64,000 nucleotides of DNA. Origin: Leucoraja ocellata (taxonomy: Eukaryota). Position 1 is the first letter of the stretch. Every line of letters starts with the position of its first letter. A program made the position numbers and the translations under genes. The stretch covers positions 12,090,001 through 12,154,000 of the forward strand of contig JAWMAR010000026.1 of NCBI GenBank assembly GCA_036785375.1, read 5' to 3'. This document shows positions 1 through 64,000 of this stretch, one piece after another. Under the pieces are notes generated by a model. The model did not search any database. It was not told the origin of the DNA and was given only the letters and a program-made list of their open reading frames with translations.

Positions 1-257
1 TGCTATCATTGTCATTAAGTAATGTTGAATCTGATTTCTCATCCTTTTCAGTGCTAGAGCATGCTTGCTCATTTTCATCAGACATCTCCAGGTCATCTTC
101 TTGCTCATCATTTTCATCGTCATCAGGGGCTGCCAGGAAATGTAGCTTTAAGCCAGTAAAATTGGACAGAAGCAGGAACATGGCCTCAGAATAAAAGAGC
201 TTCATACATTTGGCAAGAATGTCAGGAAAGCCATCTTCCTCTGCTTGATCATAGCAT
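1..257 (-). CDS. OGFOD1: OGFOD1 exon 10 (partial)
   Basis: [41 protein letters not shown] followed by an acidic linker; runs off the window. Confidence 0.94.
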
Positions 258-3200
258 CTAAGAAACAGAGAGGCGCTATCAGAGAGCATGCCACAAATCC
301 AGGGAAAACTGACCAGATCTCTGAACAATAACAAGGTTTGTCACTTATTTCACAAATACATTAAACAGATCTGGCAACCCATCTGCTATGAGCACAAGCT
401 CAAGTTAGCTTCTATTGTACAAAAGGAAACAATGGTGCAGCATTGAAAGACCATACTACTGCAGAGATTGAAATTTTAGATAAAGTGGTCAAACATGGCC
501 CATTAAATCACCTGAGCAATATAATGAGCAAGCCTGTGTACAGGTCATGATTCCTATGATCTCATGAAGTGGAAGGAAAACGAGAGGGATAAAAAAGATG
601 AAGCCTAGATAAGCATTCTGTAGCACAAATAATGTATTTTTCTATTTCTGAAATAATGAAGTGCAAATGTGGTGACTGCCATTATCTTCCATTCCAGGTT
701 TAGGTGCACTTGATTTTTGGAGTAACACAACATTACAGAAAAGTCCTGCTGTAAATTCTGCACAGGTGCTTCTGGGTTAAGTATTCCATTGATAAGCACA
801 TTTTAAAAAAAATCATTCAACATCTTTAATATTCATGAATGCCGATCCTTCAGATTTCTGATCCACCTACCTTTTGTTGGCTGGCCCTCTTCTCTTCCAT
901 TTAATCTTTGGGTTAGATATAGCCTCACATACCATCTGAAATTTTTCTTTCTGATCAGAAAATGCAGAAAAATGTTTGTTTTACTGTTATCGCCTGTGGT
1001 ATCCCTGCATTAACAATATTTTACATTTTGAAACTTAATTTCTTTCTTTTTTTGGATTCTCATCCTCTATTGCTGTAATTTCATAGCTTTTGTTAATTTA
1101 CACTCCACAACTTTGAACAAACATCAAAGTCTGATTGTCAATATAAACCAGTGGGTTGACGTTTTATGCAAAATGACTGTTTCTTTGACTATGGCTCTAA
1201 ATAATCTGGCCTGACAGGGCAGTGCTGATTTGAAGAAACTACAATCTGTGAGGTTCTATTTTTCAGATGATGGTCCTCTCCCATCTGCCTGCCTCGGAGT
1301 CACACCAAAACATCCCAATGCAATGTTTAAACCAGAGCAGTGGAGGTCTCTTGGTTAACATTATTTAATTATTTGGTTAATGTCTCTTGGTTACATTAAT
1401 CTATCAAATAATATTACTATAAGCTATTATATAGTCATGCTTGCCATTTGTAAGATTACCATGCAAACACATCTATTTGATAACAGTAAGAATATAGAAA
1501 ATGCTGAAAATTCTCAGTTGGCCTAGCCCCAGTTGCAGCCTGACCTGTTAAGTATTTCCATATTTTCTGTTTTATTTTAGATTATCACCATTTATTCCAA
1601 TAATATTTCACTAGGCAGATGTGAAGCACTTTAGGACTTCCCAAGACCAAAAAAAAGTGCTGTGTAAATGTGATTTATTTTTTAATATACTCTCACGGAA
1701 GCAGAAATGTCAATAAAAGTATCTCCAATACCTTGACATAAAACCAAAAAGGAATTTTGTTGACCGTTGAAATCTGATACAATACACCTCTTTGGTTTCG
1801 GAATAGTTCCTGACTTTAAGGATCTTATTTTATGGCTGCCCTAATGACCATTTGAAACAAAACAAAATAATTATCTTGCAATCCAGATTAAATTCCTGGG
1901 CCTTTAGAATTCTTGTTTCTTTGATCTCTCCACAGGTGGTTTGATATAAAAAGGGTGAATTAAAGATGATTTTAATTTTTTAAACTGCACAGCAAGTGAG
2001 ATGTACAGAACACATAGATTACTTTAAATCTACAGCAACAGCAGCTCACAACTTTTTTCTATGTTGACTATTCCCTTAACATAATCTAAATAGATTATGA
2101 ATTCTCCACATGAACTTGGGATAAAAACCACTTTTCCCCTGACATTATTTGCTTGTCTTAGCCATTTACTGTCAATGGCTATCAGTACCACTCCAATAGC
2201 CAAGAAAGCTTTGCGTTTCTATAATGTTCTGATTGTCAGCATTGAATGAAATTAAAAAAGCCTCCTAAAGCAACCAGATGTAGATACCACCAATACATGA
2301 CATCTATGGGTGATAATTGTCACAAAACAATTAACAGTGAAAGCAGAGACATTATAACAAATAAATTAATTTACTCCAAAGTCTTTTTCATGGACAAGGT
2401 GACAGATTCACATCCATTTTCCTATTCATGTGTGTGCGGCATTTTCTAAATTCAACCAAATAAGTGCCTGCCACACACTTACCTTGAAAAAATTCTTTAG
2501 AAGAATTTCAGATTTTTCTTCAAATTGCTCCTGGATGTTCGCTTGAGCTGACATATCCATGTAAATTGGATTGATCCATTCATAAAGTATTTCTTCCTGA
2601 AATATTTTAAGACAAAGCATGTCACAGAGGATCAATGTCTCATCACGATCAATATGCAACTTCCTGCTCAGTTGGAAGAAATAGAAACATAAACTGGCCA
2701 TTACATCCCTTTAGATATGACATCCTTATCAAGATCGCTTCTGATCTTTTGATTTAGCCGAAACCTCATGCACTAACCCTTGCTTTTAATTAACATCAAT
2801 CCATCTTTGTCTTGTTTACGTGAAGCATCTGTGCCTCCAAAGTTATCTTGGACACAGTGTCTCAGTTTATCATTTATATCCTTGGCCAAGAAATTTGTTA
2901 TGCCAGTGTTGAATGATTAACCTCTCATATTGTACCTCTGATTTGATTCTAGAGACCCCAACCAGAGATTTTGTTATAGCCTTGTTTATCTTATTAAAGC
3001 TTGTAAGAATGTTGTATATTTCAATGGGATCACACAAATTCAAGAAATCATTGACCCATCTCTTTAATCTATAGCCATAAAACAAACCTTCCTGCCCAGG
3101 AATCAATATGGCAAACTTTCAATGTTCTTTCTCATTCACAAGTATAACCTTCCTAAAGTCAGAAAACCTGACCTGTACACAGTATTCCCGTCGCAGTTTC

Positions 3201-6200
3201 ACAAGGATCCTTTGTAATTGCAGGAAGATATTTTTACTCTTGAAATCAAATCCTCTTGGACGAGGGCAAATATCACCTGCTTTCCTAATTCCTTGCTTTG
3301 CCTGCATGCTGACTTGCGGTAATGCACAATGACTCTTCTCAACCTCTCATGATTAAAAAAAATAATCTGTCTTGCTATTTTTCGCTACCTGCCAACTTTA
3401 CTTAACCTGTCTGCATCTCCAGAGCAACCATATGTGACTGTACCATCACAGCCCTTATTGCCACCTAGCTATGAGCAGCAGAATTGCAGACTTGCATTTG
3501 ATTTTATCAAACGTATCTTTGACATCAAGTCCAGCATTTCACCCTGTATCACCCTGCTTGTCAGGTCCCCTATGTGAAAAATACCTATTTATTTTCACTC
3601 TTGAGAAGAGTCAGGTGTTTAATTGTCATAGGACCAGAGGCAGAACTAAATCAATTCTTACTTGCTACATCTTACCAGTCCTGTAAACACAGTTACACAC
3701 ACATACATAATAATCAAAATATAATAAATAAATAGCAGTAATACTATATAGTATTATGGTTATGAAATACTATATGAATAGCAGTAGGAATAATACTATA
3801 TGAATAGCAATATGAATAAGAATATATGAATAGCAGTAATTAACCATAATAGTGCAAAAAATAAAGTCAGTAGTGCAATCAAAGGCACATTCCAAAGAAG
3901 ATTATAATTATTAAGATAATGTTTCTAATGGACTTTGGATATGCTTCCTCTTTAGCTGCCTTTCAGACTCGAAGATGACTTGCATTCACTACTGTATCAA
4001 CATTGCCGATGAGCCATCCGTGGATTCTACAAATTCCATTATTGGTGCACAGAAGGACTACAATGCAGGAGACAATAATTAAAACTATCATAAGATGTTA
4101 ACTATTGCATCAGCATGATATTGGTCTGACACAAACTGGCACCGATTAGAAAGACTACAACTGATAGGAAAATATAATTGACACTTCATTGCAGTTGAAA
4201 TGGGTTGTTGGCCAGAGTTTGACAACCTTTGGTTTGGGTCTCAATCGTGTTTTGTTTTTCTAACCTATTTTGTGTGTATTTGACAAGAAGATGGTTATTC
4301 AAGGCAGATTATGAGAAAAATCTCAACTTACATCACACGCAATATGTGGCACTTGAGAGAGGCATTCAATGTAACGAGGTGGCCTCTCCAACATTGGCCC
4401 GTAGAACCAGCCACTGATAGAAAGACGGCATTTGCCCTCTACCACCACTTCGGACACCTGAGCAGATAAAGCATTAATCAGTAAATTTTAAAACACAGTG
4501 ATTAATACAGGTCTACAATCAACTTTCTGGCAACTGGTGGTCTGGCACCTCGTTTAATCCAGACTAAATTACAAGATCTCACTTGGAATCCCTCACGGGT
4601 ATCTCCCCGAAAATGTGGCAGCTGGGCCAGAAGACATGGCCGATCTGGATCTTATTGGGACTTCCGCGATCGATCTGCAAGTAGAACTTGCCCACAATGG
4701 TTGGGGCTCTCGAATTCCAGCCCAGCCGGAACCAGCAGATCATTCCCATGGCTGACTTCCAAGGCCGACTTTGTAGGCCGGTGTCTTGGCTCCCTGATGG
4801 CCTATGCGGACCATTCCAATACCATCTCGGAAGCGATGACCTAGGTTGTTCTGGCAAAACGGATAATCCAGCAAAGCACTTCAACCAAGGATGCTAGGAA
4901 ATTGGTGGTGGACCTGTGTTACACGTCGTACTGAAATAAGCCATTTGTAACTTTATCAAATCATATTTTGATCATGAGCCAAATCTTGAAAGTCGTATGG
5001 GAATAAAATTGTCCCTTCACCTTCAGCAGTTTTAATACATTTCTCAACATCTGTAAAGATTGCTTGGAATACAAAATCACCAGGCAAAATTCACAGGCTG
5101 ACAGGATTCCAGGCAGGGGAGACCTGGGGATTAGTACTTGACCAAGTGAAGGAGTGAGGCAATATTCCAAATGTTTTTGTTTAAGAGGGGACTGCAGATG
5201 CTGGAGAATCGAAGGTTACACAAAAAAGCTGGAGAAACTCAGCGGGTGCAGCAGCATCTATGGAGCGAAGGAAATAGGCAACGTTTCGGGCCGAAACCCT
5301 TCTTCAGACTGATCGGGGGCGGGGGTGGGTGGGGACAAGAAAGGGAAAAGGAGGAGGAGCCCGAAGGCTGGGGGATGGGAGGAGACAGCAGGGGGGCTGA
5401 GGAAGGGGAGGAGACAGCAAGGACTAACAAAATTGGGAGAATTCGATGTTCATGCCCCCGGGGTGCAGACTCCCCAAACGGAATATGAGGTGCTGTTCCT
5501 CCAATTTCCGGTGCTGCTCGCTGTGGCCATGGAGGAGACCCAGGACAGAGAGGTCGGAGACGGAGTGGGAGGGGGAGTTGAAGTGCTGAGCCACCGGGAG
5601 GTCAGCTTGGTTATTGCGGACCGAGCGGAGGTGTTCGGCGAAACGATCGCCCAACCTCCGCTTGGTCTCACCGATATAGATCTGCTGACATCTAGAGCAG
5701 CGGACGCAATAGATGAGGTTGGAAGAGATGCAGGTAAACCTCTGTCGCACCTGGAACGATTGCTTTGGTGCCACCTCCTGCACCCGCACACAACTGACTG
5801 ACTTCATCCACTTCACCACTAACTTCCATCCGGCACTCAAATACACCTGGACCATCTCCGACCCTTCCCTACCATTCCTTGACCTCACTATCTCCATTGC
5901 AGGTGATAGACTTCTGACCGACATACACTATAAACCCACTGACTCCCATGGCTATCTGGACTACACTTCTTCCCACCCTGCTTCCTGTAAGGACTCCATC
6001 CCCTACTCCCAATTCCTCCGTCTACGCCGCATCTGCTCCACGGATGAGGCGTTCCACACCAGGACATCTGAAATGTCCTCATTATTCAGGGAACGGGGGT
6101 TCCCCTCCTCCACCATAAATTAGGCCCGCACCAGGGTCTCTTCCATACCCCGCAACACTGCTCTCTCTCCCCATCCCCGCACTCGCAACAAGGGCCGAGT

Positions 6201-9200
6201 CCCCCTAGTCCTCACCTTTCACCCCACCAGCCGTCACATACAAAAAGTAATCCTCCGTCAGTTTCGCCACCTCCAACGTGACCCCACCACTCGCCACATC
6301 TTCCCATCTCCCCCCATATCTGCCTTCCGCAAAGACTGCTCCCTCCATAACTCCCTTGTCAACTCTTCCCTTCCCTCTCGGTCCACCCCCTCCCCGGGCA
6401 CTTTCCCTTGCAACCGCAAGAGATGCAACACTTGTCCCTTTACCTCCCCCCTCGACTCCGTTCAAGGACCCAAGCAATCGTTCCAGGTGCGACAGAGGTT
6501 TACCTGCATCTCTTCCAACCTCATCTATTGCGTCCGCTGCTCTAGATGTCAGCAGATCTATATCGGTGAGACCAAGCGGAGGTTGGGCGATCGTTTCGCC
6601 GAACACCTCCACTCGGTCCGCAATAACCAAGCTGATCTCCCGGTGGCTCAGCACTTCAACTCCCCCTCCCACTCCGTCTCCGACCTCTCTGTCCTGGGTC
6701 TCCTCCATGGCCACAGCGAGCAGCACCGGAAATTGGAGGAACAGCACCTCATATTCCGTTTGGGGAGTCTGCACTCCGGGGGCATGAACATCGAATTCTC
6801 CCAATTTTGTTAGTCCTTGCTGTCTCCTCCCCTTCCTCAGCCCCCCTGCTGTCTCCTCCCATCCCCCAGCCATCGGGCTCCTCCTCCTTTTCCCTTTCTT
6901 GTCCCCACCCACCCCCGCCCCCGATCAGTCTGAAGAAGGGTTTCGGCCCGAAACGTTGCCTATTTCCTTCGCTCCATAGATGCTGCTGCACCCGCTGAGT
7001 TTCTCCAGCTTTTTTGTGTAACCTTCCAAATGTTTTTAATGGTTGTGGGACCGGAAAGACAGCAAAATAAGCTCAAACTGTAATGGAAATCTCCAATGTC
7101 CCACATCAATTGGACAGCACTGCCTGAAGGTGCCAAACATAACAGCAGGATAGTTAGTTATCGGCAGCACCAGTTTTTACAGTTTGTGTTAGCGCTGATC
7201 AACGTACCAGTTGGCACACCTTCTCTTGCGTCCTTCTTAAGTCTAATGTTTATTTAGTCAACAGAATTGTCCCTAGTTAGCGGATATCTCCGTCTGCAAG
7301 ATTGGTGCTGCCTGACTCGGGTGCATCCAAATCTAACTGGCATTCCCTATTATGCTTCTTTTCCTGTGTATTTTTACAAAGGGCATTCCTATTCCAGTAA
7401 TATCTTGGGCATATTGAAAAAAACACCTGTGACAGTATACATATCACAACATCTTTAAATCAAGTTCGTCAAACAAGAACAAAGGTTCCAAATGTCTGAA
7501 GTCTTCATCTGAAACATCTTTGTCTGTTTGTCTACAGTTAGCTTATTCTGAACTTTTTCCACATCTGTACCTGATGATGAGAGACAGGAGAAACCTCAAA
7601 GAAAACTAATGTGTTCCATGTTGGAGTTAGTGACTTGACAATCTCTCGAGGCTGGTAATGGTCTATAGAAGACAATTAGATTGAAAAGCATCAGTGCAAG
7701 TCTGCAATTTCTAAAACAAACAGAATATATTTAATATTCTTATCTTATCAAATATAATTTCACATTTACCCAAAATCACATCCATATTCAGAAACAAGAT
7801 TGCACACCCTCATCTTCTTTTGAATCTGCAGGCAAGTGTGTTCCCTTATGACTATTGTAGAGATCATAAAGTTCAAGGTGGTGTCACAGTAGCCGAGGCA
7901 AGTAACTACATTTCATAAATACCACACATGACAATCAGAGTGACAATCAGAGTGTGCTGGAGGTGGAGGGAATGGATGTTTATGATGGTAGATTGATGAA
8001 CCGCCTTATTCTGACTGGTGTCAAACTGCTGGAGAGTTGTCGGACCCACACTAATGAGAGTTCTCTGGTTGGCACTCAATCTGCTGATGTTATCATGGAC
8101 CATGGGTCCATCCAGTCCAACATTTAAATCAAGACTTTTGTATTACTTGTAAAAAGACCCTTGATCAATAATAAAATGTTGCATCTTAATTTTACTGCAT
8201 ATAACTAGGGTAGCTAGTTTACTGCAAATAACATGTGTAGCTACATGACTAGTGTAGCTGGGACATGTTGGCTGGTGTGGGCAAATTGGGCCAAAGGGCC
8301 TGTTTCCACACTGTATTACTCTAAGACTCTATAAATACATGTTCTTTCCACATTTTAATTTTGTCTGCTATGGCAATCATTTTGATTCTGAATTCTACAA
8401 TAAGGAATTTGCCCAAATCTGCAAGGCCTATTTACCCTGCTGAAAACCCATAGTAAATAAGACCCTCAAATTCTATCTGCATCTTTCACAATGACACATA
8501 AATATAGGAAAATCTGAAAATTACAAGAAAAATGAGCAGCTTGTAATATGTTTAACTCAGGAGCTTACATGCTGGGGAAGCATGATGGGAAAAGAGGCCA
8601 ACAGAGTGAAGGGAACTTAAAGATGTTAGGAGAAGCAATAAATAGATGTAATAAGGTGTTTAGATTCCACAGCATAACTAGCCTGTTAACAAAAACATTG
8701 GGGGCTGTAAACCAACTTGAGGGAAAGAAAATTGATCAGGAAATAGTGTTTTTATTGCAAATGGGAAGAATGGTTTTCTAAAAGGGGTCAGAAGATTAAA
8801 GATAACTGGGAATAAAAACAAGATAAAAGGCTACAGAGATATTGATCATTGATGAATTATTTAAAATATATAAAATGAACATGTAACCGTTATGTTGTTA
8901 GAATATAAAATGCAATGGATGCTGTGAATCTTTGAAACACTTTGGGTTTGAATAAACCCACTTGTTTGAGAAACTCACCACTGCTTTATGAACTATTCTT
9001 TATGTCTGTTCCTCTCCGAGCTGTAATTAATAGGACAACTGGGCCCCACGTGAAAGCCAGATTCAGGGCACAGGTAAATCGCAAGATTCCCTCCAACTAT
9101 TCTATGCAGGAGGAACTCAACAGCTCATGAGTAAGAAAAATGAAAAATGCTGCCTGACTCGCCAAGATTCTTCAGCAGTTTGTTTTATGCTTGTATATAC

Positions 9201-12200
9201 ATGGTCATTGGATATTGTCAGGGTATTTATAACATTAATTACTAAGAATTAAAACACGAGCAGAAACTATGTGCACCATAATGATGAATATATGTTAGAC
9301 ATCTTTGGGAGTCACCAGTACATCATGGCTAAAGTGATATAAGTCAGTGATATGTTGCAAATCCTACTCACCATCGGCATCATATAGATCCAAGGTGCCA
9401 CCATCACTTCCTTGCCACTCAGGCACAAGATACAAGATGAAGGCAATTCTCCGCCCTTCTAATTCATCATCATGACAGAGCAACACATCTGCAACAGCAT
9501 TGGGTTCAAAACATCAATATAGTTGCTACCTAAAGGTGTTTAATTAGACTTTCTCAGAAATTATGAAAGAGTACCGAGTATTTCATTTTCAGTTCAACAA
9601 ATGTAACTGTTACATTTACAGAATATTTTAAACGTGTTTTTCAAATCATATAACTTTTGTTAATGGTTTGATTACATCCACCATTCTGTATACTAAGTTA
9701 CTCAAGCCATTGTTGGATTGCATCATATTTTCTCCTGACAACAGAAGTATATTAACTTTTCTTATTTTTCAGCTCTTGGTGCCTGCTATAAAACCAATTG
9801 ATAACAAAGAGCTGCAATTGGTTTGTGATTAAATATGGTGTTAAGGCACCAAGTCTAGACTCACATGAACATTTTGGACATCAGGCAAAATACATGAAAA
9901 TAGCTTTCCAGGAAAATGGAAAAGGAATGCTTTACTGTTTTATCTTCTGAGGATGCCTTTACAAAAGGGGATCAGAAATTTGGCTCTGCAATGCCGTGAA
10001 GAGATGCCTTAAAAAAATGTGTACATTACTGTGTTTCTTAATGTCAACAATGGCACACTGAATTTTGTGGAATGCGTTTTGGTGTTCTTCCAATATGAAA
10101 ATCCTGTCAGCTGGACTTTTAACTGCACTGGTTGGAATAATGACAGCTACCAGTTACTACAAAAGAAGCAGTTTTTGCTTGATCTGATGGTTCACAAGTA
10201 ATATTATTTGAGAGGAGCAACCACACTAAATCTCTCTGTAAAGTTGGTTGTACAATGTTATATTTGCACAGTTTTCTCTATGCACTGCTCACACTGCAAA
10301 TCAATTCTTACCTGTATTGTCAGCATTTTTGCAATGAAAATTGCTTTACCATGAGCATTTGTCTAGCCCTACCATTCCTCTTCATGGATGATCTGAGTCT
10401 GCAGAAAGTGTCTTCTATCTATGGCAATCGCCTTATAGGAAGATTACAGTGGACAACGGAGAAAAACTCTGGTGAACCAGCCAACAATTCTCACTCAACA
10501 AGGATGAAAAGTTAATTGGTTATATACCTCACGATTATACATAAAAGTCAATTTTACCTATGTAGCAATTCAAGCACTTTAAGGTAAGGCAATGTACACA
10601 AATTGTAACATTTCCACATGATGTAGCAATAATCCTACACCTTATCAAGATTTTAGCCATAAAAGTAATATTAGACATAAGCTCTGTGTTTTTCAAAGCA
10701 CACCCATTATATTAAATACCTGCTCCCAATCAACTTTTTAAACATAAGAGACTGTTAGGATTTTCTAATTCAACTACAGTGAAAACCTGAAGACCACCCT
10801 TAAAACAGTCACAAAGTAATTGTATGTAATATTTACACTGTGTAGCACAACACATGATTATCATACATTATATCTAGTGATATCACTGTTCTGATTCACC
10901 AATTATGGTAAAAATGGCATTTATAGAATTCCAATAGTAAAATATTCCTTGGATATCAGCAAACTGAAAGCAAAAATGTTCATTCTATACATCTCGCAAA
11001 GATAATTAAATGTGCATGCCATGCAACATTGCAACTGAAACACCAGATGTACCACATAATACAACATTGGCAGAACCCACAGTAAAATGACATGTAATCA
11101 ATATCTCCCATATTTGCCTTAATAACACCAAATACCTGTGTATTCATACTTAGCGCAAGATATATCAACTGTGCTTTCCAGTTTTACACCTGCAATATCT
11201 GAGAGCCATAACCGAAAATCTTCATAAAGTATTTTCCTGGAGAGAGATAGAGGAAAATCATCTGAACAACTTCATCGATACGATACAATAAAACTTTATT
11301 CATCCCCGGAGAGAAATTGGTCTTGCAATCTCAGCTAAACCCAAGTTTGATCATGAATTCAACCAAATTATAACAGACTAGGTGAAATAAAGTTACAAGA
11401 GAACAATCAGCAGCTCCTAAACTCTGATAAATTATATCATCAATGCACAATAATACTGGAAATATATAGATCATGTGCAAGAAACAAATTGATCAATTTT
11501 CATCAGAACTCAGGCAATTTTGGAGCAATGAAAGTATTACTTTGCAGAGATATACTAGTTAGCTCTGGCAGATAGGGAGAGGTTAAGCAGACTAGGACTT
11601 CATTCCTCACAGGACGATGAGGGGTGATCTTATCAGGCACGTGCCGTCAGGGTAGGCAAGATAGGCACTGCCTACCCTGACTAAAATTATAAAAAGGTAA
11701 TCATTAAATATAAATAGTAAAGGCACGGGAGAATTATGCTTACCTAAGAGATCGATCTCTTAGATAGGCATAATTGTCCCGTGCCTTTCATCCACAGTAC
11801 TCGTAATACGCGAAAGTACGTGCAGCTCACGTGCTGTAGACGCTGCTTCAAATCTTCACGACAAGGGGAGCTGAAAGCAGCTGAAATTCTGCCTTTGCAC
11901 CATAGACTGCGTACTGCCCAAGGGTCAGTGGGCGATGGATAACAGGACAGCGGGCGGTGGAGCTTCCTCCTGTGTCAGCGCGAGTAACCTCAAATGGTCC
12001 CTTGATCGTGCTGACACAGGAGTAAGCTCCAACGCCCGCTGTCCTGTTATCCATCACCCACTGACTTGCTCTGGAGCTGGTCCCCTCACTACATTGAAAG
12101 ACACGGACCGGGCAGCGAATACCATGCAGTGTCACCAAGCGCAGCAAGTGAGGCCATGTCCTGCTCCCGGCGGCAGTCGGAATTTAAGCAATTGTGGAAT

Positions 12201-15200
12201 GCGGCTGACATGAGCGGGGCTGGCGAGCGGCAGGTGAGGGATGTTCAGACGGAGAGCACTGCCAGAGGTGAGCGGGCCGGCAGAAGGCGTTGAGGTGGCG
12301 GCCAGTTCCGCTGTCCAGTCGTGAGTTAGTGAGTTACTGGCAGAATCCCCGACCCCCTCCTTCTCAATGCTCCTGCCCTCCCCACAACTTTACCCCTGGC
12401 CAGACTCCCCACACGCTGTGAAAGGAACTCTCCCTCCCAATTGGTCCCTTGAACTAGTGTTGTCATTCATTAAGATCACAACTGATTCAACTTGTCCCGG
12501 TGTCCTCCTGTTTTTCCTACCATCTCTCCACCTACCGTCACCCTCCACCCCCCATCCATTCAGTAATTCAAAATGAAGGAGATTTGGAAGCCTTGGGCAA
12601 ATTGAATTGTTACTTTCTTTATTTTTATTTTTTTGAGCGGAGGAAATTCCATGCCCGCCAGCCTTCTTTCAAAATTTAGCAACTGAAAACGGGGCTGCGT
12701 CTTCGATGCAGGTGCATCTTTATTGCCGGGAAATATGGTACTTTATTAAGAGGTATGGCTTTTGAAGACTTTATAAAAGTCAATTGACAGCTTACGGAGA
12801 GGAGAGCAATCTGCGCATGTGCAATTTAAGATTTTTTAAAAGCCGGCTGACTGAGTAATTACACACTGCACGTGCCTGGATCTTATAGAGGCATACAAGA
12901 TAATCAGGGGAATAGATAAGGTGAATGCACAGAATCCTTTACCCAAGGTAAGGGAACCAAGACAAGAGGATGTAGGTTTAAGGTGAGAGAAGAAAGATTC
13001 AATAGGAATCCGAGAGGCAACTTTTTCCACACAGAAGGTGGTGGGTGCATGGAACAAGCTGCCAGAAGAGGTAGTTGAGGCAGGTACTTAAACAATATTT
13101 AAAATACATTTGCACAGATAAATGGATAGGAAAGGCTCAGAGGGATACGAGCCAAATGTGGGAAGATGGGACTGGTGTTGATGGAGCATCCTGGTCAGGT
13201 TGGGCTGAAGGGTTTGTTTCTCTGCTGTATAATGATATGACATTTGCTATAATTCCAATAATTATTCACTGCTTTTTGGAAGTCCCAATGGTTAGGTATT
13301 TGTATCACAGCGGTCCCTTTCCCTGCAAACACACTGCAGTCCCAATTCCTCTAACGCCTCTCATATCAACATCCCAAGGTCCCTCCAAACTCATAAGGAA
13401 TAGTTTCTAGTGCTCTTTTTAAACTCATGGGATTGGTTTTCTGTTTTCACATGCATTTTAGAGGGCCAAATTTACCACACTTTGTTTAAATACTTTGAGC
13501 CCTGGTTCCCACATTGCCTTTCAACTCACCAGGGTCTGTTGTAAAGTGCATTATGGCAAATCTCATAAATCAAATAAAGCAATGAATGTTTGTACTCTCC
13601 CATTGTTGTAAAAGAGCAATGCATTTTTTTTTAAAGTATCATATTGTTGTGTAACAAGAGGATAAGCTGTGGTTTAATAGTAACTTGCCTTAGTGCTGAG
13701 ATATGGTACCCCTTCCTCCTCCTGAGGTCATCTGACTATCAGGAAGCAAAATACACCATTAACATCCAGCAAAATCAATCATTCCTAACTGTATATTTAC
13801 ATCTAGACCTGTTCCTTTAATAGCGTCATTTATTTTCCGCTATTAAAACCTTAGCTCTGAATATTTACCTGGAACTTCGTTCCGTCAGCTCAATCAGAAT
13901 AGCTTAATTTAGTTTAGAGATACAGCATGGAAACAGGCCTTTCGACCCGCCAAGTCCACGCCAGCCAATGATCACCCGTACACTAGTTCTAACTTACACA
14001 CCAAGGACAATTTACAGAATTCAGTTAACCTACAAGCCCACACGTCTTTGGAATGTAGGAGAAAACCAGAGCACCCAGAGAAAACCCACGCGGTCACAGG
14101 GAGAACGTACAAACTCCATACAGAGAGCAACTATATACAAGACCAACCCTTGGTCTCTGGTGCTGTGAGGCAGCGACTCCACCACTGCGCCGCCTTTACA
14201 TATTTACATTCAAAATTTCATCTCATCGCTTCTATTAACAGCCACTTTAGGCACCATTGTATGGGATCAGCTGTGGTTTATGCTCTCCAATTTACTTTCA
14301 ATAATTTAATACAATCTTTCAAATTATATTTAAACAATATCTGCAACATCTTGTCTCTATTAAGAAACTAAAATGCCAGCAAACGTTGTAACTGGAATTT
14401 AACGTGATTGTCAAATACCACTTTGTCAAGTCACTGCAAACTGTACATTCTGCACCTCACCCCACATTTCAGAGTTTCTGTTATACAATCATAGAAACAT
14501 AGAAAATAGGTGCAGGAATAGGCCATATGGCCCTTCGTGCCTGCACCGCCATTCAATATGATCATGGCTGATCATCCAACTCAGTATCCCGTACCTGCCT
14601 TCTCTCCATACCTTCTGATCCCCTTAGCCACAAGGGCCACATCTAACTCCCTCTTAAATATAGCCAATGAACTGGCCACAACTACCTTCTGTGGTAGAGA
14701 ATTCCAGAGATTCACCACTCTCTGTGTGAAAAATATTTTTCTCATCTCGGTCCTAAAAGAACCCTTATCCTTAATCATCACCTCAGCTTTGCTATTCCAA
14801 GAATTCTGCATAAAGATTTTCTGAAATTACAACTAAGGTTAAAATATTAATGTGGTAATTTGGCTGCAGGGTTTTGAAAATAACTAAAATGATGCAAAAA
14901 TTCTTTTGTAAATGAAAATTACTTAACTCCTTCTTTCTTTCATTCTATCCCTTTGTCTGTTCTCTTGTTCCCATTGTGCGAACAGCCCATTTGCTAGCGA
15001 TAGAACCCCAACGTCTACAACCTTCTTAAGAAGCTCTTCATGATATGCATGCTGGGCTCATTCAAAGCAAGGAAATTAGTATCATTACAGCATAGTTTCA
15101 TTAGCATGCATATACTGTAGCAAAAGGCCCTGTACTTTTAGTGTTACGAATTTCATTTTGGTCTCCCTCCAACCAACCCTTTCATTTGTTCACTGCAAAA

Positions 15201-17128
15201 CTGCTTCTCACCTGCTTAAATTTATACAGATCATTGGATTTTTCATGAAAGTTTAGTTGCAGAAGGTCATTTTGAAGTCCTGTCAAGAATGACTGACTTT
15301 GTATAAAGTCTGGTATCACACAGTGTGTGAATGGCTGAGTGCTGACCTGCAGACCCAGTTCTGTAAAGGAAGGCAGAAAGGCATAGGTAAACTTGTCAAG
15401 AAGCATTTATGCCATAATAAATTAGACACAAGCATGTTTCTCTTACAGTTTCTTTACAAAAATAAAGATGAATTCTGATGATTATAATCTCCGAATAGAA
15501 AAAAGGGAAAATATTTGTAGACTGCCAAAACTATTAATTACTGCATTATTGGTTCAACTTACATTGCAGGTCTCATTGCCACTTGCGGGCGGAGCACCCA
15601 GGCATATTTGTGAATACTTGGCCAATAAACTTATTCATTCATAACATTAGTCATCCTCCAGTCGTCTGGTACCTCACCTCTGTCTAACAATGACAAGACC
15701 TCAGCTTCCCACAGTGTTCTTGGATTTATCAGATGAGACAGTAGATTCATCTATCTTTGTACATCCATGGACTTTCAGTACTTGCTCAACTCTGACATAG
15801 ACTATCCTCAAAATATCTCCATCAACTTTCCCCAAGTTCCCCAGTCTTTAGGTCTTTCTCCGCCGTAAAAACAGAAGAGAAATATTCATGGGGAACCTTT
15901 CCCATCTCCTGCACTTCCACACATTGATGACCACTTTGGTTTCTGAGTGGCCCCATTCTCTCTCTAGTTACCCCTCTTCCCCATAATATACTCACCCTTA
16001 AGCCTGAATACATCCACTGAGAAACAGGGATCTCCAGTCGTCGAGCATATGAACATTTGAGATTAACATATTTTTAGATACTAAGGCGATCAGAGAATAT
16101 ATATCCACCTGTCACCTGCTAGGCGTTGTTCCACCTCTCTTTTCCAGTTTTCTTCCCCCTACTCCAATCAATCTGAAATTTCCCTCCATTGAATTCCTCC
16201 AGCACTTCGTCTTTTGCTGAAGATTCCACATCTGCAGTTTCTTGTGTCTCCAGAGAATATATTAGCCATGCTCATAAGACTCAGTGAAGCTGTCACGTCT
16301 TGTCTACAAGTGTTCAAGAAGGAACTGCAGATGCTGGAAGATCGAAGGTACGTCTTGTCCACTGTTGCTTCTATTTCTTATATTATTTTATATTCCACCG
16401 CACTGATGACGTCAGTCCACATTTGGTGCTCAAATATTTTAATGGAATTCGACTGATGCAAGAGTGGGTCACATTGACACTTGAATTGTGTCTCCATTCA
16501 CAACATTCATACCTTACCCGGTAGACACAAAATGCTGGAGTAACTCAGCAGGACAGGCAACAGTCCCGCTGGGTAGCATTTTGTGTCTATCTTCGGTGTA
16601 AACCACTATCTGCAGTTCCTTCCTACACATTTCTCCAGTCTGCTCCAGTGCGAAATCTCCTCAAGGTATGTACACTTTGAAGAAGTTCTCCTCTCCCCGA
16701 CGAGTTCTGCAACGCCCTCTCTCGCTGCTCCCCCTCTTTGATCCTTCGGTATCGCTAGTTTCCCTTTGCTTTCCCTCTCCCCTGACTCTCAGTCTGAATA
16801 AGGGTCTCGACCCGAAACGTCACCCATTCCTTCTCTCCAGAGATGGTGCCGGTCCCGCTGAGTTACTCCAGCATTTTGTATCTGTCTACGGTGTTAACCA
16901 GCATCTGCAGTTCCTTCCTACACACGACCCCCGCCCGGCTCTCTGCAATGGACCTGGCCCGATACACTTCTCCTCACCATGCGAGTACTCTAACCCTCTG
17001 CTCCAGGCCTCGCTCACTCGCTCCTTCGCTTCCAGCAACACCGGGTTCAGTTCCGCAATCTCCCTCGTCAGCTGTCTTTTCCTTCCGCGACCATTTCCCG
17101 ACTCAGTCCGAAGCCTCTTCGAGCTCAT
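1..17128 (-). CDS. OGFOD1: Prolyl 3-hydroxylase OGFOD1, coding exons 1-10 (3' partial)
   Basis: Ten exons join in frame: 17128-16978, 15360-15212, 13735-13689, 11236-11136, 9488-9372, 7662-7571, 4457-4332, 2596-2483, 950-871, 257-<1. The translation contains [55 protein letters not shown] and [18 protein letters not shown], recognised from vertebrate OGFOD1. Confidence 0.96.
871..950 (-). CDS. OGFOD1: OGFOD1 exon 9
   Basis: [27 protein letters not shown]; 80 bp. Confidence 0.93.
2483..2596 (-). CDS. OGFOD1: OGFOD1 exon 8
   Basis: [38 protein letters not shown]; 114 bp. Confidence 0.95.
3725..3850. repeat. AT-rich tandem repeat (TACTATATGAATAGCAG-like)
   Basis: Visible degenerate repeats. 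Confidence 0.6.
4332..4457 (-). CDS. OGFOD1: OGFOD1 exon 7
   Basis: [42 protein letters not shown]; 126 bp. Confidence 0.95.
5179..7023 (+). mobile_element. Penelope-like retroelement, 5'-truncated, with inverted terminal copy
   Basis: RT C-terminus ([18 protein letters not shown]) and GIY-YIG domain (NLIYCVRC...[17 protein letters not shown]); inverted copy of the 3' end at ~5212-5765; 14-bp TSD TTCCAAATGTTTTT at 5165-5178 and 7024-7037. Confidence 0.92.
7571..7662 (-). CDS. OGFOD1: OGFOD1 exon 6
   Basis: [30 protein letters not shown]; 92 bp. Confidence 0.95.
9372..9488 (-). CDS. OGFOD1: OGFOD1 exon 5 (HxD iron ligands)
   Basis: [39 protein letters not shown]; 117 bp. Confidence 0.96.
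11136..11236 (-). CDS. OGFOD1: OGFOD1 exon 4
   Basis: [33 protein letters not shown]; 101 bp; AG/GT. Confidence 0.95.
11560..13235 (+). mobile_element. CR1-type LINE 3' fragment (split by the hAT-like element)
   Basis: [28 protein letters not shown]-like CR1 C-terminus and 3'UTR; ends approximate. Confidence 0.7.
11634..12878. mobile_element. Non-autonomous hAT-like DNA transposon inserted in a CR1 fragment
   Basis: TIR CAGGCACGTGC...GCACGTGCCTG and exact 8-bp TSD GATCTTAT. Confidence 0.88.
13689..13735 (-). CDS. OGFOD1: OGFOD1 exon 3 (47 bp, GC donor)
   Basis: [16 protein letters not shown]; TAG acceptor; donor AG|GCAAGT. Confidence 0.88.
13905..14195 (-). mobile_element. HE1-like elasmobranch SINE
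   Basis: GTGACCGCGTGGGTTTTCTC..GTGCTC..GTAGGTTAA core; 3' tail GGCCTGTTTCCATGCTGTATCTCTAAAC shared with the CR1/HER1-type LINE tail. Confidence 0.75.
14488..14772 (-). mobile_element. CR1 LINE 3' end, (TTTCTATG)n tail family
   Basis: [22 protein letters not shown]; octamer tail. Further copies at ~26007-26293, 34226-34680, 53980-54352. Confidence 0.85.
15212..15360 (-). CDS. OGFOD1: OGFOD1 exon 2
   Basis: [41 protein letters not shown]; CAG acceptor, GTGAG donor. Confidence 0.95.
16978..17128 (-). CDS. OGFOD1: OGFOD1 exon 1 ([19 protein letters not shown]...[11 protein letters not shown])
   Basis: ATG at 17128, basic NLS-like N-terminus, EAWSR motif, donor G|GTGAG, 151 bp. Confidence 0.9.
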
Positions 17129-17360
17129 CCCAGTTCAGCTGCACCTTTTCAACCTTAATAACTCCAGGCTGTTATTCTTCAATGGAAACTACACTACCCG
17201 GCAGAACCTGCCGTGCCGCAAAGTCAGATGATTCCCGAAACAGCGCCGCTGAAAGGTCGGAAGCTGTTGCAACCACTCAGAATGCACCTTCTGTGCTGGT
17301 TTTGCCCACGTGTGGCCAATGGCAAATGCGCCGCAGATCGCCGAGCAATTGGATCGATAC
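17129..17360 (-). promoter_or_regulatory. OGFOD1 5'UTR/promoter region
   Basis: CpG-richer stretch directly upstream of the ATG with a CACGTG E-box and CCAAT/ATTGG boxes near 17307-17352. Confidence 0.5.
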
Positions 17361-19359
17361 TATAGTTCCCTTCCAGTGGTAGTAAAATAAATGGAAGACA
17401 ACTCTGATAAGAATCGTGAACAAAATAACAATGGTTAATAGGCAGCAAGAAAACATTATATAAAAACGGAATTTAGATTCATGACAAAATATTGTGAATG
17501 CTTGAAATCTGCATCAAAACAGAAAAAACTGCAAATAGAGCAAGTAGATGTTCAACTGATAATGAAGACTGCTCAGTTAATCTAATCCACAAGAGAGATC
17601 TAGCTGAACTATGCTCTTTTTTTTCCATATCCTCTAATGCCACTCCATTAATATCAGATTTTAAACTGTCAATCGAGTTAATATCGACTGCTTTTCTGGA
17701 AAGAATTCCAGACTTCTACCATCTTCCAAATAATATTTCTTGTGTTTCCTTCTGAATGACCAGTTCCTACTTAAAGATAATAAAATCTTCGAAACGAGGT
17801 CCCCTGCAAGAAACCCCAACTGCTGGCTCGAAGGGCCGAACGGCCAACTATTTTCTACACCTATCCTCTACGTTTCGATGCTTCATTCATATTGCATCAT
17901 TAACATGCATTTCACTGTTTATATAATCCTTTTAATTTCTTCCTCTCCAACCATCCGGATAGCATCAACCGGATTGCGTCATAAACGTGGAATCGCCTGG
18001 ACAAAGCTGCCTCACACTTCAGAGATATTTACATTGTCCTCAGCTCCTTTCTCTCTCCTTCTCTTGAACTAACTTGTTTACTCACGTTCCCAATTTCACA
18101 GAACTTACAAACCAAAACATATCCCCTGTTTCTCTTTGAGTAACTATTCGCTGACTGCTGAGTGTTTACAGGCTTTTCTGCTTTTGATTCAGGGAATAAT
18201 GCATAGTTCACAATTTAGTTCTTAAAATTAAGCGAAAATGTAATTACACACAACACTCCATCTCTCTAATAGTTTAGAGGATGGGAGCCACAATTATACA
18301 TACACCAATCCTCATGTTATGCAACTATGCTTTGCATTACTGCCAAACGACTGCCCACTCATTATATTACCAACATCCAGTGTATCAAGATAAAATCCAT
18401 TTTATTTACATCTGTTAAATCCTGAAAAAAGTGATGTTACCGTTGGCTAAGAAGATTGATGTTCTTCCAAGACTTGATACATGTTGAAGTACATTTGCTG
18501 TATGAATGCCCTAGAGCAAGTAGATGGCTGCACGTCAACTTCCAAGGGACAGTTAGACATGACACCAAAACACACATTCTGAAAAATAAAATAAAATAAA
18601 TTAAATTCATGAATTTAGATTAGCAACAAACTAGCAAGTATTTTTTATTACTGAACATTTACAGCCCTCCTAAGTACAAAACATCAAAAGTTCACTGCTT
18701 TTAGGGAAATTAATATTTTCTCATCTTTGTCTTCAATAACTGACCTTATCTTTTGAGAAGACGGATCCTCATCTTAGACACCCCAGCGACAGGACATCTT
18801 CATTGTGCAAGTGCTGTGACAAACATCCCGGAATGTTTGTTAATCCATACAAGTCCATGACCTCCCCCCCCCCCCCCCCTCCTCCCCCCCCCCCCCCCCC
18901 CCCCCCAACACCATATGCCTGAAGATTCAACATATACCGATCAGCATCACTGTTGTTAATTAATACATTTGAGTAGTAATTTTAATTTTTTCTTTTACAT
19001 TTTCAGAAATGTCACAGGAATAGGTAAGGGGAAAATAGATGGATGGCTGAGAGAAAAAGTAACACAAAGTCCTGCCAGTGTATCTATGTGTAGGCCTTCG
19101 TGTACCCATATAATAGGCATGTAGGTGTTTTGTCTGCACATTCGCGTGCACCTCTAGGTCACCTGCGCTGTGTCAATGATGTGTGCACAACACAGAATAC
19201 ACTCTGTTCATCCAGCGTCTGTGTGCTTGATCATTTACTTTTGTGTCTGAGCCAGCATGATCTTCATTACAATCCTAATATTCAAATAATTGCACCATAT
19301 TCACAGGTTAGTAATTTTGCAGCGAACACCAAAATTAAAGGCTGTCAATGCATTGACTG

Positions 19360-20050
19360 AGATATGGATTAGTAATTGAAATGGGTGGAGAAAGAGCAGA
19401 TGGAATTTAATCTGCGAGATGTCGTGCTTTGGGAGGTAAGGGGAAAATATAAAGTTAATGGCGTGACCCTTAACGGCATTTATGGGGAACAAGTCCACAG
19501 CTCCCTGAAAGTGACAGAGTGGTGAAGAAGGTACTGGGTTGCTTACCATTCGGGCAGGACATTGAATATAAAAGTCAAGAGGTTATCTTGTAGTTTTATA
19601 AATCTTTAGTTGGGCTATACTTGGAGTATTGTGTGCAATTTGATTGAAAGACATGGAGGCTTTGGAGAGGGTCCAGAAAGGGCATACCAGAATATTGCCT
19701 TGATTAGAGGGTATTAGCTTGGATTATTTTCTCTGGAATGTCACAAGTTGAAGATCATATATAAGATAGACAGTCTGAACCTTTTTGCCATGGTGGATAT
19801 GTCAAAGACTGGCCACAAGATAGGTGAGAGGAGCTAAGTTTAAAGGGGATGTGTTGGGCCTGATTTGTTACTCAGAGACTGATGGAGACATACAAAAGTA
19901 AAGTTTAGGAGGTTTTCAGAATGGATATGCAGGGAATAGAGGGATATGGATCATGTATAGGCAGAGGAGATTAGTTTGGTTTGCAATCATTTTCGCTACT
20001 GATATTGTGGGGTGAAGGGCATGTTTCTTTGCTGTACCGTTTTAGTTTCT
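19360..20050 (+). mobile_element. Degenerate CR1 LINE 3' fragment
   Basis: WQMEFN/LEYCVQF/ERVQ-like remnants with frameshifts. Confidence 0.65.
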
Positions 20051-21179
20051 AAATCTCTCCATGACCTCACACCTTATCTCTGCGCCGACCTTCATACCCA
20101 CAGCCTTATTGCTCTCATCGCATCTTGAATTCCCACTATTTTCATATGGCTGCCACGAGGTGAAAATGCCACACCTTAACTCTGAAATTTGTTCTCAAAT
20201 TATCTCGTCCAAAAACTAATTGGAATCTAATTTTTGTTTAGACAATCAGACGCGTTACTTAATATTAATGGGATTAAAAATTGTTCATCATATTCCTGTG
20301 AAACACCGCCGAGGGGATTTGAGAACAAAAAAAAAGCTCTGAATAAATGAAAGTATGTGTATTTTGGGGGAACATAAAGCAGTTTTACAGCTATATTTAA
20401 ATGCGTGAAGGTCCATTCCTGCAGATACTGGAATCTGGCGCAAAGAAAATAAACAAATCTGCAGGAGGCTCTCAGCAGATCAGGCAGCATCTCTGGAGGG
20501 AAATGGTGAGTCGAGGTGTCGGATCGGGACCCTTCAACCAGCTATTCTCTCAGTCCTACTGAAGGGTCTTGAACCGAAACATGGACCTGCGCATATTTAA
20601 ATATAGACATATTTATTGCTCTACGCTTCCCACAAATACATGCAGCATACCTGCTTATTTGCCTCGATTTAAGGTTTACTCGGTTCCTTTTCGGTATTTT
20701 TATATGTTGTTCCATCGTGATGGAGGGTCACGTCGTCTTGAAAGAGATAACTACTTTAGAGTTCGCTCTAATAGTATTACCATTGGCTAAGTACGAACTT
20801 TTGCAACATGTCTCGAAAAAGATTGAACCAAGGTTATTTTTCTCTTTAACAAACAGACATACCGCAAACATATTTGGATTTCGATTCACTAGTAAGACAG
20901 CTTGAGAAGAACATTTCAGCCGCCAGTCTGCTGATGACGTCGTGGAATGTTTCCGTGGCTCAAAGTCGCTGGCTGCTAGAGGTTAAATTGAAACGCAAGA
21001 GGAGTAATTTACGAAAAAAGAAATGGAGGAATTCAGCGGATCAGGGAGTATCTATCGAATGGATTGAACAGTCGACTGTCTATTCCCCGCCAGTTTTGCT
21101 GTTTGATCCATTGAGATCCCGCAGCAGTTTGTTTGTTTTTTGCTACAGTTTCCAGTATCTGCAATCTGGTTTATCTCTG

Positions 21180-21395
21180 TCTTCTCCCTGTGACTCCGTG
21201 GGTTTCCCCCGGGTGCTCCGATTTGTCTCCACATTCCCACACTCCCGCAAGACGTACAGGCTTGTAGGTTAATTGGCTTCTATAAAGATTGTAAATTGTC
21301 CCTAGTGTGAGGGATAGTGCGGGGCACGGAGTGATCGCTGCTCGGCGCGGACTCTCTGGCTGAAAGACCAGTTTGCGCGCTGTATCACTAAACAA
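21180..21395 (+). mobile_element. HE1-like SINE
   Basis: Same core as 13905-14195. Confidence 0.7.
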
Positions 21396-21605
21396 CACCA
21401 ATCTCTACCTGAGCATGTGATTACCAAATGGATAAAGGAAACATTCAATAACGTTCACGGCAGGTGACATAATGGGAGAGTCTGCGCGCCATTGATGGGA
21501 ATGAGAGAGCTTAAAATGCGTTGGACAGAAATGGCGCCGGTACATTTCCACCACACTGCTGCTTGTCCCGCTGAGTTCCTCCAGAACTTCGTGCTTTAGT
21601 GTCAA

Positions 21606-22755
21606 TATAACCATATGACACCATATAACAATTACAGCACGGAAACAGGCCATCTCGACCCTTCTAGTCCGTGCCGAACACATAATCTCCCGTAGTCCCA
21701 TATACCTGCGCTCAGACCATAACCCTCCATTCCCTTCCCATCCATATAACTATCCAATTTATTTTTAAATGATAAAAACGAACCTGCCTCCACCACCTTC
21801 ACTGGAAGCTCATTCCACACAGCTACCACTCTCTGAGTAAAGAAGTTCCCCCTCATGTTACCCCTAAACTTCAGTCCCTTAATTCTCAAGTCATGTCCCC
21901 TTGTTTGAATCTTCCCTGAAAGCTTTTCCACGTCAACTGTCTATCCCTCACATCATTTAAAAAACCTCTATCAAGTCCCCCCTTAACCTTCTGCGCTCCA
22001 AAGAATAAAGCCCTAACTTGTTCAACCTTTCTCTGCAACTTAGTTGCTGAAACCCAGGCAACATTCTAGTAAATCTCCTCTGTACTCTCTCTATTTTGTT
22101 GACATCCTTCCTATAATTAGGCGACCAAAATTGTACACCATACTCCAGAATTGGCCTCACCAATGCCTTGTACAATTTTAACATTACATCCCAACTTCTA
22201 TGCTCAATACTCTGATTTATAAAGGCCAGCACACCAAAAGCTTTCTTGACCACCCTATCTACATGAGATTCCACTTTCAGGGAACTGTGCACAGTTATTC
22301 CCGGATCCCTCTGTTCACCTACATTCTTCAATTCCCTACCATTTACCATGTACGTCCTATTTTGATTTGTCCTGCCAAGATGTAGCACCCCACACTTATC
22401 AGCATTAAACTCCATCTGCCATCTTTCAGCCCATTCTTCCAACTGGCATAAATCTCTCTGTAGACTTTGAAACTCTACTTCATTACCCGCAACCCCACCT
22501 ATCTTAGTATCATCTGCATACTTACTAATCCAATTTACCACACCATCATCCAGATCATTGATGTACATGACAAACAACAGTGGACCCAACACAGATCCCT
22601 GTGGCACCCCACCCGTCACTGGCCTCCAACCCGACAAACAACCATCCACCATTACTCTCTGGCATCTCCCATTCAGCCAGTGTTGAATCCATCTTGTTAC
22701 TCCACCATTAATACCCAACCATTGAACCTTCTTAACCAACCTTCCATGAGGAACT
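21606..22755 (-). mobile_element. CR1/HER1-type LINE, 5'-truncated, young
   Basis: Uninterrupted RT ORF with GVPQGSVLGP and KYADDTK; same family as 60184-60817. Confidence 0.93.
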
Positions 22756-22914
22756 GTCAGACTTATTGCCGTTGCGCTACCCTTCAAGGGTAGTGACATG
22801 GCCTTGAGTCCCTTTCCTCAAGTAATTAATCGGAACAAAGTCAGGCATATTATTCCAAAGACTTGTGAAGATTGAACGAATGTCATGCAATATTTAAGAA
22901 GATAGCTGACTGAT

Positions 22915-24800
22915 CATAGAAACATAGAAAATAGGTGCAGGATAGGCCATTCGGCCCATAGAGTCAGCACCGTCATTCATTATGATCATGGTTGATCATC
23001 CAAAATCAGTACCCCGACCCGGCTTTTTCCCCATAACCTTTCATTCCCCTAGCGCTAAGAACTAAATCTAACTCTCTCTTGAAAACGTCCAATGAATTGG
23101 CCTCCACTGCCTTCTGTGGCAGAGAATTCCACAGGTTCACAACTCGCTGGGTGAAAAAGTGTTTCCTCATCTCAGTCCTAATGGCCTACTCCTTAATCTT
23201 AAACTGTGATCCCCTGGTTCTGGACTCCCCCAGCATCGGGAAAACATTTCCCTCATCTACCCTGTCCAATCCTCTAAGTATTTTTTATGTTTCTGTACGA
23301 TCCACTAATTTCTTCAAATTCCAGCAAATGCAAGTCAGTCGACCCATTCTTTCATCATATGCCAGTCCCGCCATCCGGGAATTAACCTGGTGAACCTGCG
23401 TTGCACTCCCTCCATAGCAATAATGTCCTTCCTCAAATTAGCAGATCAAATTGGCACACAATACTCCACGTGCGGCCTCACAGGACCCTGTCCAACTGCA
23501 ATAATACCTACTTGCTCCTAATCGCAAATCCTCTCGCAATGGCCAAAATGCCATTGGCTTTCTTCACTGCCTGCTGTACCTGCATGCTTACTTTCAGTGA
23601 CTGATCTACAAGCACACCCACGTCTCATTGCACATCTCCTTCTACTAATCTGACACCATTCAGATAAATATCTGCCTTCCTGTTCTTGCCACCAAAGTGG
23701 ATAAAATCACGTTTATCCACATGTTATTGTATCTGCCTTTTGCCCACTCACCCAACCTAAGAAAGTCACCTGCAGCGTCATAGCTTCCGCCTCGCAGCTC
23801 ACACTCCCCCCCCCAGCCTTGTGTCATCCGCAAATTTAGAGATGTTACATTTAATTCCCTCGTTTAAATCGTTAATATACCACATCCACTGTCTCTCCCT
23901 TGTCTACTTGTTACATCCTCAAAATATTTTAGTCAAATATGGTTTCCCCTTCATATATCCATGCTAACTTTGACAGATGCAGCCACTGCTTTCCAAATGC
24001 GCTGTAATCGACTCCAGCATGTTTCCCACTACCGATGTAAGGCGAATTGGTCTATAATTCCCCGTTTTCTCTCCCCCCCCCCCTTTCTTAAAAAGTGTAG
24101 TTGACAAATTGGTTACACTCCAGTCCACAAGTACTGATCCAGAGTCGAGAGAACATTGGAAAATTATCACCAACGCATTTACGATTTCTAGGGCCACCTC
24201 CTTGAGTACTCTGGGATGCAGACCATCTGGCCCTGGGGATGTATTTGCCTTCAGTCCCAACAGAATACCTAACACCATTTTCTGACTGATGTATATTCCT
24301 TTCAGTTCCTCCCACCGATTAGATCCTCGGTCCCATAGTATTTCTGGGAGATTGTTTGTGTATTCCTTAGTAAAGATAACCAAAGTACTCGTTTAACGGT
24401 TCTGCCGTTTCCTTGTTTCCCATTAGAAATTCATCTGTTTCTGACTGTTAGGGACCTACATCGTCTTCAATAATCTTTTCCCTTTTGCATATCTAAAAAA
24501 AAATTCGTCATTTTTTATATGCCCCGTAAGCTTTCTTTCATGCTCCCCCCCCCCCCCCCCCCCCACCCTTCCCCCTCTTAATTAAACCCTTTGTCCTCCT
24601 CTGTTGATTTCTAAATGTAGCCCAGTCCTCTGGTTTGCCGCTTCTCCTGGCCAATTTATATGTCTCTTCCTTGGCTTAAACGCTATACTTGACCTCCCTC
24701 GTCAGCCACGGTTGAGCCCCTTCCCTGTTTTTTTTTCTTTCGCCAGACAGGGGTGAACAATTTCTGGAGTTCATCCATGCGGTCTTTACATCTTATTGCA
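22915..24800 (-). mobile_element. CR1 LINE fragment (degenerate ORF2)
   Basis: SPGPDGLHPRVLKE, GNYRPIRLTSVVG; (TTTCTATG)n tail. Confidence 0.85.
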
Positions 24801-26423
24801 GCAGTCTTCAGCAACTCAATGCACTACACATGATGCTGTTCCTTCATGGTTAGCCTTCACGCGAAGATCGTGAGTTATACAATCTACAATTATGTACAAT
24901 TATTGCTTTAGCAGTCCAATCCTCCAAAGTTCCCTTGAGTCGTGATGCACACAATATTTTATATTTATTTTCATTTTCCAGGTTTTTTAGTTTAATAATC
25001 TCAGTTTTTCTTTTGTTCTCAGCGTTGTATTGATCCAATGTTTGGGTTCTATCCAGTAGTCTATTGGTAAATTCAGTAACAAATGTAACTCAGTTTTATT
25101 CCGCTCAACATTTCAGTTCACGTTTATTTCAGTAGCAGAAGCATTGCAACCATTGCTAAGCTCCCGCAGGGTTCATTCAGCGCTGGCATTAAAGTATCAT
25201 CGGAGGCAACGGACTCAACTAAAAGAGCAAAGGTCTGGCTAATTTCTGAACCTCAATAATAAAAGAAGGTTATAAAAATAACTCAGCCGACACTGAAGCA
25301 ATCAAACTTTTATTACAGATCCTTGGGAATGCAATTCGAAATAAGTAGATCTGCTCTATTGTCCATATAACTGAAGATGGAACAGAAAGGATATATTACC
25401 CCAATGACCACATTTCACTGATCGTAGAGGGAATGAACATTTCAGTGCCAACGAACTTTACAAAATATGAAAGAGGACGGAGTTACAGACAGAACTGTCA
25501 TTGTTACTTCACAAATGTTTTAAGTTGATAGAGCATATGAGATTGCTCTCAAAGTCACACCCAATCCTTTATTTATAGAGAACTAAATTATGTTAAGCCT
25601 TTCCTGGTTAGGCCTCTGCTGGAATGTTGTTTTCCAACCTGAGAGTTGCACATTAGAAAAGTGAGAGAGTGTGGAGAGCGAACGTAAAAGGAGGTGGTGA
25701 AATAATTCTGGCAAGTGAAGAAAATAGTCAAGTGGTTTTCTCCTTAAATACAAACATAATAAATAAAAGTACTTTCAGTTATGAATAATAAGGAAAGATG
25801 GGTGACATCCTTTCTGGTGTAACGGTCAGACGTACCATCCCCCGCTATTACCAAAGAATTACACAAGGAAAATGCTACTGATTGATTTTCACCTCCTGTT
25901 GCAAACGACCTAACTTGGCCTCGGCCGACATCGGGCAAAGAACGTGCAATAGACTGAATTTTGAATGTGTCTCGCTTTTATTCAAACATTTTGTATTATT
26001 GTGCTATAGAAACATAGAAACTAGGTGCAGGAGGAGGCCATTCGGCCCTTCAAGCCAGCATCGCCATTCATTGTGATCATGGCTGATCGTCCCCTATCAA
26101 TAACCCGTGCCTGCCTTCTCCCCATATCCCTTTACTCCACTAGCCCCTAGAGCTCTATCAAACTCTCTCTTAAATCCATCCAGTGACTTGGCCTCCACTG
26201 CCACCTGTGGCAGGGAATTCCATAAATTCACAACTCTCTGGGTGAAAAAGTTTTTTCTCACCTCAGTCTTAAATGACCTCCTCTTTATTCTAAGAAAGCC
26301 TCGTTAATCATGTGATACCGGACGTCAGGATCACATGTTCCATACAAGAGATCCTATTTACTAGACAAACTTGTAAAGAGACCACATTCATTTACACCGA
26401 GTGGACAAGCCACGTTTCCTAAT

Positions 26424-28102
26424 ATGTTGGCGAAATTTCCTGTACGGTGCATGTCGCTATGTGGTATAATTTGGCATGGTGAGTTTAGATATTTGTGTTG
26501 TTCCTGAATTGCAATTCATATTTTACATCTTTTTTTCCTGTTTACATCCGGCAGATGTAGCAAAAATGCCCCTTCCATTTGGGTGCCCTTCTTCCATGAT
26601 TGTTTTGTATTAATCTGCTATTTTTTTCCTTATCCAGTAAATGCAACTAATGTCTTACTTAATTTCGGCAGTTGTGGAAGTATCTTCGAGCTCAGTGTAT
26701 CAATTTCCTAATGATGCAGATGTCCCCATCGGTGCAAACTTCACCATGTTCTGCAAATTTCCCATATCGCAAGATACTATTTCCGTTTTTTGGTGGAGAG
26801 AAGGCATGAGAACATCATTGGAACCAGATACGAGAAAACAATTTCATGTAGGTAGCGGGAGCGGAACATTTGTTCTCCATAATGTCAATGTTGCAGACTC
26901 GGGAACATATTACTGTCAAGCAAAGCACCAGAATCAACACATTGGGAATGGAAGTGGCTGTCTGCTGACTGTGCTCGGTGAGTGTGCATGTTCGAAAATT
27001 AAGAGATTTTCAGTTCTCTGTCATTTACATATAAATTCGTCGTCTATAAAATGTTCCTTGATAAAATGCCGGTGCTAATAAATCCCAAGAAATATAATGG
27101 AATGGACGACTTGAACTGCGTCTTGAACTGAAATGAATAGCTGTGGTAGAAAGTCAGTTTTCCTTTCACCGAGGAAAGGAATGGCGAACAATTTTAGCAA
27201 CTTTCCCCTAGATTAGGCATTGTACGCAACATTAAAGTTGGGATATTCCATATCAGCAACATCACTGATATTCCACTTCAGCTGCTTCCCGTGTTCATTC
27301 ATTGCCCAGGTATCTTTCTGATGCTTCGATATCCAAATCTTATATTTGACTCGGCGCATGACCGTGTTGAACTCTGTACATTCCCATAGTGAAGTATGCA
27401 CCATTGAAAATCTCCATCCCAAGATCTGAACATCAATTGACCAATCAATTTTGAGCACCGAAATGTAATCAATGAACGTAACTACACCCTAACAATGCAC
27501 GTAACCACCCGACTCGAGAAATCTGTGACATCTCTACTTTAATACCATTATTTTCAATTAAGGAAATACCGATAAAGTCCCAAGCGTTAAAGTTAACATA
27601 GAAAGCCAGTCGTTTCCATTCAGAACATTGGCGCCTTTATCCCATATTACCCAAATATTAACCCTCCTTGTATAATGTCTAAAATCGCTCAGTTTGTATA
27701 TCCAGTGTTCAAAAAAATCCATGGTTAACCAACGTAATATATAATTATAATATAGATCACTGAAGTGTAATGGAAACATGCAATATAACTTTTTTTCTTC
27801 TGCTTAAGATTCCCCAACTCCTTTGAACATTGTTTCACTTGAAGATAGTTTGGCTGCTCCAAAACTCGTGTGTAAAACAGATGCGTTTTATCCAGAGACA
27901 TTAGAAATCTTCTGGAGAAAAAATAATGTGGACATTCTAACTGGCATTGAAACCGTGAAATACAGGAATGCGGAACGATTGTATGAAGCTTCCAGCTTTT
28001 TGGAAATAGCGCAGCCTGCCCGGGGTCAAGATGTGTACACCTGTTTAGTATCGCATATCTCACTTAAGGTACCGGCCAGTTTCACCTACATCGTCGAACC
28101 AG
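26424..28102 (+). CDS. IgSF receptor gene A (leader-VJ-C1; 3' exons not visible)
   Basis: Exons 26424-26478 (MLAKFPVRCMSLCGIIWH), 26672-26977 (V-type), 27809-28102 (C1), all phase 1 with AG/GT; assembly gap follows. Confidence 0.88.
26672..26977 (+). CDS. Gene A VJ-type Ig domain exon
   Basis: TMFC...WWR...DSGTYYC...IGNGSGCLLTVL; CAG acceptor, GTGAG donor. Confidence 0.92.
27809..28102 (+). CDS. Gene A C1-set Ig domain exon
   Basis: LVCKTDAFYPETLEIFW...YEASSFLEI...YTCLVSHISL. Confidence 0.92.
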
Positions 28103-28258
28103 GTAAGACTGGGAATATTTGCAGTTGAGAATGAGTTAGTAGCTGATCAGAATAGCGGATTAAAATTTTAGATCTATAGAAATAATATAGGGAGAAAGAG
28201 TTAAGGTGAATCATTTTTACACCAACGCTTCAATGTACCAGCATTAATCATCCCAATG

Positions 28259-28458
28259 NNNNNNNNNNNNNNNNNNNNNNNNNNNNNNNNNNNNNNNNNN
28301 NNNNNNNNNNNNNNNNNNNNNNNNNNNNNNNNNNNNNNNNNNNNNNNNNNNNNNNNNNNNNNNNNNNNNNNNNNNNNNNNNNNNNNNNNNNNNNNNNNNN
28401 NNNNNNNNNNNNNNNNNNNNNNNNNNNNNNNNNNNNNNNNNNNNNNNNNNNNNNNNNN
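28259..28458. other. Assembly gap (200 N)
   Basis: Run of N. Confidence 1.
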
Positions 28459-29100
28459 TTTTCCGGTTAAGAACCTCCATCTCATTTTATTCGCCATGCA
28501 ATTTCAAAGACTCTCTGGATAAAGGGCAGACGTTTTACACACGAGGTTACGGAGGAGAAATCCTTCAACCGGAACAAATTTTAAGGAAGTTGGTGGAGCT
28601 GAAACCAAATGAAGGCCTTCTCCACATTTGGATGAGCACGTTGTCTCCTTTCTCCCGCCTAATTGTATAAACTACTTATATTAGTTGGTCGAGAAATGTT
28701 TTTTTAACCGTCTGCGTTGACGTTATATTATAAATTCTTGCATGGTGGGTAATAAGATGACGTTAATTTTGTGCAATGCACAAACAGGTTGAATCTAAGA
28801 ACTGATACCATGCTTGTAAATGAAACCAACGTGACGAAGACATTAATTGGCATCCAACTACTGTGCGACACGTAGTAAATATTTGTTAAAAAGAGCCGTT
28901 CAATCACTGTTTATGTGTCCGATGGATAAGAGCTTAGTAGACTGTGGCGTCGTATAATTGTTCGACGTTCATCGCGCTTAACGAGTTTTAAATTGTATAA
29001 CATTGTATAATTGTATTGTATATTAAATGTATTTCACGGTTCGGAAGATATTATCTAATTCAGTGTATTGATATATTTTATATAATAACTACTATATAAT

Positions 29101-32100
29101 ATCTATCTATCTATCTTATATATATAAACCTCAAATCAGTCCGCCTGCCGCCGTACGGCGTCCGCCGCGTTTCTTCCTTTGACGCTCCGCAACTCCGAAA
29201 CCGGACGCGGAATCGTCGACGTCTTTTCCATTTCGGTAGAGATTTTGCTTTTCTTTCTAAGTATCCGCTCCTCGTTACATTTCGTCGTGTTTAAGTACGC
29301 TTTTTTAATCAAATCCTACACCCCCCCCCCCCCCCCACCACCTCGATATTTCAAAAAGAAACTGGATTCTCATCCACACAAGCAGCTCCCTGTGAACGTT
29401 CCATCGTGTGATGTCACAATGCCCGATGCTCACAGATGGCCAATCGGAATGGATTCATTTACATATGCCTTTGCAGGAGCCCAGCCCATGGTGAACATTC
29501 CATCGTGTGATGTCACAATGCCCAATGCTCAAATTACATTGTTGCCATAGACAACGCTCAGCGATTATTCAAATTCTTCATAACTGTCATTTCTGATTTG
29601 CTTGTTGAAGTGAAAAGTCCTGAATTGCATTGTCTGATGCAGGAAGATTGTTCAGATGTTGGGAAGTCCAGGACACGCGGGACACAGTTTAAGGGATAAA
29701 GGTGAAATCCTTTAGTACTGAGATGAGGAAACATTTTTCACACAGATAGTGGTGAGTCTCTGGAACTCTCTGCCACAGAAGGTAGTGGAGGCCAGTTCAT
29801 TGGCATATTTAAGAGGGAGTTAGATGTGGCCCTTGTGGCTAAAGGGATCAGGGGTATGGAGAGGGGGAGCTGTGAGGAGGATGCTAGGAGACTGCAAGGT
29901 GACTTGGATAGGCCTGGGTGAGTGGGCAAATGTTTGGCAGATGCAGTATAATGTGGATAAATGTGATGTTATCCATTTTGGTGACAAAACGGGAAAGCAG
30001 ACTATTATCTAAATGGTGGCCGATTGGGAAAGGGGGAGATGCAGCGAGACCTGGGTGCCATGGTACACCAGTCATTGAAAGTAGGCATGCAGGTGCAGCA
30101 GGCAGTAAAGAAAGCGAATGGTATGTTAGCTTTCATTGCAAAAGGATTTGAGTATAGGAGCAGGGAGTTCTACTGCAGTTGTACAGGGTCTTGGTGAGAC
30201 CACACCTGGAGTATTGCGTACAGTTTTGGTCTCCAAATCTGAGGAAGGACATTATTGCCATAGAGGGAGTGCAGAGACGGTTCACCAGACTGATTCCTGG
30301 ATGTCAGGACTGTCTTATGAAGAAAGACTGGATAGACTTGGTTTATACTCTCTAGAATTTAGGAGACTGAGAGGGGATCTTATAGAAAACTTACAAAATT
30401 CTTAAGGGGTTGGACAGGCTAGATGCAGGAAGATTGTTCCCGATGTTGGGGAGGTCCAGGACAAGGGGTCATAGTTTAAGGATAAGGGGGAAATCTTTTG
30501 TGACGAGATGAGAGAACTTTTTCACACAGAGAATGGTGAATCTCTGGAACTCTCTGCCACAGAGGGTAGTTGAGGCCAGTTCATTGGCTATATTTAAGAG
30601 GGAGTTAGATGTGGCCCTTGTGGCTAAGATCAGGGGGTATGGAGAGAAGGCAGGTACGGGATACTGAGTTGGATGATCAGCCATGATCATATTGAATGGC
30701 AGTGCAGGCTCGAAGGGCCGAATGGCCTACTCCTGCACCTAATTTCTATGTTTCTATCAGCCGTGATCATATTGAATGGAGAATGGTGCAGGCTCGAAGG
30801 GCCGAATGGCCTACTACTGCACTTAATTTCTATGTTTCTATGTGTCCCTCTCCTCACCCCTCTCCCTCTGCCACCCATCTCTCTCCCCCACCCCCCTTCC
30901 CTCTCTACCACCACCCCCACCCTCTCTACCACCACCCCCTTCCCCCTACACCTCTGTCCCTCTTCTACCACTCCCGCTACCCCTCTACCCCTCCCTCCCT
31001 CCCCACTCTTCCACTTCTCTCCCACTCTCTCCTCCCCCACTCCTCACCCCTCTCCCATCCCTCTCTCCCCACCCCTTCCCTCTCTACCCCACCCCCTACC
31101 TTCTCTCCCCCCACACCCTTCCCTATCCCTCTGTCGCTCTTCCATCACTCCCGCTACCCCTCTCCTCCTCCCTCCCCACTCTTTCCCCTCTTTCCCCCTA
31201 CCCCTCTCCCCATCCACCCTCCCCCAAAGCTCTCTCCCCATCCCTCACCCCCTACCCCGCTCTCCTTTCCCTCCCAAATCTATCCCGTTTCCTCCTCCCC
31301 CCTCCCCTCTTCTCACCCCCCCCCCCCCCCCCCGCAAACGCCGTTGGGGAAACAGACCATAGAGGGAGTACAGAGAAGGTTCAACAGACTGATTCCTGGT
31401 ATGTCAGGACTTTCAAATGAACTGGATAGACTTGGCTTGTACTCGCTAGATTTTAGAAGATTGAGGGGGATCTTATAGAAACGTACAAAATTCTTAAGGG
31501 GTTGGACAGGCTAGATGCAGGAAGATTGTTCCAGATGTTGGGAAGTCCAGAACAGGGGTCACAGTTTAAGGATAAGGGGGAAATCCTTTATCATATTGAA
31601 TGGTGGTGCAGGCTCGAAGGGCCGAATGGCCTACTACTGCACTTAATTTCTATGTTTCCCTCTCTTCACCCCTCTCCCTCTCCTCACCCCTCTCCTCACC
31701 CCTCTCCCTCACCCATCTCCCTCTCTCCCTCACCCCCCTTCCCTCTCTACCCCACTCCCTTCCCTCTCTCCACCCGCCCCCTTCCCCCTACCCCTCTCCT
31801 CCTCCCTCTCACTCCCCACTCTTTCCCGTCTCTCCCTCCACCCCTCTCCCCCTCCTCCCCTCCCTCCCCATTCCCCCCTCCCCCACATCTCTCTCCCCAT
31901 CCCCCTCTCTCACCCCCTACCCCGCTCTCCTTTCCCTCCCAAATCTGTCATGTTTCCTCCTCCTCCTCTCCCCTCCCTCCCCTCTTCTCACCAACCCCCC
32001 CCCCCCCTCCCCCCACCTGTGAGTTTGGGGGTGGTTAATTTGAGTGTGATGCCGCAGCCCCTACTCCCCCTCCCCACCCCCCCCCCCCCCCCCGCAAACG

Positions 32101-33494
32101 CTGTTGGGGAAACAGACCCAACGGGTCTGCACTTGGTCTAGTATATATATAAAACTCAAATCAGTCCGTCCGCCAGCAGTACGGCGTCCGGCTGCATTTC
32201 TTCCTTTGATTCATTGCCACGCCCAATCCAGACGCTCGATCTCCGAGATATTTTCCATTTCGGTAGAGATTTCGCTTTTCTTTCTAAGTATCCGCTCCTC
32301 ATTTCATTTCGTCGTGTTGAAGTACATGTTTTTAATCAAATCCTTCTCCCCCCCCCCCCCCCAAGTATTTCAAAAATAAACAGGCTTCTCCATTTACATG
32401 TCAGCTTCCAACACACTTCGAAACAAAGTTGCAAGAGAGGAACACTGAACTTTTCACTGCTGCAGCAGGCAGGGGAGGGCTGCAATCTTACATTTGGGAA
32501 CGGGCTCAGTTCCAATGGAGGAGACAGGTGCATGGTGGAATATTGGGTTGGGGGATCACACCATTGGGGAGCAGACCCAACGGGTCTGCACTTGGTCTAG
32601 TATATATATAAAACTCAAATCCGTCCGCCGTCCGTCCGCCTGCAGTACGGATCCCTTCCTGCCTTTTGATTCGTGCCCGATACTCGCAGATGTCCAATCG
32701 GAATGGCCGATGCTCGCAGATGTCCAATCGGAATGGATTCATTTGCATGTACGGCTGCCGGCTGCATTTCTTCCTTTCATTCATTGCCACGCCCAATCCA
32801 GACGCTCAATCTCCGAGATATTTTCCATTTCGGTAGAGATTTCGCTTCTCTTTCTAAGTATCCGCTCCTCATTTCATTTCGTCGTGCTGAAGTACATGTT
32901 TTTAATCAAATCCTTCTCCACCCCCCCCCCCCCACCCACCCCCAAGTATTTCAAAAATAAACAGGCTTCTCCATTTACATGTCAGCTTCCAACACACGTT
33001 GAAACAAAGTTGCAAGAGAGGAACACTGAACTTTTAACTGCTGCACCAGGCAGGGGAGGGCTGGAATCTTACATTTGGGAACGGGAGTTCCAATGGAGGA
33101 GACGGGTGCATGGTGGAATATTGGGTTGGGGGATCACACCATTGGGGGAGCAGACCCAACGGATCTGCACTTGGTCTAGTATATATATAAAACTCAAATC
33201 CATCCGACGTCCGCCTGCAGTACGGATCCCTTCCTGCCTTTTGATTCGTTGACGGCTGCACCTTCCTATCAGCTTCCAACACACTTTGAAACAATGTTGC
33301 AAGACAGGAACACTGAACTTTTCACTGCTGCAGCAGGCAGGGGAGGTGCAATTGAGGGAGGCAGGGGAGTGCTGGAAACTTACATTTGGCAAAGGCTTCA
33401 GTTCCATTGGAGGAGACGGGTGCATGGTGGAATATTGGGTTGGGGGAATCACACCATTGGGGGAGCAGACCCAACGGGTCTGCACTTGGTCTAG
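29101..33494 (+). mobile_element. Tandem array of non-autonomous Helitron-like units
   Basis: 3' hairpin CAGACCC-AAC-GGGTCTG plus CTAG at 32141, 32600, 33179 and 33494; each unit restarts TATATATATAAAACTCAAATC; the first unit carries CR1 fragments. Confidence 0.85.
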
Positions 33495-35559
33495 TATCTA
33501 ATAAATGCCAATGAATACATTGCAAAGGTTCCAATAGTCGTTATTATCCATTTCAACTCAGAACAAATGGCTGCCAATTTTGCCACATGGCTGCCCGTGT
33601 AACCAATTATATTGGGAGAGCAGAATAGAGGAGAATATTATTTCCTGTCACCAGGTTCAGTAATAACAACGCTTTGTATGTGGTTCAATTTCCATGTTTT
33701 CAAAGAAGGAATGACACATTTAATGCAGCAATCTAATTGATCTGAAGAAGGTTACTTTGTATTACTTCTTTCCAAAATGAACACGTTATAATGAACCAGG
33801 AACACGGAAGTTTTCAAGAGAACTTTCAGAATATTTAGTTGAAATAAATAAATGATGCACATGCCTTTACCTTTGTTTATAAGTCCAATACGACGATAGG
33901 ACTGATCTGCATCATAGCTCATTCAAACATATGCAACGTAGACAAAAATGTTGGGGAAACTCCGCGGATGAGGCAGCATCTAAGGCGCGAAGGAAATGGG
34001 CAACGTTTCGGGTGAGGTGCTGCTCCTCCAATTTACGGTGGTCCTCACTCTGGCCATGGAGGAGGCCCAGGACACAAAGATCGGATTCGGAATGGGAGGG
34101 GGGAGTTGAAGTGCTAAGCTACTGGGAGGTCAGGGGTGGTTATTGCGAACTGAGCGGAGGCGTTCGGTGAAGTGATCGCCAAGCCCACGCTTGGTCTAAC
34201 CGATGTAGAGCAGCTGACATCTAGAAACGTAAAAATATAGAAACATAGAAAATAGGTGCAGGAGTGGGCCATTCGGCCCTTCGAGCCTGCACCGCCATTC
34301 AATATGGTCATGGCTTATCATCCAACTCCATCCCCTGTACATGCTTTCTCTCCATACCCCCAGATCCCTTTAGCCACAAGGGCCACATCTAACTCCCTCT
34401 TAAATATAGCCAATGAACTGGCCTCAACTACATTCTGTGGCAGAGAATTCCAGAGATTCACCACTCTCTGTGTAAAAAATGTTTTTCTCATCTCAGTCCT
34501 AAAAGATTTCCCCTTTATCCTTAAACTGTGACCCCTTGTTCTGGACTTCCCCAACATCGGGAACAATCTTCCTGCATCTAGACTTTCCAACCCCTTAAGA
34601 ATGTTGTAAGTGTCTATAAGATCCCCCCTCAATCTTCTAAATTCTAGCGAGTACAAGCCGAGTCTATCCAGTCTTTCTTCTAGAGCAGCGGATGCAATAG
34701 ATGAGGTTCGAAGAGGTGTAGGTGAACCTCTGCCGCACCTGGAAAGACTGCTTGGGTCCTTGAATGGAGTCAAGGTGGGAGGTGAAGCATTTCTTGCGGT
34801 TGCAAGGGAAAGTGCCCGGAGAGGGGGTGGTTCGGGAGGGAGCGGTCTTTGCGGAAAGCAGACAGGGGAGGAGATGGGAAGATGTGGCAAGTGGTGGGAT
34901 CACGTTGGAGGTGGCAAAAATGTCGGAGGATTAGTTGTTGTATGTGACGGCTGTTAGGGTGGAAGGTGAGGACAAGGAGGACTCTGCCTTTGTTATGAGT
35001 GGGGGGTTGGGGAGTGAGAGCAGAGTCACGGGGTATAGAAGAGACCCTGGTGAGAGTCTCATCTATAGTAGAAGAGGGGAACCCTGTTCCCTGAAGAATA
35101 AGGACATCTCCGATGCCCTGGTGTGAAACACTTCATCCAGGGTGAAGATGCGGTGTAGACGGAGGAATTGGGAGTAGGGGATGGAGTCCTTACAGGAAGC
35201 AGGGTGGGAAGAAGTGTAGTCCAGATAGCCATGGGAGTCAATGGGTTTATAGTGGAAGTGGCGGCGCTGTTGAACAGCTGCGGCTCGCCTGCAGTCCGTC
35301 TGTTTTTACTTTTTTTTGTTGTTTTTTTGTTTTGTTTTAGCTAAATTTTAGTTTATTAGATTGTGTTATGGGGGGGGGGGGGTGAAACATATTTTTTGTC
35401 TTCCTTCGGGGGAATGCGACTTTTTCTTGTCATATCACCCATCTCTGCCTCCGTCTGCGCTGAGGCCTAATGGCGAAGCTGGCGGTCTCCAACCTGCGAC
35501 CGACCTCGAGGCTCCGGAGGCAGAGCCAGCCAGGACTTACAACGCGAGGTTGGCCGACT

Positions 35560-35930
35560 TCGGGGCTGTGGCGGCGGCGGCCCAACTCGCTGATGCGGCA
35601 TTCCAGCTTTCAGCAGCTGGCCGGAGCTGAGGCTGCGGGACTCGGATCCGAGGCAGAGGGACTCGGAGCTGATGGAGCGGTGGCCCGACTCGCTGAGGCA
35701 GCGGGACTCGGAGCGGAGGCAGCGGGACTCGGAGCTGAGGCAGCGGGGCTCGGAGCTGAGGCAGAGGCAGCGGCACTTGGAGCTGAGGCAGAGGCAGCGG
35801 CACTTGGAGCTGAGGCAGCGGTGGCCCGACTCGCTGAGGCGGCGTTCCAGCTTTCTGCAGCGGCCCGACTCGGAGCTGAGGCTGTGGCCGGCCGACTCGG
35901 AGCGGATATGGCGTTCCGGCTTTCGGTAGC
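35560..35930 (+). repeat. GC-rich minisatellite (~21-27 bp unit GACTCGGAGCTGAGGCAGCGG)
   Basis: Direct tandem repeats giving the low-complexity GLGAEAA ORF. Confidence 0.8.
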
Positions 35931-36056
35931 GGCGACATCACCACGGAGGTCCACTGGACTGGAGGGTGGCATCTTCGGCCTGGATCCCCTCAGCACAGAG
36001 GGAGAACAAGGAGGGAAGAGACAGAGACTAAGACTTTTGCTTCCACCACAGTGAGG

Positions 36057-36656
36057 AGGTGCTTGGTGAACAAGAAGGCTCACCTGCGACTCTTCTTCCT
36101 GAGGACACTGAAGAAGGTCCATCTGTCTCCTCGGATCCTGGTGAACTTCTGCCGCTGCAACATCGAGAGCATCACAGTATGGTATGGCAACTGCTCTGTC
36201 TCCGGGAAGGCATTGCAGAGGGTGGTGAAAATTGCCCAACGCATCACCGGTTCCTCGCTCCCCTCCATTGAGTCTGTCCAAAGCAAGCTTTGTCTGCGGA
36301 GGGCACTCAGCATCGCCAAGGACTGCTCTCACCCCAACCATGGACTGTTTACCCTCCTACCATCCGGGAGGCGCTACAGGTCTCTCCGTTGCCGAACCAG
36401 CAGGTCGAGGAACAGCTTCTTCCCGGCGGCTGTCACTCCCCTCTACTCAACAACGTACCTCGGTGACTGCCAATCACCCCCCCCCCCCCCCCGACACTTA
36501 TTATTATTTATTCAAATCATTTGCTATGTCACTCTTCCAGGGAGATGCTAAATGCATTTCGTTGTCTCTGTACTGTACACTGACAATGACAATTAAAATT
36601 GAATCTGAATCTGAATCTGAATCTGAATCTGAATCTGAATCTGAATCTGAATCTGA
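36057..36656 (+). mobile_element. Rex1/Babar-like LINE 3' fragment with (GAATCT)n tail
   Basis: KKAHLRLFFLRTLKK...FCRCNIESI, LLPSGRRYRS (DUF1891-like C-terminus); microsatellite at 36601-36656. Related decayed copies at ~39080-39600, 52780-53480, 57700-58420. Confidence 0.75.
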
Positions 36657-39649
36657 ACTCATGTGGTGGATGTTAATTTGTGTTTATTGTATGTTTTGTT
36701 ATTTATTATTATTGTGTATGACTGCAGGCAACGAAATTTCGTTCAGACCGAAAGGTCTGAATGACAATAAAGGAATCAAATTCAAATTCAAATTCAAATG
36801 TCGGTCAGGAGGCTATCACCTGTGATGGAGAGAGTGAGGTCAAGATATGGTAGGGAAATGTTGAAAATGGTCCAGGTGTTTTTGAGTGCCAGAGGGAAGT
36901 AAGTGGTGAAATGGATGAAGTCAGTGAGTTGTGTGTGGGTGCAGGAGGTAGCACCAATGCAGTCGTCGATGTAGCAGAGGTAGAGTTTGGGGATAATGCC
37001 ATGGTAATTTCAAACAAGGATTGTTCGATGTACCCTACAAAGAGGCCGGCATAGCTAGGGCCCATGCACGTGCCCATAGCTATGTCTTGTATTTGGAGGA
37101 AATGGGAGACGTCAAACGAAAAGTTATTAAGGAACAGCTCCGCTAGGCGGAGGAGAGTATCAGTAGACGGGGATTGGTTGGTTTTCCGGTCGAGGAAGAA
37201 ACAGAGGACTTTGAGGCGCTCCTGGTGGGGGATGGAGGTGTAGAGAGACTGGACATCCACGGTGCAGATGAGGAAATGGGGGCCTAGAAAACGGAAGATT
37301 AAGAGCATGTGAGGTGTCTTGAACATAAGTAGGAAGGGATTTATCCAGGGGGGATAGGATGGAGTCAAGGTATGTGGAAATAAGTTCGGTAGGACACGAA
37401 CAGGCAGAAACAATAGGGCTGTGAGGACAGTCAGGTTTGTGGATTTTGGGGAGAAGGTAAAATCGGGCCATGCGGGGCTGGGGAACGATGAGGTTGGTGG
37501 TTTAGGAGGGCAGGGAGCCTGAGTTGATGAAGTCAGTGATGGTGCAAGAGATAGTGGACAGGTGCTCGTCTGTGGGGCCATGTTCCATGTGGTCCTGTAC
37601 CACACATCTTCATTCTTCAGGGAAGGGCCGTAAGATTGTGGGGTACCGAGGAGACACGAGTGAGGGCCTCGTCTATGATGGGAATGGGGGACCCCAGTTC
37701 CCTAAAGAATGAGGACATCTCGGATGTTCTGGTATGGAATACTTTATGTTGGGAGTAGATGCGACGTTGACGGAGGAATTGGGAGTAGGGCATAGAGTCT
37801 TTGCAAGAGGCAGGGTGGGAAGACGTGTAGTTGAGATAGTTGTGGGAGTCATTGGGTTTGAAAAGTTTGCAATAGACATGAAATAGTGTTATTGACTGAT
37901 GTCTCACAAACCCTGAAATCCCACACGGCAATCCAAGGTGCAGAATTATATTGGCTGTTCATTTCTTTTTCATTATATATTGACATTTTCGGGATCATCT
38001 GTGATTAACATTTATGTAACATTTATCGCCGTACTTCATTAGTCCAAATATGAGACTCGTGAAACATTGGTTATATGTTCGAGAATTGCATGATGGTTTG
38101 GCTACCTATTGCTATTAATAATCCGCAACAGCAACCTGCATGGACTTGAGAGAATTAGTAGATTTAGTCGGTCGAGGCAGAACTGAAGATTTCTAAACAG
38201 AAAATGCTGAATTATGCAAGCGGGGAAGTAGCCCAGGAGCTTGCATGTGGATGAGTGAGCATAAAATGCCAGGCACGTCACTGGGATGTCGATTTGTCTC
38301 TGTTGAACCTATCGCTACATTATTTAATAAATACACTATTCTTCAAAATTTAATTGGACTCCGATGTAGGAAGATTTGAAATTTATAAGGAAAATTAGTA
38401 ATTTGTAATGTGTTTAACCGAAGAGCTCACGTATTGGGGAAGAATGACGGGAAAAATGGGTAACATAGGGAATTTAAGTAGTGAGCCAATAAGTAGATTG
38501 ATCTTAATTTTTACATTCCATGGAATAATCGGTTGAGTTAAAATAATCATTAGAGGTTGTAAACTCAGCCGAAGGCAACACACTCAAAGAGGGAGAAGTC
38601 AAATTTATTGCACCCATTTGTTCAACAAATAGGTTTTCTATCGACCTTCTGTTCAAAGTGAGCATAAAATGCATTGAGCTGATTGGTGAGGGATCCATGA
38701 TTGCCATCAATACTGGTGAACTTCGCCTTGTAACATATCATAACACGCAAGCCTTCACACAATCCACGGATGTCTATGCCATTGCCCTAGGAATCTGGCG
38801 TGGTCAATTTCCTCTTGACATTCTAAATGGCTTTGCTGGTGTCGTAGATCAAGGGTTCCCAATCTGGGGTCAATTTACCCCAGGGGGTAAATTTCGCCTA
38901 CACAAAGGGTACATTTGTTGATTCTGGATTTGTACATAATTTTTCTATTTGACTGACTGTGTTTGGTTCTGGTATTTTGGTATCTGTTCATCATTAGTTA
39001 ATCATAAATAAGTGAAATAACATTTTTATGTGCTATTAAAGTTGCCAGTGGTAAACGGGACGAAAAAGGTTGGGTACCTCTACGTCCTCAGAAGATTGAG
39101 AATATTCAATATGTGTATGAATACTCTCCTAAACTTCTACACATGTATCTCATGGAGTATATTTACTTGTTGCATCATAGCCTGTTTGTTCTAATCATGG
39201 AATCTTGGAAACTTTATTGTCATTCAGACCTTTTGGTCAGAACGAAATTTGGTAATGCCCAGGAAGTGAGGAGATCACAAAGAGTGGTGGACATTGCCTG
39301 GTGTATCATGGGTACTGTCCTGCTCACTTCAAAGGAATTGCCTCAAAGAGGTAACCATCATGGCAAAAGACCCACAGTACCCTGCCATGCTCTCATTTCA
39401 CTCCTACCATCAGGAGGAATGAATAGAAGTCTGAAACCCGTGACTGCCTGGTTCAAGAATGGATCCTTCCCAACTGCAATCAAGCTCTTGAACACTGCAC
39501 AACACCAACCTCAGCTATGGACTACAGACTGTCTTTGGTTGCATGAAGGACTTCTGGCTTTTTGTACTGATATTGGAGTGATTCGTTTATTGAGATTTTA
39601 CTAATTCTATATTATCTATGTTTATTGTGCTTGAAGTCTTCATTGAGGT

Positions 39650-40370
39650 CTGTTACACAGCTGCCAGTAATAATGTAATCGTTCCCTTGTTGATTATTAT
39701 GACAATTGATCCATGACTCCCTTGACCCCTTGAATATGGACCAGTCCACAGACTCAAAATAGTCGTTAAGAATCGCATCTGCTTCTTCAGACCAGCATTG
39801 CAGGACGTCTGTTCTTGATCGCCTGGTGTCAACTTCGGCTTGTAGGTCGGGAGCAGAACCACAACCAGTTGGTTGGATTTTCCAAGGTTCAGTGCAGAAT
39901 GAAGCACGGATTATCTTTGATGGTTGTGTACCAATGGTCGAAGGTGATTGGATCTCAGGTTGGTCAGGAAATGCACTGATAGAATTTTAGTAGCAGGCTC
40001 TTAAGGTTGCCCTGATTGAAGTTCCTGGGCATTAAGAACAAGGCCTTAGGGTACTTCCTTTCAAGGCTATCGGTGAATGTGTGTAGTTCCATGAGTGCAA
40101 GATTAACATTAGCATGTGGTGGGATGCAGTCAGCTAACAGGATAGTCAATCGGATATCCGGAGGCAGGTAGAATTCACGAAGGTTCATGGTAAAATAATC
40201 CCAGTCAGGGAAGCAGGAACTTGACAGGACCCCTGAGCCCAAGCACTAAGTTGTGCTAATTAGGAAGCAGACCCCTCCGCCCGTCTGGCCTTGCCCAATG
40301 ATGCCTTGATGCCCATCTGGCGTGGAGAGAAAGCCTCATGCTGATGCGGTGGTTCGCCATGTCCCTGTCA
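39650..40370 (-). mobile_element. Degenerate LINE APE-endonuclease fragment
   Basis: REFYLPPDI..CIPPHAN..NFNQGNL resembles Rex1-type endonuclease (PFYLPREF..YIPP..GDFN). Confidence 0.6.
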
Positions 40371-40514
40371 ATCAGAGCATGCAGCAGTCTTAACATTCAT
40401 CGTCTTTCCTTAAACTAATATATTTATGTTTAGGTTCATAGAGACCGATTAGCACAGGTATCGTTGTGACATCTTCAATCAATTGTGCTCATTAGATTTC
40501 TAACGGTGGAGTGG

Positions 40515-41292
40515 TGAGAACATCTCAGATGTCCTGGTATGGAGCGCCTCATCTTAGCCACTGATGCGGCATGGATGGAGGAATTGGGAGTAGGGGATAG
40601 AGTCTTTGCAGGAGGCAGGGTGGGGAGAAGAGTAGTCTAGACAGCTGTGGGAGCCACTCACATTTAGGGAACCGAGGTTCCACTCTTCCATCATAGATGA
40701 GGTCCTCACATGGGTCTCCTCAGTATCTCGCAGCTCCGTCCTTGTTCCACGTCCCCCTAGTCGCAACAGGACCAGAGTCCCCCTAGTCTTCACCTTTCAC
40801 TCCACCAGCGTTGGTGCAGCATATAAACCTCCGACATTGTCGGCATATTCAACGGGATCCCACTATTAACCACTTCTCATTTTCACCCTTTTCCGCTTTC
40901 CACAGAGACCGTACCCTCCACAGTGCAGGTTCACGTGCACTTCCTCCCATCTCATCTGTTGTACCCGCTGCTCCAAGTGTGGACTAGTATATAATGGCGA
41001 GTCCATGTGCATGCTCGGCGATCGTTCGGCTGAATACCTTCGCTTAATCCGCCTAGGCCTAAGCGATCTCTCAATTGCCAAACACTTTAAAGTCTCCCTC
41101 CCATTCCCATACTGATCCTTCACTGCTGGTCCTCCTCCACTGTCAGAGTGAGGCCCTACTACAGTTGGGTCTGTCATTTTCGCACCTTACCTATCATATC
41201 TCTGTCTCCCTCTCCCCGCCTCTCAATCTGAAGAAGGGTCTCCACTCGAAACTTTCCCTGTCCAACTAAATTACTGCAGCATTTTGTGTCTA
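40515..41292. mobile_element. Rearranged, degenerate Penelope-like fragments
   Basis: [12 protein letters not shown] on minus strand; GIY-YIG remnant and hammerhead-like tail on plus strand. Confidence 0.7.
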
Positions 41293-42469
41293 CTAATATA
41301 GGGTGATTTCACGAAAGGTCACTGGAGCGTAGATCCGCACCCACGTGACCGAAAATTTTAACTGAAGGACACTTGGTACTTCCGGTACATGTTAGTGAAT
41401 GGGAAAATACGCACTTTCACACACGTTAAAAACATCGAAAACGGCCAGCTTTTGAGCTGCAATTTACTGTGCCAGTCGGGGTGACCGTGAGGCACAGCTA
41501 CCTAAATTTACAGTCCAAAGAAAAGATAGAAACTAAGGTAAATTCAAGAGGGTGCTGAAGGTGCAAAAACAGCGGAAGTGCTTAGCGGACATTTGTTGTG
41601 GAGATTTAAAGATCCAAAATATCGGGAATTATCGCGTTTGCTCGCTGCATTTCATCAAAAGTAAGGCATTATTGACTTTTTTATCTTTATTCATTTGTTA
41701 TATGAAAAGTTTTAAAAGTGAAAAATCCGTCAGTAAAATTGCAAAATCGCCCATGGTTCTCAGGTGGGTTTTAACGTGCAAAATGAAAATGCTTCTGAAG
41801 CTACATTTACCATTTAAATAATCGTAAACTATCAATGCGTTTTGAAATAAATTTTACTCAGATGCAAGCTAAGGAATGGGATAATTGTCAGCTGTTAGTT
41901 GGACAAAATTAGGACATTTTATTATTTACCAAAATATATTTCTCAATGTTTCTTGTTTAAAGCCTGCACAATCACCCAAACTACTTATTTATTTATTTAT
42001 TTATTTATTTATCATCTAATAGCAGACAAGCCTGCAGCATGGAATGATGTCAACAATCCTGATTTTGGCAAATAATAAAATGTCCTACTTTTGTCAGATA
42101 ACATCTCTGGAGAGAAGGAATGAATGGGTTTCAGGCCATTTATTCAGGCTTTTTAGGAGACTGAAGAAATGCGGCCTGTCTCCAAGCTAATCTCATTGGA
42201 TAACATTCGAAATAAAGCTTTTCACTGTACCTCGGCACACATGAGAATAATAAACCTAAACAAAACCTAAACCTAAACCGAAACATGTTATATCAACGTT
42301 AATATAATCGAGGGAAAGGGCAGGTAAATACTTAAGATAGAACTTACAGAACTTCGAATTTGAAATACGAACGTTTCAATGCGCCGTTTGAATCATTCGT
42401 CAAGCCAAGGGCTGATTGACAACCGCTTTGATTAAACAACAATATATTTCATAAGGTTCATAAAGTTCA

Positions 42470-44300
42470 TAAGATTCATTTATTGTCACAAACACCAATT
42501 GGTAGCAATGTTACAAAATTTTGAGATTTAAAAAATCAAGTCTGCAATTTATCCCATCAGATAAAGCATAACAATAAGTTTAATTTGACACCTAATTCAC
42601 TTTCATATCTCAAGTAATAATAAAGTTATGGCCATTTTCATACTCGGAAATTAGCATCTTGTTCCCTATCGATTTTCTATGGACATAACAAAAAAGCTGT
42701 GATCGTGGACAGTCAAAAGCACATAACCTTCTTAAAAATTAAGAGAACTGAATGAAATTTTCAATTATCATAGATTGAACCATTCTGAAACAAATATAAA
42801 ATAATCTAACTTGGATGACCTGAAATTAAAGCATATAATTAGTTAGTTACCCAATTGTAGCTAATTCAAACTTCAATTTACTAGATCTAAACATCTATCC
42901 ATTTCTTAATACATGATTAACATTTTTAAATAGCCCAAGTGTCCAAATAATATTCACAAATAATTCACAATTAAACATGATTTTTAAATCTCATTTACAT
43001 CAATTTATAGGCCAAATGGAAGGAATTTAGTGTTCAATTGCTGTAAATTAAAGTCAATTTAAATCGGCTTTCTAGTGGGTTCCTGTGAACGCGCTGGTTT
43101 AGAACGTTCACATTGCGCTGGATTTGTGCCCTCAAATGCCCAGAAAAATAATTCGGGATATAAAGAGCCCAAAATGAGCTACTCGCTATAGAAAACTTTA
43201 TAAACAGGGTTATACACATGCCCCATTTAATGTAAAAATAAGGTACATACCTTTAATTGTTTGCTTTATAAAACCCTGGGGTTGCGAGTTTAGAGAGTGA
43301 TTTTTAAACTACTCTAACTATTTTACAAGGCCATAAAAACTAATAATACCTTTTGCGACGGGGTCGTTCCGCGATTTTCCGTTAATGATTTACTAGACTG
43401 AACATTTTCGATTGCAACAGCCTAGTAAAAATCGCGTTTTAAACCCGCCCCCTCTAAACAGCGCCAAAATCACACACAAGGGGTGGGGCAGATGCTCAGC
43501 CACGATTCAGGTAGGTTTTGTAACATACCTACAATTGGTGTAGTGAAATTTCAGGGCCAGGTCAGTCATACAAGTTAAAAAAAAAAGCAACAGACTCAAA
43601 AAACACATTTTAACATAAACATCCATCACAGTGACTCCTACACATTCCTCACTGTGATGGAAGGCGAAATAAAGTTCAAGTCCTTCCCTTTTTGTTCTTC
43701 TTGGTCGGGGGCCTCGAGCCCTCAATTGACGGAACGGTCTTGACTCCCATTCGGGCCCTCCGCATCGAGGCGTTCAACTCCCGCATCGGGGGGATGTCAG
43801 CCCCCCCCCCCCCCCCCCGCGCCGGGCGATCGAACCTCGCGTCGGGGCTGGACGAACCATCTGCGGAGTTGGAGCTCCCGACTCAGCCTCCCCCGAGACT
43901 GCGAGCCCTTGATGGTAAGTCCGCAGGCCGCGCTGGGAGCGATCCCAGGCAAGGGATCCGCTCCGATGGTAACTCCGCGCCCCGCGGTGGGGCTCACAAC
44001 AGTCCGTGGCGGCTTTTCAACTCCACCGATGGTAGGCCGCAGAGCCCGGAGAATGTGATCCGAAACTTGATCACCTCTCCGGGAAGGTAAGAACCCGAAA
44101 AAAAAAAGATTCCTTGACCAACCCCCCCACCCCCCCCCCCCCCCCCACCCCCCCCCCCCCCCCACCCCCCCCCCCCCCCCCCGCCACATAAAACAAACAG
44201 AACATCAAAACAAACTTTAAACAAACGCTAAAAATAACAGAAAGGATGAAAAAACGAACAGACTGCCGGCAAGGCTGCCACCTCCTTCCTCCGGCGCTCC
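42470..44300 (-). mobile_element. Same unclassified retroposon family, split by a TIR element
   Basis: See 35257-36799; ends approximate. Confidence 0.55.
42503..43531. mobile_element. Non-autonomous TIR DNA transposon
   Basis: Imperfect TIR TAG(CA/GT)ATGTTACAAAA and flanking direct repeat CAATTGG. Confidence 0.8.
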
Positions 44301-44734
44301 CTAGTATTTAAACGATTGCATAACGTGGCATTAACTTTGAGACATCCTTCGCGAAAAAAAAGTTATCACTACAGGACATTGCGATGCTTTGATGATATTT
44401 TGCCATGTGCAAACTTTTTTATTGAATAAAATGACATATATAAGCAAGAGCACGTGTTTATTTAAAAAAAAATCGTTTTTAAATCGCTTGCTTCGCTTTC
44501 CGCATCAAAACACGGACCATTTAGAGGGTCAACAACAATTTCCGACAACTAATCACAATATGCAAAGTGAAAGCGAGGACTGTCTTTGCGCGTGCGTTTT
44601 ATGGTGATCATTGCTCCTTGATGTGCAGACCGTGGGGAAAAAAATCTTAATCCACGGAATAGTCTTTCGCTTCTCAACTTCTCGCTTTCCTTGAAACCTT
44701 TACACCCGCGTACATTGAGTATTTGTCATTGTGC

Positions 44735-44794
44735 TTAGATAGCGATGTTTCCTTGGAGTTGGAAAGTCAGCTTGTCATCTCCGCCTCGTTTGGT
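44735..44794 (-). CDS. Gene B terminal exon (frameshifted)
   Basis: TKRGGDDKLTFQLQGNIAI*; homologous to gene C terminal exon, with a 17-bp deletion. Confidence 0.8.
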   Translation of the reverse strand, partial: TKRGGDDKLTFQLQGNIAI

Positions 44795-47700
44795 CTGTGA
44801 AATAAATTCAATATTACCTGTTAGCGCATCGTACAGTGACTTGGGAAAACAATCGATTTTTCAATACAATTGGAATATAACCAACAATTATCATTTCCAG
44901 ATTGCAGATAACGTATAAGAGTTTATGTTCATATGATTTAGAAGCTCCAGTCTTCTGCGGAGCCTTTCTTGCTCTAGCGAACAGTGTAACACAAAGGTTA
45001 CACAAAAAAGCTGGAGAAACTCAGCGGGTGCAGCAGCATCTATGGAGCAAAGGAAATAGGCAACGTTTCGGGCCGAAACCCTTCTTCAGACTGATCGGGG
45101 GCGGGGGTGGGTGAGGACAAGAAAGGGAAAAGGAGGAGGAGCCCGAAGGCTGGGGGATGGGAGGAGACAGCAGGGGGGCTGAGGAAGGGGAGGAGACAGC
45201 AAAGACTAACAACATTGGGAGAATTCGATGTTCATGCCCCCGGGGTGCAGACTCCCCAAACGGAATATGAGGTGCTGTTCCTCCAATTTCCGGTGCTGCT
45301 CGCTGTGGCCATGGAGGAGACCCAGGACAGAGAGGTCGGAGATGGAGTGGGAGGGGGAGTTGAAGTGCTGAGCCACCGGGAGGTCAGCTTGGTTATTGCG
45401 GACCGAGCGGAGGTGTTCGGCGAAACGATCGCCCAACCTCCGCTTGGTCTCACCGATATAGATCTGCTGACATCTAGAGCAGCGGACGCAATAGATGAGG
45501 TTGGAAGAGATGCAGGTAAACCTCTGTCGCACCTGGAACGATTAAACACAAGTGTAACACAAATATTCATGAAACATTTTCAATTTTATTCTCTCCACAT
45601 TGCCATCAACACTTCGCTCACATAGGTTATACCACTTGCCTAAACACGGGACATTTTAAATGTCTAATTAGCCTATCACCCCTCACGTGATTCGGGATGT
45701 GCGAAGAATTCGGAGCACCTCGGGAAACCCGCGAGGATGTAACAAATAACGTTAAAACATCACACTGACAGCACATACGGCCAGGATGCGTTTTACCTTG
45801 TGGCTGGATATACGAGGACAAGCCATAATATCTCTCTCACTGTGTGATCTTCGTTAGATAATATGGAAATACTGCAAAGAGTGCTTGTCATATGTCCCAG
45901 ATAGAACTCTGAAATTCTTACTTGCAGCAGCACAACAGAATAAAACATAGTACTCTGTAAATAATATAATAAACCTCTCTGAGGTCCAGAGCCATCCTGC
46001 CACCTGCCCCTTATTGTGGATTTCCTGAATTCAGATTTCAATCTGTTCCGAATCATTGTCAGAATTTCTCATATTTCGTGGCGCTGGATATGCCCGCTGG
46101 GTGGAAAAGCATGTTGGCTGTTCCCTATCTTGTCTGTTTCTTAATTTCCCATTAATTATGGACAGCATTCTACATTAAACCCGGGAAAAGAGATACAGGG
46201 ATGGCGTCGTGCAGCGGAATGTGTTGTTCGGCTCTATCTGGTTTCAACGTTGCAATTGGAAATTCGCCATTACGGCTTTTCCACAGTCGGACAAGGTCAA
46301 CATTATGTTCACGTTACTTCATAATCAATAGAAATAATTTCCTTTAAGCTGATATTTCCTTGGAATTATTTTCGTGCAAATACTTTTCCCTTACCTCGGC
46401 ATAGACAACATTCTCTTCCTTTCGTCGATATTTGGTCATTTTTTTGCCCTCACTCAAGTTTAGTGTTGCGTAGGCAGAGGCATCTTCACTTGACGCTTGC
46501 CGAACCTATTAGAAAGTGACATTCAACACAGTTAGCAGAGTGTCTGATGTAGTTCTTTAAAGAGTGAGTCTGAAACATAAACATACAGAATGAATGCAAA
46601 ATCGGGGCACGATACCATTTGAACTGCATTCAATTATATTTCTCAGAATGTCATTCCCGAGAGGATTCAGTGCCAGTGTTTAACTTGTTTATTAATTTTG
46701 TAGCTTGCGATTCGTTTGGAACTATGAGACTGCAGGTTTAGTCGCTGCGCCCCTTCCAATATTAGAGGTGACAGGCAAAATTGTTTCCTTCTGCGCTGCA
46801 ATGTTCTAAAATTATATGGAATGAAACTGATATATTCTCTGCTGATCGTATAATTTCTGTACTGGTCCATCCCTCTTGGAAACACGAAGAATAGCTTCAC
46901 CTACCGGTTCTACGCTACGACTTGCTTCCACGCAGTTTGCATTAATACCTACATGAAAAAAAAGAAATCTCGAATAACATTTTAATGTCAGGAAAATGTA
47001 AATTACGCATTAGATTATAATCACATCTACTGCCCTTGAAGGCAGCGACAATCCCGTATACGTATCGCAGTATCACCGCCACAGTGTAGTGTGTTGTGCA
47101 TTTCCTTCATATACACCATCCGCGTTAGATCAGCACAACCGGCGGAAGCGAAGGTCTAGGCCAAATAACTCATCCTTCACATTTTGACGTTAAAGCAAGT
47201 CAACAATGCGAAAGGGCAGGGGAAATAATTGTATTTTAACTTACAACTAATAACTGGTATTGCTTTGGATTCTTGTTTCAATACTGCTCAGAATGCACCA
47301 ACCGCTTTTCTATCAACGGGTGTGTGAAATGGAAAATTATGCAAGGTTCTTACCTCGTTGTGCCTTTAATACGAATCTTGTCAAAATTATAAGCAGAACT
47401 ACAAATGACAGTCCGCCCACGACACATCCGAGAATTAGAGTTTTGTCCGTGGTTTCTGGGGTCTCTGGATATGGCGAAAAATGAGAACAGTGAAGCATAA
47501 ATACATACACAGGGACCGGTAGACAAGAAGGCAGAGCAATCGTTCAATATTTTCGGCACAAATATGTTATGACTGCCACATGGCACGCATTGTAAGGTAA
47601 TGACGAATTTATAGAACTGATCGCATTATACGGCGGCTCTTTGCTGAGGTTTGGTTAGTAAGTTAAGATGAGTATTAATTTTCATTTTACAAAACTACGC

Positions 47701-50060
47701 CCGGTAGTTTGACAACGGTTTAAAAAGTCAGAATGCTATATTCTATATTCTGGATCTGACACCCTGGACCCGCCGCCACAGGTTCCAGTAAATATGAAAA
47801 GGAACTGGATTTTTGTGTTTGCACAACTATCTAATTGTATTTGTAAATAGACACAAAAGAGCTGGAGTAACTCAGCGCGACAGGCAACATCTCTGGAGAG
47901 AAGGAATGGGAGACGATTTGGATCGAGACCCTTGTTCAGATTGTATTTCTCGGCAGGCTGAAGTCTACGTTAAATGCCTCCCGGCTTACCTTGCTCGACA
48001 ATGTAGCTGAAACTGGCAGGGGCTGTAAGAGATACGTGTGATACCAGGCAGGTGTAAACAGTTTTGCCTGGAGCAGGCTGCGTATCGTGCAAAAAACTGG
48101 AAGCCTCATAAAGTCCATCCGCTGTTCTGTTTCTCACGGTTTCTATGCCGGTCAAAATCTCCACGTTGTTTCTTTGCCAGATTACGTCTAATTCCATTGG
48201 ATAAAACGCAGCCGTTTTACACACGAGTTGCGGCAAATGCGGTGCACTTCCTTCAATAGCAACAATTTTCAATGGAGTTGGGGGAGCTGGAACAATTAAA
48301 AAAAAAGCGTGAAGCTGCAAAATATATTTTATTTCAATGAACATAATTGTCGCTGAACCGTTGCTGCTGCCTCCTGTTATCCGTGTGGTTGTTTGTTGAG
48401 TTTATAATTTTGTTATACATTATTTTACGGAGGATATCAAGGTAAGTAGTGTAATTGAAACAAAGCATGAATGGAGTGCTGCCTAGCGCGATTATTATGA
48501 AGGAATGTGACACAGGTAGGTATTGCTTGGTAAGATTCCGTGACAGTGCTTTATGTTGAATTCAAAATCACGCTTTTCTTCTGAACATTTGCTCTTTCTT
48601 ATGTGCATGTGGTAGTTACAGAAAATGGACTGCACTGAATGGCAGAAGTACATCGGCGACAACAACTGCTTTTCTCGAAAAGCACGCAAGGATGAACGGA
48701 GCAAACTCTGTTTCTCATTTCATATATTTTATTAACAAGACATTAACGACCATGGTTCCATTTGTGCTGGAGCCACTGTTAGTAATATTTAGCGAGCGGG
48801 AGAGTTAATTGTACCTTTTTTTGTCAATTCATTGCGTAATCACCTCGTTTCTGTTTAAGCATATTTATTTTCCTTCATTTGTGTAATAACATCTCATTGT
48901 ACTATAATTATTAATTAATAAAGATATATTACATTTTACTCCCTGTGCCATATAAATGATTACCAAGCAAAGAAATAATATCGGAGAATTTCAGTTGTAG
49001 TTCTTTTTTTTTCTTTTTTCATTCCATGAACTTTCCTGGAGACAGTGAATGTGAAAACCAAATTATCCACCTCAAAACTGTGAGATCAATTTCTCCTCCG
49101 TTTTTAGTTGATGTGAAAGTTTGTCGGCGTGGGAAATTTGCAACTTTCTGGAAATTCGGAGTAACGTGAATTTGGTTGGGTATTTGAAAAGCTGGAGGTC
49201 AAAATATAAAGTGACCTGCCAATTTACAAGAGCCATAACCAGGGTAACGTCACTATGACTTTTTTAACATAACCCGGAGTAAATAAAACAAAACTATAAC
49301 AGAACTCTCGCTGAACGTATATTGACCGACGGATGGAATATTTTTCAGTATTTTCCCTTTATTTCAGATTTCCATCTCGGAAGTAACTATTAAAATTATA
49401 GAGCTAGATAAGATTAATATTTCCTCCACCAGCAAGCTTTTGTAACATTGCAACAGAAGAACATACCCCACTACTCGTAACAAAGACACTTACTTAACAC
49501 AATTAGCTGGGAGCCAGTTCCATTGCCGATAAGTTGCAGTTGATATTTCACTCGACAGTAATACATCCCGAAGTCATCGACACTCACATTCAGCAAAGTA
49601 AATGTACTGCTTCCCTTGTCTACTTTGAATTGTTTTCTGCTGTCCGCTTCCATAAATGTCTTCTCGTCCCCTCTCCACCAAGAAACGTCAGCGGTTTCTT
49701 TTAATATCGGAAATTTGCAGAACATGGAATCACTTCTGCCCCTGGAGACACTCAGGATTGCGGGGAATTGTTCCACTTTGCTCGAAGTTGCTTTTGTCAG
49801 TGGCAGAAATAAGTAAATATGATGAAAACATTTGTACATACAGCACCAAGAAAAAGAGCCAATGGATACACAAATACAAAACAATTAGGAAATAATGGTT
49901 AGCCAATTGTAGAAACGTTGTAAATTTAATTTACTGTGGCATACTAGTGTAAAATATTGTCAAATATGATTTGCTTAGCGAAATCGGTACAGAAACTAAG
50001 CATACCTTGACAAAGCAAAGCAAGAAGACCCATGTACCGAACCATTGCTTTCACCGGCAT
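44735..50060 (-). CDS. IgSF receptor gene B (leader-VJ-C1-TM-ITIM tail, truncated C-terminus), ~321 aa
   Basis: Exons 50060-50006, 49790-49494, 48286-47990, 47455-47354 (TM), 46948-46905, 46505-46395, 44794-44735; phases consistent and exon sizes parallel gene C. Confidence 0.88.
44996..45550 (-). mobile_element. Penelope-like 3' terminal fragment in gene B last intron
   Basis: Near-identical to 5215-5762; GIY-YIG ORF 45206-45532; 13-bp TSD AGTGTAACACAAA at 44983-44995 and 45551-45563. Confidence 0.92.
46395..46505 (-). CDS. Gene B cytoplasmic exon 2 (ITIM SAYATL)
   Basis: VRQASSEDASAYATLNLSEGKKMTKYRRKEENVVYAE; 111 bp. Confidence 0.88.
46905..46948 (-). CDS. Gene B cytoplasmic exon 1 (44 bp)
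   Basis: GINANCVEASRSVEP; same size and donor (CCG|GTAGGTGAA) as gene C exon 59155-59112. Confidence 0.8.
47354..47455 (-). CDS. Gene B transmembrane exon
   Basis: ETTDKTLILGCVVGGLSFVVLLIILTRFVLKAQR; CAG/GTAAG. Confidence 0.85.
47990..48286 (-). CDS. Gene B C1-set exon
   Basis: LVCKTAAFYPMELDVIW...YTCLVSHVSL. Confidence 0.92.
49494..49790 (-). CDS. Gene B VJ-type Ig domain exon
   Basis: SMFC...WWR...DFGMYYC...IGNGTGSQLIVL; GTAAG donor; AAG acceptor inferred. Confidence 0.88.
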
Positions 50061-51345
50061 ACTGCAAAATAGAAGGGTGTGCATAAGAATAGGTTTTCAT
50101 AGAATGCCTGAAGCGTGTGACACCAACGCCGTAAATCACATGACTAAGGCATCGTGATGCATTTTGAGTATATTTATGTTTCAGCGAGTATGATCTAGGA
50201 AATATGTTTTCTTCGATTTCCTACTCCAAAATGATTTCTCTCCCAGCCATTGTAGGTGCACCGCGTTTGGACAACACATATTGAAATCCATTTACCTCTA
50301 CCTCATTCTCAAATTGAGACTTTGTCCTACCGGAGCATAAGATGACAGAGCTGTCAACTATTCAGCCTCGTATATTTCTGTCACAGATTATCCCACCTTG
50401 AATGCAGGAGGGTGTGATGACCTTTGAGTTAGTCCCGCTGCGAATTTCTTTCATTTCAGCCAAAAACTCCAAGCCTCAATTGCAGCATTTAAATGAGATA
50501 CATTACAGCAAGTGATGTTGTTGATAAGGATTTGATCATCCACTAGATGGCAATTGGGCGGCGTACCATTAAGAGTTTTTCGCTATTGATTCGGATCGTC
50601 TAATTCTTTACACAAGGAATTTAGAAAGGGAAACCCATAGGCAACTGAATCTTTGATTGCATTCTTTTTCGCTTACAATATATAGTGCATTCCTCTGCTA
50701 CCTTTCTCCGTGGTACCATATGTGACTATAAGCAAAAATGTTATAACCTCTTTCCAGTGTTAAAATTCAGGAATTAACTAGCTCCTTGCTCCCAAGTATT
50801 AATCTGTTACATTCGCAGATATTTGCAACAGCAACTTTCGCGCAAAGTTATTCAAGGGCCAAATGTGCATTACAAAACCCGATTACTGAAGAGAAGGGGA
50901 CCACATCAACAAACAAAAGACGATGCGAGTTTATTAAAGTAAAAGCTTGGATTGTTAGAAATAGAATCGATTATCAAAGAAAAGGAGAAATACGTCCAAG
51001 ACCACAAAAGACTTCAGAGACAAAAAATAGAATTCTTTATAGTATGACTGCTTAAAATTGTTGCATTCTTGGAGATTTGAGCACTTGACAACTTGTGATG
51101 CCAAATTTTAAAAGAGCAGCATGAGCAAGGTGTATAGTCCGTGGAGTTTGTTCCCAGTCAATGCAATGTGCGACGTAACTTTTTAAAAGTTATAATTGTT
51201 CAAGAATCATCTTTGTAAATGTGTTTCATTTTAGTTATTTCAGGTTCACATTTTCAACACACAAAGAATAGTTATTATGGTAAGATGAATAACAAAACGT
51301 GAATCAAAAAAGGTGACATGTGTGAAGGAACATAAGATGATCAAA

Positions 51346-52683
51346 CGTGTGTGCAAACTTAAGAACTTTAAATGAGTGGGGAGGGGAGAAGAGGGGGGAA
51401 GGGGGATACGGGGAGAAGGGGAGAAGGGGGGAGAATGGGGGAGAAGGAGTGGGGACACTTTTAAGAAGCCATACAACGTTTAATAAGCCAGAGATACACA
51501 TATGGGAAGCTCGGCGGGCATTTAACATTACCGGTGGGTTATCTTTAGTTCTGAAAATTCGTGCTTATGTTTGTTTCCCCCAATGAGCCAATGAAAATGA
51601 CCGGTCAGCAAAGGCGATTAACTAAGACTTCCTACGACTACCTCGACTACCTACAACTATATGGTGACCCCACTACGACTGCACCTACGACCACATGATT
51701 ATCGATTTTCTCCATGGCGACTAATTTGTGGTCGCAGCAACATTTTGTATGACAACTTGGTCTATTTGATCTTATTTGATTGTGCACGCTGGGTTGATTG
51801 CATTCGTCGAAACAGGGCGGACCATGTGAAGGTTGCAATCTCCCACCCCAAGGAGACTCACCAGAGACCATCAGCGAATATGTGGCGACCATGTGGTGGG
51901 CACAGAGTCTCCTGCACTCGCCAAAAAAGTCGCCTAAAGGGGCAGTCCCACTGAGGCGACCTAATCTGCGAGTTTAGAAGAGTTTGCCCTCGACTCAAAC
52001 TCGCAGCATGGTCGACACGTGGTCCTAGGAGGTCTCTGGAACCATGCCTCAGTTTGGTCGAGGAAACATTTTCAGCATGTTGAAAGATTGTCTTCGGCAT
52101 GGTTCCTTTGAACTCGTAGTGCAGTGGAATGGGGTCGTTGTGTAGTTATAGGCAGTCGAGGGCAGCCATAGGCAATCTCCTTGGTTGACCGGGTAATTTA
52201 ATTGGCTCATTGGCGTTTTCTGGGCCAAGGGAAACCGACCGGTAGGTTAAATGCCCGCTAAACTTTATTAAAAGTTGTCTGGCTTCGTAAAAGTGTATCC
52301 ACTCCATCTCCAGCCCCCCCCCCCCCCCTCTCTCCCCCTCTCTCCCCCTCTCTCCCCCTCCCTCCCCATCACCTCCCCCCCCCCCCCCCCCCTCCGCGCT
52401 CGCTAAAGGACTTACCGTACACTGTGCCGTCGTCATTTACGTTCCTGTTCATCGCGGGTGTGAATTTCAGACTGCGCCCCACCCCCCCCCCCCCCCCCGC
52501 TTCCCCTGGCCCCCGCCTTTGCGATGTGTGTATGTGCGGTCGGTCGATCCAGCTCGCGGTTTCATCGCTGACGGTCAATCCAGCTCGAGGTTGTTCAGGA
52601 GAGTGCCCTCGAGCTTGAAGGTCGAAGACAGTCGCTGAAAGGTCGCGTTAGTGGGACAGGCCCTCGAGTGGGACAGGCCCTTA
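51346..52683. mobile_element. Nested PIF/Harbinger-like MITEs
   Basis: TIR AGGGGCAGTCCCACT at 51938 and AGTGGGACAGGCCC twice (52650, 52668) with TAA/TTA flanks; left boundary approximate. Confidence 0.65.
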
Positions 52684-55228
52684 TGGGACAGACAGCCTTC
52701 CCAGTCTCTCATCATAACTGAAAAATTCATTCCAGGAAAAAATGTTGAAGTATATATTCTCATTTTATTTCTGGCCATCATTGATGGCACCGAAGCAGAA
52801 ATGGTCGAAAGGTTCAAGTGCCTTAGAATAAATATCACCAGCAATTTGGCCTGGACCAGCCACGTCGAAGCTATGGCCAGAAATGCACACGAATGCCTCT
52901 ACGTCCTGAGAAAGATTAGGGATTTCGGCATGACATCAATAACCCCCATCAACTTCGACAGAGACATTGTAAACAACTTTTTTAGGATGTATTATAGACG
53001 GGGTTGGAAACAGCTCCATCCAAGACCACAAGACATTGCAAGAAGTTATGGACGTAACTCAGACCATCACACAAACCAACTTCCCATCCATTGACTCCAT
53101 CTACACTCCATCTGCCGCGGCAAGGCCGTCAGGATAATCAAGGACCAGCCTCACACCAGCCATCACTCTTCTCCCCTCTCACACGAGGCAAGTCTTACAG
53201 AAGTTTCCGACGCATATCTCCAGAATCAGGGACAATTTCCTCCCAGCTGTCATCTGGCAAATGAACGAACGGTCCTCTGATCAGCTAGAGTGCGCTCCTC
53301 GTCTACCTCATCCATCTCACATAAGAACTTTCAACCATCTTTCATTGGCCTTTATCTTGCACTCAGTTTTGTACCCGTTACAATTTCTCTGTGCATTGTT
53401 GACGGCTTGATTATATTCATGTATATTATTTTCTTTGACAGGACAGCACGCACTGAAATGTTTTTCATTGTATTTCGGTAGACGCGACAATAATTTGCTG
53501 AAGTAAACTGAACTAAACACACGACTTGGAATTGAAACACAGACTTTGCGGAGCAACTTTACATACATTTGTCACGCCGAAATAAGCTATTACATAAATT
53601 GCTCAAATCGCCGTTCTGATCTGTAACGTAAGAAGGCGACATTTTGCTTTTCACCACAAAGTGTTTCCACGACGTCATCAGCAAGTTCGCGAGCGCAATT
53701 CTAGTCTCGGCTATTTGTGAATTTCTTATTAACTCGAGCTGCAGATACATTCGCTTAAAGGGAAAACGGAGACGTGCAGCATAAGACAACAACATCCAGG
53801 CAGATTACTCCGTGTACTCACCAAATATATCAATTTTTGTTTTGAACATACACCTTCTAGTTTTAGACTCCCCTACCATTTGACAAAAGATTTTTGACTA
53901 TCTTCCCTGTCTATGAACATCATAACTCTAGTTTCTTCATTCCACTTCTGTCCCGGAGGCAGAATCAAATTAGCACCAACTTACAAAATTCTTAAGGGGT
54001 TGGACAGGTTAGATGCAGTAAGATTGTTCCCGATGTTGGGGAAGTCCAGAACAAGGGGCCATAGTTTAAGGATCAGGGGGAAGTCTTTTACGACCGAGAT
54101 GAGAAAAACATTTTTCACACAGAGAGTGGTGAATCTGTGGAATTCTCTGCCGCAGAAGGTAGTTGAGGCCAAGTTCATTGGCTATATTTCAGAGCGAGTT
54201 AGATTTGGCCCTTGTGGTTAAAGGGATCAGGGGGTATGGAGAGAAGGCAGGTACGGGATACTAAGTTGGATGATCAACCATGATCATGTTGAATGGCGGT
54301 GCAGGTTCGAAGGGCCGAATGGCCTACTCCTGCACCTATGTTCTATGTTTCTACACGGCCATGGTATCATCAAATCTAATCATGATTTTATTAGCGAATT
54401 ATCTTTTATTCCACCCATCATCCTCTTCAAAATCTTGGTATTCAGTAGGTTAACACCTTTCTCTATTTCACAGTTCTGATCAGGGATCCCTCGTCTGAAA
54501 TATTAAACGTTTTTCACTCCAGTCTGCAGTCTGACCTGTTCATCTATCCAACCGTTTTTATTTCCTATTTTTACATCGTTTTGTCTAAGTTTCTATTTCC
54601 CATGTCTCATGAAAGGTTATAGGCGAACTATTAATTTCCCTATTCGTTTGCAAAATGTACATGATTACAACATTCGTGATGTAGAGAGTCAAGTAGAATT
54701 TATTGACATATGCAGAGGTCTGTACGGTACAGGTCCAAATTAAATTTGTATCCACCACATGCACATGCCCATTGACTCAAACATGGGTGGCTGCAGGATG
54801 CTATACCCTAAATGGAGGAAAACCTGTGCGTGACTTTGTTTAACGTGGGGAAACTGGTGCACAGACAGCCACCCCACGATCCTTGACAGATCTGGGCCAG
54901 GATCCAGTGGCACTAAACAATTTTCACAAACCTATAATGGAATGAGGTTCACAAACAATTAATGTGTTAATACAGGGCCTTCGTGAAAGAACAGCTGAAG
55001 AGTGACGCTGTTTTTCTGAAGCGTTATGGGCTGATTAAAAAAATCGGGGCTTATTTTTACTTACCATCTGATACCCTCTACTTTTCAAAGTCGTTCATCT
55101 TCATGCTGGTTGCAACCGAAGAGCCCCGTGCAAGAGCCTTCCCCGTTTTTTTAATGAGCTCATCGGTGACCATCATCCAAACTTTGTAAACTTGCATTTC
55201 CCTTATACCTGTCACCAGATCAAAGTCA

Positions 55229-55790
55229 ACTAGACCAAGTGGGACCCGTTGGGCCCCGTTCCCCCATCGCGATATTCCTTCACTCACCCATAGCTCCCAA
55301 CTGCGCAGGCGCGGCGGATGCTTTTAAAGTTTAAAATGGCAATAACGTAAAAAATAAGATCAATGTTTACGCATCTACTCTCCCTCTTCAGTCGCCTATT
55401 CCCTTACTCCATTATCCAGCCTCTCCCCAGACTCCACCAACCCCCCTCTGCTTCCTCCCCTCACCCCTCCCTCCCCTCCTCATTCGTCCCCCTCCCCTCC
55501 TCCATTACCTCGCCATCCCTCTTCCTACCCCTACCCTCCTCCCTCCCCCCTCATCTCCCAGCATTCCCTCTGCCTTCTCTTCACCCTCTTTTCTCTCTCC
55601 TCTTCCTCTCCCAAATTCCCTCCCTCACCTCTTCCTCCCTCTCCTTTCCCCTACCCTCAGCCACTCCCTTCCTCCATAAACTAGTAGAGTGGATAAGGGA
55701 GAACTAGTGGAGTGGAGTGGATAAGGGTGTAACTAGTGGAGCGGATAAGTGGAGTAACTAGTAGAGTGGATAAGGGAGAACCAGTGGATG
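55229..55790 (-). mobile_element. Helitron-like 3' end (reverse orientation)
   Basis: CTAGACCAAGTGGGACCCGTTGGGCCC is the reverse complement of the hairpin+CTAG terminus; right boundary approximate. Confidence 0.65.
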
Positions 55791-56515
55791 TCTTATATCT
55801 GGGCTTTCAGAAGGCTTTATTTGTAACCAGTCGCCCCATCCCAGAAACAACAGTGCTTTAGGAAGAACATTTGTTTTACTTATTTACAAGCATGTACCAT
55901 ACAGTTCGTTGATCCATATCCAGCAAAATTGTGTGATAATTGCACAAAAGGTATTATTGTCTAAGAAATTTGGTGCGGAATGATAATCCATCTCAGTACT
56001 CATTTAGGCAAGTCCCAAGCTATAGATACTTTCCCCCCACCCCCAATCCCTCTCGCCCAATCTTCATTGAACCTACCATTTGACCAATATTTTACTCAGC
56101 TGCTATAACGTTTCCTTCCTATCAAAATCTCTGTGTAGCATCTCTGTCCCTATCTTCAAATTCCCACTTTGAAATAAAATACCACTTAAAAATTTCGCAG
56201 CAGGATCGCTATGTAAATGCAAATATATGGTATCCAAGAAGCATAACTTGAAGCGTTTGCATTTGGAGAAGTTCGATACGGACCAGGAATGAAAATTAAT
56301 AGTTATGAATAACATATTTCTGCTTCTACTTTGTATATTCTTATTTTTTATCTGCAATAGACAAATTCCAACAGTGAGCCTGTCTTTCATCGAAGTTGAA
56401 AATGGTCACTTGCTTTCTACCCTCTAACAATTATTACTCTAAATTCTGGACGCAACGTGAAACTTTGGTCTTGTACTCAAACAAATAGTCTACCATCTAA
56501 ACTGTATTTGGATTG

Positions 56516-56653
56516 TCAGTTACACGTCTTTTTAGAAGTATTCACATCAGCGTACACCGTGTATTTGTTGTTCTGTTTGGATGCTGATGTTTTCTTGGGG
56601 TTGTGATGTTGCACAGTTGCGTAGGTCAGCTTGTCATGTCCACCTCTTTTAGT
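56516..56653 (-). CDS. Gene C terminal exon (ITIM LTYATV, ITSM TVYADV)
   Basis: TKRGGHDKLTYATVQHHNPKKTSASKQNNKYTVYADVNTSKKTCN*. Confidence 0.87.
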   Translation of the reverse strand, partial: TKRGGHDKLTYATVQHHNPKKTSASKQNNKYTVYADVNTSKKTCN

Positions 56654-59600
56654 CTGCGAAAGTAATTAATGATCGGTGATTAGGCAATCATTCAGTGACG
56701 AATTTGAGCATACTGCTTTAAAATAATATTTTATGCAACCCATCAGTTGTTATTTTTACAATGGTATTGATTTGCAGATTTATTTTTGGCTATACCTTTC
56801 TGCTTGATATTGAGTTTAAACGCGAGGAGCTGTTCTTGTCCCACAAAATAATTATTTTCTTTTTCTTTTATGTCAACTTCGACGTAATTACGAAAGTTAG
56901 GAGAATTGGTGAATGCTCAAAATTGTATCCGCAGTATTAAATATTTGGCATAATACGAAGCCCCTTTTAAAGTGTATTTGTGGGATTGGCGGGAATCCAT
57001 TTTGCCTGTCGCGCCCAAGAGGTGGTTCGCAGACTGAAGCTACCGGTACCTCTCCAATAGACACCGCGGCTCGCGGCTTCATCAGCGGCACCGAAATGCA
57101 ATAGAATATAAGTTGGTACTACTTCCTATGGCTCTGCGTCCCCAGCTTTTGATACGAGTCCCCTATTCGGTGGATAATTTGAACGGCTTGTTTACTCTCT
57201 TTTCCCAGGCCATTGTCTTGCATTTGTATTTAGTTTCGCCCTGATTATGAGAACTGGATAGGTTTGTGTGTTCCTAGCTTCCCACCCTTTATTTCTTCAC
57301 ATACAATTTACATTTGAATTTAAACCCGAATAAGGAAAGGAAAATTATATTTATGCTCTGATGAGCAGCGGGCGATAGGCTTTACTTAAATGAAGATTTG
57401 CCATTGTGCACTTATATTTTCCCTGCAGTTTGGGAAAAGCAACTACATTTGGAACAATGCTCATTCCATAACTTAATTACGCTGTCCAAGAGCATTACCT
57501 GTGAATAGGCGACATGTTGTTCTTCTTGTAGACCATTTGAAAATCCTTTGCTCTCGCTTAAATTCAGTGTAGCATAGGCAGCGGTATGTTCAATTGGTGC
57601 TTGTCTCACCTATTGGAAAAGTACATTTAATACTGCGGGTGACCAGGCTTATATAGCTGATAGGACACTAGAACTGTATCTGGGGCTGAAAATCGATGCA
57701 CGCGGGATATAGAGGAATAGATTAACATTTCACTTGCTTTCAATGATATTACCAACGATGTCATTTCAAGGAAGGGGGTGGACAATGGTGTTGGTCGAGT
57801 TTCCTGGCGATAAACATCACCAATAATTTGCACTGGGCCAACCACATTAATGCTAACGCCATGAAAGCACACCATTGCCTCGACTTTCCCAGAGGACCAA
57901 GGAAAGTTGGACGGTCTCCAAAGTCTCTTCCCAAATTCCACAGCTGCACTGTCGAAATAATTATATGGGGATGAATCCCAAATTGGTTTAGCGACAGCTT
58001 TGCCCAGGACCTTAAGAAACGCAGGAACCTGTGATTGCAACCCAGCCAACGACGTAAACAAGCTTCCGTCATTCTCTCCTCTTCCCTCGGCGGACAGAAT
58101 ACACAATAGCTTGAAATCGCCTCGTGTAAGATTTAAAAACGGCTTTATACTCGATGTTATCAAGTTACTAAACAGGCGTCGCGCAAGCTAATTGTGCAAT
58201 CCTGATCTGCGATTTACCTCGTTCTGGTCCTTGAGTTTTTAAAATGTGCACTTTCTCTTTAGCTCTAACACAATATTTTGCATCCTGTGTCATTTCCCTT
58301 TTTGCACTTGGGTATGGTATGATTGTACCCATATATGGTATACAGTTTCCGGATTGCACGCAAAATAAAGTTTATAATTTAATCTCGGTGTACATGACAA
58401 TAATTAACCAGTGCCAATACGAATATCAGTCTTTTGCAGATTTTGGAGATTTCTTCTTCTAAGCATTGCAGAGTGGAAGATGCATTTGTGGGATTCCATT
58501 TAGCAGCCAGCAGCTGCTAAGCAGCTGGGAAGCAGTTCCGATGCCATGTAGGCCATATCCGGTTAAATTGCCTTTCGTTAAGGATCGAAGCCAAAACTGC
58601 AATTAACACGTTAAAGAACGGCACAAGAAAGCAAATTAAATTCTCGACAAAGGTTCTTTTCATTTTTATTTTAATTACCGTGCTTTGAAATTCAATATAA
58701 TTTTTGCCTTAAAATTGCCTTGGGTTGATTGTTGCACTTACTCTCCCATTGGTCAGCAACCCACAATCTCTTCGTAGTCTGATATTTGATACGTTCTCAC
58801 TATCTAAAATTATATTTTTAAGTGTTCCTGCCACCCGAACTAATAAAAGCTCATATTTTCATCCTAAACATCACCTTTCACTTTAGAATAAATTAGGATA
58901 TGATCTGGCATGGAATTGTCAAAAGATGTTGAAGCAGATACAACAGGAATGTTCAAATTATTAGTGGATGTATACTTGACGTAACCTGAAAAATAAATAA
59001 TGGGTTCATCCTGCCCTAGAGTATTCCACGATACTATAGAATAAAACTGATTTATAATATTTCTGCTACGAATAATCCCTATTTTGAAACAAGAGGAGAC
59101 ATTTCACCTACCGGCTCCCCGTTCGGACGTATTCCTACAGAGGTTACGTTATGGCCTAGAGGAATGAAACATGAGTTACATAAAAACAACTTGAATTGTA
59201 AAGATTGATCTGTAGATTTTGACATTAATCTTCTCATTTTAATCAAATTTGCTGCAGAAAATAAGAACGATTGCATTTTTAAATATCAGATGGTGCTCAG
59301 CAGCACCAATTGTCACAATTATAACAATACAACGCATCTTGTACTCTTTCGCGATGTTGCGCCCACTGGACCTAAATTTTAACTGAAACTTTAAAATTGA
59401 AATGGTTTATGAGGAACCGTGTCCATGTCGAAACAGCAATGTAATGTAAACATATGGAGATGTTTGGTTTTGCTCATTGCCACAGAAAACCACAGTTGTT
59501 TTTTCCTCAAAATTGTAATCTTCCATTGCATTAATTATCAATCACACTGGATTTGAAGAATTCCTTATATTTGAAAATATATGCATAGGTGATAATTGAA

Positions 59601-62600
59601 TACATCCAATTCCAAGCTGAAATAATTGAATTTGAAGATCCATCATATTATCACACACATATATCAAAGCCGGCTTCAGAACTCTCTTTACATGTCCATC
59701 TACGTTTCCTTTTCTCCTCTGTGAGCAAACACCATTGACATATCCATTCTCGTTTTAACCATAGAAATGATTATTGTATGATTATTATCAAGATTCTTAC
59801 CGTGCCATATCTTTAAACTGAGTCTCATCACGATTATAATCAGAACTAAAATTACTGATCCACCTACTGCATATACGATAATCTGTTTGCGACCAATTCC
59901 TGGTGGATTAACAGAAAATTTAGAAACTGTAAAGAATTTATACATTTCAGAACAATTATACAAACGGCAGTCAACAAAGTAAATCATTTCGTAGGTGCAT
60001 TTTAATACCCACATCGGAAAGTTTGGAAGGTATATCATGAGGCACCAGATGGAAGTTAGTAATGGAATCCACAGGACAAGCAATTGCCGTTGTATTGTGC
60101 CCACGCGCGGAGAGCTGCTTACTGACGTTAAACGGAATTTAGGCTTTATCTTCATATATTTCACCAGACAGTAGATATATACATATAACCATATAACAAT
60201 TACAGCACGGAAACAGGCCATCTCGGCCCTACAAGTCCGTGCCGAACAACTTTTCTTCCCCTTAGTCCCACCTGCCTGCACTCACACCATAACCCTCCAT
60301 TCCCTTCTCATCCATATGCCTATCCAATTTATTTTTAAATGATGCCAATGAACCTACCTCCACCACTTCCACTGGAAGCTCATTCCACACCGCTACCACT
60401 CTCTGAGTAAAGAAGTTCCCCCTCATATTACCCCTAAACTTCTGTCCCTTAATTCTGAAGTCATGTCCCCTTGTTTGAATCTTCCCTATTCTCAAAGGGA
60501 AAAGCTTGTCCACATCAACTCTGTCTATCCCTCTCATCATTTTAAAGACCTCTATCAAGTTCCCCCTTAACCTTCTGCGCTCCAGAGAATAAAGACCTAA
60601 CTTATTTAACCTATCTCTGTAACTTAGTTGTTGAAACCCAGGCAACATTCTAGTAAATCTCCTCTGCACTCTCTCTATTTTGTTGACATCCTTCCTATAA
60701 TTGGGCGACCAAAATTGTACACCATACTCCAGATTTGGTCTCACCAATGCCTTGTACAATTTTAACATTACACCCCAGCTTCTATACTCATTGCTCTGAT
60801 TTATAAACGCTAGCATCCCAGGACGTTTTTGCTCATTACAATCATTATATCAATTCAGTTTGTCAATTGATCTCACACGGATCTCCTTACAAGAACTGAT
60901 GAAGTACAATTCATTTTAAACAGCATGCAAGTGTTGCTTTCATGCGAATAAATGCGAGCCACATTTAACCTTGTACGGAAAGCTGTCCAGTTATTAATCT
61001 GATCGAATTTGATCTACCGCCCCAATATCATGTGTAACTGGCTCCAGTCTTACCTTGGCCCAGGGTATAACTGAAACTGGCCGCCACCTTCAGGGAGACA
61101 TGTGATACCAGACAGGTGTAAATATCTTTGTCCTCCCCAGGCTGCGTTATTTCCAAAGAACTAGTAGCCACAAACAATCCTTCTTCGCTCGGTTTTTTCA
61201 CAGTTTCGATTCCAGTGCGAATTTCCTCGTTATTTCTTAGCCAGAATATTTCTAATTTCTCCGGATAAAAGGCGCCAGTTTTGCACACAAGTTTCCGTGG
61301 AGATCCAAGTCCTTCAGCAGGAACAATTGTCAAGGGAGTTGGGGGATCTTAAGCAAAGAAAAAAAAATATCGGGTGTTCGCTTTCCATTTCATTGTAAAT
61401 ATTTACATTTTATCTCGCCACCGAGTCGTATTTGTCAAGACCAAATTATTTAATATTTAAACTTCCCAGTTTGTCGTTCATTTATACTCCCTTTCCTAGC
61501 GGACAACCGGACGAACTCCGCCAAGATACAAAGAGGGTGAATTTAAGGAGTGCCAACAGAATTTAAGGAGTTCCAAAATAAACTCTGCTCTGAATGGACG
61601 TTCCCCGGTATCGCGCGAAAGTTTTTGCCAGAAGCCTGCCGTGATTATTTAAAAGTGGCCATGTTCGGATCATTCATATGTTGCAAAAGAAATGGAGCCA
61701 TCATAATCGAAATATAACAGATTCGTATAGTGTGGTGACAGGAAGCGGTTATACATGAAGATTAATGATTAATCCCGTTAGCACTTTAAGTAGTATATGG
61801 ATTAAATCTTCTCACCCTGGTCAAAAAGACCCACTTCAACATTTAATCACTACTCTACTCTACTCAACTCACTCCGACATGCGGGAGATAACCACTTATC
61901 ACGTGTTTGCGCAGTAATCAACCAGAACCAGAACCAGATATGGGTTTGAAATGCCGATCACAACCATTTACCTGCATGTGAACCAAGTGCTGGAACACCT
62001 ACCTTTCTCGCGCATTGAATGCTTTTATTAAAACACCGTGGTTTCAATTACAAGCAATTTACGAGCGCACTTATTCAATATCAGTATGTAGGAAAGAACT
62101 GCAGATGCTGGTTTAAACCGAATATATGTTGGAGTAACTCAGCGGGACAGGCAACATCTCTTCGGAGAACGAATGGGTGACGTTTCGGATCGAGGTTTGA
62201 AGAAGGGTATCGACCCCAAACGTCACTCATTCCTTCTACCCAGAGATGCTGCCTGCCCCGCTGAGTTACTCCAGCATTTTGTGTCTCTATACAAATCAGT
62301 TCCATCTGTTGTGCCAACTTGGCGACAGTGAATCGACAACGTTAGATCGGCGTTAATGATGGTAGCTTGCAGAAGCCAAACGATGGAAAATAACAAGCTC
62401 TGTTTCTCGCTGTGCTGATTCTACTCATTTACGTCTGCACGTAAAAGGTCCTATATTTGGCATTTATTAACGCGAACTCCTTCCGTACGAGCTGCAGCCG
62501 GTGTCTAACTGGACGGGGAGTTAATTGTTGGGTTGCTTTGTCGGTTTATTACAAATCTTTAGAAAGCTTGACTTAATTCACTTAATCATGATAATCTTTA

Positions 62601-63951
62601 ATGATGAAATAAATGTTACTGATTATTCCCGGACTTTAAATAATTTCATTTGAGATGTTGTTTACTTCTTTTTTCCCCCGTACGGTGCCACATTGGTTGA
62701 ATAGACTGACGTTATGCCTGACAAAATTAGTATCAAGCGATTTCAAAAAAAAGAAAAAAGATTTCATTGAAGTCAGCTTGGAATCAGCAGCGATGAGTCC
62801 CACATGTTGGAAGACCAAGGTCCTTGGGTTGCAGCAGCACATTGGTCTTATGAGGTTCCAAAGCTGTCGATGTAGAATAGAGGCATGACAGACTCTACCA
62901 TCGACGTATTAAAATTGCTCCTACTCTATTTTCTTAGTGATGAGAAACCTGGACATCACACTCCAGCCACTCAAACTAACAGGAATATCATTTAAATATC
63001 TCATCGCAAAACATTTCTAACCACACCTCAGAATGAATTCCTTCCATCTCAGCATTTACCCGTTCTTAGCGATAAATCCATCTGGGAGATTGGCTTAAAA
63101 TTCGGGACCGCTAAATGAATGGGCTGCGCCAATTCATAGCGGCAATGAAAAGGAGTCTCGCAAAGTATCGTACAATGAACAAAATAACCCTCAATACCCA
63201 CGCGTCCCACAAGTGCTACTCGACCTGCTGGTTATGTCCATTGTGCTTTGTTTTATTTTGAATTACTGGTCCCTGTAATTTAAAATTGTTATTACTGGAT
63301 ATTTATCAACAGGCGATTTTTCATATTATCCTCGCGACTAGACTTTACAAATGACATAGAACTGAAAATTGTTTATTTCCCTAACACACACACTCACCAA
63401 ATACGGTGATTCGGCTGCCACTTCCATTTCTGATAACCTGCTGCTGGAACTTTACTTGACAGTAATACAGGCCGGAGTCAGCTACACGCACATGTTGGAG
63501 AGTAAATGTTCCGCTTCCAGAATCTATGGTAAATTGTTTTCTATTGTCCGGTTCAAGGAAAGTCTTCATGCCGCCCCTCCACCAATTAACGCTAATATTG
63601 CCTTTCGATATTGGAAATGTGCAATACATGGTAGCATGTTCACCGCCGCCAACGTCCAAGTTGACAGGGAATTGGGACACTCGGGTCGGATAGACTTCGG
63701 TAGCTGTCGGGACACAAGCAAGAACAATTGAAACAGTTGTAAACACTGGACAGAGAAAACAGGAACCAACTGTCGAAAAGCACGAAACAACTATAAACCC
63801 GCGAGGGCCTAATAGATGAACCTAATAGCTCGAAACCAGGTCCGAATTTTCGTAAAATAATACTTAGACCAGAAATGGCACACATTTTAACTATACCCTG
63901 CGTTAGTATGACCAGAAGAGCCATGGACCAAACTCTAACTTTCACCGACAT
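56516..63951 (-). CDS. IgSF receptor gene C (leader-VJ-C1-TM-tail with 4 motif tyrosines), ~348 aa, apparently intact
   Basis: Exons 63951-63897, 63703-63398, 61347-61054, 59899-59801 (TM), 59155-59112, 57609-57499, 56653-56516; total 1047 nt, all AG/GT, in frame to TGA. Confidence 0.92.
57499..57609 (-). CDS. Gene C cytoplasmic exon 2
   Basis: VRQAPIEHTAAYATLNLSESKGFSNGLQEEQHVAYSQ; 111 bp. Confidence 0.88.
59112..59155 (-). CDS. Gene C cytoplasmic exon 1 (44 bp)
   Basis: GHNVTSVGIRPNGEP. Confidence 0.8.
59801..59899 (-). CDS. Gene C transmembrane exon
   Basis: GIGRKQIIVYAVGGSVILVLIIIVMRLSLKIWH. Confidence 0.87.
60184..60817 (-). mobile_element. CR1/HER1-type LINE 3' fragment in gene C intron 3
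   Basis: LYKALVRPNLEYGVQFWSP...FFTQRVVAVWNELP. Confidence 0.92.
61054..61347 (-). CDS. Gene C C1-set exon
   Basis: LVCKTGAFYPEKLEIFW...YTCLVSHVSL. Confidence 0.92.
62080..62290. mobile_element. Palindromic Penelope-derived short element
   Basis: GGAGTAACTCAGCGG...CCGCTGAGTTACTCC inverted arms; related copies at ~16520-16925, ~20410-20585, ~47850-47942. Confidence 0.7.
63398..63703 (-). CDS. Gene C VJ-type Ig domain exon
   Basis: ATMYC...WWR...DSGLYYC...IRNGSGSRITVF. Confidence 0.92.
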
Positions 63952-64000
63952 ATTACAAGAATAAATTGCCAACTTGTTGTTAGTTTACTCAAAACTTGCT

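What the first reader, a model, noticed from the sequence alone, without database searches (positions are those of the whole stretch)
26424..63951. Cluster of three non-rearranging, antigen-receptor-like VJ-C1 receptor genes with inhibitory tails
Seen: three paralogues share the same leader-V-C1 exon plan (55-bp leader, ~300-bp V, ~295-bp C1). B and C continue with a ~100-bp TM exon and 44-bp, 111-bp and terminal cytoplasmic exons. The V exon ends in a J-like G strand (GNGSGCLLTV, GNGTGSQLIV, RNGSGSRITV) with no intervening RSS or separate J segment. The second domain has C1-set signatures (CxxxxFYPxxLxxxW, YTCLVSHxSL). Known: C1-set domains are largely confined to Ig/TCR, MHC/B2M, tapasin, SIRPs and some B7 members; germline-joined VJ domains occur in NKp30, the CD28 family and SIRPs. 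Inference: an elasmobranch family shaped like a single TCR/light chain outside the cell but wired to SHP-recruiting motifs inside, i.e. a SIRP-like or NK-type inhibitory receptor family resembling the proposed pre-RAG antigen-receptor ancestor. It matches no named gene I recognise and may only be auto-annotated.
Basis: partly seen in the sequence, partly recalled or inferred. Interest (0 to 1): 0.9.

Follow-up and report, generated by a model that had tools for sequence, protein, structure and literature searches.

The report
Ray SIRP-like V-C1 inhibitory receptor genes
This stretch of a ray-like cartilaginous fish genome holds three related, non-rearranging immune-receptor genes that look outside the cell like one antibody or T-cell-receptor chain and carry inhibitory signalling motifs inside, members of a family found across sharks, rays and chimaeras that has been named only by automatic annotation.

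Summary
Three paralogues share a 55-bp leader, a 297-306-bp V exon that runs unbroken into a J-like G strand, and a 294-297-bp C1-set exon. All internal splice sites are AG/GT and there is no RSS.

- Genes B and C continue into TM, 44-bp, 111-bp and terminal exons.
- Gene C ends in a canonical ITIM and ITSM 23 residues apart.
- Gene B lost that pair through a 17-bp gap.
- Gene A has no detectable TM or tail exon. It stops 156 bp before the assembly gap, and an inverted, broken fourth C1 exon abuts the gap's other side.

The genes belong to a multigene family. Every named member I looked up came from cartilaginous fishes. Automatic names disagree: SIRP-alpha-like, NCR3LG1-like, tapasin-related-like, Ig-lambda-like.

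The V domain is compact and I-set-like, not a typical antigen-receptor V. Neither domain is specifically SIRP-like by sequence. I found no paper on the family.

RNA reads from a differently labelled organism gave no coverage of the exons, so expression is untested. First readers of this scan noted similar genes on other pieces of this genome.

The parts
26424..26478 (+). Gene A leader exon (55 bp, ATG at 26424, GT donor)
26672..26977 (+). Gene A V exon with in-exon J-like strand (GNGSGCLLTV), phase 1-1
27809..28102 (+). Gene A C1-set exon; no TM or cytoplasmic exon found downstream on this strand
28259..28458 (.). Assembly gap (200 N), 156 bp after gene A's C1 donor; not filled and not looked up
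28462..28635 (-). Diverged pseudo-C1 fragment (stop and frameshift), cut off by the gap; remnant of a fourth family member pointing towards gene A
50006..50060 (-). Gene B leader exon (55 bp)
49494..49790 (-). Gene B V exon with J-like strand (GNGTGSQLIV)
47990..48286 (-). Gene B C1-set exon
47354..47464 (-). Gene B stalk/TM exon (111 bp), no charged residue within the hydrophobic run
46905..46948 (-). Gene B 44-bp cytoplasmic exon
46395..46505 (-). Gene B 111-bp cytoplasmic exon (SAYATL ITIM; VVYAE-)
44680..44794 (-). Gene B last exon: stop at 44735-44737 after a 17-bp gap relative to gene C. The homologous remainder, with the former distal tyrosine motif, continues out of frame to about 44680
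63897..63951 (-). Gene C leader exon (55 bp)
63398..63703 (-). Gene C V exon with J-like strand (RNGSGSRITV)
61054..61347 (-). Gene C C1-set exon (47.1 bits to Pfam C1-set)
59801..59899 (-). Gene C stalk/TM exon (99 bp). An in-frame alternative acceptor lies 27 nt upstream at 59926
59112..59155 (-). Gene C 44-bp cytoplasmic exon
57499..57609 (-). Gene C 111-bp cytoplasmic exon (AAYATL; VAYSQ-)
56516..56653 (-). Gene C last exon: ITIM LTYATV and ITSM TVYADV, tyrosines 23 residues apart, then stop

Best explanation
The window holds part of a tandem cluster of a multigene family that, as far as I could see, is specific to cartilaginous fishes. The family encodes germline-encoded, non-rearranging type I membrane receptors. 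Each has a signal peptide, one compact V-type domain whose exon already contains a J-like G strand (GxG bulge), one genuine C1-set domain, a short stalk, an uncharged transmembrane helix and a tyrosine-rich tail.

Gene C is the intact example. Its V domain would bind an unknown ligand. Src-family kinases would then phosphorylate the tail. The C-terminal ITIM (LTYATV) plus ITSM (TVYADV) pair would recruit tandem-SH2 phosphatases (SHP-1/SHP-2) to damp activation. That is how SIRP-alpha or PD-1 work.

Gene B is a paralogue of an older lineage that has lost the distal motif pair, so it is weakened or decaying. Gene A is a V-C1 paralogue whose 3' end is missing from the assembly or from the genome.

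Shown: gene structure, domain types, absence of RSS, family membership, purifying selection and tail motifs. Inferred: membrane topology, phosphorylation, SHP recruitment, inhibitory function and immune-cell expression.
For: - Exon structure with AG/GT at all internal boundaries and the phase pattern 1-1-1-1-0-0.
- Pfam C1-set in 3 of 3 second-domain exons and I-set/V-set in the V exons.
- Gene C exons are collinear with Mobula XP_062923465.1: V 21-120, C1 122-214, TM 220-251, 111-bp exon 269-303, last exon 304-345.
- No RSS in the window, and 0 of its 12 heptamers lie within 300 bp of a V exon.
- Family-wide searches: 33 of 34 hits and 48 of 49 hits carry names, all from cartilaginous fishes. 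All 22 named family proteins looked up are chondrichthyan.
- The V and C1 trees put A, B and C inside a batoid clade of one subfamily (SH-aLRT 97-99).
- dN/dS is 0.25-0.36 in 6 of 6 pairwise comparisons.
- Gene C's last exon reads as an ITIM and an ITSM with tyrosines 23 residues apart.
- The hydrophobic transmembrane runs hold no charged residue.
Against: - No transcript evidence. Four RNA runs gave depth of about 0 on every gene B exon. The runs carry a different organism label from the best DNA holders.
- Two of gene C's four tyrosine motifs are not canonical ITIM/ITSM (AAYATL, and VAYSQ followed by T).
- Gene B's tail is truncated and gene A has none.
- The ligand, the expressing cell type and SHP binding are all unknown.
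- A conserved N-glycosylation sequon sits on the J-like motif (45 of 67 family proteins by a loose pattern). The V domain may therefore not pair as Ig/TCR V domains do, so the antigen-receptor analogy may be superficial.
Confidence: 0.75

Rival explanations
1. These are the true (co-)orthologues of tetrapod SIRP genes. The ancestral SIRP would have been V-C1, or one C1 was lost in this lineage. The family would then be SIRP under another guise and would probably bind a CD47-like ligand.
For: - NCBI's pipeline names many members 'tyrosine-protein phosphatase non-receptor type substrate 1-like'.
- The family profile aligns collinearly over V plus C1 with SIRP-alpha d1-d2 (2wng_A, 103 bits, profile 24-215 to chain 3-205) and with SIRP-gamma (91.5 bits).
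- The plan is shared: a J-like V, C1-set, and a tail with four tyrosines in two pairs. The SIRP-alpha tail layout is recalled, not tested.
Against: - There is one C1 exon, not two distinct ones. The two family proteins with two C1 domains (P0181, P0099) carry near-identical recent duplicates.
- SIRP is not among the 60 best solved-structure matches of either the V-only or the C1-only profile.
- UrIg2 scores higher than SIRP-alpha with the whole profile (123 against 103 bits). Both totals include extra domains.
- Other members are auto-named after B7-H6, tapasin, Ig lambda, TCR beta, MHC II and PD-L1, so no mammalian protein is a clear best match.
- A tail-only search found only Heterodontus family members (5 of 5). 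That search cannot see distant relatives.
Confidence: 0.15
2. They derive from germline-joined immunoglobulin light-chain or TCR clusters, which cartilaginous fishes are known to have. The clusters would later have acquired a transmembrane exon and an inhibitory tail. They would then be secondary offshoots of rearranging antigen receptors, not independent non-rearranging genes.
For: - Some members are auto-named Ig lambda-1 light chain-like or TCR beta chain-like.
- Light chains and TCR V domains appear among the solved-structure matches of the V exon at E of about 1e-6 to 1e-12. The C1 exon matches CL and CH domains.
- That germline-joined Ig genes exist in sharks is recalled knowledge.
Against: - The V domain has only 54 residues from Cys to Cys and scores best against I-set domains.
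- The position of the canonical F/W of the J motif is N, R or another residue, and often carries a glycosylation sequon.
- There is no RSS remnant.
- The nearest non-family V domains found are tandem compact-V ITIM receptors of turtles, a gecko and a frog, not Ig or TCR.
- The family is deep and diverse, reaching into chimaeras.
Confidence: 0.04
3. The copies in this window are non-functional relics (pseudogenes) of a family that functions elsewhere in the genome.
For: - Gene A lacks TM and tail exons.
- Gene B has a frameshifting 17-bp gap in its last exon.
- A broken C1 fragment lies at 28462-28635.
- The cluster is riddled with retroelement fragments.
- No RNA coverage was obtained.
Against: - Gene C has seven open exons with canonical splice sites and an intact tail.
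- dN/dS is 0.25-0.36 for the V and C1 exons of all three genes.
- Gene A's missing part may lie in the unread gap.
- The RNA runs were probably from another species.
Confidence: 0.06

Closest known systems
SIRP-alpha / SIRP family (tyrosine-protein phosphatase non-receptor type substrate 1)
   Same: - Germline V domain with a J-like G strand, followed by a C1-set domain.
- Type I membrane protein with a multi-tyrosine ITIM-type tail, read here as SHP-recruiting.
- The family profile aligns collinearly with SIRP-alpha d1-d2.
- SIRP is the commonest automatic name for the homologues.
- Hatherley et al. 2009 (PMC2785349; abstract and passages read) argue that V plus C1 SIRPs are related to antigen-receptor precursors.
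   Different: - One C1 domain instead of two distinct ones.
- Compact, I-set-like V domain.
- SIRP is not among the best 60 structure-database matches of either exon profile.
- Orthology and synteny are untested, and CD47 binding is unknown.
UrIg / UrIg2 (non-rearranging elasmobranch VJ-C1 genes; Flajnik et al. 2025, PMC12227049; outline, introduction and passages read)
   Same: - Non-rearranging single-exon VJ followed by C1-type domains in cartilaginous fishes.
- UrIg2 (9dmx_A) is among the top solved-structure matches of the family profile (123 bits) and of the window's C1 exons (56 bits, to its third C domain).
   Different: - According to that paper, UrIg has three C1-type domains and is secreted, and UrIg2 has nine C domains. 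Both are described there as evolving conservatively.
- Here there is one C1, a transmembrane helix, an ITIM/ITSM tail and a large multigene family.
- ITIM and SIRP occur nowhere in that paper.
Ig light chains and TCR chains (V-J-C1)
   Same: The same V(J)-C1 two-domain ectodomain, phase-1 exon plan, GxG bulge and C1-set signature.
   Different: - No RSS and no separate J segment.
- V domain without the length expected for C'/C'' strands.
- No membrane-proximal cysteine in genes B or C for an interchain disulfide.
- An inhibitory tail instead of a charged TM coupled to CD3 or CD79.
Tandem compact-V ITIM receptors of reptiles and amphibians (auto-named pIgR-like, titin-like, obscurin-like, CD22-like, SIRP-alpha-like; P0045, P0074, P0115, P0094)
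   Same: They have the same kind of compact V domain ending in an N-G-x-G-type J-like motif. Two that I read (P0074, P0115) also have a transmembrane helix and ITIM-type tails.
   Different: They have two to five V domains in tandem and no C1-set domain. The local family profile scores them far lower (about 100-205 bits against 210 or more for family members).
Lamprey TCR-like, hagfish APAR and chicken PRARP genes (recalled; the PRARP paper, PubMed 30770416, is not held)
   Same: As I recall them, these are non-rearranging VJ-type receptors discussed as relics of an antigen-receptor precursor, some with ITIM tails.
   Different: PRARP is only mentioned in PMC10751288.

Membership tests
Unnamed chondrichthyan V(J)-C1 receptor family (auto-annotated SIRP-alpha-like, NCR3LG1-like and others) | V and C1 exons score as family members and sit inside the family tree | tested here: met
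   - A profile of 20 family proteins hits the V exons (130-138 bits) and C1 exons (141-155 bits) of A, B and C.
- The trees place them in a batoid clade (SH-aLRT 97-99).
Unnamed chondrichthyan V(J)-C1 receptor family (auto-annotated SIRP-alpha-like, NCR3LG1-like and others) | Collinear leader-V-C1-TM-tail plan with the same exon breaks | tested here: met
   Six of 7 gene C exons align contiguously to P0036. Genes B and C share all seven exons. Gene A shows only the first three.
SIRP family | Ectodomain of V plus two distinct C1-set domains | tested here: not met
   There is one C1 exon per gene. Family proteins with two C1 domains carry near-identical recent duplicates.
SIRP family | SIRP domains are the nearest known relatives by sequence | tested here: not met
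   - SIRP is absent from the best 60 of 1790 V-profile matches and the best 60 of 1102 C1-profile matches.
- The whole-family profile gives SIRP-alpha 103 bits, below UrIg2 at 123 bits.
SIRP family | Conserved synteny with the tetrapod SIRP locus | not testable with these tools
The window holds no non-family marker gene.
SIRP family | Cytoplasmic tail with ITIM-type tyrosines that recruit SHP-1/2 | tested here: inconclusive
   Gene C has four tyrosine motifs, two of them canonical. A tail-only database search found only close family members. Binding cannot be tested here.
Rearranging antigen receptors (Ig/TCR) | V and J as separate segments flanked by RSS | tested here: not met
   The V exon is continuous through the J-like strand to a GT donor. 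There are 0 heptamer-spacer-nonamer sites in the window.
Rearranging antigen receptors (Ig/TCR) | C1-set constant domain after the V domain | tested here: met
   Pfam C1-set at 35.8-47.1 bits against a cut-off of 21. C2-set models fall below their cut-offs.
UrIg / UrIg2 | VJ domain followed by three or more C1-type domains | tested here: not met
   There is a single C1 exon, followed by a TM exon. The UrIg architecture is taken from PMC12227049.
B7 family / B7-H6 (NCR3LG1), tapasin-related | Second domain of the B7-type C2-set or butyrophilin type, or a tapasin N-terminal domain | tested here: not met
   C2-set_2 (17.2 bits against 21) and C2-set_3 (16.5-17.4 bits against 27) fall below their cut-offs. 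No tapasin-specific domain was hit. These names come only from automatic annotation.
ITIM-bearing inhibitory receptors (functional class) | At least one (S/I/V/L)xYxx(I/V/L) motif in the cytoplasmic tail and no charged TM residue | tested here: met
   Gene C has LTYATV plus the ITSM TVYADV. Gene B has SAYATL. The TM runs are uncharged. Gene A has no tail to test.

The most novel reading that the evidence does not exclude
The family is a surviving representative of the ancestral membrane-bound V(J)-C1 receptor type. That type would have existed in the first jawed vertebrates, before or alongside the RAG invasion. SIRPs in bony vertebrates, and possibly the rearranging antigen receptors themselves, would descend from it. 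On this reading the primordial 'antigen-receptor chain' was an inhibitory, SHP-coupled innate receptor. Cartilaginous fishes would have kept and expanded it into paired inhibitory and other-tailed forms.
Probability: 0.1. Interest if true: 0.85.

Novelty: new variant of a known kind. Interest (0 to 1): 0.58.

Why it matters
Single-exon VJ genes joined to C1 domains are actively sought as clues to how antibodies and T-cell receptors arose. The 2025 UrIg2 paper says so in its introduction (PMC12227049). SIRP-alpha has been proposed as a relative of the antigen-receptor precursor. [quoted passage not shown]

This family is large, under selection and found across cartilaginous fishes. It is membrane-bound, has a V(J)-C1 plan and carries ITIM/ITSM tails. 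It sits in the oldest living jawed vertebrates and appears to be undescribed. That gives a concrete set of genes on which three questions can be tested:
- whether the V-C1 plan with inhibitory signalling is ancestral;
- how SIRPs relate to Ig/TCR and UrIg;
- whether sharks and rays run paired-receptor checkpoints of their own.

If it turns out to be plain SIRP orthology, the value is smaller but still real. It would push SIRP back to the base of the jawed vertebrates.

Tried and rejected
- RNA evidence. One run search offered RNA raw-read runs only for 'organism A'. The best DNA holders were 'organism B' (0.72 and 0.67 of the words). I laid four RNA runs on all of gene B (44500-50499) at 90% likeness. 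Depth was 0 to 0.22 in every bin not overlapping a repeat, so no exon was covered. The only deep coverage was on repeats at about 44900-46100 and 47850-47950, and most laid reads were only 90-95% alike. This shows neither expression nor silence.
The window's first 26 kb holds only retroelement fragments. Scan notes on MHC genes are all on other pieces.
The claim that the V domain lacks C'/C'' strands rests on length and sequence matches only.
- SIRP tail homology. A tail-only search with a Heterodontus homologue found 5 of 5 hits in Heterodontus. The method needs shared 5-residue words, so a blank says little.
- Search for gene A's missing exons. tblastn with 14 family proteins and a six-frame profile scan found none.
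- Rfam scan of the window: 0 matches.
- Literature. Searches found no description of this family. One search (PRARP) returned only unrelated acronyms, and one search was too loose to be informative. The PRARP paper and the 2023 UrIg paper are not held.
- Rejected: that the post-gap C1 fragment is an assembly mirror of gene A's C1. It is only about 70-74% identical to the C1 exons of A and B.
- Rejected: that family proteins with V-C1-C1 show a SIRP-type plan. Their two C1 domains are near-identical recent copies.


Full report
Scope and method. I checked the finding exon by exon. The joined step is left out. Whole-protein searches used unchanged database homologues instead.

The genes are real. 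All six hit immunoglobulin-superfamily Pfam models.
- The three second-domain ORFs pass the C1-set cut-off (39.9, 35.8 and 47.1 bits against 21). The C2-set models stay below theirs.
- The three first-domain ORFs pass I-set (31.4, 29.3 and 32.0 bits against 23.7). Two of the three pass V-set (A 31.9 and C 38.0 against 26; B 22.6).

I read the DNA and then checked the borders by coordinate.
- Gene A (+): 26424-26478, 26672-26977, 27809-28102.
- Gene B (-): 50060-50006, 49790-49494, 48286-47990, 47464-47354, 46948-46905, 46505-46395, 44794-44735.
- Gene C (-): 63951-63897, 63703-63398, 61347-61054, 59899-59801, 59155-59112, 57609-57499, 56653-56516.

Every internal border is AG/GT. The intron phases are 1-1-1-1-0-0. 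The leader is 55 bp in all three genes.

The gap. The N run at 28259-28458 begins 156 bp after the donor of gene A's C1 exon, so it does not interrupt any exon that can be read. Immediately to its right, on the opposite strand, lies the 5' part of another C1 exon (28462-28635; profile positions 123-160). This fragment has a stop and a frameshift. It is only about 70-74% identical in DNA to the C1 exons of A and B. It is therefore a diverged fourth family remnant, not a mirror-image assembly artefact of gene A.

Gene A and this fragment both point into the gap, so the flanks share no frame and continuity cannot be judged. Neither tblastn with 14 family proteins nor a six-frame scan with a family profile found a TM or tail exon for gene A. 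That scan gave 13 hits, all inside A, B, C or the fragment. Gene A is incomplete as assembled.

Non-rearranging. In all three genes the V exon runs unbroken from the acceptor through YYC and the J-like strand (NGSGCLLTV, NGTGSQLIV, NGSGSRITV; compare the J motif FGxGTxLxV) to a GT donor. A scan for a heptamer, a 12 or 23 (plus or minus 1) spacer and a nonamer with up to two mismatches found 0 sites in the window. None of the window's 12 CACAGTG heptamers lies within 300 bp of a V exon.

What the domains resemble. The V domain is short, with 54 residues from Cys to Cys in gene C (peptide).
- V exon. Its best solved-structure matches are I-set domains of titin, Robo, contactin and NCAM. Next come full-length matches to shark VNAR (32.8 bits, 6-100 to 2-103), light-chain V and TCR V domains.
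- C1 exon. It matches Ig heavy-chain constant domains, a light-chain constant domain, the third C domain of UrIg2 (56.0 bits), and MHC class II beta-2 and MR1 alpha-3 domains.
- SIRP. It is not among the 60 best matches listed for either exon profile (of 1790 and 1102 matches). A profile of 20 full-length family proteins does align collinearly with SIRP-alpha d1-d2 (2wng_A, 103 bits) and SIRP-gamma (91.5 bits). It scores UrIg2 at 123 bits. These totals are inflated by extra domains.

The J-like motif has N, R or another residue where Ig/TCR have F or W. It often forms an N-glycosylation sequon (45 of 67 family proteins by a loose pattern; alignment).

Tails. Gene C's tail has four tyrosine motifs:
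- AAYATL and VAYSQ(T), both in the 111-bp exon and both non-canonical;
- LTYATV (canonical ITIM) and TVYADV (canonical ITSM), both in the last exon, with tyrosines 23 residues apart.

Gene B has SAYATL (canonical ITIM) and VVYAE(T). A 17-bp gap relative to gene C then shifts the last exon to an early stop. The homologue of the distal motif remains out of frame. The hydrophobic runs of the TM exons hold no charged residue. The window therefore contains inhibitory-type members only.

The family.
- An exhaustive HMMER search with gene C's V exon gave 600 hits at E up to 1e-3. The top of the list is taken by giant multi-Ig proteins through summed scores. The single-domain hits of 40-60% identity are proteins of 250-410 aa with the same V-C1-TM-tail plan.
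- Of 30 proteins looked up by name, the 22 named family members are all from cartilaginous fishes. Three have no name. Five are non-family: one turtle NCAM2, and four tandem-V proteins of a turtle, a Mobula ray, a gecko and a frog.
- Word-indexed searches gave 34 hits with one homologue and 49 hits with a 20-protein profile. All named hits (33 and 48) come from rays, sharks or Callorhinchus. The score drops sharply after the family. These searches cannot see very distant relatives.
- Automatic names disagree widely: SIRP-alpha-like, NCR3LG1-like, tapasin(-related)-like, Ig lambda-1-like, TCR beta-like, class II DP-alpha- or DO-beta-like, PD-L1-like, CD276 homologue, uncharacterised.
- Gene C's exons align contiguously to Mobula XP_062923465.1: leader 1-13, V 21-120, C1 122-214, TM 220-251, 111-bp exon 269-303, last exon 304-345. 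The 44-bp exon gave no hit. The exon joins therefore match an independent gene model.
- In the V tree (60 rows) the window genes fall in a 28-row subfamily (SH-aLRT 98) and its 24-row batoid clade (97). Gene B groups with Narcine, Hypanus and Mobula genes (96). Genes A and C pair (81) beside a myliobatiform expansion. The C1 tree agrees at the clade level (99). These are quick trees on about 100 columns, rooted at the midpoint only.
- dN/dS between A, B and C is 0.25-0.36 in both exons, with dS near 1. The paralogues are old and have been constrained.
- Other tail classes in the family are short tails with an acidic residue at the end of the TM helix, and a basic tail with a CxRC motif. Neither occurs in this window.

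Literature. Searches of the held library found no description of a chondrichthyan V-C1-ITIM or SIRP-like family. The relevant papers are these:
- UrIg2 (PMC12227049; outline, introduction and passages read). It describes UrIg and UrIg2 as the non-rearranging antigen-receptor genes retained in sharks, and it contains neither 'ITIM' nor 'SIRP'.
- The cartilaginous-fish MHC paper (PMC10751288; passages read). It mentions VJ-C1 genes in tetrapods, and PRARP.
- The SIRP-alpha structure paper (PMC2785349; abstract and passages read).
- The CD28-family survey (PMC11599192; passages read). It covers single-V receptors only.

The PRARP paper and the 2023 UrIg paper are not held.

Expression. The single run search returned RNA raw-read runs only for a species label (organism A) that holds about 6% of the stretch's words. 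The best DNA holders were organism B. Four RNA runs laid on gene B's whole span gave essentially zero depth on all seven exons. Heavy coverage fell only on two repeat families, and most laid reads were 90-95% alike. This neither supports nor refutes transcription.

Mechanism.
- Shown: structure, domains, motifs, family membership and selection.
- Inferred from established knowledge of ITIM/ITSM receptors: ligand binding by the V domain, tyrosine phosphorylation, and docking of the tandem SH2 domains of SHP-1/SHP-2 on the ITIM-ITSM pair, giving inhibition.

I put 0.75 on 'member of an undescribed chondrichthyan V(J)-C1 inhibitory-receptor family that works like SIRP-alpha or PD-1'. I put 0.15 on true SIRP orthology, and the rest on the minor rivals.

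Earlier notes of this scan. First readers noted similar VJ-C1 receptors on other pieces of this genome and 3.6 Mb upstream on this piece. I treated these as leads only.

Limits. No outgroup sequences were available for a rooted phylogeny, there is no RNA from the right species, and the organism names were coded.

Noticed in passing
window 28462-28635 (-): A broken C1 exon fragment (stop and frameshift, about 70-74% DNA identity to the C1 exons of genes A and B) abuts the right edge of the assembly gap. It points towards gene A. It is a fourth family remnant, and no V exon was found for it.
   Followed up: yes
window 59055-59155 (-) and 46870-46948 (-): If the donor of the 44-bp exon is not used, genes B and C both read on in frame as ...PVGE... 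to a nearby stop. A Mobula protein (P0026) ends with the same ...PVGE...LVSE... read-through. This may be a conserved short-tail isoform without ITIMs.
   Followed up: partly
window 59900-59926 (-): An in-frame alternative acceptor lies 27 nt upstream of gene C's TM exon and would add nine stalk residues. Comparison with homologues favours the shorter form.
   Followed up: partly
window 60258-60882 (-), also 21688-22298 (-): A reverse-transcriptase (LINE-type) fragment sits in gene C's C1-TM intron. A copy about 80% identical at the protein level lies at 21.7-22.3 kb. Many further retroelement pieces fill 1-26 kb and 29-46 kb.
   Followed up: partly
window 44900-46100 and 47850-47950; related copies at 62112-62290, 16787-16926, 5171-6912: Two repeat families are very heavily represented in the RNA runs of organism A (bin depth up to about 2600). 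Many reads there join opposite strands. The copy at 62112-62290 matches itself in reverse. No Rfam family reached threshold.
   Followed up: partly
window 30673-32040 and 35470-36050: Long proline/serine-rich and alanine/glutamate-rich low-complexity ORF arrays, on both strands, lie between gene A and gene B. They look like simple-repeat DNA rather than genes.
   Followed up: no
related proteins P0041, P0153, P0185, P0091, P0086, P0095: These family members have a short tail and an acidic residue at the end of the transmembrane helix (...IIVDH... type). They may be adaptor-coupled counterparts of the ITIM forms. None lies in this window.
   Followed up: no
related proteins P0104, P0158, P0119, P0162, P0193, P0196, P0197: A subfamily has a basic tail carrying a conserved C-x-R-C motif instead of tyrosines.
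   Followed up: no
related proteins P0181 (Chiloscyllium) and P0099 (Amblyraja): In each model the two tandem C1 domains are almost identical to each other. This is either a recent exon duplication or an assembly or model artefact.
   Followed up: partly
related proteins P0045, P0074, P0115, P0094, P0090, P0137: These proteins carry two to five tandem compact V domains, each ending in an N-G-x-G J-like motif; the four I looked up are from turtle, gecko and frog. Two of them (P0074, P0115) show ITIM tails, and none shows a C1 signature. Their automatic names are inconsistent.
   Followed up: partly

Follow-up and report, generated by a model that had tools for sequence, protein, structure and literature searches.

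A window of genomic DNA from the skate Leucoraja ocellata (the whole stretch that was analysed, 64,000 nucleotides) contains three V exons whose B- and F-strand cysteines lie unusually close together. This raises the question of what kind of immunoglobulin domain these exons encode, what kind of protein carries it, and whether its compactness bears on the origin of the VNAR domains of cartilaginous fish. We addressed these questions mainly through the third gene of the window (gene 3). This gene carries a V-J domain with 53 residues between the cysteines and a predicted lack of the C′ and C″ strands, borne on what is probably an inhibitory V-C1-TM receptor that belongs to a likely paired family of sharks and rays.

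A compact V-J exon

The V domain of gene 3 is encoded by a single 306-nt exon located between AG and GT, in phase 1-1. Its B- and F-strand cysteines are separated by 53 residues, and the identical count in the other two V exons agrees with what a sequence-only reading of the window had reported for all three genes. The DxGxYYC motif and the J-like strand, which that reading had described as retained, are both found in the gene 3 exon. As a control, we parsed other V-set loci of the same genome, which we take from their motifs to be TCR V, light-chain VJ, CD300-like, and nectin-like sequences. The 26 that were readable (of 30; 4 were not parsed) have 67–72 residues between their cysteines, consistent with the proposal that the spacing in the window lies below that of typical V-set domains. 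The shortfall sits after the C-strand tryptophan, with a Cys-Trp distance of 12 and a Trp-Cys distance of 40 in the window V domains, compared with 13 and 55 in a light-chain exon (L051). Both cysteines, the tryptophan, and the DxGxYxC motif are invariant in all 21 aligned rows. Across the genome there are 28 matches of this type, 27 of which read as 53 residues while the remaining one carries a stop codon, and a spacing that recurs in this number of matches is not due to chance.

A search for recombination signal sequences (RSS) at all three V exons yielded none that is credible, the best candidate having two heptamer and three nonamer mismatches. Germline-joined light-chain-like VJ exons also occur elsewhere in this genome in large clusters (C384, C531, C4817, and C4271; L051, L055, L064, L072, and L080), and such clusters are known for skates.

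Organization of the three receptor genes

Our hand-built model of gene 3 comprises eight exons, all with GT-AG boundaries, and an open frame of 393 amino acids (Table 1). V and J share one exon, which is followed by a single C1 exon and then by the transmembrane (TM) exon. The C1-set domain, second in the protein, contains two cysteines, and its best sequence matches in the PDB are beta2m/MR1, IgM C-mu, and UrIg2. Taken together, the predicted cytoplasmic exons encode two ITIM-consensus motifs, one ITSM-like motif, and two further motif-like tyrosines. RNA reads from four runs of a relative (80% likeness) fall nearly all on repeats and essentially never on V, C1, or TM exons, and are uninformative on expression either way. 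Almost all of these mapped reads are accounted for by recent LINE/SINE copies, some of them 98–99% alike (window positions 5211-7026, 44994-45543, 60175-60830, and 62084-62318).

Table 1. Features of the receptor genes and their flank in the window
Feature	Position	Strand	Evidence or detail
Gene 3, leader exon, split, phase 1, ATG to GT	63897..63951	-	78% match to gene 2 leader
Gene 3, germline-joined V-J exon, 53 residues between cysteines	63398..63703	-	Pfam V-set 37 bits, I-set 31 bits; AlphaFold2
Gene 3, C1-set exon	61054..61347	-	Pfam C1-set E 3e-12
Gene 3, stalk and TM exon, hydrophobic stretch uncharged	59801..59926	-	gene model
Gene 3, cytoplasmic exon 1 (predicted)	59108..59155	-	homologous exon in gene 2; identical copy in L093
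Gene 3, cytoplasmic exon 2 (predicted), weak donor, ITIM LIYSKV formed across junction	58882..58985	-	gene model
Gene 3, cytoplasmic exon 3, two more motif-like tyrosines	57499..57609	-	gene model
Gene 3, last exon: ITIM LTYATV, ITSM-like TVYADV, stop	56516..56653	-	homologous tails in other species
Gene 2	44735..50060	-	leader 50060-50006, V 49790-49494, C1 48286-47990, TM 47464-47354
Gene 2, tail exons	46948-46901, 46505-46395, 44794-44735	-	gene model
Gene 1	26424..28102	+	leader 26424-26478, V 26672-26977, C1 27809-28102
Truncated C1 exon fragment	28507..28608	-	tblastn E 2e-6
OGFOD1 exon (flanking gene, synteny anchor, outside receptor)	11137..11235	-	PDB 4nhx, E 5e-11

The last exon of gene 2 is 17 bp shorter than its copy on contig C578 (L092:5493-5619), and the resulting frame shift removes the ITIM and the ITSM-like motif; gene 2 is possibly a non-signalling or decaying allele. 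Gene 1 is broken off by an assembly gap (28259-28458), and no TM exon was found for it. Genes 2 and 3 lie on a piece of approximately 37 kb (window 28459-64000) that is bounded by two 200-N gaps, the second of them in L037. This piece shares about 97% identity with the end of C578, has the opposite orientation to gene 1, and may be a misplaced or flipped haplotig.

Predicted fold and structural neighbours

An AlphaFold2 model of the gene 3 V domain (21-sequence alignment, pLDDT 92.8, pTM 0.84) contains strands A, A′, B, C, D, E, and F and a split G strand. The C′ and C″ strands are absent from the model, with residues 43 to 54 predicted to form no strand, as expected from the suggestion, made from the letters of the window, that the CDR2 region is missing. 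The G strand is broken at G93-S94-G95, and the domain therefore has in the model the V-type bulge whose absence that suggestion had taken as the mark of an ordinary I- or C2-set domain. The FG loop is long (11 residues from Cys81 to the bulge), and no asparagine follows YxC. Across the family, the GxG of the J-like strand occurs in 37 of 48 V domains. The model of a Leucoraja relative with 58 residues between the cysteines adopts the same V fold with one bridge residue at C′, and continues into a C1 domain, a TM helix, and a disordered tail.

Structure searches returned NCAM2 Ig1 (Z 14.5, rmsd 2.0, 93 residues aligned), VNARs (Z 14.2–14.4, with the skate VNAR 8ht3 at 14.4 and 14.8), and TCR V-alpha (Z 14.1–14.3), all tied within 1 Z unit; NKp30 reached Z 12.5 in the wide search, and CD79b is the top Foldseek match. 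This comparison concerns the top-ranked rows, and families beyond these rows stay possible. Sequence E-values are likewise similar for VNAR, CD79a, and light chains (about 6-9e-5), and over the aligned span CD79a is 2 residues shorter, and VNAR 7 residues longer, than the window V domain. According to the accessible parts of two papers, PD-L2 and sponge SAML also lack C″ (PMC11926128), and VNAR has been described as intermediate to I-set and V-set (PMC8470474). Because of these structural ties and precedents, we regard the window V domain, as modelled, as a V/I intermediate lacking C′ and C″ and of a kind that has arisen several times.

The view that this is a minimal V/I-set intermediate in a germline receptor is therefore upheld by the modelled fold, the lack of a credible RSS, and the C1, TM, and tail exons downstream. 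On two other points the sequence-only reading fared less evenly. It had set against itself the existence of a known family of equal shortness, and to a degree such families exist, with CD79a shorter still and with PD-L2 and SAML lacking C″ in the available text of the source cited above. It had also looked to structural comparison for a likeness to VNAR; the fold without C′ and C″ is predicted confidently, but a likeness specific to VNAR is not seen, since NCAM2 Ig1 and TCR V-alpha score equally well.

An N-x-S/T sequon occupies the J-region Phe position in 28 of the 48 family V domains, where a glycan would likely hinder VH-VL-type pairing.

A family of shark and ray receptors

Searching the genome with the V exon gave 53 matches in total: 28 with the 53-residue spacing (the 53 type), 22 longer ones on contig C26, one on C105, and two that are CD28H-like. 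The 53-type matches are distributed among C26 (3), C578 (11), and C1270 (14). C578 and C1270 lead into one and the same flank and probably represent two haplotypes, and the haploid count of the 53 type is therefore nearer 11–17. There is one C1 per V throughout the array, and the paralogues in this genome are 97–100% identical to Leucoraja proteins over their TM segments.

Profile searches revealed relatives in 14 shark and ray genera, and in two such searches 22 of 29 and 21 of 27 matches were named elasmobranch V-C1 proteins. Members from one species share one chromosome-scale contig. Their automatic names include SIRPA-like, tapasin-related or tapasin-like, Ig lambda-like, NCR3LG1-like (B7-H6-like), MHC II-like, PD-L1-like, and nitr1d. 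Among 48 family V domains, a set from which near-duplicates were removed and which lacks the V domain of P0189 because the extraction pattern did not catch it, the cysteine spacing is 58 in 23, 55 in 12, 56 in 3, and 53 in 10; all ten domains with 53 come from this skate genome.

In the V tree these 48 rows form one family clade (support 99/98), and the 53 type forms a clade of its own (99/96) nested beside a group with spacings of 58, 55, and 56; the alignment has 100 columns, too few for deep branches, and includes no VNAR row. As the 53 type is nested within a family whose commonest spacing is 58, compactness is old and family-wide, with 53 representing a further trim. Of the five residues lost from 58 to 53, the BC loop and the C-D link account for two each and the DE turn for one. 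On this sequence comparison, the 53 type is derived, and all members of its clade come from this skate.

Other protein searches were less productive. Two word-indexed searches returned no V-C1 members from chimaeras or bony vertebrates, which is weak evidence of absence, and a single-sequence search for longer relatives gave none among 104 candidates. Titin-like multi-Ig proteins dominate the HMMER matches among 1.84 billion representative proteins, and Atlas matches fall in generic V-set, antigen-receptor, PD-1, and TIGIT clusters alone. Three multi-V proteins from the HMMER search (spacing 59–62) fall outside the family in the tree. The unnamed multi-V receptors P0079, P0111, and P0149, with spacings of 59–62 and J-like strands, include one with an ITIM tail and one with a TM arginine, and possibly represent another paired family.

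Two further observations concern the variety of family members. A WW motif preceding the TM segment marks a conserved subfamily (L031/L126, on C26 near 12.07-12.08 Mb; P0007, P0010, P0011, and P0016), whose tails, as seen in the proteins of other species, bear CxxC and a basic C-terminal patch with no ITIM or Arg; this subfamily may have a distinct, conserved role. Database models with more domains, P0180 from Hemiscyllium (VJ-C1-VJ-C1) and P0001 from Amblyraja (VJ-C1-C1), are either real duplications or gene-model fusions.

Probable activating and inhibitory siblings

According to the part of a review available to us, paired receptors typically have homogenised ligand-binding domains on opposite tails (PMC3210942). 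Near-identical ectodomains on ITIM and charged-TM genes are found here too. On C26, the V exons L045 and L044 are 100% identical, yet the next TM exon carries an Arg in one case (L139), and in the other it is uncharged and leads on to an ITIM exon (L142). Likewise, L039 (with Arg) and L040 (no Arg, with ITIM exons in L132) are 97% identical in their V exons, and the Leucoraja match of L039 has a 13-residue tail. In each case the Arg-TM exon is assigned to its V exon by order and distance only. Arg-TM proteins occur in Leucoraja, Hemitrygon, Pristis, Mobula, Scyliorhinus, Heptranchias, and Chiloscyllium, one of them (P0184) with a loose ITIM-like match, and multi-ITIM members are also present in other sharks and rays. 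The TM arginine of NKp30 and NKp46 couples these receptors to CD3-zeta/FcR-gamma, as stated in the accessible portion of PMC6514059.

Within the 53-type array, gene-3-like ectodomains are joined to differing TM and tail exons. The lone Arg-TM exon found there (L088) comes after a C1 remnant and may not be used. Some genes of the array have tandem pairs of TM exons (L087:7146-8445, L088:6974-8425, and L089:7997-8882), with a C1 remnant between them in L087 and L088, and the second TM of L088 has Arg where that of L087 has Cys. Such tandem exons could permit alternative splicing that switches signalling, or could be remnants of crossover.

Variation among 13 gene-3-like V exons is enriched in the positions of CDR1 and CDR3 (9 of 17 variable, versus 15 of 79 elsewhere; p 0.006), although these rows include probable alleles and are not independent, and loops vary more in any Ig domain. 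With pN/pS at 0.67 among the same exons, positive selection is not demonstrated.

The family likely works in the manner of the SIRP, NITR, or LILR pairs. The membrane-distal BC, DE, and FG loops of the V domain would bind a cell-surface ligand, which would be either a self marker or a pathogen's imitation of such a marker. Tyrosines of the gene 3 tail would become phosphorylated, recruit SHP-1/SHP-2, and damp the leukocyte, while Arg-TM siblings would pair with FcR-gamma or CD3-zeta to give activation. The similarity of paired ectodomains would be maintained by gene conversion or by unequal crossover. Shortness of the V domain is a trait of the family (58 residues), was carried further to 53 in one skate clade, and is likely convergent with VNAR.

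Genomic location and possible kinship with SIRP

The gene 3 array adjoins OGFOD1, which lies in the first part of the window (exons at 0.8-15.4 kb, minus strand). On C578 the array is bordered by NUDT21, and the 53-type copies on C578 and C1270 share this flank. Beyond NUDT21 is an exon, presumably of AMFR, with a weak Pfam match (E 0.004) and no PDB match. The array thus appears to sit between OGFOD1 and NUDT21 in this skate. At human 16q13, OGFOD1, NUDT21, and AMFR are neighbours, the first two being adjacent, and human 16q is paralogous to chromosome 20, which bears SIRP. This setting makes an origin as a sister of SIRP attractive, though the V tree neither demonstrates nor rejects it.

Such kinship, in which the family would be an elasmobranch branch or whole-genome-duplication sister of SIRP, with a secondarily shortened V domain binding CD47 or a CD47-like marker, is a possibility we nonetheless view with some doubt; it is compatible with the paired-receptor explanation. 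Both families combine a non-rearranging VJ-type domain with C1-set domain(s), a tandem cluster, and ITIM and charged-TM members, and many members are labelled SIRPA-like by NCBI. SIRP-gamma can be aligned across the two domains (Z 13.4, rmsd 5.5, 205 residues), and a tree in which the family and SIRP are forced into one clade is not rejected (p-AU 0.25). However, the V domain of a lungfish SIRPB2-like protein has 65 residues between its cysteines, compared with 53–58 here, and falls apart from the family in free trees; its hhalign score (51.9) is below that of a skate CD28H-like exon (71.8). In addition, SIRP-alpha has two C1 domains where the skate receptors have one, the TM charge of SIRP is Lys rather than Arg, and the flanks here are OGFOD1 and NUDT21. 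The SIRP locus lies on the NSFL1C side; none of five SEP-domain matches fell on C26, although the contigs are not whole chromosomes, and none of 150 scored matches from a cadherin search of the genome did so. Searching this genome with the lungfish SIRPB2-like sequence gave no match, which is not proof of absence.

Comparison with other immunoglobulin-superfamily proteins

It is unlikely that these proteins are B7-like V-C1 ligands of the B7-H6 or HHLA2 type, displayed for recognition by NK or T cells. In the Leucoraja model the V-C1 tandem does superpose on B7-H6 (193 residues, rmsd 3.5, Z 14.6), several members are automatically named NCR3LG1-like or PD-L1-like, and the subfamily of P0007, P0010, and P0011 lacks both ITIM and Arg; yet that Z score is matched by many unrelated C1 and V domains, the J-like GxG strand is widespread in the family, and multi-ITIM tails with Arg-TM partners speak for signalling receptors.

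We consider it quite improbable that the domain is left over from the ancestor of VNAR, or that it shares the loss of C′ and C″ with VNAR by descent. Its relevance to VNAR origins, as put forward in the sequence-only reading, is not sustained, given the ties of NCAM Ig1 and TCR V-alpha with VNAR and the derivation of 53 from 58. Both VNAR and the compact-V family occur in cartilaginous fish, VNARs hold many of the top structural ranks, and the first antigen receptor has been speculated to be a single-domain VJ like VNAR in the text available from PMC12227049. The two also share the predicted loss of C″ and CDR2, an A/A′ split, a bulged G strand, and a Z of about 14. The equal ranks of NCAM2 Ig1 and TCR V-alpha and the uniform sequence E-values nevertheless argue against a special relationship, as does the shortness of the skate domain relative to VNAR. 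Neither IgNAR hallmark was present in gene 3, which has no V split by RSS and has one C1 followed by TM, whereas the IgNAR heavy chain has three or five C1 domains (PMC7916673, accessible part). The compact-V receptor is instead germline-joined, with a short, fixed CDR3-like loop, one C1, TM, and ITIMs, and TCR V segments lie on a different contig (C471) from its gene. Two pattern searches for an IgNAR exon in this genome returned nothing usable. The compact V domain is likely convergent with VNAR, in an analysis whose tree contains no VNAR sequence. As a further, apparently independent instance of CDR2 loss, the short V domain suggests that CDR2 is readily lost and that its loss tells us little about the ancestry of VNAR.

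That the family represents the NITRs of cartilaginous fish is very improbable. Like the NITRs of ray-finned fish, these are clustered germline single-exon VJ receptors with inhibitory and activating forms, and one Leucoraja member is named "novel immune-type receptor 1d" by NCBI. The NITR V domain is much longer, and in the tree a NITR-like V with 70 residues falls among Ig light chains. What defines NITRs is an I domain that bears six cysteines and a J motif, and their homologues have been reported lacking in cartilaginous fish (bioRxiv 2021.06.11.448072, in the part available); we reject NITR identity on the ground that a two-cysteine C1 replaces the defining six-cysteine domain.

The least probable alternative is an ordinary I-set adhesion domain: the Pfam I-set score approaches the V-set score and exceeds it in gene 2, ROBO, titin, and NCAM top the sequence and wide structure lists, and I-set domains also have no C″, a short C′-D link, and an A/A′ split, but the ROBO and titin ranks are summed multi-domain scores, the domain has a G bulge and a long FG loop and lacks the short FG loop with Asn following YxC that marks the I-set (PMC11926128), and a C1 domain and ITIM tail come after it.

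Four other identities were considered. Members of the CD28 family consist of a single V followed by TM, with a PPP or EIP motif in most (PMC11599192, as far as its available text goes); CD28 family identity (CD28H, PD-1) is rejected, as a C1 is present and neither motif occurs in 48 FG/G segments. The skate CD28H-like V exons (EIP motif; L049:4077-4391 and L050:4518-4826) are also short, with 58–60 residues between cysteines, and are the nearest outgroup in one tree (99/90) but not in a reduced tree. NKp30 (NCR3) has one VJ domain and an Arg-TM with no C domain (PMC6514059, same portion); the single-exon VJ and TM arginine recall the Arg-TM members, but the compact-V family adds a C1 and is multigenic, and NKp30 identity is rejected since a C1 is present and the gene 3 TM is uncharged. 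Three C1 domains are present in UrIg and nine in nurse-shark UrIg2, both encoded in the MHC/antigen-receptor complex (PMC12227049, part seen), and the presence of one C1 per V across the array rejects this identity as well. The non-rearranging VJ with C1 and the split leader are nonetheless shared with UrIg/UrIg2, and VJ-C1 genes have been noted in tetrapods as well (PMC10751288). CD79a and CD79b share with the skate receptors a short V-like immune domain. They differ in having a single domain, an ITAM tail, and no multigene cluster.

Implications

The 53-residue spacing alone is a modest structural curiosity, and the family in which it occurs is of greater interest. The sequence-only reading did not reach this wider context of a likely paired, multigene receptor family. 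We found no description of this family in the open-access literature, a search that left supplements and some relevant papers outside its scope, so that an earlier mention is possible; the accessible parts of PMC7916673 and PMC6795676 do not mention it. In databases its members are concealed under at least seven unrelated automatic names. The compact-V family matches the two-domain VJ-C1 precursor drawn in Figure 2 of PMC12227049, a paper that, in the part available, describes intact single-exon VJ genes as sought-after models of the gene split by the RAG transposon. We tentatively propose, as a reading that could well be wrong, that it is an undescribed, chromosome-clustered paired VJ-C1 system with a VNAR-sized V domain, a counterpart of KIR, SIRP, and NITR, probably a genome-duplication sister of SIRP in a 16q13-syntenic block, and a living example of that precursor.

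Little is known about diversified paired receptors of the NK or myeloid type in cartilaginous fish. This family offers a minimal VJ-C1-TM layout, with at least two dozen skate genes that include what look like activating and inhibitory twins, and it supplies concrete reagents for asking how shark leukocytes separate self from non-self.
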